A DNA stretch of 64,000 nt from Octopus sinensis (GCF_006345805.1 NC_043001.1:29822001-29886000); one strand, 5' to 3'; numbered from the stretch's first letter, positions 1 through 64,000 are shown. Notes: a model not told the origin generated them from the letters alone. A program made the numbers and translations.

Positions 1-354
1 GTATGTATGTATGTATGTATGTATGTGTGTATGTGTGTATGTATGTGCATAAACCAATACGTGTACACACGGAACGTGATTCAAAAGTCCCTTGGACGAA
101 TGTCATTTTCCAAGGCCTCTTCACGACACATATCTTGTGAGTGAAATTTGAAAGACAGAAACGGTATAAGAGTCAGTTAGATGGTTTGTACTTGCCTGAG
201 AATTGCGTTAAGACTACTCATGTCACTGAAATATTCAACCCCTCACTCTAATTCCTTGAGCAGATAAATCTTTTTGATCGAATAACTGAATTTCCCTCAT
301 TCACATTTATATGTATAAACAGACACACAGACAGATAGACAAGCAGACAAGCAG

Positions 355-565
<211 letters not shown>

Positions 566-699
566 CACATACTCATGCACATACACCAAAATGAATTTAT
601 TCTATTAAGTGTGAGCCGTCTTTCGCTTTACATTACCTTGAATATATGGATGCCTATTTCTAACAGATAAGTTTATCTGCTTAGGCTTTGCAATGGCAT

Positions 700-1330
700 C
701 ATTCGTATCACTAGATGACAATAACAAATATTAAGAAGGAACAATACGTCAGCCACATTTGGAAAGCTGTCAAGAAGTCCATCGAAGAACAAAATCCTGA
801 ACGCAGAAACTAAGATCAAAAACATGCAACTAAAGATGGACTACTTACTCAAGATTTACGAAAAGGATTTTTGTTATGGCTCTTCCTAAACATCCCATAA
901 CAAAACGTAATCGCCGACATCAGGCTTTATAACTAGCGTGGCTGTGAAGCTGAATATCGATTTTGTGTATGCTGCAATTACGGTACCACTAATCAAACAT
1001 GTTAAAAACAAGAGGCCAAAAAGTTGCTCTCCGTTGAGCCTCTCAAAGAACACGAAAAAGAGGTCGACTCAAGCTGCATCTCAAAAATATCTATAAGAGG
1101 AACTGCTCAAAAGATGTATTGATTAAAATGTATATAACGTGGAAATGTTGCTAACGACCGAATAGCTTGGAGGACAGCAATCAACAGAAGTGTCGTTATT
1201 ACGGAAAAGGCGACAAACGCATCTTTCCAGTTGAAAGAGAAACTCAATTTCAACAGGCAGTGCCTCACTGATTAGTGGCTTCTTTGATGATTCTCTCGTA
1301 CAAGAACTGAAAAACATCAACCATGAGCGA
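700..1330 (+). mobile_element. Degenerate RTE-clade LINE, ORF2 C-terminal region
   Basis: Frame-shifted remnants KRGRLKLHLKNIYKR and NVANDRIAWRTAINRSV match the RTE C-terminal motifs RGRPxLRxKD and LAxDRxxWR. Confidence 0.6.
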
Positions 1331-1562
1331 AACTGGGGAAGTTTATAACGTTGCTGTAACAAATGACAAAAGCTTTTTATATCGCAAACTGTTAGTTGGC
1401 CATTGACTCCCTTAAGTTTATCTCAGACCGATTCTTTTTTTCACGCAGGGTGTTCAAAATTTGCGGAGGATATTCCTTAGTTATTTGGTTTTGCTGTATC
1501 CAAGCAACAATGACAACAACAACACACGTACGTATACACACACATACACACACACACACACA

Positions 1563-1601
<39 letters not shown>

Positions 1602-1689
1602 ATTCATTCTTTCGCACATATATATATACCCATATCACCCACACATTTTGCTTTGCTTATGATAGACCATCAAAGGTCATGACAGTGTC

Positions 1690-2220
1690 AATCCAAAACA
1701 TTCATTCTTCAGCACATTGTTTTTCATGGGAGCAGACGTGGCTGACAAGACCGATACGAGATAAGCAGATCCGGGGGGGTCCTGAGGCCACAGAATGTGA
1801 TCGAGACCATCAACCGCGCTGGGGCTGATGACGAATTCTTCTCTTCTCTTCGTACGGTTTCTTGCGTTCGGTTTCAAAGTACTCTGCTCTAGCATCACAC
1901 CCATACTTCTATTCCGATTAACAACCAGAGGCCCCTATCGATTGGGAAGGACATCCTATAATATGAAAGGCAGCATCAGATGGTTGTGAAATTGAAGTTT
2001 TGGACGTCCTTTGATTGTTTTGATCGTTCCAGTCTTAAGCTCATTTGTTAGTGTCGGTTACCTGGCATCCGAATCACACCGCCAATCCAACGGAGAAGAC
2101 GACAAAGGATGCAGAAGACCTCAATGCTTGTAGATCGCAGCCCCAAAAGAGGATTTTAATATGAAGGCACTTTGGCCCTTTCACGCGAGACCAAGGATAC
2201 TTTGGAGCGATCTGATCACC
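1690..2220 (-). mobile_element. Degenerate RTE (BovB-like) LINE 3' end
   Basis: The minus strand gives RLLRWIGGVIRMPGNR, KGRPKLQF and the terminal RICLSRIGLVSHVCSH zinc-finger-like motif typical of RTE-BovB ORF2. Confidence 0.72.
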
Positions 2221-2491
2221 TAAAGACATAATTAAGATTATACATATACACAAATGAAAAATTACACGTACATACTTTGTCCCCTCCCTCTCGTTCACTC
2301 ATAAACTCACTCGCATACAATCGCACGCATATGCGGGTTTATGAAACAAATTGCGTTCACAAAATACGTTCCAGTCTTGTTATCCAGGTTTGCCTGGTTT
2401 GAGAAAAACCGAAAAAAATTTAATGCTGACAACGTCATTCCCCCACGCACCCTCTATCTCGATCTCTCTCTTTCTTCCTCCTCTCTCTTCT

Positions 2492-2529
<38 letters not shown>

Positions 2530-3090
2530 TTTCCTACGCAAGTAATTCCTTGCCTTCTTTCTTCCTTTCTTTCCTTTCTTTCTACACTCCTTGTGCCTAA
2601 CGTCAAAAAATGAATAAGCACATTCCCAAGCCAATACATCATTTAGCTTCTAAATAATCATTTATTCAAAAGCTAAAACGAATATACACCCAACAAACAT
2701 CTCACCCCCTTCTCTCCCTCTACCCCACCCCGTCTCTCTCTCTCTCTCTCTCTGTCTCACACACACACCACACACACACACACACACATGCATACATACA
2801 TACATACATACATACATACATACATACATACAAACAAACATACGTAAATAGATGTTGTTGGTCTGTGTGTTTGTGTTTGTGTTTAATTGCAGTTCGGCAC
2901 ATATAAGACTTACGATTGAAAGCAATCCACCCATGACCATCTCACACGCATACACACATGTTTTGTGTGTCTTGTATCTGTGTTTATTCCCCCACGATCG
3001 CTTGACAACCGATATTGGTGTGTTTGTGTCTCCGTAACTTGAAAGTTCGGCAAAAGCGTGGACTACTTCATGCAGTTCTCTAAGCTCTTT

Positions 3091-3135
<45 letters not shown>

Positions 3136-3160
3136 ATATATAATATATATATATATATTA

Positions 3161-3227
<67 letters not shown>

Positions 3228-4154
3228 AAACTTTACATAAATAAATAACGTGAAATACACGAAGGGACAAACAAAAAACAACAACGGGTCATTCAAAGCA
3301 TTCATTCTTAGTCAGAAACTGACACCTCATCGCAGATTTCGGCTGTTTATTTCTGAGATCCGCTCTGAATCAGCCAGCCACAGAAGGAAAGAATGAAACG
3401 CAACAGAGACGAACATGAAACGAAAAATCTTTTGGGGGACAGTAACGGTTAAAAACATGGATGACACAGGCGCCCTACGGCTTTGAGACAAACAGAGAGA
3501 CACAAAAACAATATATATATATATATATATATATACAAACATCATGTATCTAAAAACACGACACACGATACTTGTGTCTACGGCATCCAGTGTCGTGTTA
3601 AGGTTAGTGTTAACAAACTGGGTAATACGTAGAAAATAAACGTGAGCAATTTTCCAATAAATTAATTGAAAAAATAAAAACGTTGGCTATTTTTCATGGG
3701 GAAATATTACATATTGTCATTTACCAAAGATGGCACCGGAGAAACGTTCACGTAATTCGATGAAGAAAACCATGTAATCGTTCAACATTCTATTTGAAAA
3801 GCAGGGAAAATTTGTAGTGAACCGAAAGATCTGGAAACTAGCATGTAGACTAGAAACGGTTACTGCAGACCTTGTTCGATATCAGCAGGCCGAAGACAAC
3901 GAGAAAAAAGAGTCCAGAAGCAGCTTCTTGGACGGGTATCGTCTGCAACGCTTTGATACACGCTTTCTGGACAAAAAGTTACGGCAGTATAAAATGGAGA
4001 CATCACCATCAATGATCGGTAAAAGAGGAAGAGAATAACTCTGGAAATATCCTTTACTTAGAAGTTGTGCTAAGGAGAATTTTTCATGTTTTTGTTTGCA
4101 GTAAATGCTGTCACTTATACATATGATTTATTGTATAAAATATTCATACACATA

Positions 4155-4319
4155 GGCGCAGGAGTGGCTGTGCGGTAAGTAGCTTGCTAACCAACCACAT
4201 GGTTCCGGGTTCAGTCCCACTGCGTGGCATCTTGGGCAAGTGTCTTCTGCTATAGCCCCGGGCCGACCAATGCCTTGTGAGTGGATTTGGTAGACGGAAA
4301 CTGAAAGAAGCCTGTCGTA

Positions 4320-4403
<84 letters not shown>

Positions 4404-4460
4404 TGTGTTTGTGTGTCTGTGTTTGTCCCCCTAGCATTGCTTGACAACCGATGGTGGTGT
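4155..4460 (+). mobile_element. tRNA-derived SINE 'A' (head plus internal TA/TG microsatellite, 3' truncated)
   Basis: A-box-like TGGCTGTGCGGTAAG and B-box-like GGTTCAGTCCC, then CTTGGGCAAGTGTCTT and GGAAACTGAAAGAAGC, then (TA)n(TG)n, then GCTTGACAACCGATG. Same family at 4630, 52877, 56690 and 61111. Confidence 0.8.
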
Positions 4461-4595
4461 GTTTATAGGGTTAGTATTATAATCCCTTACAAAACCTTTT
4501 TTCCAAATTTTAAGCCCCCAAAATTAGGGAGTTCCTTATACACGAGTATCCCTAATACACGTTAAAATACGGTTTATTTTGACTTCACAAATCTT

Positions 4596-4629
<34 letters not shown>

Positions 4630-4630
<1 letters not shown>

Positions 4631-4772
4631 CTGTGTAGTAAGAAGTTTGCTTCCCAACCACATAGTTCCGGGTCCAGTTCCATTACGTGGCACCTTGGGC
4701 AAGTGTCTTCTACTATGGCCTCGGGCCTACCAAAGCTTTGTAAGTGGATTTGGTAGATGGAAACTGAAATAA
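4630..4772 (+). mobile_element. SINE 'A' 5' half
   Basis: Homologous to 4155-4320. Confidence 0.7.
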
Positions 4773-4834
4773 GCACGTTTTATGTGTGCGTGTATATATA
4801 TATATATATATATATACACATGACTAGTCGCCAT

Positions 4835-5013
4835 GATAGATCGTTAGCCACTACACACATTTTTTTCTCTCCTTGTTTTTTCTGTGTCCCTTTCTGTAGA
4901 AGAGCGTAGGCTCTAAACGTAAAAGACTTTTTCTATTCCTGAGCGTTTATACTAATACATCTGTTTGTTTTGTACACCACCTGTCTTCGTCTTTTGTTTT
5001 TTTCGTAAACTCT

Positions 5014-5020
<7 letters not shown>
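4835..5020 (+). mobile_element. Penelope-associated non-autonomous repeat with a degenerate minimal hammerhead motif
   Basis: CTGTAGA-A-GAGC-GTAG-GCTC-TAAA-CGT at 4894-4920. Related copies at 36740-36900 (-) and 51130-51225. Confidence 0.5.
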
Positions 5021-5080
<60 letters not shown>

Positions 5081-7165
5081 GAGTGTGTGTCTGTGTCTGT
5101 GTTTGTCCCCCATTTGTCAACCAATATTGGCGTGTTTGCGCCCCCGTAATTTAGTGGTTCGGCAAAAATGACTCCCCTTAAAAATAAATGAATATATCTT
5201 GAGGTCGATTCGTTCGACTAAAACCCTTCAAAGTGGTACCAGTAAAAGATAAAAGACAAACTAAACTGCTTGACAATCCAAGTCTCACCCTCAGGTTGGG
5301 AAACACTGACGTGGTTAACTCCTACGTTGGCCTGTACGTAAGCAGGAAAACATGAAACTCATGGTTCTAAGTTGCGTGCTATTTGCGATACGTCACTAGG
5401 TTCATATTATGCTAAAGGCCCATGTTAACAGTATGAATGTCACAACTTCCTACTTCGGTGCTTGTGTCAGTCAATGTGAAAATTTCGACATGATTGCCAC
5501 TAACAGGAGCTAAACCACCTCAAACAAAACCTTATCGTCTCAAGTAATAGGATAACGTTGCCTTCTGTCGTAATTTCATTCACATTTAGAATGTCTCATA
5601 GAAATATTAAACCGACTTGACAGGAACTTTATTTATCCACCGCCGCAAAATGAAGACGGGCAAAGTTGACTTTAACAGAACTTTAACTCAGGGCATAAAA
5701 GGTCGTAGCTAAAAACCGCATGGCATTTTGTCTGCTGCTCTAACAATTCTTCCATTATACTGATAGCCGCGAATTGGCAGACTCGAATGGATTTACTTCA
5801 TTTGTTTTGTCTCTCTACGCTGCAGATTTAGATCCCTTCGGCTTCAATAAAGCACCATTCAAGTACTGAAGCTGTCTCTTTCTTTTTCTCTTCCTCACTC
5901 CTTCCCTCCTTCTATCTCCCTCTCCCCTTCTGATTCGGCAATATTGGACAGGACAAGAAAGCTTTCGCATCACCGCTCTACAAATCGTTGCACCATTCCT
6001 CTGTAAACACGCTATAATAGAATAAAAACCGGATCTTTACCTTATGAAAGGTAAAAATTGCCAAAAAAACATTAAGTCCAACTGCTTCAAAGCTTTAGAT
6101 AAAATTTGTACTATTTCGGTTAATATACAGTCAACTGTAAAATTGTTTCTTATATTGGTTCAACGCCTTAAATATGACTAGAAGGCAAAAATGCATCGAA
6201 TCGACTCTTATACAAGATTCTTATATCGTAGCAAAGCAGAACTAAGCACAGTAATGCATTTAATATGAATAATGTCTTCTATATTGATTTCAAACAGAAG
6301 CACAGGGTTACAAATTTTGGTGGGAGGGTATTGCCATTTATTTTGAATTGTAACGGGTGTTTTCCATGCTCACGTTGGGAGCACCAACTGTAACGGTTGA
6401 TGTATCTTTACGTCGGGAAGCCAAGTGTAACGTAGTTGTTATCAAAATGTAATGGGTGTGATGTTGAAGAAAAGAAAGAAGAACAGTAGTCGAACATGAT
6501 GTTGACTTCAATTTTTTTTGTATGTATAGCCATGTCTCGGCGGGCAGGCATATATAAAAATAATCGAGAGTTAATTTTTCCTTGTATAACTGTGTATAAT
6601 GTTCTTGCAACTGTAGTAGTAGGAAAGAGATAGACAGAGTGATGTTTGTTAGGAGAGAAAGATGAGCTAGTGAGAGAATTAAAGACAGTAGAGGGAAGTT
6701 GTATCATAGCGACCGATTGCTTTCTCTCGTCCTCTGATCAGCCTCTAGTGTCTGCCTGCCTCTAGGTTTTCTCACTAACTAACTTTATCCTATATGTTTC
6801 TAGTATTTATAAAAATGCAGGCTAGCTAGAAAAAGAGGTATATCGTTGAGAACAATGGGTTGTTCGATGAAGGCCAACTCTTATCTTATTTCAATACTCT
6901 ATGGCATACAAAAGGTTAAGAGTCAAGCTGAAAGCACATCAATTGACTTGGCAAAGCCATGCGCTGAATGTAACTCCTATGAACTTCCATTTTTCTGTGA
7001 GAAAAATGCTATTGAAATGTTAGGGGCAATTTGCCGATTCAGGTTTGAATCTACTCTATGCCCAAATGAAGTCACTACAGCATCCAGTATTTCATGATCC
7101 CAGAAATATTAATAGAAAACTCAACCTCGGCCAGGATCAAACTCAGAATATAAGTGGGTGTTACT

Positions 7166-7314
7166 AAATACTGTAGCTATTTTGTCTGACTTCCTTACGA
7201 GCTACCACCGTCATAGCAATATTTTTAAGATAGAAAGAAAATACTGTAGCCATTTTGTCTGACTTCCTTGCGACACACCACCGTCATAACAATATTTTAA
7301 AGCTAGAGAGAAAA
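7166..7314. repeat. Diverged ~73-bp tandem duplication
   Basis: AAATACTGTAGC(T/C)ATTTTGTCTGACTTCCTT...CCACCGTCATA(G/A)CAATATTTT occurs twice in tandem. Confidence 0.8.
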
Positions 7315-7742
7315 CGCCCGAAAGAGAATAGTGAACTAATAGGCGTATAGAAGAAAAAGAGAAAAAAGAAATGAAACTGGAATATTAAGGCAACAAGAAT
7401 AATTCCATTTTCAATGAGTCGCATGTATTTCCTAGCATAGTTTCAAATGAATGCAGAAACCTGTTTGCCAACTTTAGAAACTGAAAATATACCACAATGT
7501 CTAGCTTCTTTTGTTCCTTTATATATTCTTTAACCCTATTCATTAGTAACTTATTGTTATGGGCAAGGCTGATACTAGTTTTGAGGAAGCTTTAAGAAGG
7601 CTAACCTTATAAAACCTTATAAAAGTCAAGAAAATGTTATCCGTTTGTCCGTCCATAGCAAGAAACTGCATATTGTGAAAAAAGCATTATTTGATTTAAA
7701 CTACCCCCTTATATATATGTGAGTGTATGTGTGCGCGCGCGC

Positions 7743-7779
<37 letters not shown>

Positions 7780-8319
7780 CACATATGTATATATATTCAT
7801 GTTTTTTATGTTCGTTTATAATAAAAACAATTTTACATTAATTTGATGTACTCCACTCTTGTATAGTATATATGTGGGTGTGTTTGTATGTATATGCATA
7901 CATATGTGTGTAGATAATCATATGTATGAGTGTGTGTGTGTGTGAGGTACGTGCGGTCAGTAATTACTCAGGGTAGGCAGTAGGCGACCTTTATGTAGTA
8001 AAACACACAAAAAATAAACGAAACACAAGCGCGCGACTGAGTTGAAGGCAGAAAAAACGATGTTGTAGAAATGTACGCAGCATATGTACTACAACAGTAA
8101 TATGCAGTAATACCGAGATTGAAAAGCAGGGGCGAATTATGCCTTCCTAATCTACAAAAACATAATACATTTGGCATTTTATGCATTGTAATCAGACTAA
8201 TCTTCATAATTTTTTTTGAATTTGGTGCATATTTTGCCATGAGAGGGAAATGTTGCTATCGATCTATTTTATTCAAGGTAGGCACTGCTTACATTGCCTG
8301 CCTACGCGGTTCTCCCTAA

Positions 8320-8458
8320 TGTGTATATATGCATATATGCATGCATGCATCTATCTATCTATTTATCTATATAATCTATCTATCTATATATATATATATA
8401 TATATAATAATATATATGTATGTATACATATATATATACATGTATATATGCATATATG

Positions 8459-8499
<41 letters not shown>

Positions 8500-8525
8500 T
8501 ATGCATATATATATATATGTATGCA

Positions 8526-8569
<44 letters not shown>

Positions 8570-8719
8570 ATATGCATATATGTATATATATATATATATA
8601 GGTATGCATATATATATATATGTATGCATATATGTATATATATAATATATCTATATATATATACATGTATAATATATATATATATATATATACATGTATA
8701 CATATATATATATACATGT

Positions 8720-8759
<40 letters not shown>

Positions 8760-8784
8760 ACATATATATATATATACATAATAT

Positions 8785-8816
<32 letters not shown>

Positions 8817-8831
8817 CATGTATACATATAT

Positions 8832-8864
<33 letters not shown>

Positions 8865-8950
8865 TTACATATGTATACATATATATGTATAATATATATA
8901 TATATGTATGTGTGTATTTATATATGTCATATATATATCTATGTATATAT

Positions 8951-8992
<42 letters not shown>

Positions 8993-9025
8993 ATTATATA
9001 TATATATATATGTTATATATATACG
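8320..9025. repeat. Long degenerate (TA)n/(CATA)n microsatellite field
   Basis: About 700 bp composed almost only of TA, TG and CA dinucleotides. It generates several spurious I/Y-rich ORFs. Confidence 0.95.
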
Positions 9026-9080
9026 GTTGACGATTTTTTTTTCCTCTGTCTTCCCTTCTCTGGATCTTTTCTTTTCCTAA

Positions 9081-9114
9081 GTTTCTGACGAAGAGCTCCC
9101 GTCGAAACGTTAAA
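9081..9114 (+). ncRNA. Minimal type I hammerhead ribozyme motif (Penelope-like)
   Basis: TTT-CTGACGA-A-GAGCTCCCGTC-GAAA-CG-TT-AAA: intact CUGANGA and GAAA cores, palindromic ACGT in place of helix III, and a short helix I (TTT/AAA). Confidence 0.5.
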
Positions 9115-9223
9115 TCCCCCTTCTTTCTTTCCTTTCCTGAGCGTCCAATAATACTATACTTGTTCCACCTCCTCGCGTTGTTGTGTTTTCTCTTTGTGAT
9201 TTCGTGTTTGGATTAACTGTATA

Positions 9224-9256
<33 letters not shown>

Positions 9257-9291
9257 GCATATATGTATATATATGTGTATATATATGTGTG

Positions 9292-9344
<53 letters not shown>

Positions 9345-9350
<6 letters not shown>

Positions 9351-9573
9351 CTTTACTACCCACAAGGGACTAAACACAGAGGAGACAAACAAGGACAGAC
9401 AAAGGGATTAAGTCGATTACATCGACCCCAGTACGTAACTGGTACTTAATTTATCGACCCCGGAAGGATGAAAGGCAAAGTCGACCTCGGCGGAATTTGA
9501 ACTCGGAACGTAACGGCAGACGAAATACGGCAACGCATTTCGCCCGGCGTGCTAACGTTTCTGCCAGCTCGCC

Positions 9574-9574
<1 letters not shown>
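9345..9574 (-). mobile_element. SINE 'B1' monomer within (TA)n
   Basis: Head GGCGAGCTGGCAGAAACGTTAGCACG, B box GAGTTCAAATTCC, central GGTCGACTTTGCCTTTCATCC, tail CCCTTGTGGGTAGTAAAGAAAT. Flanked by (TA)n on both sides. Confidence 0.85.
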
Positions 9575-9664
<90 letters not shown>

Positions 9665-9759
9665 GTTTGTGTATGTGTGTGTGTGTATATGTATATAAGT
9701 ATGTATATATATATATGTATGTATACATGTGTATATATATATGTATATATATTTATATG

Positions 9760-9790
<31 letters not shown>

Positions 9791-10281
9791 GTATATATAT
9801 ATGTATACATATGTGTATCAGTAGTGTAAATTTCGTGAGGTACCGCTTCCATCAAATAGATACTAAGTTGAATAACCAATTCTGACCCTAATAAGCCAAT
9901 GTGCAAACTTTTGCATGGTCATCCGACATACTAGAAAGAGCAGCCAAATATCTCTCAAACCCCACAGTTTTTAAGTAGAAGTGCACACTGAATAATGTAG
10001 TCCGAGACATAAGTGAGGACGGTATGGTCACGACTAGAGTTCTTTTTGATCATAGGTCTCATCGACCAATTTTGGGTTGGAGCTAAGCAACAGCAATAGC
10101 AACGATCCAGTTCAAGGTATGTCGATTGAGATTCAGTTTTCGAAAGAAACTATTTCATTTCCCATGTGCCATTGAGAATGATGGGAAAATCAAAATTTTT
10201 CATACATCCCTCTCACAAACACACTCATATGTTTGTATGTATGCACACACACACACACACATGTACATATATACATATATA

Positions 10282-10334
<53 letters not shown>

Positions 10335-10745
10335 TGTATGTATGTACGTGCCCTTGTGTCTATGTGAAAAAAATCAATGACAATCTTGATAATGTCCTCA
10401 GATGTCACGCTGGAAACCATGTGAACAACTTCTCAAAGAGAGATTTGGAAGTAAGACAGGTTATTCAGTTTTAATATAAATAAGTTAAGTGTTATACAAT
10501 ATCTTTATATGATTTCTCAAAACCTATGTACTGAGCGAAATGTCCAGCTGTCGGCTCTGCCCTCTACGCTACTTGGATTCCGATGTACTCCAGTCAGTTT
10601 TTGATCGCTTGACGCTTTTATAAATTTATATTGCATCATATAATTTGTACCTACACATATGATGTGTTGAACTGAATACAGTAGATCAACGGTGAGATAA
10701 GATTATGAAAACAAACCTATATTCAATTGGATCCTGCGAATGATT

Positions 10746-11072
10746 TAAAAGACTCCGCCGGTTACGACGACGAGGGTCCCAGCTGATACGATCAACGGAA
10801 CAGCTTGCTCGTGAAATTAACGTGCAAATGGCTGAGCATTCCACAGACACGTGTACCCTTAACGTAGTTCTCGGGGATAATCAGCGTGACACAGAGAGTG
10901 ACAAGGCTGACCCTTTGAAATACAAGTACAACTCATTTTTGCCAGCTGAGTGGACTGGAGCAACGTGAAATAAAGTGTCTTGCTCAAGGACACAACGCGT
11001 CGCCGGGAATCGAACTCACAACCTTACGATCATGAGCCGAATGCCCTAACCACTAAGCCACGCGCCCTCACT
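10746..11072 (-). mobile_element. Full-length tRNA-derived SINE 'C' with 11-bp TSD
   Basis: Head GGCGCGTGGCTTAGTGGTTAGG...GAGTTCGATTCCC and CORE-like TGTGTCCTTGAGCAAGACACTT. TSD TGCGAATGATT at 10735-10745 and 11073-11083. Confidence 0.88.
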
Positions 11073-11080
11073 TGCGAATG

Positions 11081-11119
<39 letters not shown>

Positions 11120-11835
11120 TTTATTGTTAAAGCTGCAGAAACTTCGCAAAAATATCACAAAAAACTGTTACTCAGAGTTTCACGTTCCCGTTCATTGGGC
11201 AGTTGTGATCCAGAATGGAATAAGAATTGAGGATGAAGTATAATTTATATTTTGATATGATTCCCATTGACCGACAGGATTTGAACTCGATCATTAATCA
11301 ACGAAATTAGTTACTACTCAGCGCGTAACCAACAGTTCAACCCTTACAGACTTGATAATATCACAATACACAGCTGAGGCGAGCGAACTGGCTGAATCCT
11401 TAGCACGCCAGGCAAAATGCTTTGTGCCATTTCGTCCATCTTTGCGTTCTGAATTCAAATACCGCTGGAATCGACTTTGCTTTTCGTTCTTTTCGAGGTC
11501 GATAAAACAAGTACTAGTTGAGTACTGGTGTCGAAACTACTGTTATTGTGTCAAAATTTGAAACCAATATCACAATAACTTGTATTAAGGAAATTGTTTT
11601 TAATATAGACACAAGTCCTGAAATTTGAGGGAGATGGAAAGTCGATTACCTCAACGCTACTACTCCACTGGTATTTTATTTTATCGACCCGAAAGGATGA
11701 AAAGCAAAGCTGACTTTGACGGGATTTGAGCTCAGAACGTTAAAAAAAAACGGATTAAAAGCCGCTAAGCATTTCCCGACGCGCTAGCAATTCTTCAAGT
11801 TCACCGCCAAATTGAATTAAAATAATAGTCATAAT

Positions 11836-12231
11836 TCTTTCTACTATAGGCACAAGGCCTGGAATTAGGGACAGCGGATTAGTCGAATACATCGACCCAG
11901 ATACTCAACTGGTACTTATTTCGTAGATCCCGAAAGGATGAAAAGCAAAATCGACTCCAGCGTGTTTTGAACTCAGAACGTAAAGACAGACGAAACACCT
12001 ATTTCTTTACTACCCACAAGGAGCTAAACACAGAGGGGACAAACAAGGACAGACAAATGGATTAAGTCGATTATATCGACCCCAGTGTGTAACAGGTACT
12101 TATTTAATCGACCCCCGAAAGGATGAAAGGCAAAGTCGACCTCGGCGGAATTTGAACTCACAACGTAACGGCAGACGAAATACCGCTAAGTATTTCGTCC
12201 GGTGTGCTAACGTTTCTGCCAGCTCGTCGCC
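11836..12231 (-). mobile_element. SINE B dimer (B1 unit + headless B2 unit)
   Basis: Head at 12231, B1 tail at about 12000, second unit restarts at GGTGTTTCG, and the array ends in the B2 tail (...CAGGCCTTGTGCCTATAGTAGAAAAG). Confidence 0.82.
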
Positions 12232-12895
12232 ATAACAAAGAAGCTAAATTCCATCAAACAGCTGTCTACGAAAGTTCGAGAATCACTTCTGAGACGGAGC
12301 ACTAAGGTGACCTATAGAAATATCTGGAACCAGTACGGCAGGCAAATGACACCTTTTTTGTGTCATGCTAAAAGGAGTCTCCCGTATAGAGTAAAATGTA
12401 AGTTATGCTAGCGATAGTGGCGAAGGCAATAGCAATGGCGACGACGTTGATGTTCACAACGGTTAATGGAGAACGATATGGAAGGAGAACGAGAGAAATA
12501 TAGAGAGGGAAGAAGACACTGGCATCGAGTAAAGAGAGATAGATAAAGAAAACATGAGAAAAAGAGAGGGATAAAAAAGATAAAGGTAAAAAAGAAAACG
12601 AAGAAAAAGAAAATAAGAGATGATAATAGTAAATGGTGACGGTGGTGGTGATAATGTTTATTTGTTCTTTATAATGGTTGTTATTTGTTGGTCGTGGATA
12701 GGCATGATGTGGTAGAGGCGACGGTATTGCTCCACGACAATTACTTGCACGAAAGCCTATTCGTTAAGACATACGGTATCTTTTAAACTTCAGTTTTCAA
12801 ACATAGTTTGCCATCGCACTACCACCACCACCATCACCATCAACACAGCAAACAACAATAGTTCCAAGTATATACACAAACACACACACACACAC

Positions 12896-12949
<54 letters not shown>

Positions 12950-13124
12950 CCAGAAACGATGGGATTTCGTTATCTTCTTTCTCTTTACCATATACGGGTT
13001 ACAAATTCTGTTTGTTTGTGGAGACTTATTTTTCTAGTAGTAGTAATGGTGACCTATTTGGCTGCTATTTCTAATATTTTCGGTATGTGGTTTTGAGCAA
13101 CTAGTTGCAATTAACCCTTTATTA

Positions 13125-13175
<51 letters not shown>

Positions 13176-13197
13176 TATATATCCTTTAAGGATTTAA

Positions 13198-13240
<43 letters not shown>

Positions 13241-13379
13241 AATAAAATAGAACATATGCATATATATAAACATATATGTACGTACCTACCTCTACATGTA
13301 CATATACACGCATATATGTGTACAGGACACCAAAAAGACGTCGAACACATAGAGAGACGAAAAACATAGACACAAACCA

Positions 13380-13860
13380 AGGAACAGGACAAGCAAAAAA
13401 GAAAAAAAGAGATACAGGACAATAATCCCCTTCTTCAGTCGCTAAGGTTTCATCTACTCTACGTTTCGAAGGATAAAAGCGAGACGTATACTTCGAAGAA
13501 ACTTCCTTCCTGCGAAAAGCAAATCAATTAAAATTCTGAGATCTTTTCGCAGAGGGGTAAAAAATGGTAAAAAAAGCAAGACGGTAACGACAGTACAAAC
13601 ATATAAACAGTAAAAAAAAAAAAAATTATATATAAACAGTTGAAAAATAAATATATAACAGTGAGAGACAGGACAAGGAGAACAAGATAAGAAGGGCTGT
13701 TTACGCCAGACGAAAAAAGTAATGCAAACGCTGGATTATAGTGGACGACGAGAGAGAAAGAATGTCGACCAGTGGCCTTAGAAGGCGGGCGAGAAAAGAC
13801 AGGATAGCAGTTACGACGGAAGTATCGTCGCAGATGGACGACGGGAATGGGGGAGGAGGA
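13380..13860 (-). mobile_element. Probable Penelope-like element terminal-repeat remnant
   Basis: The minus strand carries CGAAACGT (13461-13468) and CTGAAGA (13433-13439) hammerhead half-motifs in the pyrimidine-rich context typical of PLE repeats. Confidence 0.35.
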
Positions 13861-13884
13861 GGAAGAGAGATATCCTTAAATCCT

Positions 13885-14272
13885 TAAAAATTTTTCAACC
13901 CGAAAGCTGCGGCCATGCTGGGGCACCATCGTTGAATGAGCTACACTAGTATGTGAAACCACTTCTGATACATGGCACTTGGTCAACAAGGGAGTTCGGC
14001 GCCGCTGCCCGCATCTGTGTTTCCTGCCGAGAAGTAGGTTCATCTGGAACCTCTGACAAGAAGAGATCCAGTTTAGTTTTAAAGAAACCCACATCCACAC
14101 CATGCAAGTCTCTCAGGCATTTAGGAAGGATATTGAAGAGCTGTGGTCCCCTGAAACCCAAGCTGTTGCAGTATCTGATCCTGTATTTTGATGGTGATGT
14201 TGGGATCTTTGGGGCAACTTTCAATGCCAAAATTCGGGACAAGACCCTCCAGGATTTTCCAGTTCAGGCGAT
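13885..14272 (-). mobile_element. 5'-truncated CR1-clade LINE 3' end
   Basis: ORF 13946-14242 reads NSLGFRGPQLFNILPKCLRDL...FFKTKLDLFLSEVPDEP, the CR1-type ORF2 terminus. A short 3' UTR follows, then an (AAGGATTT)-like tail. Confidence 0.8.
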
Positions 14273-14344
14273 GGTGAGGGACAAACATAGATACACCAAC
14301 ATACACATACACGCATATATATATATATATATATATATCAATAA

Positions 14345-14433
<89 letters not shown>

Positions 14434-15213
14434 CGGGCTTCTTTCAGTTTCCGTCTAAGTAGCTTGCTTCCCAACCACATAGTTCCGAATTCAGTCCCAC
14501 TGCGTGACACCTCGGGTTATAATGGATTTGATAGCCGGAAACTGAAAGAAGCCCGTCACACACACACACACACATATATGTATATATATATATATATATA
14601 TATACATACATATATAGGGGGGGGGGTAAGTAAGAAGAAAAATAAGCGAAAATACACATTGGAAATCAAAAAAATTAAAGCATTTTTATGAAAAGTAACG
14701 ATAGATATATACAACTAGATGAACTGAGGTAGGAAGTAATAAAAGTCATTATTGTGAATTGTTTATGAGATTTAAAAGCATACCGGTTTCGTAAATTTAC
14801 TAATCATTGCTTTGAATGCACACCGATTAATGAACGGTGTCAGGTCTACTATTCCCTGAGTAAAAAAATATTGTGTGTAAGGGTGGTAAGTAGTTCTGGA
14901 TTTGGTGCAATTAGGGTACATATAGATTTGTAATACCTATATATACGTATGTGCCCGCGTACGCGCATGATTATACGTCTGTATCAATTCATCAGCACTT
15001 CATTTTGTTTCATTTTTCCAATCTTTCTCTGTTACCACCCCAACTAACAATTCTACCACCCTTCTCTTCCATCTCTCTGGCCCTCCCTATCTTCCCGGAC
15101 ATTCGCTGTCGTCTCTAGTATCATAATAACGACAGTCAGCTACAATTCTCAGTTTTCACGCGTTTCGAAAACAACAACAACAACAACAATAACAACAACA
15201 CTAATAATAACAC

Positions 15214-15260
<47 letters not shown>

Positions 15261-15268
<8 letters not shown>

Positions 15269-15483
15269 TTAAAAATATTCAGACAAATACATAACAAAAA
15301 CACCAGGACTTACAAACACATATAACATGCAGAAAATTGCACTACTAGGCACTGCACACATCCTACGCAGAACACTTTCCATACAATAACCATCAGAGCA
15401 TCACAACAAATCACAGCACATACCCAAGGCACACAGAGCTGCGCTCGGTAGTGAAGTGAAAGTACCCTATAAAAATAAAACTA

Positions 15484-15486
<3 letters not shown>
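15261..15486 (+). mobile_element. 5'-truncated R4/Dong-like RLE LINE 3' end inside (AAT)n
   Basis: Translates ...MQKIALLGTAHILRRTLSIQ*, the typical R4-clade C-terminus. (AAT)n lies on both sides (about 15200-15260 and 15487-15540). Confidence 0.72.
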
Positions 15487-15540
<54 letters not shown>

Positions 15541-15788
15541 CCCGAAAGGATGAAAGGCGAAGTCGACCTCGGCACAGGGCCTGAAATTTGGGGATAGGGG
15601 ATAGTTAATAACATTGACCTCAGTACTCAACTGGATCTTATTTTATCGACCCCGAAAGGATGAAAGGCAAAGTCAACCTCGGCGGAATTTGAACTCAGAA
15701 CATGAAGACGGACGAAATGCTGTTAAGCATTTTGCCCGGCGAGCCAGCGATTCTGCCAGCTATGTTGGCATGCATTGCTCTCTCACAC

Positions 15789-15830
<42 letters not shown>

Positions 15831-16340
15831 CCTTTCTACTATAGGCACAAGGCTTGAAATTTGGGGGAGGGGACTAGTCGATTACATCGACCCCAGTGTT
15901 TCACTAGTACTTAATTTATCGACCCCAAAAGGAGGAAAGGCCAAGTCGACACCAGTAGAATTTGAACTCAAAATGTAGCGGTAGACGAAATACCTATTTC
16001 TTTACTACCCACAAGGGGGTAAACACAGAGAGGACAAACAAGGACAGACAAATGGATTAAGTCGATTAATTAAGCGTAACTGGTACTTAATTTATCTACT
16101 CCGAAAGGATGAAGGGCAAAGTCGACCTCGGCGGAATTTGAACTCAGAACGTAATGGCAGACGAAATACCTATTTCTTTACTACCCACAAGGGGCTACAC
16201 ACAGAGGGGACAAACAAGGACAGACAAACGGATTAAGTCGACTATATCGACCCCAGTGCGTAACTGGTACTTATTTTGGCAGACGAAATACCGCTAAGCT
16301 TTTCGCCCGGCGTGCTAACGATTTTGCCAGCTCGCTGCCT
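15831..16340 (-). mobile_element. SINE B trimer (B1, B1, B2)
   Basis: Two GACGAAATACC|TATTTCTTTACTACCCACAAGGGG junctions; terminal B2 tail adjacent to (AAT)n. Confidence 0.82.
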
Positions 16341-16344
16341 CAAT

Positions 16345-16376
<32 letters not shown>

Positions 16377-16887
16377 AACCTCTACTATGACGATGAAATG
16401 GTACTTATCTAGTAAAGAGGACTGAATCCTACAGCTTGTGTTCGAACATAAAAGCAGCAAAAAGTCGCATTTTATTGTCAAGGGATAGTGTAAATTCGCA
16501 AAGGTACTTGTCGTCAACTTTGAATTAGATGAAGAACCTGAAACCACTACTATCAAGCACACAAAACAAATCAAACAAACTGCTCAAAAGAACGGGAACA
16601 AACAAATTGAGTAGCTATGGAGCTAGAAGTCCCTGCATGGACAATATATTCTTAGAAATCAAAATGCTGATGTAAACCAAGCAACAACCCATCAGTGACT
16701 GAAGAGTTTAGGAGTGAAAGCGGAGACTGTTCAACAGGTACTTATTTTATCGACCCCAACAGGATGAAAGGCTAAGTCGACAGCGGCAGAATTTGAATTC
16801 AGAACGTAGCGACTGACGAAATACCGCTAAGTATTTCACCCGGTGTACTAACGATTCTGCCAGCTCGCTGCCTTGATGATAATAATG

Positions 16888-16944
<57 letters not shown>

Positions 16945-17054
16945 CCCTGATGCAGTACCAGGAAGTGACTCTCATAGCTTCTGATCTTAACTGATTGGAA
17001 GTGTTATCGTGTACATTGTTTTGTCTTGGTATAAAAGATGGGCTACAGCACAAG

Positions 17055-17470
17055 ACTAAAGCACGTTTACCAGATATAAGTAGGTTAATGTTCTTAAAAA
17101 TGGTGCTGTTCCAAAATGCAGATTCTGCAACACATTTGATGAATCAATAGACCATCTTTTTTCGTGCTGCCAATGTTAACATGAAACAAATATAAAATTC
17201 CACAGTAGGGTAGTACAATATTCACATCGGAAAATATGTAAACACTACCAAATCGACACTCCTGTTAAGGATGGTGACACTCCTGTTAAGAATGATGACA
17301 CTCCTGTCACCATCCTGTGCGATTTCCCAGTCAATACTAACAGAACAATCCCGGTTAATCGACCAGATATAGTTATTAAAGACAAGGAAGAACATACTTG
17401 TAGACTGACAGATGTAAGTGTTCCAATTGATAAAAACATCAATAAATGAATTGGTAAATATTTCGTAAAG
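17055..17470 (+). mobile_element. R4/Dong-like LINE fragment: CCHC finger + restriction-like endonuclease
   Basis: KCRFCNTFDESIDHLFSCC...RKICKHY, then TILCDFPVNTNRTIPVNRPDIVIKDKEEHTCRLTDVSVP (PD..D RLE motif). Contains a 21-bp tandem triplication at about 17255-17310. Confidence 0.75.
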
Positions 17471-18350
17471 GACCCGTTCGTACCTCGGTGTGAAATAATT
17501 TTTTTCCACAGGTTTTTTCGAGTGTATTCAACGTATCTCACCTCCAAACCCACCGCAAGCCACTTTTTTCTATTATTGAAGGTACTGAGATGAGATTTTA
17601 AAAAAGAGGATGTCAGAAGCATCTTGACATCTTGACAGAAGAAACATATCGCAAAGATATCTAAAAGATTGTACTGACAAGAACCGCCCACATCCTTAGG
17701 AAAACCCTATTAGTTTTAATATGTATGTTGTATTACATAAATGTGTTTCTGTACTGCCCTCCCCAAACTTTCAGTTAGATTTAAACATCTCTTAACACTC
17801 ACTTGCCATAGAGCACTGGGTGTGTCCCGGTCAATGATTGCATCAAACATGCAGATTAAAAGAATGACGTTAACTGATTGAAGGTGTTAACATGTACATG
17901 TTTTGTCTTGGTGTAAAAGACGAGCTACGGCAAATATTCTGCTTAATACCACAGATTTGTCAGTTGCTTGACTCAACGAGTTGAGCATGTACCTTGGTAG
18001 CTGACGATAAATGCTTCTCTGATCATGACCAGGAGTAGTTGGGAAGCATCATAGCCATGTGTTGAGAGTGATTTCTTGGGGTTTGAATAATTCACCTCTG
18101 GAAACATGAGTATTTCGTTCATCAACCTTAAACAACCCTTATTCAGGGACCTTTTGAACAAGATGGACTACTTGACCTGATGGAAATTTTAACTGGTTCA
18201 TTGTTTATCTTGATATGAGATCACATGTCATGCACATGTAATTATGATGCTTGGTGTGCCCTTATCAGACGGGTAGTTATGATGGACATATTGGGCTTCG
18301 TATATTTGTACCTCTGCATCACTTTGGTGGCGTGAGCTGCTATCTCACTC

Positions 18351-18429
<79 letters not shown>

Positions 18430-18658
18430 TTTTCAAATTTTGCATCAAGAGCAACTTTTTAAGGGGAGGGGATGAGTTGATTACATTGACTCCACTGTTC
18501 AACAGGTACTTATTTTATCGACCCCAACAGGATGAAAGGCTAAGACGACCGCGGCGGAATTTGAATTCAGAACGTAGCAACTGACGAAATACCGCAAAGT
18601 ATTTCACCCGGTGTACTAACGATTCTGCCAGCTCGCTGCCTTGATGATGATGATGATG

Positions 18659-18709
<51 letters not shown>

Positions 18710-18728
18710 TAATAATAATAATAATAAT

Positions 18729-19276
18729 GCCCTGATGCAGTACCAGGAAGTGACTCTCATAGCTTCTGATCTTAACTGATTGGAAGTGTTATCGTGTACA
18801 TTGTTTTGTCTTGGTATAAAAGATGGGCTACAGCAAATATTCTGCTCAATACCACAGATTTGCTTCTCAGTTGCTTGACCTTAACCAATTGAGCATGTTG
18901 CTTAGTGGCTGATGGCATGTGCATCCCTGATCATGAGCAGAAGTAGTGGGGGAGCATCATAGCCATGTGTTGAGAGGGTTTCTTTGGGGTTTGGATAATT
19001 CACCTTTTGGAAACATGGGTGGTTCGTTCAACATCCTTAAACAACCTTTATTCAGGGACCTTTTGAGTGAGATGGATTAATCGACTTGAAGAAAATTCTA
19101 ACTGGGCCACGCCTCCAAGGTCATGCACAGTTTTTCTTGATATGAGATTACTATATCTCGTACATATGGTTGTGATGCATGTGCCTGGTGTATCAGACGA
19201 GTAGTCATGATGGGTATACTGGCTTCGTATATTCCACCCCAGTGTCACTTTGATGGCATGCACTGCTTTCCCACTC
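18729..19276. mobile_element. 548-bp element flanked by (AAT)n on both sides; partial copies at 16944-17050 and about 17870-18350
   Basis: Starts GCCCTGATGCAGTACC directly after (AAT)n and ends CCACTC directly before (AAT)n. Three homologous copies lie within 2.4 kb. Confidence 0.7.
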
Positions 19277-19293
19277 AATAATAATAATAATAA

Positions 19294-19497
19294 TTCTTTC
19301 TACTAAAGGCACAAGGCCTGAAAACAGGGGGAAGGGTAAGTCGATTACTTCGTCCCCAGCACTCAGCTGGTACTTAATTTATCGATCTCGGAAGGATGAA
19401 AGGCAAAGTCTACCTCGGCGGAATTTGAACTCAGAACGTAGCGACATGCGAAATACCGCTATGCATTTTGCTAACGATTCGGCCAGCTCATCGCCTT
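19294..19497 (-). mobile_element. SINE 'B2' monomer between (AAT)n tracts
   Basis: B-family head and body with the B2 tail (CAGGCCTTGTGCCTTTAGTAGAAAG). Confidence 0.8.
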
Positions 19498-21351
19498 AAT
19501 AATAATAATAGTTATAATTTTAATACATGATGTTTTCTTCATTATTAGTTGAAGAAAAATGGTTGAAGAAAACATTGAGAACGGTACAGAAAAATACAGT
19601 ATAAGATTTTTAAAAAAGCATGTAAAAAAGTAAAATAACAGAAATAAAAGAAGATTCAAACAAAGAATAATTCCCCCCAAAAAGGGAAACCTCCAGGGAT
19701 TCTCACTCTAACCACGTGGGCATGTGAATTTTCTCAGTTGTTCTCCTAAAATCTAAAGTGTATGCTCGGACCATATTCGCCATTCTCATTCACCTTTCAA
19801 CAAATCTGCTGGTGGGAAGCACAGCCCTCCCTACTTTAAATAAACGATACTGACTGCTAACATTTTGATGATTTTTTTAGCATTTCATAATTTCTTTCAT
19901 AAACACAATACGACAATTCTGGGGACAACAATAGTCGATTATATCAATAACCTGTACTTGAATTGTAGTTTATTTGGGGTTTTTTTTACCTCAATTAACT
20001 GATTTTTTCCTATAGGCACTAGGTAAAATGTTTGAAGGAGGACTACAGTCGATAAAATCGACTCCAGTATTTAATTGCGTAGTATGATGAAAGTTGACCG
20101 CAGCGAGATTTGAACCCTGAACATAAAGGGACGCAAAACCCCTGCTTTGGTTAATAACAAGTATTTTATTTTCCACGGCTGTTCAGCACTGGTTGAACAG
20201 ATCTATGAACGATGACGTTACAGTTGTAACTATTTTGTCTTTTTTTTATCAAGACTACATGATTCAATGTGTCAATCCTCTTTTAAGATGACAAGATGTA
20301 ATTTGAAGTTTGGGTTGCTATTTCTAGAAGGTCAAGCAACCAAGACGGCTGTATAATTAAGAAGTCCACTTCACAACTACATGGTTTCAAGCTCGATCCG
20401 ACTGCGCGATTCCTATGAAAGACTTGATAGACGAAAAATTTGGAAAATTGTCAGAGATATCGTTCTTGCGCCTAGTTTAACACCACCCTAGTCAACAGGT
20501 GTCTTTTTCAGAATCTATTATGTGATAAGTATTTCAGCTAGATAGCTGCTTAGTGGATAACATCCTCGAGGATAAGACATATCTTGAAGTCTTTGAGAAA
20601 AAAATGGCGCTTCTTTACTTTCTCTAATTAATAAAAAATGTAGAAGTTCCTTCGTCGGTACATTCCTAGTAATTCCAAGAGAAAGCAATACTCTGAGGCA
20701 GTAAATGAGTTCATAGAATTAATGCGTTTAGAAAGATGGGCGTAGCTCCGTCACGTAAAAGTGCTACTTGAAATTGCTCTGTATAGAATCAAGATACCTT
20801 TCTCATTTATTATGAAAAGAATGGTGGATAAAAAAACTTCACAGCATTTCTCCCAGATCTTTACGCTCTGAGTTCAAATCCCACCGGAGTCGATAAAATA
20901 AAGTACCAGGTACTTAGGCCGATGTAAATTGACTTGTACCCATCCCATTAAAAATTGTTGGCCTTCTGACAAAATTTGAAACTATTTCACTAGGAAAAAA
21001 TTCCTCTGTTGGTGGTGATGGTAGTGGTGGAATTAGTTAGCTCCAAATCATTTATTTTTTTCTTGGTTTCAAAGTGTATGTTAAAGAAGTGTGTAGATTT
21101 ACTTGAAAGGGATCGAGACAGGGATACTTATATTATTCCGTACTTATTTTGAAGAGACATCAAGAACAATAAATCAAACATCTGGTCTTGTTTTTGAAGG
21201 AAAAAACTATTTTTTAATGGCGTAGAGTCTACTTTGCTCTGTTTTTTCCTGTGGAGTAGATTTGAGGAGAATTTGATCGCTACCTCTGGCAAGTCTAGGA
21301 AAAAGCTAATGTCGTCCTTGTGTTTCTAATGATAGTGCTACTTTAGTGTAT

Positions 21352-21390
<39 letters not shown>

Positions 21391-21396
21391 ATTATA

Positions 21397-21432
<36 letters not shown>

Positions 21433-22440
21433 TATATATGTATGTATATAAACACACACATACACATAGTGAAAGGCAGGCAAACAGAGAGATAGATGTG
21501 TGCGTATGCACGTGTGTATTTGCGTGTGTGCGCGCGCGCGTGCGTGCGTGTGTGAGTGATCGATGGGACCTTTGCGAATTTCGACGTTAGTGAAATATTT
21601 AAAATGTTTACAGTTGGATAGATAGACAAATATAACAAAATAATTTGATAAAAAATGTGAATTTTTTTATTATTTTCTGAGATTTTACAAAAACAACAAA
21701 AATATTTTGTTGCCTGTTCAATTAATTCACTAAAGTATGTGTAAGTGGTTAAGCAATCCGCTGAAAAATTTGACCATTAATGTAATTCTGAATGAGCGAA
21801 ATGCAATATAACACGGGGCCTAAATTTTTAATTAAAAACAGTATTGAAAGAAAGAGAGAAAGAGCTGAACTGGTACTTTATGTATCGACTTCGAAAAAAA
21901 AAAAAAGCAAATTTCACTGTGGTTGGATTTGAGCTCAGAGCACTGACAATCGAAATGAATACTACGAGGTATCCTATCTGATGCTCTAAAGATTCTGTTA
22001 ATTCACTGCCTTACTACAAACACATAAACATATGCACAGATACACAAAGAAACACAGAGACACACTTGAACACACACACGCGTGCGCGCGCGGTAGGGTT
22101 GCATGAATATATGCACGTATGTATAAACATTTATACACACAGAACTATTATATATTAATTCATAATTTTAAACACATACATATATGCATGTGAGTATTAT
22201 ATACGTTAAAAGTCACTTGCCGAAACACCATGCAGTTGGATCGAACCTAGGATCCCATGTTTGCGAACAACACATACACACATATGTGCTTACTTATAAG
22301 CATGTGTGTGTATGTATGTATGTATGTATGTATGAACATGATCATTTGTAATTAAATATTAACATCAGAAATCAGTGAAATCGATGAAAGATGATATTAC
22401 AACACGTACCTCCCGAATTGATTTCCTTTCTTTGATGCAG

Positions 22441-22505
22441 AGCTTATGTTGTCCAGTAGAAATGTAACCTCTCAAAAGACACTTGTAGTTCGGTCAGCCA
22501 CAAAG
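22441..22505 (+). other. Candidate 65-nt spliced exon (LMLSSRNVTSQKTLVVRSATK)
   Basis: Preceded by a pyrimidine tract and CAG (atttcctttctttgatgcag), followed by AAG|GTAAGG, one open frame, in non-repetitive-looking sequence. Confidence 0.35.
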
Positions 22506-23215
22506 GTAAGGACTAAAGCAGACAGTGAATCTACAGCTTATTTTTCTTACAAATTCAAGTCGAGGTGCTTACTATTTTTGAAGTTATTTGATTCATTTAA
22601 TCAGAAAACGACTTGCTGAACCGGTTAAACCAGAGCTGCTCACATAACGGAAATCATTATTGCAGGTTCATAGTTATTAAACAACTCAGCTGAACTTTGA
22701 CGGGATTGAGCTGAACTAGTGGGCGGCTGACGGTGTAGTTTTCACGTTAAGTCTTAATCCATAAAACGCCTTTTTTGTCGCTTTAACAGAACCGTTATTT
22801 AGAATGTAGGGAGAACATTTGTAAATATTGAGTAACATCGCAGTTTTGGCTGTTGTCATTGTTTTTTTAACCTCGGGTCAACTCTTATTAAGGCTTCTAG
22901 CTTTCTCTGACCAACACAATTTTCTTTTTATTCAGGCATTGTGTGAACCTGGACTATATTATCCAACAAATCATTTTTTTAAGACAATAATCTTTTATGA
23001 GAGTTCAGTGACTGCTATTTCTAGCATTTCGTACGACCATATTGCAGTCTGCTCAAAAATAAATTGTTTAGAAATTTCATCAGTAGCTACTCTGTATTTG
23101 AATACACAACACTTGTAAAACTAATTAATATAGTAAACATTTGCATAGACAATTAAAGCACAATGTGACTTTTTATATCGTCTGTCATCGTCAGGAAAAT
23201 CTTATTTCAGTGCAT

Positions 23216-23649
23216 GGATCTTTTCGGTTTGAACGGCAGTTTTTTCTTGCGGTGTCATATGAAATTGTCACCCATAATTATGACCCTAGTATCGATCTAT
23301 TGCATTTCAATCTGTTTTAGGGTTAGGGTTAGTTACAGTTAGGGTTAGGGATGGGGGGAAGGGTATCTTTTTTTCTTCACAAATGTAAATAAACCCAATC
23401 TGTTTCTTAAACGAGGGACATATTCATACGGCACAGAATGCTTTCACCTCAATAGACGGTCATTGATTGGTTGAAATTGCAGAAATTGAAGAAAAAAAAA
23501 CAACAAATATCTTACAAACCATTGAATTTTCTCAATAAAGCCAAGAGAAAGGGATGTTTTATAAACACATTCTAACAGTATACGAAGTTTAAAATTTTTT
23601 AGTTACCTAGAAATTATGTTAAAAACTGCCGTTCAAACCGAAAAGATCC
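23216..23649. mobile_element. MITE with 29-bp perfect TIRs and 8-bp TSD (GG...CC termini, Merlin-like)
   Basis: TIR GGATCTTTTCGGTTTGAACGGCAGTTTTT. TSD CAGTGCAT at 23208-23215 and 23650-23657. Internal TTAGGG repeats. Confidence 0.9.
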
Positions 23650-23999
23650 CAGTGCATTGAACTACCAGAAAAGAGGCCGGATCACCTGGAAATATTACCA
23701 TGTGATAGTGAAGCCATGTTACCCAATGTCATATTCCTTATTCTATAAAGCAGTCATAGGCAGCCTGCTTCCCGAAAAAGGTTACTCATGTCTCCTATAA
23801 ATTTTGGAAATGGATTCCGTCTTTATTTATCTGTTGTGACCAAAGGAATCAATTTTTTCTTCTGTATTTTATTCAGTTCAACACATTTTGTTGCAAATGC
23901 TGTATTTTTTCCTTTGAACATTACTCGCCATTCTGTAACATTTCGTACATATCTGCGGATCTATTTCTAACACCAATAATAAATTTCCCTCCTACAGAA

Positions 24000-24935
24000 T
24001 GTGGGACTTTTTTGCAAAATATTGTTAGTTATCAATACCATAGCACTTGAACCAAGGCAGAAATCTCTATGAGATCGCTCGACTTGCAATAAATAGTAAC
24101 CAAATTTCCATGCTCATATACGCTTTAATGATAAACATCTAAAAAGTTTTACAGAATTTTACAGTTCCAGTGATGGATTGGATCCGTAGTGTTCAAATTA
24201 GCTTCCCATTTTTGGTTTTGGGAAGCCCAATTTATCAAGATTGGTATTTAGGCAGTGTGTTCAGCATAGGTATTATCTTTTTCACTGATCTTCAGCTTTA
24301 TGCTAACATCCAGTGGGCAGCTGATTTCCACAACTGTACACAGTTTCTTTTCTCTATCCCAAATCATCATATCAGGTTTTTTGTGTTTACATTTTATTGA
24401 GGTTTTCACTGGGGCATTGCACCAATACCATAGCACTTGAACCAAGGCAGAAATCTCTATGGGATCGCTCGACTTGCAATAAATAATAACCAAATCTCCA
24501 TGCTCATATACGCTTTAATGATAAACTTCTAAAAAGTTTTACAGATTTTTACAGTTCCAGTGATGGATTGGATTGTAGTGTTCGAATTAGCTTCTACCAT
24601 ACTGTGGGTTCTTATTTCTTTGTCTTCGGAGTTATACTTTCCGCGGATTTCGTTATACAGTGTCCTAGCTACAACATCATGTCTCATCGGTAGATAATAC
24701 CGTGATGGTATTTTCGGACAACTGCTTATGATGTGGGTGATATCTTCGGTGTTAACTCCACAAAATCTGCATCGGTTGTCACATTTTAGTACTTTTCCTG
24801 TATGTATGTATTTTATCGAGGTCTTCACTGGTACATTCCACCAGTATTCCTTTTTATTATAAGTGGCTATGGCTTCTACCATATTGCGATTCTTATTTCT
24901 TTGTCCTCGGGATTATCCTTCCGATGGATTTAAAG
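24000..24935 (-). mobile_element. Rearranged R4/Dong-like RLE LINE fragments
   Basis: CRFCGVNTEDITHIISSCP...RHDVVA finger, KPDMMIWDREKKLCTVVEISCP RLE motif and GTVKICKTF terminus. The ~170-bp 3' end is present twice (about 24033-24203 and 24423-24593). Confidence 0.8.
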
Positions 24936-25357
24936 GTATGTATGTATGTATGTATGTATGTATGTATGTATGTATGTATGTATGTATGTATGTATTATGT
25001 ATGTATGTACATACGTATGTACTAGCTTTTAAGCAACTGACCCTGAATGAGAAGATCTGCAAATAGATCTCTGACTTGTTTTGGAGAATTTGTTGCAATT
25101 GTTTCCTCCAAAGTCTTATCTAATGATGATAATATTCGTCGCAAAAATCATGTAAAAAAATCGCCGTAAACAATCTCAGTAATGAAAATATAAGAATCCA
25201 AAATTTCAGGATAGTAGGTCCGGATTCGGCCCGGAATGTTTTTAATTTACTTACGGGGTCAACTTGATTCCAAAATGGTATGATATGTTGTGCTCCGCCC
25301 TATTGGTGTAAAGTTGAAAAAGTGTTACTCACCGATACACTGACATTCACATTTATC

Positions 25358-25690
25358 ATATCATATCATATCATATCATATCATATCATATCATATCATA
25401 TCATACCATACCATACCATACCATATCATCATATCATATCATATCATATCACATCACATCACATCACATCACATCACATCACATCACATCACATCACATC
25501 ACATCACATCACATCACATCACATCACATCACATCACATCACATCACATCACGCCACGCCACGCCACGCCACGCCACGCCACGCCACGCCACGCCACGCC
25601 ACGCCACGCCACGCCACGCCACGCCACGCCACGCCACGCCACGTCACGTCACATCACATCACATCACATCACATCACATCACATCACATT
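25358..25690. repeat. Compound pentanucleotide microsatellite (ATATC, ATACC, ATCAC, ACGCC, ACGTC, ATCAC)
   Basis: Directly visible blocks of 5-nt units changing stepwise. Confidence 0.95.
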
Positions 25691-28600
25691 AAGGCGGCCA
25701 GCTGGCAGAATCGTTAGCACGCTGCGGTTAATTTGTCTGCGAGAATTTGGTTAGTTATTGTTATTGTTGCCATTTATTGTTAAATTTTGAATTTTTGTTA
25801 TTGTTCTACGTTCTGTTTTAACAGACGTAGTAGACTGTTGTTCCCCTCCGTAAAGAGGGGAAAATAATTTTTGGAAAAAATATTTTTGGAAAATATTTAT
25901 TTTTGTGAAATTGAATTCGGAGGACAAGTCTTCTAACCCTGACCAAGCTAACCAAAGAGCAACTGTAAAACAAAACAAAATGATCGAGAATGTGAACGAA
26001 AACCACATAAATGCAGTAAACGGGGAAAAGGAACCAAGAAGGAAAAATAAATGCTGAAAACGATAAAATGAATAACGGAAAAGTAAACCCAACAGAAGAC
26101 AACCAAAAGAAGATTAATTTTGTCACCGCAGCAGGTGTGAGAAAAAATAAATTGAACATAGAGCTAGATTCACCGCGGCAACACAAAGGTATGTTCGAAA
26201 GGGAAGGTTTTGAAGTTAAAGCCACCCTCCCTAACGAACTCATCGAAGGAACAAAGAGGAAAATAATAACATATAAGACTATGATAATAACAGACAAGAA
26301 AATAGACAAGGAATCCAAAGAACAAATCGAGAAGTGTCTACAACCCATCTTGGCAAGACATCGAGTTCTTGACCATAGGGAGAAGATACGCCACAGCTGT
26401 GGTGGACTTCAAAAACGAGGAAAAGGCTATAAAACACTCGCTCCAACCGATAAAAACCAATGAAGTCATTTTATTACTAACTTATATGGGTAGCAGAACA
26501 TCCAAAATAGTTATTGAGGAAATCGCACCAGAAATAAATGCCATCTGGATTATCTCAGACCTTCTAATGGGGTTTGAGGATAAAATCAAAATGATTGAAA
26601 CTTCCAGAATACAACAACAGTACTGGCGGGGCCAAGGGCTAGAGATCATAGTCCAAGTCCCCCCCCCCGCCCCCGACATTAGAAGAAATTGCAGAGAACA
26701 TGCACATCGGAGAAGAAGCCACCTTGCGGGTATTGGTGGAGGGCAGGAAACCCAGGTGCCACGAATGTGGCGAAAAAGGCCACATTCGGGTAAACTGCCC
26801 CACCCGCAAGGAGAAAGAAGAAGAAAAAAAGAACAAAACCAAAAGAACGACCAGCAGAACCCCGGCACTGATGGTGTTCAACGAGCCGGGGAAAAAGACG
26901 GCTGGTCGGTAGTAAGACGCCAAAAAGGGAAAAATAATAACAACAGATCCAACCCTACAACAACCAAAAGAAAAACTCAGGATACTCAGAGAAAAATGAC
27001 CCCACCCCACCACTATTCCCCCACCCCAAGTCAAAAATATCAGATTCCTCCCCATCCTATTCCCCCTTGGCGATGATTCCCCTCCCCCTTGCTCCTCTGG
27101 TTCGGATTTCCTCCCTCTCCCAGACATCACTCCTCACCCGCCAAACCCAGGCAATCTGTCCCCGATATCAAGTTCAAGAAAATCTAACGAATGTAAGGAA
27201 ATACTAACTGCAATAAACAATGATAACGAACAATTAAAAAAAAAGGTTAAAGCAAATACCAACGGCGTCAATTTACAAACATCACCATAAGACTCCAGAA
27301 AATATTGCCATTTATAAAATAGATAAAATGAACTATAACATTTTTAAAAACTACCACCCAACTGACATGGGTCCTCCAAGACTTGATTTTAGCAAGTCGA
27401 TGTACGAGGACCTATGCCAGAATATCACCCGACGAACCAGTGAAAAAGAGAGTACCATTGACTAAGGTAAGTCCACGTCAAGCATTCATGTTGGATGTAT
27501 AAATGTGCGTGGCCTGACGTCTAGTTGGAAGCATGGACGCCTCCTAAATGACGTCAGGTCACGGGATTTAGATGTTGTTGTTGCTACAGAAACACTGTTG
27601 AAGGGGCCGAGAGATCTGCTACCGCTGTTTGACGGTTACGAGAGTTTCATCTCTCCGTGCTGTCCTCTTAGCGGGAGCGGGGTGTTGATCCTCTTAAAAA
27701 AACCGTGTTTCTGAGAAAAGGTTGATTTTTACAAATCCAGAAGATAGGCTGGTAGTCATTGACTTGACGTTCAGTCGTTGTAAGACTGTCAGACCGGTTG
27801 CAATTTATACACCTCAAGATACGGGGCAAACTGAATATTATCGGAACCTAGAGAAGTTTCTTGGTACATCACATCCCTTAGTTGTGCTAGGAGACTATAA
27901 TACAATCTGTGATGCACACGTAGATTATGTTGGCTCGTGTGTTAATAGGAGAAGCAATGCTTGCTTCCAGGTACTACTAAGACGTTTTGACATGGGCAAA
28001 TAGCGACGGATCTTCCAGGTCTTATCTAGATAGAGTATTAGTTAGAAAAGTAGATAAGAACTTAGCTAGGTGTCCACAATTTCACATGGTCAACAACAGT
28101 GATCACAAGATGGTCACCTGTAATCTCGAAATAGATAAGTTATATAGAGGTCCCGACTACTGGAAACTTAATACGTCCCTTTTGGCGATTAATGAGTACA
28201 GAGACCGGATTAAGATGTTAATTCAAAGGGCATTAAGCGGATCCATTATTAACAACAAATGGTGGTATGCCTTCAAGCGAGCCATTAAATATGAGTCTAT
28301 GAGATATAGCATAGGTTTAGTGACTAGAGAGGTTAGAGAGGCTAGAAGGGAATCAGCTCTAGTTAAGGACTTAGAGGAAGCAATGCGAACTTTGCGGCTC
28401 AGGTGAAGGCCAAGAGACTGGTGTTAAACCAGCACATCAAAGCCAAACACACGAGTTGCATTGTCAGGGCGTACATAACATGCAGTGGGTTGCGAGGGAA
28501 TCAATGCTGCGGTATGGGCCCGAATGGAAGCCCAACGTGACAATGATGCCACAATTCGATCTTTGACGAACCAACAAAGGTAAGTTGATAGACGACCCCG

Positions 28601-31160
28601 AGGAGATGTGTGAGAGCTTTCAGGACCACTTCGCCCAGCTTTTCGTGGGGGGGGGGGGAGTGTGGGAAGGACTAACGGATTTTCTCGCCGATATTCCACG
28701 CCTCTCGGGGCAGGATGCGAGGTGTAGTGAGGGGCCGATCATGCCTGAGAAGATAAAAGAGATTATGTCGGGGAGGGGTGACGCTCGTCAGAAAGGACCC
28801 GAACAAGAGCGATGTCATTGATAATTTTAGGCTCATCACTCTGCTCAACGCAGAGCTGAAGATTTTGGCCAAAGTGGTATCGAAAGATTGGCGCGTGTTG
28901 CGGATGGGCTGATTGGGGGAGCACAGACATGTGCTATCCCTGGCAGATCCATTCAGGATAATCTCCATCTTATACGATACACTAAAGAGGAAATTAATAA
29001 CGATTCCGGCTAGGGAGGAGCAGTGGTCCATTTAGACCAATCAAAAGCTTTTAATAGAGTTGACCATCACTACCTGGTGTCCGTTCTGGCACAGTTCGGC
29101 CTGGGGTCTTGGCTTCCTCAGGTGGATCGTTCAAATGTATAATAGCATTGACTCGGTAGTTCGGGTGAACGGCATTCTTTCTAAGCCGTTCTACGTCAAA
29201 TGCTCGGTTCGTCAAGGATGTCTGCTCTACCCACTTTTGTATGTGATGGCTCTTGAGCCATTGCTGCGAAAGCTGAGTGACATTCCGAGACAGCCAAGTT
29301 GTAAGATGTCGGTTTCTGCCTACGCGGATGACATCACCATCATCGTGACCAAAATGGTTCACCTACAGAGGGTAAGCAAGGCCATTGAAAAATATGAGAC
29401 TGTAGCAGGAGCAGAAGTTAATCGTGAAAAGTCTTTCGGCTTGCAGCTCAGCATCTGGAGAGGCAAGTCGATACCTTCTGACAGCGTCGTGGGACGTTGA
29501 ACGGAGGGTCCGATTAATTTGCTAGGAGTTTGGTTCGTACCAGACCTCCAAATAGAGAATTGAACCGAGGTATCGAGCAGGATGACCCACATTACCAAGA
29601 CCTGGTCTAGGCGGTGGTTGATCAAGCTGGAAAGACAGCTTCTTGTGGCAGGGCTTGAAACCGATTGTGAGACAATCTATTTGCTGTCAACAACCGTTAA
29701 AGGGTAGGTTAGGGATGCCTTGACTATTGATGCGCAGACATGCGCCGAGGCTGAGGCACCTGTGACTCTACCTGGATGGGAAACGGTTGTGGTCTTCGCT
29801 GGCGAAGCAGATGCTTCCCAGGTTCACTAGTTTCGGTGGACGGGAAACCTGGTTCAATCGAAGTCGGGTACATAGTATACGGAGTGTCGCAAGGCACTCC
29901 TGCTTTTCCGTTGCTCGGGCAATGCATGTGGTAGTGGTTCCACCGCTGTCTTTTATAGAGGGTTTGTAGAAGCGGAATGTGATGATGCATTGGGGGAGAC
30001 CCTAGGTTTTGACGATAATCAGCTGGCCAGTCTGTTCCAACGTACATTCAGGCCGAAGACCCTGGATAATTCCAGAAGTCTTTGGCATAGCAGTGTTACC
30101 GCGGAGCCTTACCTGTCCAGGCTAAACTCTCAAGGCACGATAGCCGAGACATTCCGATCTGTCCAAGATGTGGGCGGGACAAGGAAACCGTCCCGCACGC
30201 TATCGTTCAGTGCCCGGAAATGTCTGACGTGTGGATTTATGTCGAACAACTGATGTCAGGTGGAGGAAGAGTACAGCTGTCGATTGAATCTATAGTGAAA
30301 ATTCACTCACCGGATTTCTTAACGAAAGAAGATAAGAATTGTTTTCTTTCTGAAGTAGCAACTGCGAGAGGGATTATACGGAGGACAAGAATGAAATGAA
30401 TAAGGTCAGGCACCTTCATCTTTGGCCCTAATCTGGTGAATTTTTTTCATCTTCCACCTAAAAAGGCAAATAGGGCTGGAGAGGACATGTTTGCCTGAAG
30501 ACATGTTTGGAAAAAGGTGGAAGAATATCGCACGAATGTTGGGCATGAAAGGCCCCGCGTGAAACCCAGGTCAGTGGTAAGGTGGGGGTTCATGGGATCC
30601 ATTATAAACCCGCCTCCACTCCATCTGTTGTGTCTTATTGTGTCCTATCATCATTCCGTATTATATATAATGTATTTAGAATTTTTAAAAGGACCCCAAT
30701 CGCATTTCATGTAAAACCATTCGATTTCATTGTGCTGTCCCTTCTATGTATGTCCTTATGGATAATAAAAAATTAAGAATCGTTAGCACGCCGGGCGAAA
30801 TGTTTAGCGGTACTTCATCTGCCGTTAGGGTTTTGAGTTCGAAATCCGCCGAGGTCGACTTTGCCTTTCATCCTTTTGGGGTCGATAAATAAAGTACCAG
30901 TTACGCACTGGGGTCGATGTAATTGACTTAATCCCTTTGTCTGTCCTTGTTTGTTCCCTCTGTTTGGCCCCTTGTGGGCAATAAAGAAATAGGTACTTCG
31001 TCTGCCGTTAGGGTTTTGAGTTCGAAATCCGCCGAGGTCGACTTTGCCTTTCATCCTTTCGGGGTTGATAAAATTAGTACCAGTTACGTACTGGTGTCGA
31101 TGTAATCAATTTAATCTCTTCCCTCAAAATTTGAGGTCTTGTGCTTCCAGTAGAAAGGAT
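25691..31160 (+). mobile_element. SINE B dimer (B1+B2) split by the Tx1 insertion (head 25691-25722; remainder 30776-31160)
   Basis: Removing the Tx1 element and one TSD copy restores AAGGCGGCCAGCTGGCAGAATCGTTAGCACGCCGGGCGAAATG... Confidence 0.85.
25723..30775 (+). mobile_element. Near full-length, decayed Tx1-clade LINE (ORF1 gag-like CCHC; ORF2 APE endonuclease + RT) with 16-bp TSD
   Basis: ORF1 knuckle CHECGEKGHIRVNC. APE start IHVGCINVRGL...VATET. RT motifs LDQSKAFNRVDH, VRQGCLLYPLLY and YADD (29321-29332). Many stops and frameshifts. TSD AGAATCGTTAGCACGC at 25707-25722 and 30776-30791. Confidence 0.93.
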
Positions 31161-31254
31161 TTATTAAAGTTGAAAAAGTCTGACACACTGACATTCACAT
31201 TTATTATATTGCTTAAGTTTGGGGAAACTTTATTTCAATTAAAGTGAATTTCTC

Positions 31255-31296
<42 letters not shown>

Positions 31297-31694
31297 GAAA
31301 GAAAAAATAAAACAAAAATGAGTGTTCAGTATGTTGGTGACAGGAATTTCTGTCAAACAGACATGGTTAATCAAAGTTGTACATCCTCTTCCTCTTTCAT
31401 ATACTCAGTCTTTCACTGTCTTCTATTATTACTACCACTGCCACCATCAATACTACTACTTTTAATAAAACATCAACTCTCCCTAAATTTCTTTGTCTCT
31501 CTTTCTCTCCCTCCCTTTTTCCTTCTCCCCTCTCTCTCTCTCTCTGTCTTCGCCACTGCCCTCACCGTCTCTATGCCTATTATTACTCTCACCCATCATG
31601 AGGAATAGTAGGAGTGTCATTGAATAGTGAGAGAGGGAGTCTAAGTGTGACACACACTGACAGACAAATTAGTTTTCGCATTTATTATATTAGA

Positions 31695-31912
31695 TGTATG
31701 TATGTATGTATGTATGAATGTATGTATGTATGTATGTATGTATGTATGTATGTATGTATGTATGTATGTATGTATGTATGTATGTATGTATGTATGTATG
31801 TATGTATGTATTATGTATGTATGTATGTATGTATGTATGCATGTATGTATGTATGTATGCATGTGTGTATGTATGTATGTATGTATGTATGTATGTATGT
31901 ATGTATGTATGT
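31695..31912. repeat. (GTAT)n microsatellite
   Basis: Direct. Similar tracts at 1-48 and 24937-25015. Confidence 0.95.
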
Positions 31913-32443
31913 GTAAAAAGTTTTTGCCTTCTTAGAGGAATTAAGAAGGCAAACACTTCTCTCTGGCCATATCAAAACGAAACTGCATTAGATATAAATT
32001 GACAATTAAGTTATTTTGGAATTTATCAACAACGTTTGAATGTAAGCACGATGATGAGGAGTAACCCGTGCTGGTCTCAAGCAGTAAACGATAGAGTAAA
32101 AAGCTCATGTAATCGAATTATTATGATTTCTTTAAAACATTTCGTATACCACACTTGTATCATAGTGGATAATATTTATTAGCGATAGAGGCAATATTAA
32201 TGATGCATACCGAGAGGTAATATTTATCCCCAGTTAAACGTGGATGTTCTGTAAGATCTACGTATGTTCTGTTAGAACTGCGGTGATTACCATGAGAGAA
32301 ACTCATATTGGCAATGCATCAAAAGCCAATATGAAAGTTTCTCTCATTTTCATTACCACAGTATAGTTTGTTCTAACAGTACATCCATGTTTAAGTGGGG
32401 ATAAATACATAGAACATAAATGTAGTAGTATATGATGCGGTAT

Positions 32444-34589
32444 AAGGCGGTGAGCTGGCAGAATCGTTAGCACGCCGGGCGAAATGCTTAGTGGTATTTC
32501 ATCTGCCGTTATGTTCTGAGTTCAAATTCCGCCGAGGTCGACTTTGCCTTTCATCCTTTCGGGGTCGATTAAATAAGTACCAGTTACGCAATAGGCTCGA
32601 TGTAATCGACTTAATCCGTTTGTCTGTCCTTGTTTGTCCCCTCTGTGTTTAGCCCCTTGTTGGTAGTAAAGAAATAGGTATTTCGACGGCCGTTACGTTC
32701 TGAGTTCAAATTCCGCCGAGGTCGACTTTGCCTTTCATCCTTTCGGGGTCGATTAAATAAGTACCAGTTACGCACTGGGGTCGCTATAATCGACTTAATC
32801 CGTTTGTCTGTCCTTGTTTGTTCCCTCTGTGTGTAGCCCCTTGTGGGTAGTAAAGAAATATATACTGTGTATTACAGATTGATTTTGTTGTTCTTTGTGC
32901 TGCGTTTGCAGCAGTTTTTGAGTTGTTGTGCTGTCTCTCGGTAGTACTGAGAGATGGCAGGGGGAAGTTGTGTATATTCGGATCTAAGCGAAACTGAGTT
33001 GTCCTCTTCGGAGGAAGAACTGATTAAGGCAGTAAAGATGTTGGACGCATATCTGGAAAAGAAAAGTTTTGCAGAGGCAACCGAGATGAGAAGGAAGAAA
33101 ATAAACCTGGCAAATATGGAAAGAGACAGTAGAATGGCTGTAAAGGTGGGGAACGACGTGAGGTTGTCCCCACGACAGACAAGGATGGAGGAAATCCAAA
33201 AGAAGATGGTAAAGTACAAAGTTTACTCAGTTGAGAAAAAGAGAGTCGACCACATGGAGGAGAAAGTGATAGACAAGGCGCTGATGACAGTCTGAGCAGA
33301 TATTACCTACCTGGCCAGAGGAAGCAAGTTCGGGACGATTATCGTTCATTATAAAACAGAGGAAAGAGCCCAAGCTGCCAAAGTGTTAAAAACGGAAAAG
33401 GTACTCCTCTTGCCGTCTTACATGGGCAAGAGGATTGCCAAAATCAAAGTGGAAGGGATTCCTCCTGAAATCGATGCGGCTTGGGTGGTGGCGACTCTCT
33501 TTATTGAAAGAGAAAAAAAGGTGAAAGTAATTCAAGCGGATGTGATGGAAGGAGCAACATGGAAGGGGCAAAAACATCGAAATTACCGAGAACCTGTGGA
33601 TTGGGGATTTGATCCTGAAAGTGTGGATGGAGGGCAGGATTCCTCGCTGTTTTAAATGTGGCCAGAAAGGCAACATAAAAGTGAACTGCCCTCCACCACC
33701 CAAAATGGTAGAAGAGCGACAACCACCATCACAGGAGAGGATTCAAGAAGTAGAAAGAGAAACTCCAGTATTAGAAGATAGAGAATGGGAAATAGCCGGA
33801 AAATAGCCGGGAAAAGAAAAAAAAAGAAAAAGAAAGTAAGTACTTGTGAACCCCCAACCCACCTAGTGCCCTCCCTCTCCCTATTCACCACACCCTCCCC
33901 ACGCAGACACCAAACCTACCCATTCCCCTCCAACAACAAAACAGAAAAAAAATGCAAACACACATGATGTAGATATGGCTCCCTCTCCCCCTGCTTGTTT
34001 TGCTTGCGTTTTGTATGCGGACGCGGAGGGTGACGCTGTAAACCGGGGGAGCGAGTGGAATTCTGGGGTGAAGATGGTGATCCTATGATATGTCAATTGT
34101 TAAATAAGGCACACATGGAGATGGTAAAAAAGTATGATAAGGGTATTGAGTTGTGGAAGGTGGTCGGGGAAAGAGAGCAATTGCCAAAACAGACTTGGTA
34201 TATCGAACTAAAAAATGACTACAATATTGAACTGCTGAATTTTAGATTAGTATGATTGAACGGCAAAACGGTTTCGATGTAACCACTCGACTTCGGGGGT
34301 CGAGTGGGCATTCCGCCTCATTATATTATCTTTTTCATGAATCATTCGTTTCTTTTAATTTTGCTTCTTTTTTTATGTCTCCTTTTTATAATTTTAGTTC
34401 CCCTGGTGGGTAATAAAGAAATCGGTATTTCATGTCTTTACGTTCTGAGTTCAAATTCCGCCGAGGTCGACTTTGCCTTTCATCCTTTCGGGGTCGATAA
34501 ATTAAGTACTAGTTGCGTACTGGGGTCGATCTAATCGACTGGCCCCCTCCCCAAAAATTTCGAGCCTTGTGCCTAGAGTAGAAAAGAAG
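32444..34589 (+). mobile_element. SINE B array (B1, B1, [Tx1 derivative], B2) with diverged 14-bp flanking TSD
   Basis: ATATGATGCGGTAT (32430-32443) and ATATAATGCAGTAT (34590-34603) flank the whole composite. Confidence 0.8.
32861..34422 (+). mobile_element. ORF1-only Tx1 derivative (ORF2 almost wholly absent)
   Basis: ORF1 remnants are homologous to the 25.7-kb element (LLLPSYMGKRIAKIKVEGIPPEIDAAW; CFKCGQKGNIKVNC). About 165 bp of 3' sequence follows, ending TTTAGTTCCCCTGGTGGGTAATAAAGAAAT. Confidence 0.8.
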
Positions 34590-34946
34590 ATATAATGCAG
34601 TATATGAAATATTAGCAACTATCAGAAAGCATCACATATTTTTTTAATAAGTTTGAAATTCATCTTTTAGTGTTTTTAATGAAGCTTAGTTTTGAACTTT
34701 CGATGTGCATGTTTACAACTAAACTTAGAGCAAATGACTGAAAATATTTCTGAAAAGTAAACTTGACTTTTTCGATAACTAAGCTCCACTACCCTTCATT
34801 AAAAAACAAAGAAGGCAGAACTAGTTTGCATGAAAATATCGTATGTTATGAAATAAAAAGATTCGGAATTGTATTAAAAAAAAAAAAAAAGACAATAAGA
34901 GGGAGACAGAAACAGCAGAATAAGCTCCGCAACAGAACAATCTTCA

Positions 34947-35798
34947 ATGAGTGCCTTGCAATTGCTACGCTCTTTTTCAGCGAGAATACCTTCTGATACT
35001 ACGACATGCTGTCTGACGACGATACTTAGATATGATACAGATATCATAGCAGTTGACTACTCTAATAAAAAATTAAAGACGTTCTGCGAAGAAGGTGTAT
35101 GTTTAAGTGTGTTAAATCTACAGTCGTCTCCAAGAAGGGCATGCGTTACACCTGAAGGAGAAATTGTAGTGACGTTACAAGGAGAATATATGATTATGTT
35201 TCTCGTGAAATTTGGACACCAACTTTTTCCTTCGCTTGACATTCCCACAGCAAAAGACTATGCTCTCATTGAAGCTGTTGATAATTCATTAATCTGTGGT
35301 AAATGTGGTTGTCCAGGCTACATAGACGTCATCGATTACAGGGGTCATGTGTTACACAGCTTCTCCGCATTCTCATCAAATGGTCTCCGTATTTCATTTC
35401 CCTCTTATCTAGCTGTGCATCCGTTAGGTGATCTTCTCCTCAGTGAAGTACGAAGCGATGGCTACCAGGCATTAATTCGCTGCAATCTAAGTGGTGATAT
35501 AAAATTCTTTTACCAAGGAGCTAAAAAAACTTTGAAATGTCCTTCTGGCGTTTCTGTAGATAAAAATGGTTATATCTATGTAGCCTGTAGAATGCAAAAC
35601 CAAATCTATTGCCTTACGTCAGCGGGTAGACTTCATTATGTTCTAAAAACGAAACCAAACGCGATTTCGAATCCTGGATCTATTTTTGTAACTCCTGATG
35701 GATCAACGCTCATTTTAGCAGAATTTGGGTCAGAAAATGTGAAAGTGTTTGATATACAGTCTGTCGATGACTATATAACGGATGTGGATTCCTGTTAA
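34947..35798 (+). CDS. NHL-repeat / six-bladed beta-propeller protein (TRIM-NHL C-terminal type domain); single-exon gene or terminal exon
   Basis: Uninterrupted 283-aa ORF of normal complexity with repeated blade motifs (IIAVDYSNKKLKTF, PRRACVTPEGEIVV, PSYLAVHPLGDLLLSE, PSGVSVDKNGYIYVAC, PGSIFVTPDGSTLILAE). In-frame stop at 34896-34898 upstream. AATAAA downstream. Confidence 0.82.
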   Translation: MSALQLLRSFSARIPSDTTTCCLTTILRYDTDIIAVDYSNKKLKTFCEEGVCLSVLNLQSSPRRACVTPEGEIVVTLQGEYMIMFLVKFGHQLFPSLDIPTAKDYALIEAVDNSLICGKCGCPGYIDVIDYRGHVLHSFSAFSSNGLRISFPSYLAVHPLGDLLLSEVRSDGYQALIRCNLSGDIKFFYQGAKKTLKCPSGVSVDKNGYIYVACRMQNQIYCLTSAGRLHYVLKTKPNAISNPGSIFVTPDGSTLILAEFGSENVKVFDIQSVDDYITDVDSC

Positions 35799-35914
35799 CA
35801 GAACAACTCTTTAAACAAGGTCCGTAGGACTTTCAGCTCTGTTTTAATACAAATTCATTTCTTAAAATTCATTTTTATTTGCATTGTAGTATTTATAAGA
35901 CATATCGATGTTTA

Positions 35915-35920
35915 AATAAA
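35915..35920 (+). terminator. Candidate polyadenylation signal of the NHL gene
   Basis: AATAAA about 117 nt after the stop codon, followed by a T-rich tract (cgtttttttatat). Confidence 0.55.
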
Positions 35921-38198
35921 CGTTTTTTTATATAAATATATAAAATTTAATCTGAATTTTAAATTAAACCTTTTAAAATTTAATATTTGACTACGCTTAA
36001 AACGACTGATTTAATCTACCGATTATCTTAATTATATGTATTAAAGATTTATTGTTGAAACATAGTACTCGCGATATCTAAAAACTAAGCTTTGTTTTAT
36101 TTATTTATTTATTTGTTTCGTTTTTTTTTTTATCACAAGTAAATCGAAAATAAACTTGATGAGCTAAAATTGACCGTGTAATTGTCTTAAATTTAGTCGC
36201 CTGAATATATTTTGCGTTTAAAGGTCTTGTACAATAATTCAAGTATTTCGCATTAAATATTTTTTTCGTGGAAAATGTTAGACAATTATATTTTTCTCTT
36301 TACGACTGTATGGTTATTGCGACGCGAAATATCTGAGCAAAATATTTCGTAGTTTCTGGTCAACTGGTGACATGAGTGAATTTCCGTTGAGGAATGCATT
36401 TCAAGTAAAATTACATATATGTGATATACAGTAGTAATAGCACGCTAACATGTGCTGTAACATTGCATCGCTTCATCCACCATTCATTGGTGATTACCTG
36501 CCACTCCAGGCAGATGATGCCTTTGTACCACTCGGGCGACAGCTCCACCAACATGGGTTTGTTTGGGCGGTTATTATTGGTTGGGGTGTAAATACTACCA
36601 CAACGTCTTTTAGTTGCGTTTCACGACATGCAGAGGAAATGTTGGGTCTAGTCTTTGACATGCCGACCCACACACAATACACGAATGTAATATGTATCTT
36701 ATGTACGATAGTGTGTGTGTGTGTATATATAGTTGGAATTTACAAAAAAAAAAGACGAAGACAGGTGTGTAAACAACAAACAGGTGTATTAGTTTAACGC
36801 TCGGGAAGGTGAGAAAGTCTTTTACGTTTCGAGCCTACGCTCTTCAACAGAAAGGAACTCGATAAAATAGAGGAAAAAAAGCTTTAGTGGCCAGCGGTCA
36901 ATCATGGAGATATGTGTGTGTGTGTGTGTGTGTATTATGCAATATATTATGAGTTACTGCTGACCTGTTCAGCCATCTCGCTTGGGCGTTTACCTTCAGC
37001 CCTGGGTTCGCCTTATTTCCCCACCGTTTGTTCTTTTTTTTTTTCGTCTACCTTTCTTTTTCTCTTAATCAAATCCTGTAGGATATGCGTCCTGCCTTAA
37101 TGCTGTATCAGTTGTAAGGCTTTATCTCTCTGTGTGTGTGTGTGTGTGTGTCGTTTTTCTTTTGTTTGTTTTCGTGATCGTCCTTTACGTTTGCTCACTT
37201 AACTTAAATTTCAGCTATAGTTGTCTGCTGTACTGAGCCAACGCGCCCTATAACGGCTGTCTGGGAATTCTGTTGCCATCCGTCCGCTTTACATGTCCAT
37301 AAAGCAAGATGGAATGAACAGGTTTTAATCACAAAAATTGTTTCTCTGCATTGATAACAGCTGTTACTTGTTAATTTTCTATATCACACTATAACATAAA
37401 ATATTAGATAAATAATATGGATAAGAGGATGACCACGCGTCTGTTCAAGAAAAAACATTTGCAAACGATACCGAATAATTCTAGTCTATCTCTAAATATC
37501 TTTGTTAATCTAGCTTCATAAAAGACATTTATGAAAGAATATTAATTAAAAAGAAAAAAACAATTTAGATTTGGTTAATTTGAATTTGTACGTTTGATTT
37601 TTATTTGCATTGACTAATTTTGGTCCATTTTGTAATGCATACTTTCAATTTTTACTGCCATTACTTTATTTGGTACTTTTACAACTTACGTTTATTTAAA
37701 TCCTATAAATTACTCAGGGTAGGGAGATGCTAAAAATACAACAGGTATAACATGATGCGAAATTGAACATGAACCGGCAGCACTATCAAAGCCACTCACC
37801 TGACGACGTGCCTGTTCACAACAGCTACAGGATCGTATTCACGTTATTATTTATGATGTAATAGAATATGGAATACTCAGCTACTAACAGCTGTTATCAA
37901 TGTACAGACACAATTGTGATTAAACCATGTTCATTCCATCTTGTTTTATGTTTATATTTTGCATATACTAACAGATTTCCACATGTATATCCAATAAAAG
38001 GAGTAATCTTGCTATATAATACCATACGATAGCTGATAACTGTATAGGAGCTTTGGAGGTTATTACCCAGACACACACACACGTCTGTGTGTGCGCGCGC
38101 AAGCGCAGAAGTTGATTCACGCTTATTTCAGCATTGCACATTACTTTTCTCGCTTAATATTCTTTTCTACCAGTGGCCAATTAAAAAAAGAAATATTC

Positions 38199-38585
38199 TT
38201 TTCTACTCAAGACACAAGGCCCGACATTTTGGAGGAGGGGGGGCAGTCTATTAGATCGACCCCAGTACGCAACTGGTACTTAATTTATCGACCCCGAAAG
38301 GATGAAAGGTAAAGTCGACCTCGGTGGAATTTGAACTCAGAACGTAACCGCAGACGAAATACCTATTTCTTTACAACACACAAGGGGCTAAACACAGAGG
38401 AGACAAACAAGGGCAGACAAACGGATTAAGTCGATTATATCGACCCCAGTGCGTAACTGGTGCTTATTTAATCGACCCCGAAAGGATGAAAGGCAAAGTC
38501 GACCTCGGCAAAATTTGAACTCAGAACGGTAGCGGTAGACGAAATACCGCTAGGCATTTCGCACGGCGTGTTAACATTTCTGCCA
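38199..38585 (-). mobile_element. SINE B dimer (B1+B2)
   Basis: Junction GACGAAATACC|TATTTCTTTAC at about 38355-38375; B2 tail at the 38199 end. Confidence 0.82.
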
Positions 38586-39073
38586 TAAATACATTTCTCC
38601 CTCGTACTACGAGTGCTGGCCAGTCAGTTATTTTTGATTCGTAACTATGATTTCTAGTTATCTCATTGCGCAATGTTTGGGCAAGTGTATTATAGCTTCT
38701 AGCTGACTATTGTCACTTGAATCAACTTCAGCGTTGGAAAACCGTGTGCGAGGACTATAATATATGTATTTGAGAAAGCTTTCATGTGTACATCCATTTT
38801 ATTCTGTTACTCTTTGTACGTAATTATCGCTTTCTTCTTGAATACATTGTTGAATCTCTTAATTTTCTTTCTCCCGACTCCTCAGTGAAATGTTTGCCAT
38901 TTCGAATCACTTTCTCATTAATAGATTTTGCTTAATCCAAGTGGCGAATATATTATATGATTGCTAGTTCAAATTGGGCTCTCCACCAAATGTTGTCTTG
39001 TTATATATTTAAGAAAGTGTGTGTGTGTCCCTCCAGTTACTCTTTGCTGAATCTCTAAATACTATTTTACACT

Positions 39074-39646
39074 AAGGCGGCGAGTTGGCACAAAGTTGCC
39101 GGGTGAAATGCTTAGCGGTATTTCGCCTGCCGCTACGTTCTGAGTTCAAATTCCGCCGAGGTCGACTTTACCTTTCATCCTTTCGGGGTCGATAAATTAA
39201 GTACCAGTTACGCACTGAGGTCGATGTAATCGACTTATTCCGTTTGTCTGTCCTTATTGGTCCTCTCTGTGTTTAGCCCCTTGTGGGAAGTAAAGAAATA
39301 GGTATTTCGTCTGCCGCTACGTTTTGAGTTCGAATTCCGCCGAGGTCGTCTTTGCGTTTCATCCTTTCGGGGTCGATAAATTAAGTACCAGTTACGCACT
39401 GAGGTCGATATAATCGACTTATTCCGTTTGTCTGTCCCTTTTCGTCTCCTCTGTGTTTAGCCCCTTGTGGGTAGTAAAGAAATATGTATTTCGTCTCTTT
39501 ATGTTCTGAGTTCAAATTCTGCAGAGGTCGTCTTTGCTTGTCATCCTTTCGGGAACGATAGATTAAGTACCAGTTGCGTACTGGGTCGATGTAATCGACT
39601 GGCCCCCTCCTCCAAAAATTTCGGCCCTTGTTCCTAGAGTAGAAAA
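39074..39646 (+). mobile_element. SINE B trimer (B1, B1, B2) with 17-bp TSD
   Basis: TSD AAATACTATTTTA(C/T)ACT at 39057-39073 and 39647-39663. Confidence 0.87.
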
Positions 39647-40059
39647 AAATACTATTTTATACTTATGCTTTTTATATTGAAAGCTTTGCCTCTCTCCCTC
39701 TAGAAAACAATTTTAAATTTAATATGGAACTGCTGCTATCTATATCAGTATGCACATTATATCAACTATTTATATTTAATTTTCGTGTTAAGTCAAATTT
39801 TGGGGGTATGAGTTCATATTACGTACACAACGATATGTAGTCTTTCGTTGTACGATTTGCAATAAATTATTTCAATTCTAATACCCTATGTTAGAGATGG
39901 ATTTGAAGGAGAAGTGGCTTTATTTCTTGTAGTTGAGTGACTACAACAACTACCGTCCTGCTAGTGAGTCTATGATTATATCAGGGAGGGAATTATGTTT
40001 AAAGATAAGGGGGGAAATGTGGGAAAGATAGTTGCGTGTGTTCGAGATGAGATTTACAT

Positions 40060-41800
40060 CTGGTAACTTCATAAGATTGGTACCGCCTGGAGTTTGACAT
40101 TGTTGTTGCCTACACAATATCTGTTGCGTGGTTTATTCTAGTTCTAGAAGTGCTTTCCAAAGCAACAGACTTTTCATAACAAACGGCCGAGGTTAATTCA
40201 CTTAAGGCGGCCTTCATGGATGATTTGATGCTTCTATCAGGAGAATGGATCATGCAGATGCCCACGCAGGTTAGACAAGCTGATAAAGGGGGCAAGGATG
40301 CAGTTCAAAACAAAAAAAAACTTATTTCCCACAAGGGATACACACAGATGGGGACACGAAACAAAGAAGAAAGCAAAAAAGACTCGCATAGTCTGACATT
40401 TGAAGGAATACAGAAAGAAGTGAATTTGAAATAGGAGAAAGTATGCCAACAGTTATGAAACTATTAAGAGCCTGAGGTATACATGATTTGGAACTTTGTC
40501 AGGCTGAAGCCGCGGGATGTAGATTGCAAAGCAAGCTGAGAATGGACTAAAAGCAATTGATGGTTCAAAACTACCAGGCATGTATAAAATTTAGTATCTA
40601 CAGTTTGGCCAATATCGACACCTTTCGTGACCACTAGTAATATACGAGGTAGCAGTGTCACGAGTTCAAACCGTTGAACAAAATTACAATGCATTCATTA
40701 GGAAATAACTAGGTACACTTCGTATAATAAACACTTCAACTCTTTATCGCAAAAGGGGGACATTTCAATTTCTACTGATCTCAATGGTCGAAATTTATAA
40801 AATAGAGACGGTAGGAACAATGAGGATGGTGCTAGGGGAGTCGAAGGATAGAAAAATTAAGGCACAATCCACCAGATGTAAAAAAAAACAAACTAGAAAG
40901 TGGAAAGCAAAGGCAGAAATTAATGACCTCCTGTCAAGCACAAAATACGGCGGGAGCCATATAGTTGAAAGGAGGGGACTTTGGTTTAGCTCATAATTCC
41001 AAGCCACTTTCGAGTATGAGCCAGAGCGAACGCAGTTTTGTTGCTAGTAGGCAAGGGAAGCAAAGAAATGAGTTTCATTTGATTTAATGCTCTCAACAAT
41101 GAATGATGAGAGAAACACGTAATTGAGATAAGTTGGAATGGAAGTGGAGTACATCATTACTAAGTCTTTCAATGTGTTCGTCTTATGATACCTTGCTATT
41201 CCCTACAAACCTGGTGAGGTGGAAGTTGTCAAAGAGTGATAAATGCAAATCTGGGAAGGTAGGAACACTGAAACATATTCTTTGCAGCTGGTGTTGTATA
41301 GATGGAGGCACAATCTGTTAATATTCTGTTCAATGCCGCGCGGAACCAAATTTCTCTAATCAACAATGACAAGAAATGATAGAGAAATCCAGTAAGATTT
41401 TATTCACTTTCGTGCATCCAGGACAGCTGATCTGTTTGAAGGAGCTTCCTACGAACGATGAAAAGTGGAATGGCTATGGGAAGGTGGCTGCAGATTTGCC
41501 AAAGTGCTAAAGATTCTTCTCCGCTCCATTTGCGGAGAAACCAATTATTGTATGGTGTAAAGAAATCTGGTCGAGTTGACAGTTTCCCTTGAAAATAACA
41601 TGGGCGCTACGTGGGCTCAAAAGATTGACCTTTATGAACTTGAAGAATGTGGAGATGCGGGCTGGAAAGCAGAACATTATCCAACTGAAATTGAAAGAGT
41701 TCATTCTATGGGGTGGGGAATCAATGATCAAAAGCATTCGAATTTTGACTTACATCCGCTTTATTTTAAAATAAAGAGACTAACAATGACCATTACATTT
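40060..41800 (+). mobile_element. Decayed Hero-like RLE non-LTR retrotransposon (RT, CCHC finger, RLE)
   Basis: AFMDDL (FMDD at 40213-40224), GLKAIDGSKLPGMYKI..LQFG...WPLVIYEV, YDTLLFPTNLVRW..GTLKHIL, and LVELTVSLENNM...GWKAEHYP. Confidence 0.75.
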
Positions 41801-42079
41801 ATTTAAAACGGTACGGTGAGAAATGAAGGATATTTGACCGCAGTTTCTTTTAAATGGAAACGCTAAGCCATGAGGACGTGCACAAACCAACGCTTGTTGT
41901 CAAGCAGTAGAGATGAACGAACATATACACACACAATCTATATATCTTTGTATGTATATGATGATATACGTATATAAACGATGGACTTACACAGTTTCCG
42001 TCAAATTCTCTCACAACCTATTGATCAGCTCGGGGCTATAGCAGAATAAATGTTCTCCTCTATGGAGCTACTGGTACTT

Positions 42080-42450
42080 ATTACTGAACATCATATTTCT
42101 GTTCCAAACCATTATAACAAACCTGCTGTGTTTGCATATCGCGGAAATATTGATGCAAATTTCCCAATATTTCCTAAGTTAAGACAAATTTGATTTACTG
42201 AAAATCAGAAACCTCTCCCTGTATTTGTTCCAAATCATTTCTCCTTATGGTTAGCAGCAGCATCATGCTGCATTAGAAACTTGCATGTTAATGGCTTGTT
42301 TGGGCAGCTGCTGGTCGCATGCGAAATATCTTCTGTAGAAGTGTGACATAATCAACATTTTCTATCTAATCTGGAGAGATTAAGTCTTCCGCTGCTTCTC
42401 TTTGTTGTGTATTTTATAGTAATCTCCTATTCTTGGTTGTAGAAACATGA
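42080..42450 (-). mobile_element. Degenerate R4/Dong-like LINE zinc-finger fragment
   Basis: CHTSTEDISHATSSCP...MQHD resembles the finger in the 24.7-kb element. Confidence 0.5.
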
Positions 42451-45400
42451 CCTTTAAAATTGACGTGTTGTGACGGTCGTGTGTTTCAGAGGGTCTACAC
42501 TTCCTGTCAATATTAGTATCATCTTCGAGCTTATGTATACTCACGCATAACTTTTTTGCCGTTTTTGGTTCTTTTTTATGTGGAGTGTTTCTCCACCAAA
42601 TTCTTGTTAAAATACCAGTTCTGGGGTTACGTGGAACGTCGTTTGTTTGTATCTAATTAGATCGTGGGTGACCGAATAAATAGATACCTGACAGCCAGCC
42701 GAGAGATCGGCATTTCTGTGTCAAGTGAAAGCACTGTATAATTGGCGAGTATTTCGTCGATTTTGCAGTGCTGAGTTCAATTCATTCCACAAGAATTCGT
42801 ACCGACGACAGATCAGCATTCTGTCTCCCACATAGTGGATATTTATCTTTCGTCTTGGAAGTTGAGGAAAGCACCAAATGATTTTTTTCCTTATTCTTTC
42901 ATAAGCTGAGTGGGGTGGGGTGTATTGATGCGGGAATTGAAGGTTGAAAATATGGAAGACTAGACTCATATAGACATTGAACTTTGTGTTTAAGACTCGT
43001 AAATAACAAACGTTTATAAGAAAAAGTTGCTTAGGAACTGATATAGTTAGAAAGGTAGAATCAAAATGTCGTTTTGAATTTGAAAACAGTTGGGTTTTTT
43101 CGAAAAATATAATAAAATGTCTATAAAATATAAAATGTTTCTGAATGAGGATTTGTAAATAAACAATTGTATGACAAGCGGCCGAAATGTTGGCACTGAA
43201 TTAACTATGTAATATAAATGAGTTAATAATACTAAAGAAAAACCAGTTTTACATTTAAAGAAGTCGGTCTTCCACTGTTATGCACCCTTTACCACCTGTG
43301 AGTCAAACAATTCTAGGAATAATTTGTACTATTAGTGCATAGCTTATTTACAAGATAACTGCGTTTTGTTAGTATGGATGTATCATTGAAAATAATTGAT
43401 ATGATTAAGAAAAGACAAAACCGAGAATTGTCACTGAGTCAGATGATTACAAACACTCAGCATCACAAGAACTGACAGTTGACCAATTTCTGGCACAATA
43501 TTTGTGTCGCTGATTTTGATTTCCTTTCTTTTCCTTTTTGGTTGTAATAGATTCAGCATATTTTACGAGTCATATGCGGCCGTGTGTGTGTGGGGGGGGG
43601 GGGGCGGTGGAGCGACGAACTAAATGATTATACTATTATTTACTTTCGCATCTCTGCAATCTGAGATCAAATCTCACATGCGTGAGATTGTGTATCTCTC
43701 CATTTTCCAGAGTTGATATAAGTACTTGCTTTCTCTAGAAATGTTTACCTTGTATGAAATAAATCTTCGGGTGTAATAGTAGCGAATATTGTGAAATATG
43801 AAGTGTGATATCACGAAAACGAGAACCGCAACACGGTTTTTAATTTAAAACGGAAACTATTTCACCTAATTAATGCTGCTTCGTGTAGAAAACAGAAATG
43901 CCATATTTTCAATTTATTTTATACAATATATGAGCTCTATACCTAGTTAAAACAATGGAGATTGTATAACTGGTAGGTATCACACAATGATTTTCAGTGT
44001 TAAGTTTCATCTGTCTTTACTCATTGAGTTCATGTCCAGCTTCGATAGACTTCATCTTGTGTCTCTCTGGGGCAAGAAAATAAGTTAATTATACAACTTC
44101 CATTAAAAAGAGTTCCTTGACTAAAGACATATCTGTATTTTTGTGTTGTTGTTTAATCGTAAGTCAGCCCTGATCCATGAGACTTACAGTTAAAGACATT
44201 TGGGATGTGATCAACTCATTTTTTTTTTCCAATACAGAAAACATGCAAGACTACATTACCAAATGTCTTTTACTGACAGAGAGGTGTTATTTGAGAGAGG
44301 TGTAGCTGCTCGCTTTAGCAGGTCGAATGACAGCAAAATGGTTCCGTCACAGGTTCGGAAACTATTTAAGCGAAATTGACATTGGATCTTACTGAGACAA
44401 TAATGTCGGATATTATACTGTCAAGCTCATTATTCTAGGTTCAAAAACCCTGTTCACTTACCTCCAAATAAGGTTGATGAAATAAATTCCATCAGAATAA
44501 TGGTTTATAATTTAAGCACAAGGCTAACAAATTTCAACGGGTAAGTTTGGGACAAATACCGCGAGGCATTTTTCCGTCACTCTGCTGGTTCTGCCAATTA
44601 ACCGCCCTTAAAGTTTCTAACATAAGTAATAGTGAAATTTGGGAGAGAGCATTCAGTCTACACCAGTAATACACTGCATTTTATTTTATCGGCAACCGAT
44701 GGATGGAAAACAAAGTTGACTTCAGCAGAAGCTAAATTCAGAACGTAAAAACCCGGAACAAATACCGCAAGGCATTTTGCCAGTCCGCCATCGTAAAATA
44801 CCATTAATATAATGGAACCGATGTATGCTATTTATTTCCTCTTATTGCAATCAATATTCGTTTATCTATAACAGGAAAGTACATACTGCATTTCTGAACT
44901 GATAATCTTATATTTCCACCCAATAAACTGGTAGTAACTTTATAATCTAAAGGTAGTAGTTTATGATGTAAGCTTCCTGTACGACACAAGAAATCTTGTT
45001 TTCGCTGTCACTGAATAATAAAGTTACCGTAATACAAATATTCATACTTCAGAGAGAATAAAAATATGGGTATCATTCATAGCTTCCAACATTCCCCTCT
45101 GATTACTAGTGACAATATTACATTGCTATTATTGACATGGCAAAGATATAAATATTCTCATTCAAACATTTTAAGAAGTCTTGTACTTTGAAACAGTTCT
45201 ATTTTTATCTCTAACAATAAGGACTGGTGTTAATTATAATATTAAATCTCAATTTGTTTCAAAATTGACTGTGATAACGATGATTATTTTCTCATCCGTG
45301 TGTGAAAACTGAATACATTTCTCGCAATAAAAAATCACACAGGCTGAGGAGGGTTGTGTGTGAGTAGGTGTTAAAAATGCGAGCTATATAAACTTGAGAT

Positions 45401-45969
45401 CGTGTCCTGGGAAGCAAAGTAAGCAAAGACAACTTAATTTCAGTTTGTTACTTCATTTCACTTATTATATCAAATGTAGTTTTACCGGATTTAATCTGAA
45501 AAACATTGACCTCTATCAAGGCTCACTTGTCTATGACACATACAGGTAGACAAGGTCTTCGAAGGACCATTAACCAGCATTTAGAAGGTACTTATACATT
45601 TCACAGGCACTGAAAAAAAGCTGTATTTTTTATAAAATACAAAATTATGTATATTTCTTTAATGGTCACAATCAGTTGAAATAATAATAAATACTTTAAC
45701 AAAAATGTTTTTAATGGTTTCCAAATCATTCCTCTGTTAATCTTTTAATGATTTCAGTCACTAGATTTGCAATCCTTCTGGAGTACTGGGTTTTGTCGAT
45801 CAATGCTTATGTTTTAAGTCTAATACTTATTTTTAAAGTCCAGAACTTATTTTTAAATTCTATTCAGTATATTATCTGCATCGCTTTTCCAAACCGCCAA
45901 GATATTGGATGGAAGGAACACAATATCAACCACACGTATTTAAGACCAGAGTAAAGATACATGACCATA

Positions 45970-46176
45970 GGATGGGATGCTGAAAAATTCCTGGCTTTAA
46001 GGGTGTTGCGAAAGTCCTGGTTGGAGGTCCACCCTTCCGAGTTCTTTTACAGGGCTTAGAAAAACTGAAGGACTGCTACAATTAGTGAATGAATATGAGC
46101 GAGAAATATGTTGAATAAAATCATTAACTAATCCTTCTGTATTTTTATCCAAAGCCAGACATTTTTCAGCACCCTC

Positions 46177-46180
<4 letters not shown>
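45970..46180. mobile_element. Mariner-derived MITE (~200 bp)
   Basis: Imperfect TIRs GGGATGCTGAAAAATTCCTGGCTTT / AAAGCCAGACATTTTTCAGCACCC. The interior resembles the 3' end of mariner elements. Confidence 0.65.
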
Positions 46181-46217
<37 letters not shown>

Positions 46218-46661
46218 CGAAGGACCACTAGTATATGTTGAGATACCTCTCTAGGAGAAAGAACTCATTTTCATCCAATGATGTAGACAAGTTCTTTTTG
46301 AAAAAAACAAACACATATGTTGTTTAGATAGTGGGATTGGTCCTGAGCAAGACCTTTTCCTCAATTCAAAGAGCTTCAGGCACAGATATCGCTGGATATT
46401 TTAACATCTCTATTATGCTGCTATGGTTGACCGTAGCCTAGAAAAATAAAAACAGTCAATGAAAAATTCGATGGTGGCATAAAGGTATGCGTCAGCGTGA
46501 GTGGTAAGTTCACTGAACACCTGTTGCAAGAGATAGCACATCAATGTAAAAGTATGTAGGTTCCTAGCACGATTGAGAAGTCGCATCCATTCTGCTCATG
46601 TTTAAGAGAAAAACCAAGTGATGGTATTGCTCGAAATCGAATTGCTGTTGTTATTTATTCA

Positions 46662-47078
46662 GGATCTTTTCGGTTTGAACGGCAGTTTTTTCTAGCGGTG
46701 TCATATGAAATTGTCACCCATAATTATGACCCTAGTATCGATCTATTGCATTTCAATCTATTTTAGGATTAGGGTTAGTTACGGTTAGGGGTGAGGGGAA
46801 GGGTATTACCCAAATGTAAATAAACCCAATCTGTTTCTTAAACGAGGGACATATTCATACGGCACAGAATGTTGTTTACCTCAATGGACGTCAGTGATTG
46901 GTTGAAATTGCAGAAATTGAAGAAAATAACAACAAATATCTTACAAACTATAGAATTTTCTCAATAAAGCCAAGAGAAAAAGATGTTTTATAAACACATT
47001 CTACCAGTATACGAAGTTTAACATTTTTTAGTTACCTAGAAATTATGTTAAAAACTGCCGTTCAAACCGAAAAGATCC
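46662..47078. mobile_element. Second copy of the 29-bp-TIR MITE
   Basis: Same TIRs; 8-bp TSD TTTATTCA/TTTATTTA (1 mismatch). Confidence 0.88.
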
Positions 47079-47093
47079 TTTATTTATGTATGT

Positions 47094-47412
47094 GAAGGCA
47101 CCTGGCTTAGTGGTTAGGGCATTCGGCTCACGATCGTAAAAGACGTGAGTTCAATTCTCGGTGATGCGTTGTGTCCTTGAGCAAGACACTTTATTTCACG
47201 TTACTCCAATCCAATTAGCTGGCAAAAATTAGTAGTACCTGTATTCCAAAGGACCAGCCTTCTTACACTGTGTCACGCTGAATCTCCCTAAGATCTACGT
47301 TAAGGGTACACGTGTCTGTGGAGTGTTCAGCCACTTGCACGTTAATTTCATGAACAAGCTGTTCCGTTGATCATATCAGCCGGGACCCTCGTCGTCGTAA
47401 CCGACGGAGTGC
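47094..47412 (+). mobile_element. SINE 'C' full-length copy
   Basis: Homologous end to end to 10746-11072. Confidence 0.85.
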
Positions 47413-48247
47413 TCCCATAGAAAAGCTGTATAATATCAGCAAAAAAATCATGAAATGCTATGCTCTTAGAAAGCTTCAAAGTGGCAGTAACATTGATAAC
47501 AAGAGTAGTCTATCTTGGACTAAGCGGATATTAGCTCACGTTTTCAAGAATATGCTTTTTAATATAGGTGCAAGAAATAATATATCTGGCATACGAAAGG
47601 GATAGAGATGCAGATAAACCCACTAGATACAACAATCCATGTAGACTCCGTAGAATTAACACTGAGTATATCACCCAATGTAATACCGTGATGTCCGAAA
47701 AAGACATCACAGTATTACATAACTATGAGATATGATATCGAGGCTCGAACATTATTTTATGGGTTTTGTAGAAAGGCTAACACTGAGGAGACAAATATAA
47801 GAAGCTACAATGGTTTAGAGGACATAATCACACATAATATTGGTTTCAAATTTTGGCACAAAGCTAACAATTTCCGCGAGTAAGTGGTAAGTCGATTACA
47901 TCGACCCCAGTGTTCATTTGGTAGTTATTTTATCGACCCCGCAAGAATGTGAGGCAAAGTTGGTCTCCGGAATTCGACCTCAAAACATGAAGACGGACGA
48001 AATGCCGCCAACCATTTCGTCTGACGTGTAAACGATTCTGCCAGATCGCCACCTTAACCATACATAATATTAGCGGAACAATCCATCAAAACTTCTGTAA
48101 GATGCAATCATAAGAGACAAGGCGACAGAGAAAAGAAAATATCCACAGTAGTTAAAATCAGTTGCCCAACAGGAGTGAACAAAATATTAATGATTAGTGA
48201 AAAAGAAAGCATATATGCAAAACTGCTGAGAAATCTGTGGATACTCC

Positions 48248-49190
48248 ATCATCATTATCATCATCATCATCATCGTTTAACGTTCGCTTTCCATGCTAGC
48301 ATGGGTTAGACGATTTTGACTGAGAGCTGGCGAACTAGAAGGCTGCACCAGGCTCCAATCTTGATCTGGCAGAGTTTCTACAGCTGGATGCCCTTCCTAA
48401 CACCAACCATTCCAAGAGTGTAGTGGGTGCTTTTTACGTGCCGCCGGCACGGGGTGGCGAGCTGGCAGAATCGTTAGCACGCCGAGCGAAATGCTTTGTG
48501 GTATTTCGCTCGCCGCTGCATTCTGAGTTCAAATTCCGCCGAGGTCGACTTTGCCTTTCATCCTTTTGGGGTCGATTAAATAAGTTTTGCGCTGGGGTCG
48601 ATATAATCGACTTAATCCGTTTGTCTGTTCTTGTTTGTCCTCTCTGTGTTTAGCCCCTTGTGGGCAGTAAACAAATAGGTACTGGCAACGACCTCGCTCG
48701 AATCTTTTTACACATGCCACCGGCGCAGGTGCCAGTAAGGCGACGCTGGTAACGATCACGCTCGAATGGTGCTTTTACGTGCCACCTGCATGGAAGTCAG
48801 TTAGGCGCTCTGGCAACGATCACGCTCGGATGGTGCTCTTAGCACCCTAATAGCATGGGCACAAGTGCCAGTAAGGCGACGCTGGTAACGATCACACTCG
48901 AATGGTGCCACTTATGTGCCACTGGCACGGAAGCCGGTTAGCCACTCTGTCAACGATCACACTGGTATGGTGCTCTTTGCACCCCGCTAGCACAGATGCC
49001 AGTCAACGAATTTGATTTTGATTTCACTTGCCTCAACAGGTCTTCACAAGCAGAGTTTAGTGTCCAAAGAAGGAAAAGGTACGCATAAGTGGGCTGGTTA
49101 CGCTCCTGGCATAGGCCACGAGGTTATGGTCTCATTTGACTTGCCGGGTCTTCCCAAGCACAATATATTTCCTAAAATCTCGGTCACTGG
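48248..49190 (-). mobile_element. RTE-type LINE 3' end with internal tandem sub-repeats and (GAT)n tail, interrupted by SINE B1
   Basis: ORF end DRDFRKYIVLGKTRQVK*. 3' UTR with ~55-70-bp units containing CTGG(C/T)AACGATCAC(G/A)CTCG. Terminus GTTAAACGATGATGATG. Confidence 0.7.
48452..48676 (+). mobile_element. SINE B1 monomer nested in the RTE 3' UTR
   Basis: Head GGTGGCGAGCTGGCAGAATCG; tail GGGCAGTAAACAAATA joined to host GGTACTGG. Confidence 0.85.
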
Positions 49191-49194
49191 ACAA

Positions 49195-49370
49195 TAATTT
49201 TAGATTTCTACCAATGATGATTGCAGCACTTGGATATGTGACTAAATGCCTCTGTATCAATCCTGGAAAGCTGGGTTTCACAAAACTAGAAAGAAAATGA
49301 TTAATCAGGTGACAGCTACAGGCTATTTTAGGCAGTGTCAAAATATACCAAACCTCTTAAAGGTGTTGAA
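49195..49370 (+). mobile_element. R4/Dong-like LINE C-terminal fragment
   Basis: PMMIAALGYVTKCL..NPGKLGF...ILGSVKIYQT matches the RLE-LINE C-terminus seen at 24.2-24.5 kb. Confidence 0.55.
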
Positions 49371-49580
49371 TATGATCCACGTATGTAGTGACATCGAAGC
49401 CTGCAGCCATGTGCATGTACCCTGCATATATTTGTATATGCATACATATGTGCATGCAGATATACATACAAATGCATGCAGACAAGGCGAATCTGTTCTT
49501 GTTCTCTAAATTCCAAAGAAAGAATCTTGTTTCTAGGTTAGAAACCTAGAACTCTTTCAGCATTCTAAAACATACATTCT

Positions 49581-49639
<59 letters not shown>

Positions 49640-50054
49640 CACGCACAAATATACACATCGTACCCTGTAAACAACATTGGTAAGTAGCGATCAGAAATCG
49701 GGATGAAGAATGTAAAAGTTGCTTCATAACAGTGTTAGATGAGTATAGAGTGGTAATAAGAACAAAGAGATGACACCGGAAAAAGACAAAGGTTATGTAA
49801 TGAACTTCATTAGCTTAAAGCTGTTTCTGCTATAAGAAGCGGTGCACTCATAGTTGAGTACCTAGCTAATAGCTTCATCGGAGACTTGAATATGAAATGC
49901 ACTTTATTTAGGAAAATTACATTTCCAGAACATCAACCGTCACGAGTGAGAAAGTCTAAGTTGCTGCCTGTGGAAAATTATGTCCAAAATAGAAAAAATA
50001 TGCAAATATACGCATGTGTTTATGCCAGAATGAAAATTCACGCAGACATATATA

Positions 50055-50284
50055 TTTCTTTACTACCCACAAGGGGCTAAACACAGAGAGGACAAACAAG
50101 GACAGACAAACGGATTAAGTCGATTATATCGACCCCAGTGCGTAACTGGTACTTATTTAATCGACCCCGAAAGGATGAAAAGCAAAGTCGACCTCGGCGG
50201 AATTTGAATTCAGAACGTAACGGCAGACGAAATACGGCTACGCATTTCGCTCGGCGTGCTAATGTTTCTGCCAGCTCGCTGCCT
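50055..50284 (-). mobile_element. SINE B1 monomer
   Basis: Full head-body-B1 tail. Confidence 0.85.
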
Positions 50285-50484
50285 TTTTCACGCAGTCATA
50301 TAGTCACACAGAGAACATAGATATATGGGTACACGCGTACACCCATCACACTCATGCACCCATACAAAACGTACCCATATGCGCAAACACACACACACAC
50401 AGCAGAGATAGAGAATACGTGTATATATGTATAGACACTCACACATAAGTATGTGGTTTAGATATGTATATATACTGATATATA

Positions 50485-50715
50485 AAGGCGGCGAGCTGGC
50501 AGAAACGGTAGCACGCCGGGCGAAATGCGTAGCCGTATTTCGTCTGCCGTTACGTTCTGAGTTCAAATTCCGCTGAGGTCGACTTTGCCTTTCATCCTTT
50601 CGGGGTCGATAAAATAAGTACCAGTTACGCCCTGGGGTCGATGGAATCGACTTAATCGCTTTGTCTGTCCTTGTTTGTCCCCTCTGTGTTTAGCCCCTTG
50701 TGGGTAGTAAAGAAA
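50485..50715 (+). mobile_element. SINE B1 monomer with 18-bp TSD
   Basis: TSD TATATATACTGATATATA at 50467-50484 and 50716-50733. Confidence 0.88.
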
Positions 50716-51096
50716 TATATATACTGATATATATATAACCTGGTGAAAGTATTGGGATGAAGAATAAAATGTTTGTAAGGTCATTAAGATGTTTAAGGGA
50801 TAAGAAAAGAACCATAGACCATTGGGCTATGTGTTGGTCATCTAAGTGTAGAGGCGGGCGCGTGTGTGTGTCTAAAGCTGTGTGTCTCATTGTACAGATA
50901 GAAGGAATTTAATTACTACTTTGGCTGATGTTGACATTTTCATCCCCAAACTAATCAGAGGGAAAATCAATAACCAATGAAAAGTTATGTAATCGATTTG
51001 TTACCCAGCACTCCATTGATATCTTTACGCAAAACCGATTGGTAAGATCAGCCGTGATGGATTTTAAAACTATACATTTCGGATAATCTTTTTATC

Positions 51097-51127
<31 letters not shown>

Positions 51128-51230
51128 CATAGACTTTTTCTATTCCTGAGCGTTATACTAATACATCTGTTTGTTTTGTACACCACCTGTCTTCGTCTTT
51201 TGTTTTTTTCGTAAACTCTCCCAATATATA

Positions 51231-51266
<36 letters not shown>

Positions 51267-51270
<4 letters not shown>

Positions 51271-51460
51271 CATATAAAAGGGATGAACTGTAAGCGGGCA
51301 TCCATTATGCTAGAAGAAGATCCGCTATGGTCTTACCACTAAGAAAGGTATGTTCTCAAGAAAAATTTAGCAAACATTCCTTTCTTAGTGGTAAGACCAT
51401 GGCGGAACTTCTTCTAGCATAATGGATGTCCACTTACAGGTTAACCCTTTTATATGTATG
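51267..51460. repeat. Palindromic element: ~88-bp inverted arms, ~18-nt spacer
   Basis: 51267-51354 is the reverse complement of 51373-51460 with about 8 mismatches. Confidence 0.9.
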
Positions 51461-51578
51461 CAATATAATTTTTTCTGAAACTTCAGATTTTTAAATATGC
51501 TAGACCACTGGTGTTAAATTGATATTAATCAAATTAATATTCAATTTTTCATCCGTATTATTTTAAATTTAAGTTTAT

Positions 51579-51627
<49 letters not shown>

Positions 51628-51966
51628 TATAACAATAAGGGTTAGGGTTAGGTTGCTTGACAACATACCGAAAATTTTAGAAATAGCAGCTAAAAGACTA
51701 CTATTTCCTTTTTCTACAAAAATATGTCTCCACAGACAACAATATTTGTAACTCACACATGGCAAAAATATATATATAAACTATTGAAAAGGTTGCAAGA
51801 CGTAACGAAAAGTTTAGGACAATAAAAATAAGAAAAACGTGGAATTTTTACCAATGAGTGTGTTACATAATAAGTCACAAAAAGAAAATGACTCTCCCCA
51901 GACACAATAGAAAATGCTTCAACACACGAACTCATATAAAGAATCTTGCAAACCAAATCCAAAAAC

Positions 51967-52015
<49 letters not shown>

Positions 52016-52140
52016 GGTTAATTTAGTACGGTGTCCACTGATAATTCATTAAATAATGTATGTGTATATATATCCTAATTATGTATGTGTATATATATTC
52101 TAAATGATTGATACAGAAGACAACGTAGAGAAAACTTTAT

Positions 52141-52254
52141 TTATCACAATGATCGTTTCGGCATTCTTCTGCACTGCTCCCTAGTGGATGGGCAATGACA
52201 TAATGGAATCAAATTCACCCCCACAGCCCAGAAGAAATCTCATCAGGCGACATA
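52141..52254 (-). ncRNA. Type I hammerhead ribozyme motif with extended helix II (Penelope-like)
   Basis: Minus strand: TTATGTCGC-CTGATGA-G..TTCTTCTG...CAGAAGAA..C-GAAA-CGATCATT-GTGATAA, followed by AATAAA. Confidence 0.6.
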
Positions 52255-52707
52255 ATAGGCTTCTAAGTTATAAAATTTACATTTCGCTCATATGTGTAGC
52301 TGGATGATATTGTTAGTATAGGTGAGTTGGTAGTAGTCGGCTCCCAAATTCATTGATAGAGCAGAATAACTGTGATGTGTATTCAGAGCTCGACAGGCAG
52401 AAAGTGGTTGATAAAAAATACAAAGTAGAATGCAAAGAATAAAGAGGTAGGTTTGAATGACTCTGGAATGAAAGTCAGTCTAAAGTGTGGGAGTTCGTTA
52501 ATAGTTGGCCGTGTTTGTCAATTCTTGACCTGGCCAAGAATGTGCTGGGGGTGTGGTTCACGTCTTTAGACTTGATGGTTACTTAATGACCCTATGGCAC
52601 GTATCAGTATTCCTACAGCAATTCACACCTACGCCTATATACACACATACATGTGCATGCTCGTTTATACTCACTCGTGTCACTTATACACACACACACA
52701 TGCATAC

Positions 52708-52772
<65 letters not shown>

Positions 52773-52876
52773 TCTTTTATTCTTTGTCATTTGACTGCGG
52801 CCATCACCGCCATCCTATCAACAGCATCACCACTACAAACAACTATAGTTCCTAGTATATATATATATATATGTTC

Positions 52877-53278
52877 TTTTATTCTTTTACTTGTTTCAGT
52901 CATTTGACAGCGGCCATGCTGGAGCACCGCCTTTAGTCGAACAAAATTATTCTTTGTATGCCTAGTACTTATTCTATCGGTCTCTTTTGCCGAACCGCTA
53001 AGTTACGGGGACGTAAAGGCACCAGCATCGGTTGTCAAGCGATGTTGGGGGAACAAACACAGACACACAAACATATATACACGCACACACATACATACAT
53101 ATACATATATTCGACGGGCTTCTTTCAGTTTCCGTCTACCAAATCCACTCACAAGGTCTTGGTTGGTCCGAGGCTATAGTAGAAGACACTTGCTCAAAGT
53201 GTCATGCAGTGGGACTGAACCTGGAACCATGTGGTTGGTAAGCAAGCTACTTACTACACATCCACTCCTGCGCCTATG
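52877..53278 (-). mobile_element. Full-length SINE 'A'
   Basis: tRNA-like head at 53278, internal microsatellite at about 53060-53110, tail GGCGGTGCTCCAGCATGGCCGCTGTCAAATGACTGAAACAAGTAAAAG. Confidence 0.87.
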
Positions 53279-53299
53279 TACATATAACTTTAATTATGA

Positions 53300-53359
<60 letters not shown>

Positions 53360-53947
53360 TGTGTGTGTGTCTTTGTTCTCCCATTACCGCTTGACAACCG
53401 GTTTTTGTATGTTTAAGTCCCGGTAGCTTAGCGGTTCATCAAAAGAGACTGATAGAACAAGTATTAGGCTTTAAAAATAAGTCCTGGGATCGATTTGTTC
53501 GTATAAAAACTCGTGCAAAACATGACCACACTCAACTGTTTGAAACAAATAAATGAATAAAAATACCGGTATGTCAAGTACCACGAAATTTTCTGATTTA
53601 TTAAAACCATCTCCGCCTCTAGATGATGCATCATAATTATCGAATGTTAATTATTACCGCCTCCACTTGAGAAGGGAAGATAATCTCAAAATTCAAGGTT
53701 TCTTCAAAACTGATATGCCATTAAGGGAAAAGACAGGTTTATTGTCTGGAGATAAGAGGACAGTTGTAACCAGCCTTCGGCAGCTCGACGATTGTCCAAT
53801 CTTATCTGCAGTAAATACAGGACTTACACTTATACAAACAGTAGAAAACAGTTATGGTCTAGGTAATTTGCATAATTTAAACAAAAATGAATTAAGCGAA
53901 ATATATACACACATATATTGTAGAGCATCACATTATTGGTTATGGCA

Positions 53948-54530
53948 TTCAACCACAACCGAGATGGGAACTTCATGGTAAAAAGGTTTTTCTCTCTATC
54001 TGGTGGGATTGTAAAGGAGTAATTCACTTTGAATTGTTACCACCTAATGCAACAATCAATGCTCAAGTCTACTGTCAGCAATTAGAGCGTTTGAACCAAG
54101 CTTTGAAGATAAAAAAAGACCCGCTTTAGTGAATCGAAAAGAAGTGACGTTTCATCAGGTCAATGCGCGACCCCACACTGCAAAGATCACATCACAGAAG
54201 ATCGAAGAGCTTGGTTGAGAAAAAATTCCTCATCCACCTTATTCTCCCGACCTTGCTCCTTCAGACTATCATTTGTTTCGTAGTTTACAGAATCATTTGG
54301 GGGAGATAACTTTCGCAAGCCAGGAGGGGGTTGAAACTGACATTTCAGATTTCTTCGCTTTGAAACCAAAAGAGTTTTACATTGATGGGATTAAAAATAT
54401 TGTAGATAGATGGAAAGAAGTCATAGATAATTAGAGAAAGTACATTGATGATTAAATTTCAATTAAATATAACATTTGATCACTTGTTTTTTATTCAAAA
54501 TTTGGACGGAATTTATTCGATAACCTGATA
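53948..54530 (+). mobile_element. 5'-truncated mariner transposon relic
   Basis: KKVFLSIWWDCKGVIHFELLP, NARPHTAK and HPPYSPDLAPSDYHLFRSL. Stops and a frameshift. Right-TIR-like end at about 54500-54530. Confidence 0.88.
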
Positions 54531-56689
54531 ATAGAATGCCATTTAATCAGACCGAGTTACTTTATACTTTAAGCTACAAATATCCATTAAATTAAATATT
54601 GTTGGTCTTGCCTTAGTTTTGTTTTGATTTCGTCATTTTTTTCCTAAATAGCAATTAATACATGGAGTGATGCTAGAGCTCACTTAAATAATTTGACGTC
54701 AAAACTTGGTCAAAATTGTTAATAGAAAAGTTATGAATGTAGTCGAACTTATCTGGTAACAATAGACATTTTTCCAAATCGATAAAAATTTTCCGTCATA
54801 GTGAAACACCAGATAAAGAATAGAACACTAGTATTATACTGAACAAGTTATTCATTTTATTTTTTACTTCGTTTGACATATCTTTAGAAAACATCATTAT
54901 GTTAAGTATGCGTATGCATGTTTTGTTGAAGAAGAAATTTTGTGTGCGTGGAAGGCACTTTCTGTACACTTCTTTGCATTCCTGGGCGTTTAACAATGCT
55001 ACATGCATTCAGTAAATCTCCAGGTGAACTTACGTCATGGTAAGTTGTTATATCTATCACAAAGAAAAGGTAATTCCAGTTTAATATAGCGATATTTCAT
55101 TTCTTTCATTTTTTTTTTATTACGTATGTCAGTTTCCACCTCCCAAAAATGTAGGTGGCCATAAGTTTTAGTAACCGTTTGCCTAGAGTAGAAAAGAATG
55201 GAGGAAATAGCAAATGTCTGAGACAGACAAGTATCCGACTAATTGCCAACAGTATTTAGTTTTGTCAGTCTTTCTTCCGAGATAGAATCCCAATGGAGTT
55301 AGGTTTGTCTTTGCCTTTCTGTCCGTTTACGTCGAATGTTCTACGAGCTAGTTATATAATGTGGGTCTATTTTAGTTAGCTTTACCCACACACCCACGCT
55401 AAATATGTAGCCTTGTGCCCATGTTATAGACTAATATGATTTAGATCAATATTACTTGACTTTACAACTCTCACCAATGTCTTACCTTGAGCCCATATTA
55501 AAGATCATCACGATGTACTCTATCTTAGTTGTTTTTACTCCCCACAAATATATAACCTTGATTCCATGTAAGAGATCGATTAATTTAATAAGACAGAAAC
55601 ATGTTCAGAGTTGTCTTCGGTATTTGCGAAAGCGATTAAAATATTATTAGCCATTTTGCTAATGTTCTCCTCACCGCATTACCATTGCTAATTAGATTTT
55701 TTTATGCACTACATTGAATGTCTTTATCCTTACTTCAGTTTTGATTGTCATGCAAATAGCATCTCTGGATAATTAACCTTTTTTTTTTTAAACAAATACT
55801 GACAACATGCTTTGTCGGTCAAAATCAACAGCTGCCATGCCAGTTTACAACTATGTTTCTATTACCTGCTTTAGTCATATCGCATTATTTAAATTGCTGA
55901 AATCTGTGGATTGGTAGAATCTTTAAAATATAAAACAAAACACCTTACAGTTGATTCTTTATTACCCACTAGGGGCTACATAGAGGGGACGTTACAAACA
56001 TTGGGGACATAGAGCATCACAATTACATAGATATGAGTATAATGAATTTTGAAAATGATATATGAAAGCGGTGCCAACGGCCCCATCCGCTAGCACCACT
56101 TACCTGTCCTGTTGTTTCCACTGTCACCTGAATGTTCATTCCCAATACGAAGACCATCCATATCTATTCTTACTCCAAAACCCTCCTCCATTTTTTCCAC
56201 GAATTCATCGCTCATTCTTATATCTTTCACCTCCCAATTCTCCCTTTCACACCTCAACACAAACTCATCTATATTCTTCTACAAAACACCTTACAGTATT
56301 TATTACAGCTCTTTGCGTTCTAAATTCAAAACATCGCCGAGGTGAGCTTTGCTTTTCTTTCTTGCGGGATCGATAAAATAAAGTACTAAGGGCAATTTCA
56401 TCGACTAACCCGTCCTACAAAATTTTGGCATTGTAATTATATTAAAATTATTATTTAAGCTGTTTAATAGCCAAGGCGCGAAAATCATTCTATACTCTTT
56501 CTGTGGGCAGTTTTATCACTAAACGATTGAGGCTATTGTGACATGTTTGCTCTTTTAAGTTACCGCTTACAACGTTTTGTTTTATATAAGGCACTAATGA
56601 CATTGAAACGATATACGCAGGACACTACATTTTCTCAATGAATTTGTCCATTTTGTGTCCAGTCAAATACAGACATTGTTTTTCTTTTA

Positions 56690-57052
56690 CCTGTTTTAGT
56701 CATTAAATTGCGGCCATACTGGAGCACCACCTTCAAGAATTTTTAGTCGAATGAATGGACCCCAGTACTTATTTATTTTTTTTCCTAAGCCTGGTACTTA
56801 TCTTATTGGTTTCTTTTACTGAATCGCTAAGTTACGGTGACATAAACACACCAACACCGGTTAAGCGGTGGGGGGGTCATACACACACACGACGGGATTC
56901 TTCCAGTTTCCGCCTACCAAATCCACTCACAAAGCTTTGATCGGTACGAGGTCATAGAAGAGGACACTTATCCAAAATGCCACGCAGTGGGATTGGACCC
57001 GGGACCATATGGTTAGGAAGCAAGCTTCTTACCACAGAGTCATGCCTGTGCC
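56690..57052 (-). mobile_element. Older full-length SINE 'A'
   Basis: Diverged homology to 52877-53278 including the tail. Confidence 0.75.
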
Positions 57053-57659
57053 TAGGTGAATAAAATTCTGCAGGATAAAATAATGGAATTGACCGTAACA
57101 GTGAATACAACACTATTCTAATTTGATTTGATAATCTATTGCTTTGAGTTCAAATCTCGTTGGCTTCTTTGTCATCAATTAATAGATCAAAATCATGGTC
57201 ACACTCGTCGATTTCGACGTGTGAGATTTTTGAAGGAAATTATTAAAGAAAAAAAAAGATTAAAAATGAAAAAAGCTGATGGATGCGTGAATATAATTTG
57301 AGTCTAGGTATGGATTTTGCAAGGATGTCACCATGGGGAAATTGATGATTTTTATTAAACAATTGTGTGTGTTGATTTGGACAAATGTGTCCGTTGATTT
57401 TAGGGGTTTTTTTTTCTGTTTCTTCAACTCAAATTGTTTAGATACATCAAGACAAATTTTACGCCACTCAGATAAAAAATAAAAGAAATAAAGATAATCA
57501 TTTCTTATATTATTTCAAGACCATATATTTGTAAGAGAAAGTGCGAATTCGATTGAATCTGCTTTAATATATTACTGATACTTATTCCTTTTGCCTAGAT
57601 TACAGGTTAAACTGAACTAAATTTGTACTCAGAAAGTAAAAGATTTTTAATTAAACACG

Positions 57660-58041
57660 TGAAATTGTCACCCATAATTATGACCCTAGTATCGATCTAT
57701 TGCATTTCAATCTATTTTAGGGTTAGGTTTAGAGTTAGGGTTAGAGGGGGGAAGGGTACCCTTTTTTTCTTCACAAATGTAAATAAACCCAATCTGTTTT
57801 TTAAACGAGGGACATATTCATACGGCTCAGAGTGTTTTCACCCCAATAGACGTCATTGATTGGTTGAAATTGCAGAAACTGAAGAAAAAAAAACAACAAA
57901 TATCTTATAAACTATAGAATTTTCTCAATAAAGCCAAGAGAAAAAGATATTTATAAACATATTCTACCAGTCTACGAAGTTTAAAAGTGTTTAGTTACGT
58001 GGAAATTATTTTTAAAACTGCCGGTCAAACCGAAAAGATCC
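57660..58041. mobile_element. Third, left-truncated copy of the 29-bp-TIR MITE
   Basis: Same interior and right TIR (...CAAACCGAAAAGATCC). Confidence 0.82.
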
Positions 58042-58106
58042 CGTAAGCTATTTCATCCAACACGCTACTGTTCCTGTTATTTCACCTCTCTAAATTAAGT
58101 ACTTGT

Positions 58107-58397
58107 GGAGGCACATAGCTTAGTGGTTAGAGCAGCGGACTCGCAGTCGAGGGATCGCGGGTTCGAATCTCAGACCGGGCGATGTGTATGTTTATGAGCG
58201 AAACACCTAAGCTCCACGCAATTCCGACAGAAGGTAATGGCGAACTTCTGCTGACCCTTCACCACAACTTTCTCTCACTCTTTCCTCTTGCATCTCACCT
58301 GCAACGGACCGGCGTCCCGTCCAGGTGGGGAACCTATACGCCAAGGAAACCGGGAAACCGGCCCTTATGAGCCAGATATGGCTCGAGAAGGAACAAA
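58107..58397 (+). mobile_element. tRNA-derived SINE 'D2'
   Basis: A box TAGCTTAGTGG, B box GGTTCGAATCT, body shared with D1, distinct tail ending GGCTCGAGAAGGAACAAAA. Confidence 0.8.
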
Positions 58398-58673
58398 ATT
58401 AGATATTTATTTCAACCACAAAAGCTTCTCTTTTATCTAAACAAAGGAACTGTTCATAAAGACCCACCCGTGACCAATACCAATTCAGCATTTTACCATG
58501 AGTAATGATGATAAAATGATAACAGTAACATACTAGGAACATTTGTCTATACGCCTCTTGACTCAAACCAGTCTTGTGCACACTGGAATATTTTGACATA
58601 CATTTTACAAACATTGTTGTTTAGCCCCAGGTAAGTCTTGGTCGAATAGACAAATCATGAAGGACATTCTAAA

Positions 58674-58815
58674 TGTAACACACACACACATGCTCGTGTG
58701 TATAAACTCCAATATTCTGTTCCTTCTTAAGGCGGTAAAACGTGTGTAACACACACACACATGCTCGTGTGTATAAACTCCAATATTCTGTTCCTTCTTA
58801 AGGCGGTAAAACGTG
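58674..58815. repeat. Perfect 71-bp tandem duplication
   Basis: 58674-58744 is identical to 58745-58815. Confidence 0.92.
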
Positions 58816-59829
58816 ATATTAGAAAGATTTTAGTGTTCGTTATTAACTCCATTTGTTAAAAGATCCATTTACTTTCGCATATTAACACTAGACCATACAT
58901 TGATATGGGGTGGGGTACAGTCGACTGTCTCACGATTACTTTTGTTGGGATTTGAACACAGAACTTGAACGAACGATGTTAGACACTGATTATAATTTTT
59001 GGTATGACAAATTTGTAGAGAAGGAGACTGAATACATTGAACTGACTACAATACGTAACTGGCAGTTATTAGATGAAAGTTAAAAAAAAAACTTTTATGA
59101 GATATGAACTCAGAATTAAATAACGTAACTAAATATTGCAAATAATTTAATCGGACATCCAACAGTCTCTACTACTCTATCACCTTCGAATTTATACATA
59201 ATGATTTTTCACACTGTCACAAGGTTTCAGATTTGGAGAAGCAGCATAATCGATTACATCAGGTTCAATACATAATTGATACTTTTCCTATCCTTAAAAC
59301 CTAAAGAAACTCTTCTCCGGGATGAGGATTTGTGACTCAGAACGTAAAAGGATTGTACTCTATTAAATTATGTTGTTTACCACCACTCTTGATTTTATAA
59401 ATGTTGATTTCAGATCATTGTTTATCAATATCTTATTTCAGTCTTTGGACTGTGTCCATGCTAGGGCACCGCCTTGAAGGGTTTTAGCTGGATAAATCGA
59501 CTTCAGTGCCTACTTTCAAACCCGGTACTCTCTCTGACGGTCTGTTTATGACGAACCGAAGGCGAAAACAAACCAATACCACCTGTCAATCGGCGATAGT
59601 GAGGAACAAACACAAAGACACGCACAAACTTTACCACATGTGAATTGTTGGCGATTTTCTTCCTCCGTCTTCTCTTCTATCGGACTGTCCTCTGTTTCCG
59701 AAGAAGAACGTCTGCTCGAAACGTTAAACCATCTTTCTTTCCTTCCCTGAGCGTCTGCTAATACTCTACATGTACAACGTCCTCGCATTATTGTTTTTTT
59801 TTGTGTCTGTTCTTCTTTTTGGGATTTAC

Positions 59830-59867
<38 letters not shown>

Positions 59868-59873
59868 TATACA

Positions 59874-60770
59874 CAGGGATTGGACAAAATAATGGAAACG
59901 CCTTAAATTTTCAAACAAATTTATTTTAATATGGGGTAGGACCGCCTTTGGCAGTAATTATAGCTTGAATTCTATGAGGTATGGACTCGTACGAAGTTTG
60001 AATTGTTTCCAAAGGAATTTTTACCCATTCTTCAGCTAAAACAGTCTCCAGTTCATGTAGTGATGATGGTGGAGGATATTGACTCATTACTTGTTTTCCT
60101 AAAATGCACAATAAATGTTCAATAATTCTGCTATGACGGGAAACAATTGGGCCGGCGGATTTCCAAGATATAGACCCCCACACGTATACTCGGCCGGTGG
60201 CTAGAAATAAGGTAAAGGATAACTCGTCCGAGAAAATGACATTCTTCCACTGCTCTAGGGACCAATTCTGTAGGTTTTTACTCCACTTTAAACGCTTTGC
60301 AACGTTTGTTTTTGAAAGTAGTGGTTTTCTGATTGCAGCCCCACCCCCGTGAAATCCAGCTTTGTGCAGCTCCCGGCGAACAAATTTTGTGGAAACTGGG
60401 TTCTCGAGGTGGTCATTAAGCTCTGAAGTAATTTTGGGAGTTGTACTTTTGTGATCATTTCTAACAATTCGCGTAAGAGTCCGACGGTCACTATCTGAAA
60501 GTTTTGGTTTTCTTCTGGAGTTTTGTTTCGATGAAGAGGCTGTCATTACTTTCGAGACTGTACTTCTTGATACACCAAATATTTCGGCTGTTTTTGTTAC
60601 GCTAGCGTCTGTCATACGAGCACCAGCAATTTGACCACTTTGGAAGTTCGATAGATCTCTCATTTTAATGAATTTTAATTACCTTTTTCTGATGTTCTCT
60701 GAAAAGAAACTGCAATTTTAGCAAAACATATTAAGCAACACTAATAATAAATCAAAAAACATAAAAATAC
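59874..60770 (-). mobile_element. Internally deleted Tc1-like transposon with open 245-codon ORF (59926-60663)
   Basis: Paired-like HTH (FGVSRSTVSKV), RKPLLS, WKNVIFSDE and the GGPTPY terminus. TIR CAGGGATTGGACAAAATAATGGAAAC at 59874. The other TIR is lost. Confidence 0.87.
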
Positions 60771-60774
60771 ACAA

Positions 60775-61110
60775 CGATGAGGGTTGAACAGCCTGTTCGT
60801 GAAGTTAGCGTGCAAGAGGCCGAGCACTCCACGAACACGTGTACCCTTAACGTAGTTCTCGGGGAGATTTAGTGTGATACAGTGTGGCAAGCTGGCCCTT
60901 TGAAATACAGGTACAAGAGAAACAAGAAGAAAGAGTGAGAGAAAGTTGTGGTGAAAGAATACAGCAGGGTTCGCCACGATTCCCTGCAGGAGCTTTCTGG
61001 AGTGTTTTAGGTGTTTTCGCTCAACACTCACAACGCCCGGTCTGGGAATCGAAACAGCGATCCTGCGACCGCGAGTCCGCTGCCCTAACCACTGGGCCAT
61101 TGCACCTCCA
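60775..61110 (-). mobile_element. tRNA-derived SINE 'D1' (D head/body + C-type tail)
   Basis: Head GGAGGTGCAATGGCCCAGTGGTTAGG, body like D2, tail TGTATTTCAAAGGG...GAGAACTACGTTAAGGGTACACGTG like SINE C. Confidence 0.82.
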
Positions 61111-61192
61111 TAAGTGTCTTCTACTATAGCCTCGGGCGACCAAAGCCTTGTGAATGGATTTGGTAGACGGAAACTGAAAGAAGCCCGTCGTA

Positions 61193-61275
<83 letters not shown>

Positions 61276-61467
61276 TGTTCCCCCAACATCGCTTGACAAC
61301 CGATGCTGGTGTGTTTACGTCCCCGTAACTTAGCGCATCGGCAAAAGAGACCGATAGAATAAGTACTGGGCTTGCAAAGAATAAGTCCTGGGGACGATTT
61401 GCTGGACTAAAGGCGGTGCTCCAGCGTGGCCATAGTCAAATGACTGAAACAAGTAAAAGAGTAAAAA
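61111..61467 (+). mobile_element. Headless SINE 'A' with internal microsatellite and intact tail
   Basis: Starts AAGTGTCTTCTACTATAGCC; ends CAGTCAAATGACTG-like TAGTCAAATGACTGAAACAAGTAAAAGAG. Confidence 0.85.
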
Positions 61468-61468
61468 C

Positions 61469-61530
<62 letters not shown>

Positions 61531-61753
61531 AGATGAAAATAGTTAAAATTTTAAAATTATATTTAAAGATTTAACTGGTTTCACAGATTACACTCATTTT
61601 CAAAAGTTGGGATAGAAAGACGTGGGTTATACTGCAATTGTCTTGCTTCTGACAAGTGCTTTGAAGTTTGTCCTATTCTTTATAGGGAGTACGTGGCATA
61701 AAATAGTATATAAAAATAGGACAATCTTCAAATGCTAGTCAGAAGCAAGACAG

Positions 61754-63336
61754 CTCTTGAATGTACGTGGCCTGGGCTCGAAGCAGAAGCAGGCTTGTTT
61801 CCTCGATGACCTCAGGACACACAGAATTGATGTTACGGTTGCTACAGAGACCAAGTTGGACAAGCTGCAGGCTTTCTCAACTTTCCTGAATGGCTATGAG
61901 AAAATCATGTCTCCTAGTTGGATAGGGAGAATGGAGGCGTTGTAGTTTTGCTCCGGAAAAACTTGGCCCTGCAGACACGTACGATCTTCGTGGACCCAAG
62001 AGGCGAGTCGATAGTTCTGGATCTAACATTCATAGGTAAGGCCTTCAGGTTGGTTGAGATTTACGCGCCTGGCACGACAGGCAAATGGAATGAGTTCTAT
62101 CAACGCCTTGAGACCTTTCTGGTGACGTCAAAACACTAGTTTTGCTAGGAGACTTTAACGCTATTTTGGATGGACGCCAGGACAGCGTAGGCTCGAACGA
62201 TAGGAAATGTAACTCACACCTCATCGATCTGCTGAAGCGGTCTAGGCTGGCAGATCGATACAGACTTGATAATCCGAGCGTTCTAATGTGAACTAATACC
62301 GATGAATCTTATATAGACAGGATAATAATTAACGCTAGAGATAAGTCTAGTTTTAGCTGTTCACAGTTCACCTGTGTAGTCTACACGGATCACAAATTAG
62401 TGACGTGCAGGATGCATATAGATAAAGTCCATAGACAGGGATCTGGCTATTGGAAGTTGAACAAGTCCCTTTTGGATTACGAAACTTATCGTAGCCAGAT
62501 TAAGATGTTAGTAATGAGGGCACTAACCGGCACCGTGTTAAATAACCGGTGGTGGTGTGCCCTCAAAAGAGCCATTATACTTGAGTCTATTAGATTTAGC
62601 AAGCAGTTAAGTCTAGAATAGACTAGAGTAGAAAGGGATCTAGTTAAGGCGTTAGAAGAGACGCTGAGAATAGGCTCTGCACCCCAAGTTTTGGCGGCGA
62701 GATCGGTCTTGGACCAACACCTCAATGCCAAACACGAAGGATGCAGAGTTCGAGCTAAAGTACGTGCACTGGGTCGCGAGGGTATCAACGTTGCTGGGTG
62801 GGCTCACTCGGTAGAAACCCAACGTGGCATAGATGCTACGATAAGGACTGTGGTAAACGAACATGGACAGAAGATCCAAGGACAGGAAGAGATGTGCAAG
62901 ACCTTTCACTAGCACTTTGCTGCGTTGTTCGGGAGGAGCGGGACGCTGGACCATTGGGATGTCCTACGGGATTTCCTGGCCCGTGGCCTGCGTCTCTCGG
63001 CACATGACGCTGAGCGCTGTGAAGGGCCGATCACAGCTGAGGAAGTCATAGAGGTGCTTTCTGAGTGCCCAGGGGACAAGTCGCCGGGATTGTCTGCTCC
63101 TCTTTCCACAATTGACACATGGATCAAGCGGAGACCTGTTCTCCTGGGGGGAGCAATGCCGGCAGCGAAGCTACTACTGCGGAGTTTTATAGAGGGTTTC
63201 CACTGCTTCGCATTTCCACTTCTCGGTTTAATGTTCGATTTATCATCTCGATTTATTCAAATTTATCACGGTTGTAACCCCAGCCTGTGTAAGACAGTCC
63301 TTGTTTTGTCCCCGCCCCAATTCTGAATAAAGAAAT
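61754..63336 (+). mobile_element. Tx1 derivative: APE endonuclease + linker joined to the 3' end, RT deleted; 15-bp TSD
   Basis: LNVRGL...VATET, LLGDFN, YIDRI, DHKLV and GYWKLNKSLL up to DKSPGL. Then a jump to a 3' end finishing AATAAAGAAAT. TSD TCAGAAGCAAGACAG at 61739-61753 and 63337-63351. Confidence 0.88.
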
Positions 63337-64000
63337 TCAGAAGCAAGACAGTTGCGGCATAACCCACGTCTTTCTATCTCATCTTTTGAAAATCAGTGTA
63401 AACTGTGAAACCCAGGGCGTTTTCAACTTCTATTTCTTCTTTATTTCCACCAAAATATCTGAATCCAGGCTGACTTGGGGTGATCAACAACGACAACAAC
63501 TAGTGCATTTGTAATCAACTGGAGAAAAAGAAATGCCAAGTTATTACATAGACAATCTGGAATTCGAGTCATAAAGCAATGTAACTAAAAGTTGCAACTG
63601 CACTCTCCGCACTCTGTTATTTATTTCTCTCCACTGCCCAAAGTCAAATATTACTTTCTTAGGCGCAAGATGAACAAGTTTGTTGGAGACTTGAAAAGAC
63701 TGATATTTGTGTTTAAATTTCCAAAGTCACTGCCTAAACGATATATGCGCAACATAAATTCAGGTATTTTATTTTATGAGAAAAAATACTTTTGTTAAGA
63801 TATTCCTCCCATTTTATTTTGAATTTATTCATGACTTCTTTTATTCTTTTCTTTTGTTGTTATCAAATTGGAATGAGGTGGAGGTAACTAAATATCTTTC
63901 CTTTAGAAATTCATACGAACGAAAAAGTTGCCAGACCAGATTCTACCAGAGAATTTGAATTTATTTTTAGAAATTATTTGACTTGAAAAGTATGTTCTAT

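What the first reader, a model, noticed from the sequence alone, without database searches (positions are those of the whole stretch)
11836..39663. Stereotyped SINE B arrays restart at one fixed internal site and always end in a B2 tail: self-targeting retroposition?
Seen in six arrays (11836-12231, 15831-16340, 30776-31160, 32444-34589, 38199-38585, 39074-39646). Each has one head, then 1-2 units ending in the B1 (Tx1-like) tail, and each later unit restarts at the same internal position (...AAAGAAATA|GGTATTTC...). The last unit always has the different B2 tail, and TSDs flank whole arrays (17 bp at 39057/39647; 14 bp at 32430/34590). In one array a non-homologous Tx1 derivative fills a unit slot with the same 3' junction (GAAAT|CGGTATTTC at 34422). 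A B1 nested in an RTE host also joins at GGTAC (48676). Adjacent units share private variants (GTTAGGGTTTT and GTTCGAAATCC in both units at 30.8-31.1 kb). Established: Tx1-clade endonucleases are often target-specific for multicopy sequences. Inference: Tx1 machinery repeatedly inserts B1 and Tx1 RNAs into existing B SINEs at GGTAY. The alternative is a composite B1-B2 family plus local slippage.
Basis: partly seen in the sequence, partly recalled or inferred. Interest (0 to 1): 0.75.

Follow-up and report, generated by a model that had tools for sequence, protein, structure and literature searches.

The report
SINE arrays built at one hairpin site
A short mobile element in what looks like a cephalopod genome repeatedly forms head-to-tail arrays that restart at one fixed internal position; this is most likely because its partner LINE machinery inserts new copies into a hairpin inside resident copies, but one 64-kb window cannot prove that.

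Summary
Six SINE B arrays each have one head, then 1-2 units ending in a 65-nt B1 tail, then a last unit with a B2 tail. All nine B1-to-unit junctions fall at one position (GAAATA|GGTATTTC eight times, TGTATTTC once). That position is the first base of the 3' arm of a predicted 13-bp hairpin.

The B1 tail is homologous to the 3' ends of three L1/Tx1-group LINE copies in the window. Tx1 membership itself was not testable.

Recurrent insertion is partly supported:
- Terminal units belong to at least three B2 subfamilies, while B1 units are 90-95% alike.
- An ORF1-only LINE derivative fills one unit slot at the same site.
- A second derivative, with a clean 17-bp TSD, sits antisense 3 nt away in an old SINE B.
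- A 5-kb LINE splits another array's head.

Points against:
- Free B1 copies land at TATATA targets, not GGTAY.
- No internal junction shows a TSD or a second head.
- The slot-filling LINE derivative has no TSD.
- The GGTAC case at 48677 is ambiguous.

A composite family that retroposes as a whole, and template-jump chimeras, remain live rivals. No other sequence from this genome was reachable. I rate it a new variant of a known kind, of moderate interest.

The parts
11837..12234 (-). Array A11: head 12185-12234; B1 unit 12000-12184; terminal B2 unit 11837-11999 (old B2 subfamily; junction GAAATA|GGTGTTTC)
   Evidence: no TSD found
15830..16338 (-). Array A15: head 16293-16338; B1 unit 1 16171-16292 (core lacks ~70 nt); B1 unit 2 15995-16170; terminal B2 unit 15830-15994. 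Flanked by (TTG)n upstream and (ATT)n downstream
25690..25722 (+). 5' part of the head of array A30, separated from the rest by LINE25
   Evidence: TSD AATCGTTAGCACGC on both sides of the LINE
25723..30775 (+). LINE25: degenerate L1/Tx1-group LINE (ORF1 with CCHC knuckle, APE, RT, C-terminal zinc motif). It is inserted in the SINE B head, and its tail GGATAATAAAAAATTAAG is related to the B1 tail
30776..31159 (+). Rest of array A30: 3' part of head 30776-30808; B1 unit 30809-30991; terminal B2-type unit 30992-31159. The two units share five private variants in their first ~45 nt
32446..34587 (+). Array A32: head 32446-32492; B1 units 32493-32676 and 32677-32860; LINE derivative 32861-34423 (5' UTR, ORF1 with CCHC knuckle, LINE-type tail GGGTAATAAAGAAATC); terminal B2a unit 34424-34587. 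Probable 15-bp TSD outside the whole array
38200..38585 (-). Array A38: 5'-truncated head 38549-38585; B1 unit 38364-38548; terminal B2a unit 38200-38363
39057..39663 (+). Array A39 with its TSDs: TSD 39057-39073; head 39074-39116 (degenerate); B1 units 39117-39300 and 39301-39484; terminal B2a unit 39485-39646 (junction GAAATA|TGTATTTC); TSD 39647-39663
9346..9576 (-). Free B1 monomer inside a (TA)n microsatellite
50053..50281 (-). Free B1 monomer with 16-bp TSD TATATG(A/T)CTGCGTGAA
50485..50717 (+). Free B1 monomer with 16-18-bp TSD TATATATACTGATATATA
48455..48677 (+). Free B1 monomer inside another repeat, followed by GGTACTGG. No clear TSD; about 16 nt of the host repeat unit is missing
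55935..56297 (-). Short LINE derivative LINEd2 (55952-56280, tail GGGTAATAAAGAATCA) with perfect 17-bp TSDs (55935-55951 and 56281-56297). It lies antisense in an old SINE B, which is cut at GGT^ATTTCG in the hairpin
19296..19497 (-). Free B2 monomer in (ATT)n with an intact GGTATTTCG site, i.e. the kind of element the insertion model needs as a target

Best explanation
RNAs that carry the L1/Tx1-group LINE tail (B1 SINEs and ORF1-only LINE derivatives) are repeatedly reverse-transcribed into resident SINE B copies. The entry point is a nick at the start of the 3' arm of the SINE's own hairpin (...TTAGC^GGTATTTCG).

A sense-oriented B1 copy is homologous to its target. The upstream target end can therefore pair with the new cDNA at the matching GGTATTTCG... 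stretch. The extra head is lost and the target-site duplication is hidden inside the repeat. The product is: resident head, B1 unit(s), then the resident unit with its original B2 tail and the original outer TSDs. Finished arrays may afterwards be copied as wholes.

Shown: the anatomy, the LINE origin of the B1 tail, and two independent LINE insertions at this hairpin. Inferred: the nick at ^GG for B1, and the homology-guided 5' join.
For: 1. The same junction joins near-uniform B1 units (90-95% alike between arrays) to terminal units of at least three B2 subfamilies (72-91% alike). A single founding event therefore does not fit.
2. LINEd2 has a perfect 17-bp TSD, and the rebuilt empty site is an old SINE B cut 3 nt from the array junction on the other strand. 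There are about 30 such sites, each taken as 7 nt wide, in 64 kb, so the chance is roughly 0.3% per insertion.
3. LINE25's TSD ends at the 5' base of the same hairpin.
4. A non-homologous LINE derivative occupies a unit slot with the same 3' junction.
5. The model explains several absences without extra assumptions: exactly one head per array, always at the 5' end; a B2 tail always last (1/5005 by chance); no headless monomers; no tail|head junctions.
6. Whole-array TSDs exist at A39 and probably at A32.
7. CpG retention is lower in head plus terminal unit than in the internal B1 units. In A39 it is 9/14 against 18/18 (p=0.01); pooled it is 65/89 against 63/72 (p=0.03).
Against: - TSD-flanked free B1 copies sit at TATATA-type sites, not GGTA.
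- None of the nine internal junctions shows a TSD or a second head.
- There are nine sense and no antisense B1 insertions in SINE B.
- The LINE derivative in A32 has no TSD, and a B1 tail abuts its 5' end directly. Under this model that needs a TSD-less event or an added template jump.
- The heads of A11 and A15 do not look older than their B1 units.
- The CpG signal rests mainly on one array.
- The hairpin is not significantly more stable than shuffled sequence as DNA.
- No B2a monomer, the supposed target, is present in the window.
- Only one 64-kb window was available.
Confidence: 0.42

Rival explanations
1. Composite SINE family. A B1-B2 dimer arose once or a few times, by whatever accident. 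It is transcribed from the single head through the whole array and retroposes as one unit using the B2 tail. Unit number changes by slippage, unequal exchange or RT slippage on the 184-nt repeats. Free B1 monomers arise when reverse transcription starts at an internal B1 tail.
For: - It explains whole-array TSDs, the single head, the B2 tail always last, the fixed junction and the absence of antisense B1.
- B2a-type tails occur only in arrays in this window, 3 of 3.
- In A32 and A38 the B1 and B2a parts are about equally diverged.
- There is no TTTT run inside the units to stop Pol III.
- The B1 at 48455-48677 ends in GGTA, as expected for a 4-nt read-through from an array-resident source.
- A B1 followed by a B2a-like tail is also seen on an unrelated 543-bp contig.
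- Units within A30 and A39 share private variants.
Against: - Terminal units belong to at least three B2 subfamilies while B1 units are uniform, so several independent foundings at the same base would still be needed.
- There are no position-specific (unit 1 versus unit 2) diagnostic substitutions across the trimers.
- B1 units within A32 are no closer to each other than to free monomers.
- The LINE derivative exactly in a unit slot still needs a hot spot at the junction.
- No array ends in a B1 tail, although internal initiation in trimers should produce such arrays.
Confidence: 0.25
2. Template-jump chimeras made in a single retroposition event. The LINE reverse transcriptase starts on a B2 RNA that lacks its 5' part, for example because it was cut in the hairpin loop. 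It runs off the end at G48 and jumps to the 3' end of a tail-bearing RNA (B1 or a LINE derivative). This may happen more than once before integration.
For: - It gives one outer TSD and no internal TSDs.
- Every internal junction reads 'exact 3' end of one RNA | 5' end of another'. This includes the apparently full-length 5' end of the LINE derivative in A32, which has ~94 nt before the ORF1 ATG and a B1 tail abutting it without a TSD.
- The junction lies at the loop/stem boundary of the predicted RNA hairpin.
- A microhomology (GCC) chimera at 15541-15600 shows that template switching happens in this SINE system.
- Template switching is the accepted route for module exchange in SINEs (PMC4758252, PMC4494074).
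Against: - There is no tail|head junction anywhere, although full-length SINE RNAs also have 5' ends.
- No headless monomer starts at G48: 9 of 9 run-offs would have had to jump.
- The acceptor is always B1 or the LINE and never B2, and the starter is always B2, although both tails are mobilised at similar targets.
- As argued in PMC4494074, template switching usually affects a minority of copies. Here arrays hold 9 of the 13 B1 units.
- It cannot explain LINEd2 or LINE25 landing in the hairpin.
- The CpG difference in A39 is unexpected if all parts share one insertion date.
Confidence: 0.2
3. Local tandem duplication after insertion (replication slippage or unequal crossing-over) of a single dimeric element, with no role for retroposition in array growth.
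For: A30 units share five private variants in their first ~45 nt, and the two B1 units of A39 are each other's closest relatives at 92.9%.
Against: - It cannot create the first B1-tail|core junction.
- B1 units within A32 are no more alike (93.5%) than they are to free monomers (94-95%).
- It does not explain why six separate loci have identical breakpoints, or why a LINE derivative sits in a slot.
Confidence: 0.05

Closest known systems
Tx1-mobilised target-specific SINEs (SINEU-3 in the crocodilian Mariner-N4_AMi; Kojima 2015, PMC4494074)
   Same: The SINE and its Tx1-type LINE partners land in the same multicopy element. Repeated hits give tandem SINE copies. LINE copies share the target.
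   Different: In that system the target is an unrelated DNA transposon, and the tandem copies are full-length and sandwich a TSD. Here the target would be the SINE's own relatives, later units lack the head, no TSD is visible, and free copies go to TATATA sites.
Chimeric retrocopies made by LINE RT template switching (U6-L1 type; the module exchange in SINEs discussed in PMC4758252 and PMC4494074)
   Same: Several RNAs are joined head to tail inside one pair of TSDs, and the acceptor is joined at its exact 3' end.
   Different: In those chimeras the donor is truncated at variable positions and the chimeras are a small minority. Here the donor end is fixed to one base, the order of partners is invariant, and arrays are the commonest form.
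Dimeric and trimeric composite SINE families (for example the colugo CYN and rodent dimer SINEs cited in PMC4758252)
   Same: Monomer, dimer and trimer forms coexist, there is a single promoter-bearing head, and the whole element is flanked by TSDs.
   Different: Those are fusions of whole tRNA-like monomers that breed true as families. Here the repeated unit starts inside a hairpin, carries its own LINE tail, and is joined to several different terminal subfamilies.

Membership tests
SINE (non-autonomous, LINE-mobilised retroposon) | Short element flanked by variable target-site duplications | tested here: met
   TSDs of 16-18 bp flank B1 monomers at 50053 and 50485, the B2 monomer at 19296 and array A39
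SINE (non-autonomous, LINE-mobilised retroposon) | 3' tail shared with a partner LINE | tested here: met
   The last ~45 nt of the B1 tail align with the 3' ends of LINEd, LINEd2 and LINE25
SINE (non-autonomous, LINE-mobilised retroposon) | Head derived from a small RNA gene (tRNA) with an internal Pol III promoter | tested here: inconclusive
   A-box-like and B-box-like motifs (GAGTTCAAATTCC) can be read in the sequence, but ARAGORN finds no tRNA and Rfam gives no tRNA match. The fold gives a long hairpin, not a cloverleaf
Tx1 clade of non-LTR retrotransposons | APE endonuclease plus RT, with the RT grouping with Tx1 in a phylogeny | not testable with these tools
   APE and RT domains are present. 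The nearest solved structure is human L1 ORF2p, and relatives carry zf-RVT PF13966. No Tx1 reference sequences or clade classifier were available. L1-Tx1 families are reported as recently active in Octopus vulgaris (PMC13282606)
Tx1 clade of non-LTR retrotransposons | Most copies of a family inserted at one specific sequence | tested here: inconclusive
   Three of three LINE or LINE-derivative 3' ends lie in SINE B, two of them at the hairpin. However, three of four free B1 copies lie at TATATA-type sites. The sample is too small
   No other sequence from this genome or its relatives was found
   CpG retention for A39 is 9/14 against 18/18 (p=0.01) and pooled 65/89 against 63/72 (p=0.03). The other five arrays are individually not significant
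   There is no TSD at any internal junction or around the LINE derivative in A32. For B1 units this could be masked by homology. For the LINE derivative it cannot
Template-switch chimeric retrocopy | One TSD pair around the whole chimera, with the acceptor joined at its exact 3' end | tested here: met
   A39 and probably A32; nine B1 tails end at the same base
Template-switch chimeric retrocopy | Donor truncated at variable positions, and chimeras rare relative to simple copies | tested here: not met
   The donor end is fixed to one base in 9 of 9 junctions. Arrays hold 9 of the 13 B1 units
Composite (dimeric/trimeric) SINE family | Copies share position-specific diagnostic substitutions and co-diverged parts | tested here: not met
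   No unit-position signal was found. B1 parts are 90-95% alike while terminal parts are 72-91% alike and fall into at least three subfamilies. This rests on six arrays only

The most novel reading that the evidence does not exclude
This would be a SINE lineage whose own hairpin is the preferred landing site of its L1/Tx1-group partner. New copies nest into old ones in sense orientation, and sequence homology guides the 5' join. The SINE then grows into ordered arrays whose target-site duplications are hidden. That would be a self-targeting retroposon, and a route from dispersed SINEs to tandem repeats.
Probability: 0.4. Interest if true: 0.65.

Novelty: new variant of a known kind. Interest (0 to 1): 0.5.

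Why it matters
Target-specific LINEs are known to hit rRNA genes, snRNA genes, microsatellites and DNA transposons. A SINE that serves as the landing pad for its own family would be a new twist.

If nested self-insertion is right, it would do three things:
- Explain why SINE copies cluster and form short arrays in a genome where SINEs are reported to make up more than a tenth of the DNA (PMC13282606, for Octopus vulgaris).
- Provide a simple mechanism for turning dispersed repeats into tandem repeats.
- Show how homology at the 5' junction can hide target-site duplications, so that automatic repeat annotation would file such arrays as separate 'families'.

If the composite-family reading is right instead, the finding is ordinary SINE evolution.

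Tried and rejected
- More copies from the same genome. Exact-pattern scans of viral and metagenome contigs gave no hits. A search with the antisense ORF that spans the junction gave one 543-bp contig. Exact look-ups of two window ORFs found nothing. Three 20-kb loci carrying related LINEs, all from one ENA assembly, contain no SINE B.
- Names for LINE relatives to settle the Tx1 question. None carried a name.
- The 5' end of the slot-filling LINE derivative as a decayed TSD of the SINE core. Rejected: the alignment is no better than shuffles.
- The LINE derivative's tail as a TSD copy of the B1 tail. Rejected: it carries the LINE-type TAATAAAG shared by all three LINE copies, not the B1-type TAGTAAAG.
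- Base pairing between the B1 3' end (GAAAUA) and UAUUUC as a primer or jump guide. Worked through by hand, every version predicts either a retained loop or an inverted head, and neither is seen.
- Cruciform extrusion as the reason for a hot spot. The DNA hairpin is not more stable than shuffles.
- Head sequences as markers of B1 versus B2 origin. They are too short and too polymorphic.
- A sequence search of the literature gave no hit.

Full report
**Material.** The window is AT-rich eukaryotic DNA (GC 0.25-0.48) packed with retroposons. From memory, the repeats look like those of octopus genomes. I could not verify this: no public collection on hand holds the locus.

**Anatomy.** I read all six arrays in sense orientation. 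I then located four query pieces with short-word BLAST.
- HEAD: about 47 nt, AAGGCGGCGAGCTGGCAGAATCGTTAGCACGCCGGGCGAAATGCTTAGC.
- CORE: 119 nt, GGTATTTCGTCTGCC...AATCGACT, with a B-box-like GAGTTCAAATTCC.
- B1 tail: 65 nt, ending GGGTAGTAAAGAAATA.
- B2 tail: ending CCTTGTGCCTA(G/T)AGTAGAAA(A)G.

Every array is HEAD, then (CORE + B1 tail) once or twice, then CORE + B2 tail. TRF reports the 184-nt period.
- The nine B1-to-CORE junctions fall at one base. Eight read GAAATA|GGT..TTC and one reads GAAATA|TGTATTTC.
- Internal units are always B1 and terminal units are always B2. For 15 units dealt at random this has probability 1/5005.
- The window also holds four free B1 monomers and several free B2-type monomers of various ages.
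- No unit starting at GGTATTTC stands alone, no head is preceded by a tail, and no array ends in a B1 tail.

**The restart site.** Folded as RNA, the head and core form a 13-bp hairpin (C31-U43 paired with G48-G60, loop UAGC). Units restart at G48, the first base of the 3' arm. As DNA the hairpin is not more stable than shuffled sequence. ARAGORN and Rfam do not recognise a tRNA, so the tRNA origin of the head remains a resemblance only.

**The LINE partner.** A 5,053-bp degenerate LINE (25723-30775, here LINE25) has these features:
- an ORF1 with a CCHC knuckle;
- an endonuclease/exonuclease/phosphatase domain;
- an RT;
- a C-terminal CPRCGRDKETVPHAIVQC motif.

Its RT is closest to human L1 ORF2p among solved structures (2e-18, against 2e-13 for R2). 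Database relatives carry zf-RVT. That places it in the L1/Tx1 group. Tx1 membership proper could not be tested, because no relative carries a name. L1-Tx1 families are reported as recently active in Octopus vulgaris (PMC13282606).

The last ~45 nt of the B1 tail align with the 3' ends of this LINE and of two short derivatives. One is LINEd at 32861-34423, which retains only ORF1. The other is LINEd2 at 55952-56280 on the minus strand. B1 is therefore a SINE of this LINE group. The B2 tails have the same architecture but a different sequence.

**Target sites.**
- Free B1 copies have 16-18-bp TSDs that begin TATAT, or lie in (TA)n.
- The B2 monomer at 19296 lies in (ATT)n.
- Array A39 has a 17-bp TSD (16/17) around the whole array. 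A32 has a probable 15-bp one (13/15). The other four arrays show none.
- LINE25 has a 14-16-bp TSD, AATCGTTAGCACGC, and sits inside the head of the array at 30.8 kb. That array really begins near 25690. The downstream end of the TSD is the 5' base of the hairpin.
- LINEd2 has a perfect 17-bp TSD. Removing it and one TSD copy rebuilds an old SINE B cut at ...TTACAGT^ATTTATTAC. This aligns to GCTTAGCGGT^ATTTCGTC, 3 nt from the array junction and on the other strand.
- LINEd fills a unit slot in A32 with the same 3' junction (AAAGAAATC|GGTATTTC). It has no TSD, and a B1 tail abuts its 5' end. Its first 45 nt are not a decayed copy of the core.

**Unit relationships.**
- Terminal units are B2-type throughout (CAGTTG(C/A)GTA, and often GTCTTTACG). 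They fall into at least three subfamilies that are 72-91% alike.
- B1 units are 90-95% alike across arrays and resemble the free monomers.
- B1 units within A32 are no closer to each other (93.5%) than to free monomers.
- Those of A39 are each other's best match (92.9%).
- The two units of A30 share five private variants in their first ~45 nt.
- No substitution marks unit position across the trimers.
- CpG retention is lower in head plus terminal unit than in the internal B1 units. In A39 it is 9/14 against 18/18 (p=0.01). Pooled it is 65/89 against 63/72 (p=0.03). The other arrays are individually uninformative.

**Weighing the models.**
- Founding events. One founding event followed by amplification does not fit a fixed junction shared by several B2 subfamilies and a uniform B1. 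The junction must have formed repeatedly, or the parts must have been shuffled afterwards.
- For nested insertion. Two LINE insertions that owe nothing to the arrays (LINEd2 and LINE25) strike the same hairpin. A heterologous element fills a unit slot. The model also accounts for one head per array, the B2 tail always last, and the lack of headless monomers.
- What it must assume. The 5' junction would be guided by homology between the target and the new cDNA, which would also hide the TSD. That step is inferred. The precedent is the tandem, TSD-sandwiching insertions of Tx1-mobilised SINEU-3 (PMC4494074).
- Against nested insertion. Free B1 copies prefer TATATA sites. There are no antisense B1 insertions in SINE B. 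LINEd lacks a TSD.
- Template-jump model. It explains A32 best, since every junction there reads as an RNA 3' end joined to an RNA 5' end. A microhomology chimera at 15541-15600 shows that such switching occurs in this system. But it does not explain why full-length RNAs never receive a further unit, why all nine run-offs jumped, why B2 is never the acceptor, or why independent LINEs land in the hairpin.
- Composite-family model. It fits the B2a arrays well and may describe how finished arrays spread. The GGTA after the B1 at 48677 could be a 4-nt read-through from such a source rather than a target.
- My weights: nested insertion 0.42, composite family 0.25, template-jump chimeras 0.20, local duplication 0.05. 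The remainder is unassigned.

**Outside evidence.** One 543-bp ENA contig (L001) carries head, core and B1 tail followed by the last ~90 nt of a B2a-like unit. The junction there is GAAATA|AATATATTAAGT. This is either a different junction or a canonical dimer with an internal deletion at an ATA microhomology. It shows the B1-then-B2a order outside this window and nothing more.

**Verdict.** Still unproven are Tx1 identity, GGTAY specificity and stepwise growth in place. I rate it a new variant of a known kind, of moderate interest.

Noticed in passing
window 25723-30775 (+): A near full-length but frameshifted L1/Tx1-group LINE is inserted into the head of the 30.8-kb array with TSD AATCGTTAGCACGC. 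The array therefore starts near 25690, outside the coordinates given for it.
   Followed up: yes
window 55935-56297 (-): A 329-bp LINE derivative with a B1-like tail and a perfect 17-bp TSD lies antisense in an old SINE B, cutting its hairpin at GGT^ATTTCG. It is outside the finding's range but bears directly on it.
   Followed up: yes
window 15541-15600 (-): A B2 monomer's tail stops at ...CCCTGTGCC. It is followed by a 30-nt core fragment (GAGGTCGACTTCGCCTTTCATCCTTTCGGG) and then (ATT)n. The join shares GCC with the core, so it looks like a microhomology template switch.
   Followed up: partly
window 9220-9812, 50053-50281, 50485-50717: Young free B1 copies carry GCGTAGCCGTATTTC (CCG in place of CGG at the hairpin) and all sit at TATATA-type targets or in (TA)n. 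None of the array heads has this variant.
   Followed up: partly
window 16694-17050 and 18462-18835: A segment of ~350 bp or more, including a SINE B-like head plus half a core, is duplicated 1,768-1,785 bp apart at 96-100% identity. This is a local segmental duplication or a larger composite repeat.
   Followed up: partly
window 34947-35798 (+): A 283-aa open frame with NHL repeat / beta-propeller matches, possibly an exon of a host gene. It lies 360 bp downstream of array A32.
   Followed up: partly
window 59926-60663 (-): A 245-aa ORF with a Tc3-type transposase HTH domain (Tc1/mariner remnant).
   Followed up: no
window 61918-64000 (+): A second L1/Tx1-group LINE fragment, about 65% identical in DNA to LINE25 over 700 bp. 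It runs off the end of the window.
   Followed up: partly
window 48230-49000 (+): The host repeat of the B1 at 48455-48677 contains a 137-bp internal tandem repeat (48722-48984). About 16 nt of one host unit is missing at the B1 insertion, i.e. a target-site deletion rather than a duplication.
   Followed up: partly
L001 1-543: The only database sequence with this SINE is a 543-bp scaffold from an ENA metagenome (ERZ23499442). It carries head, core and B1 tail followed by the last ~90 nt of a B2a-like unit, with (ATT)n(GTT)n upstream of the head.
   Followed up: partly
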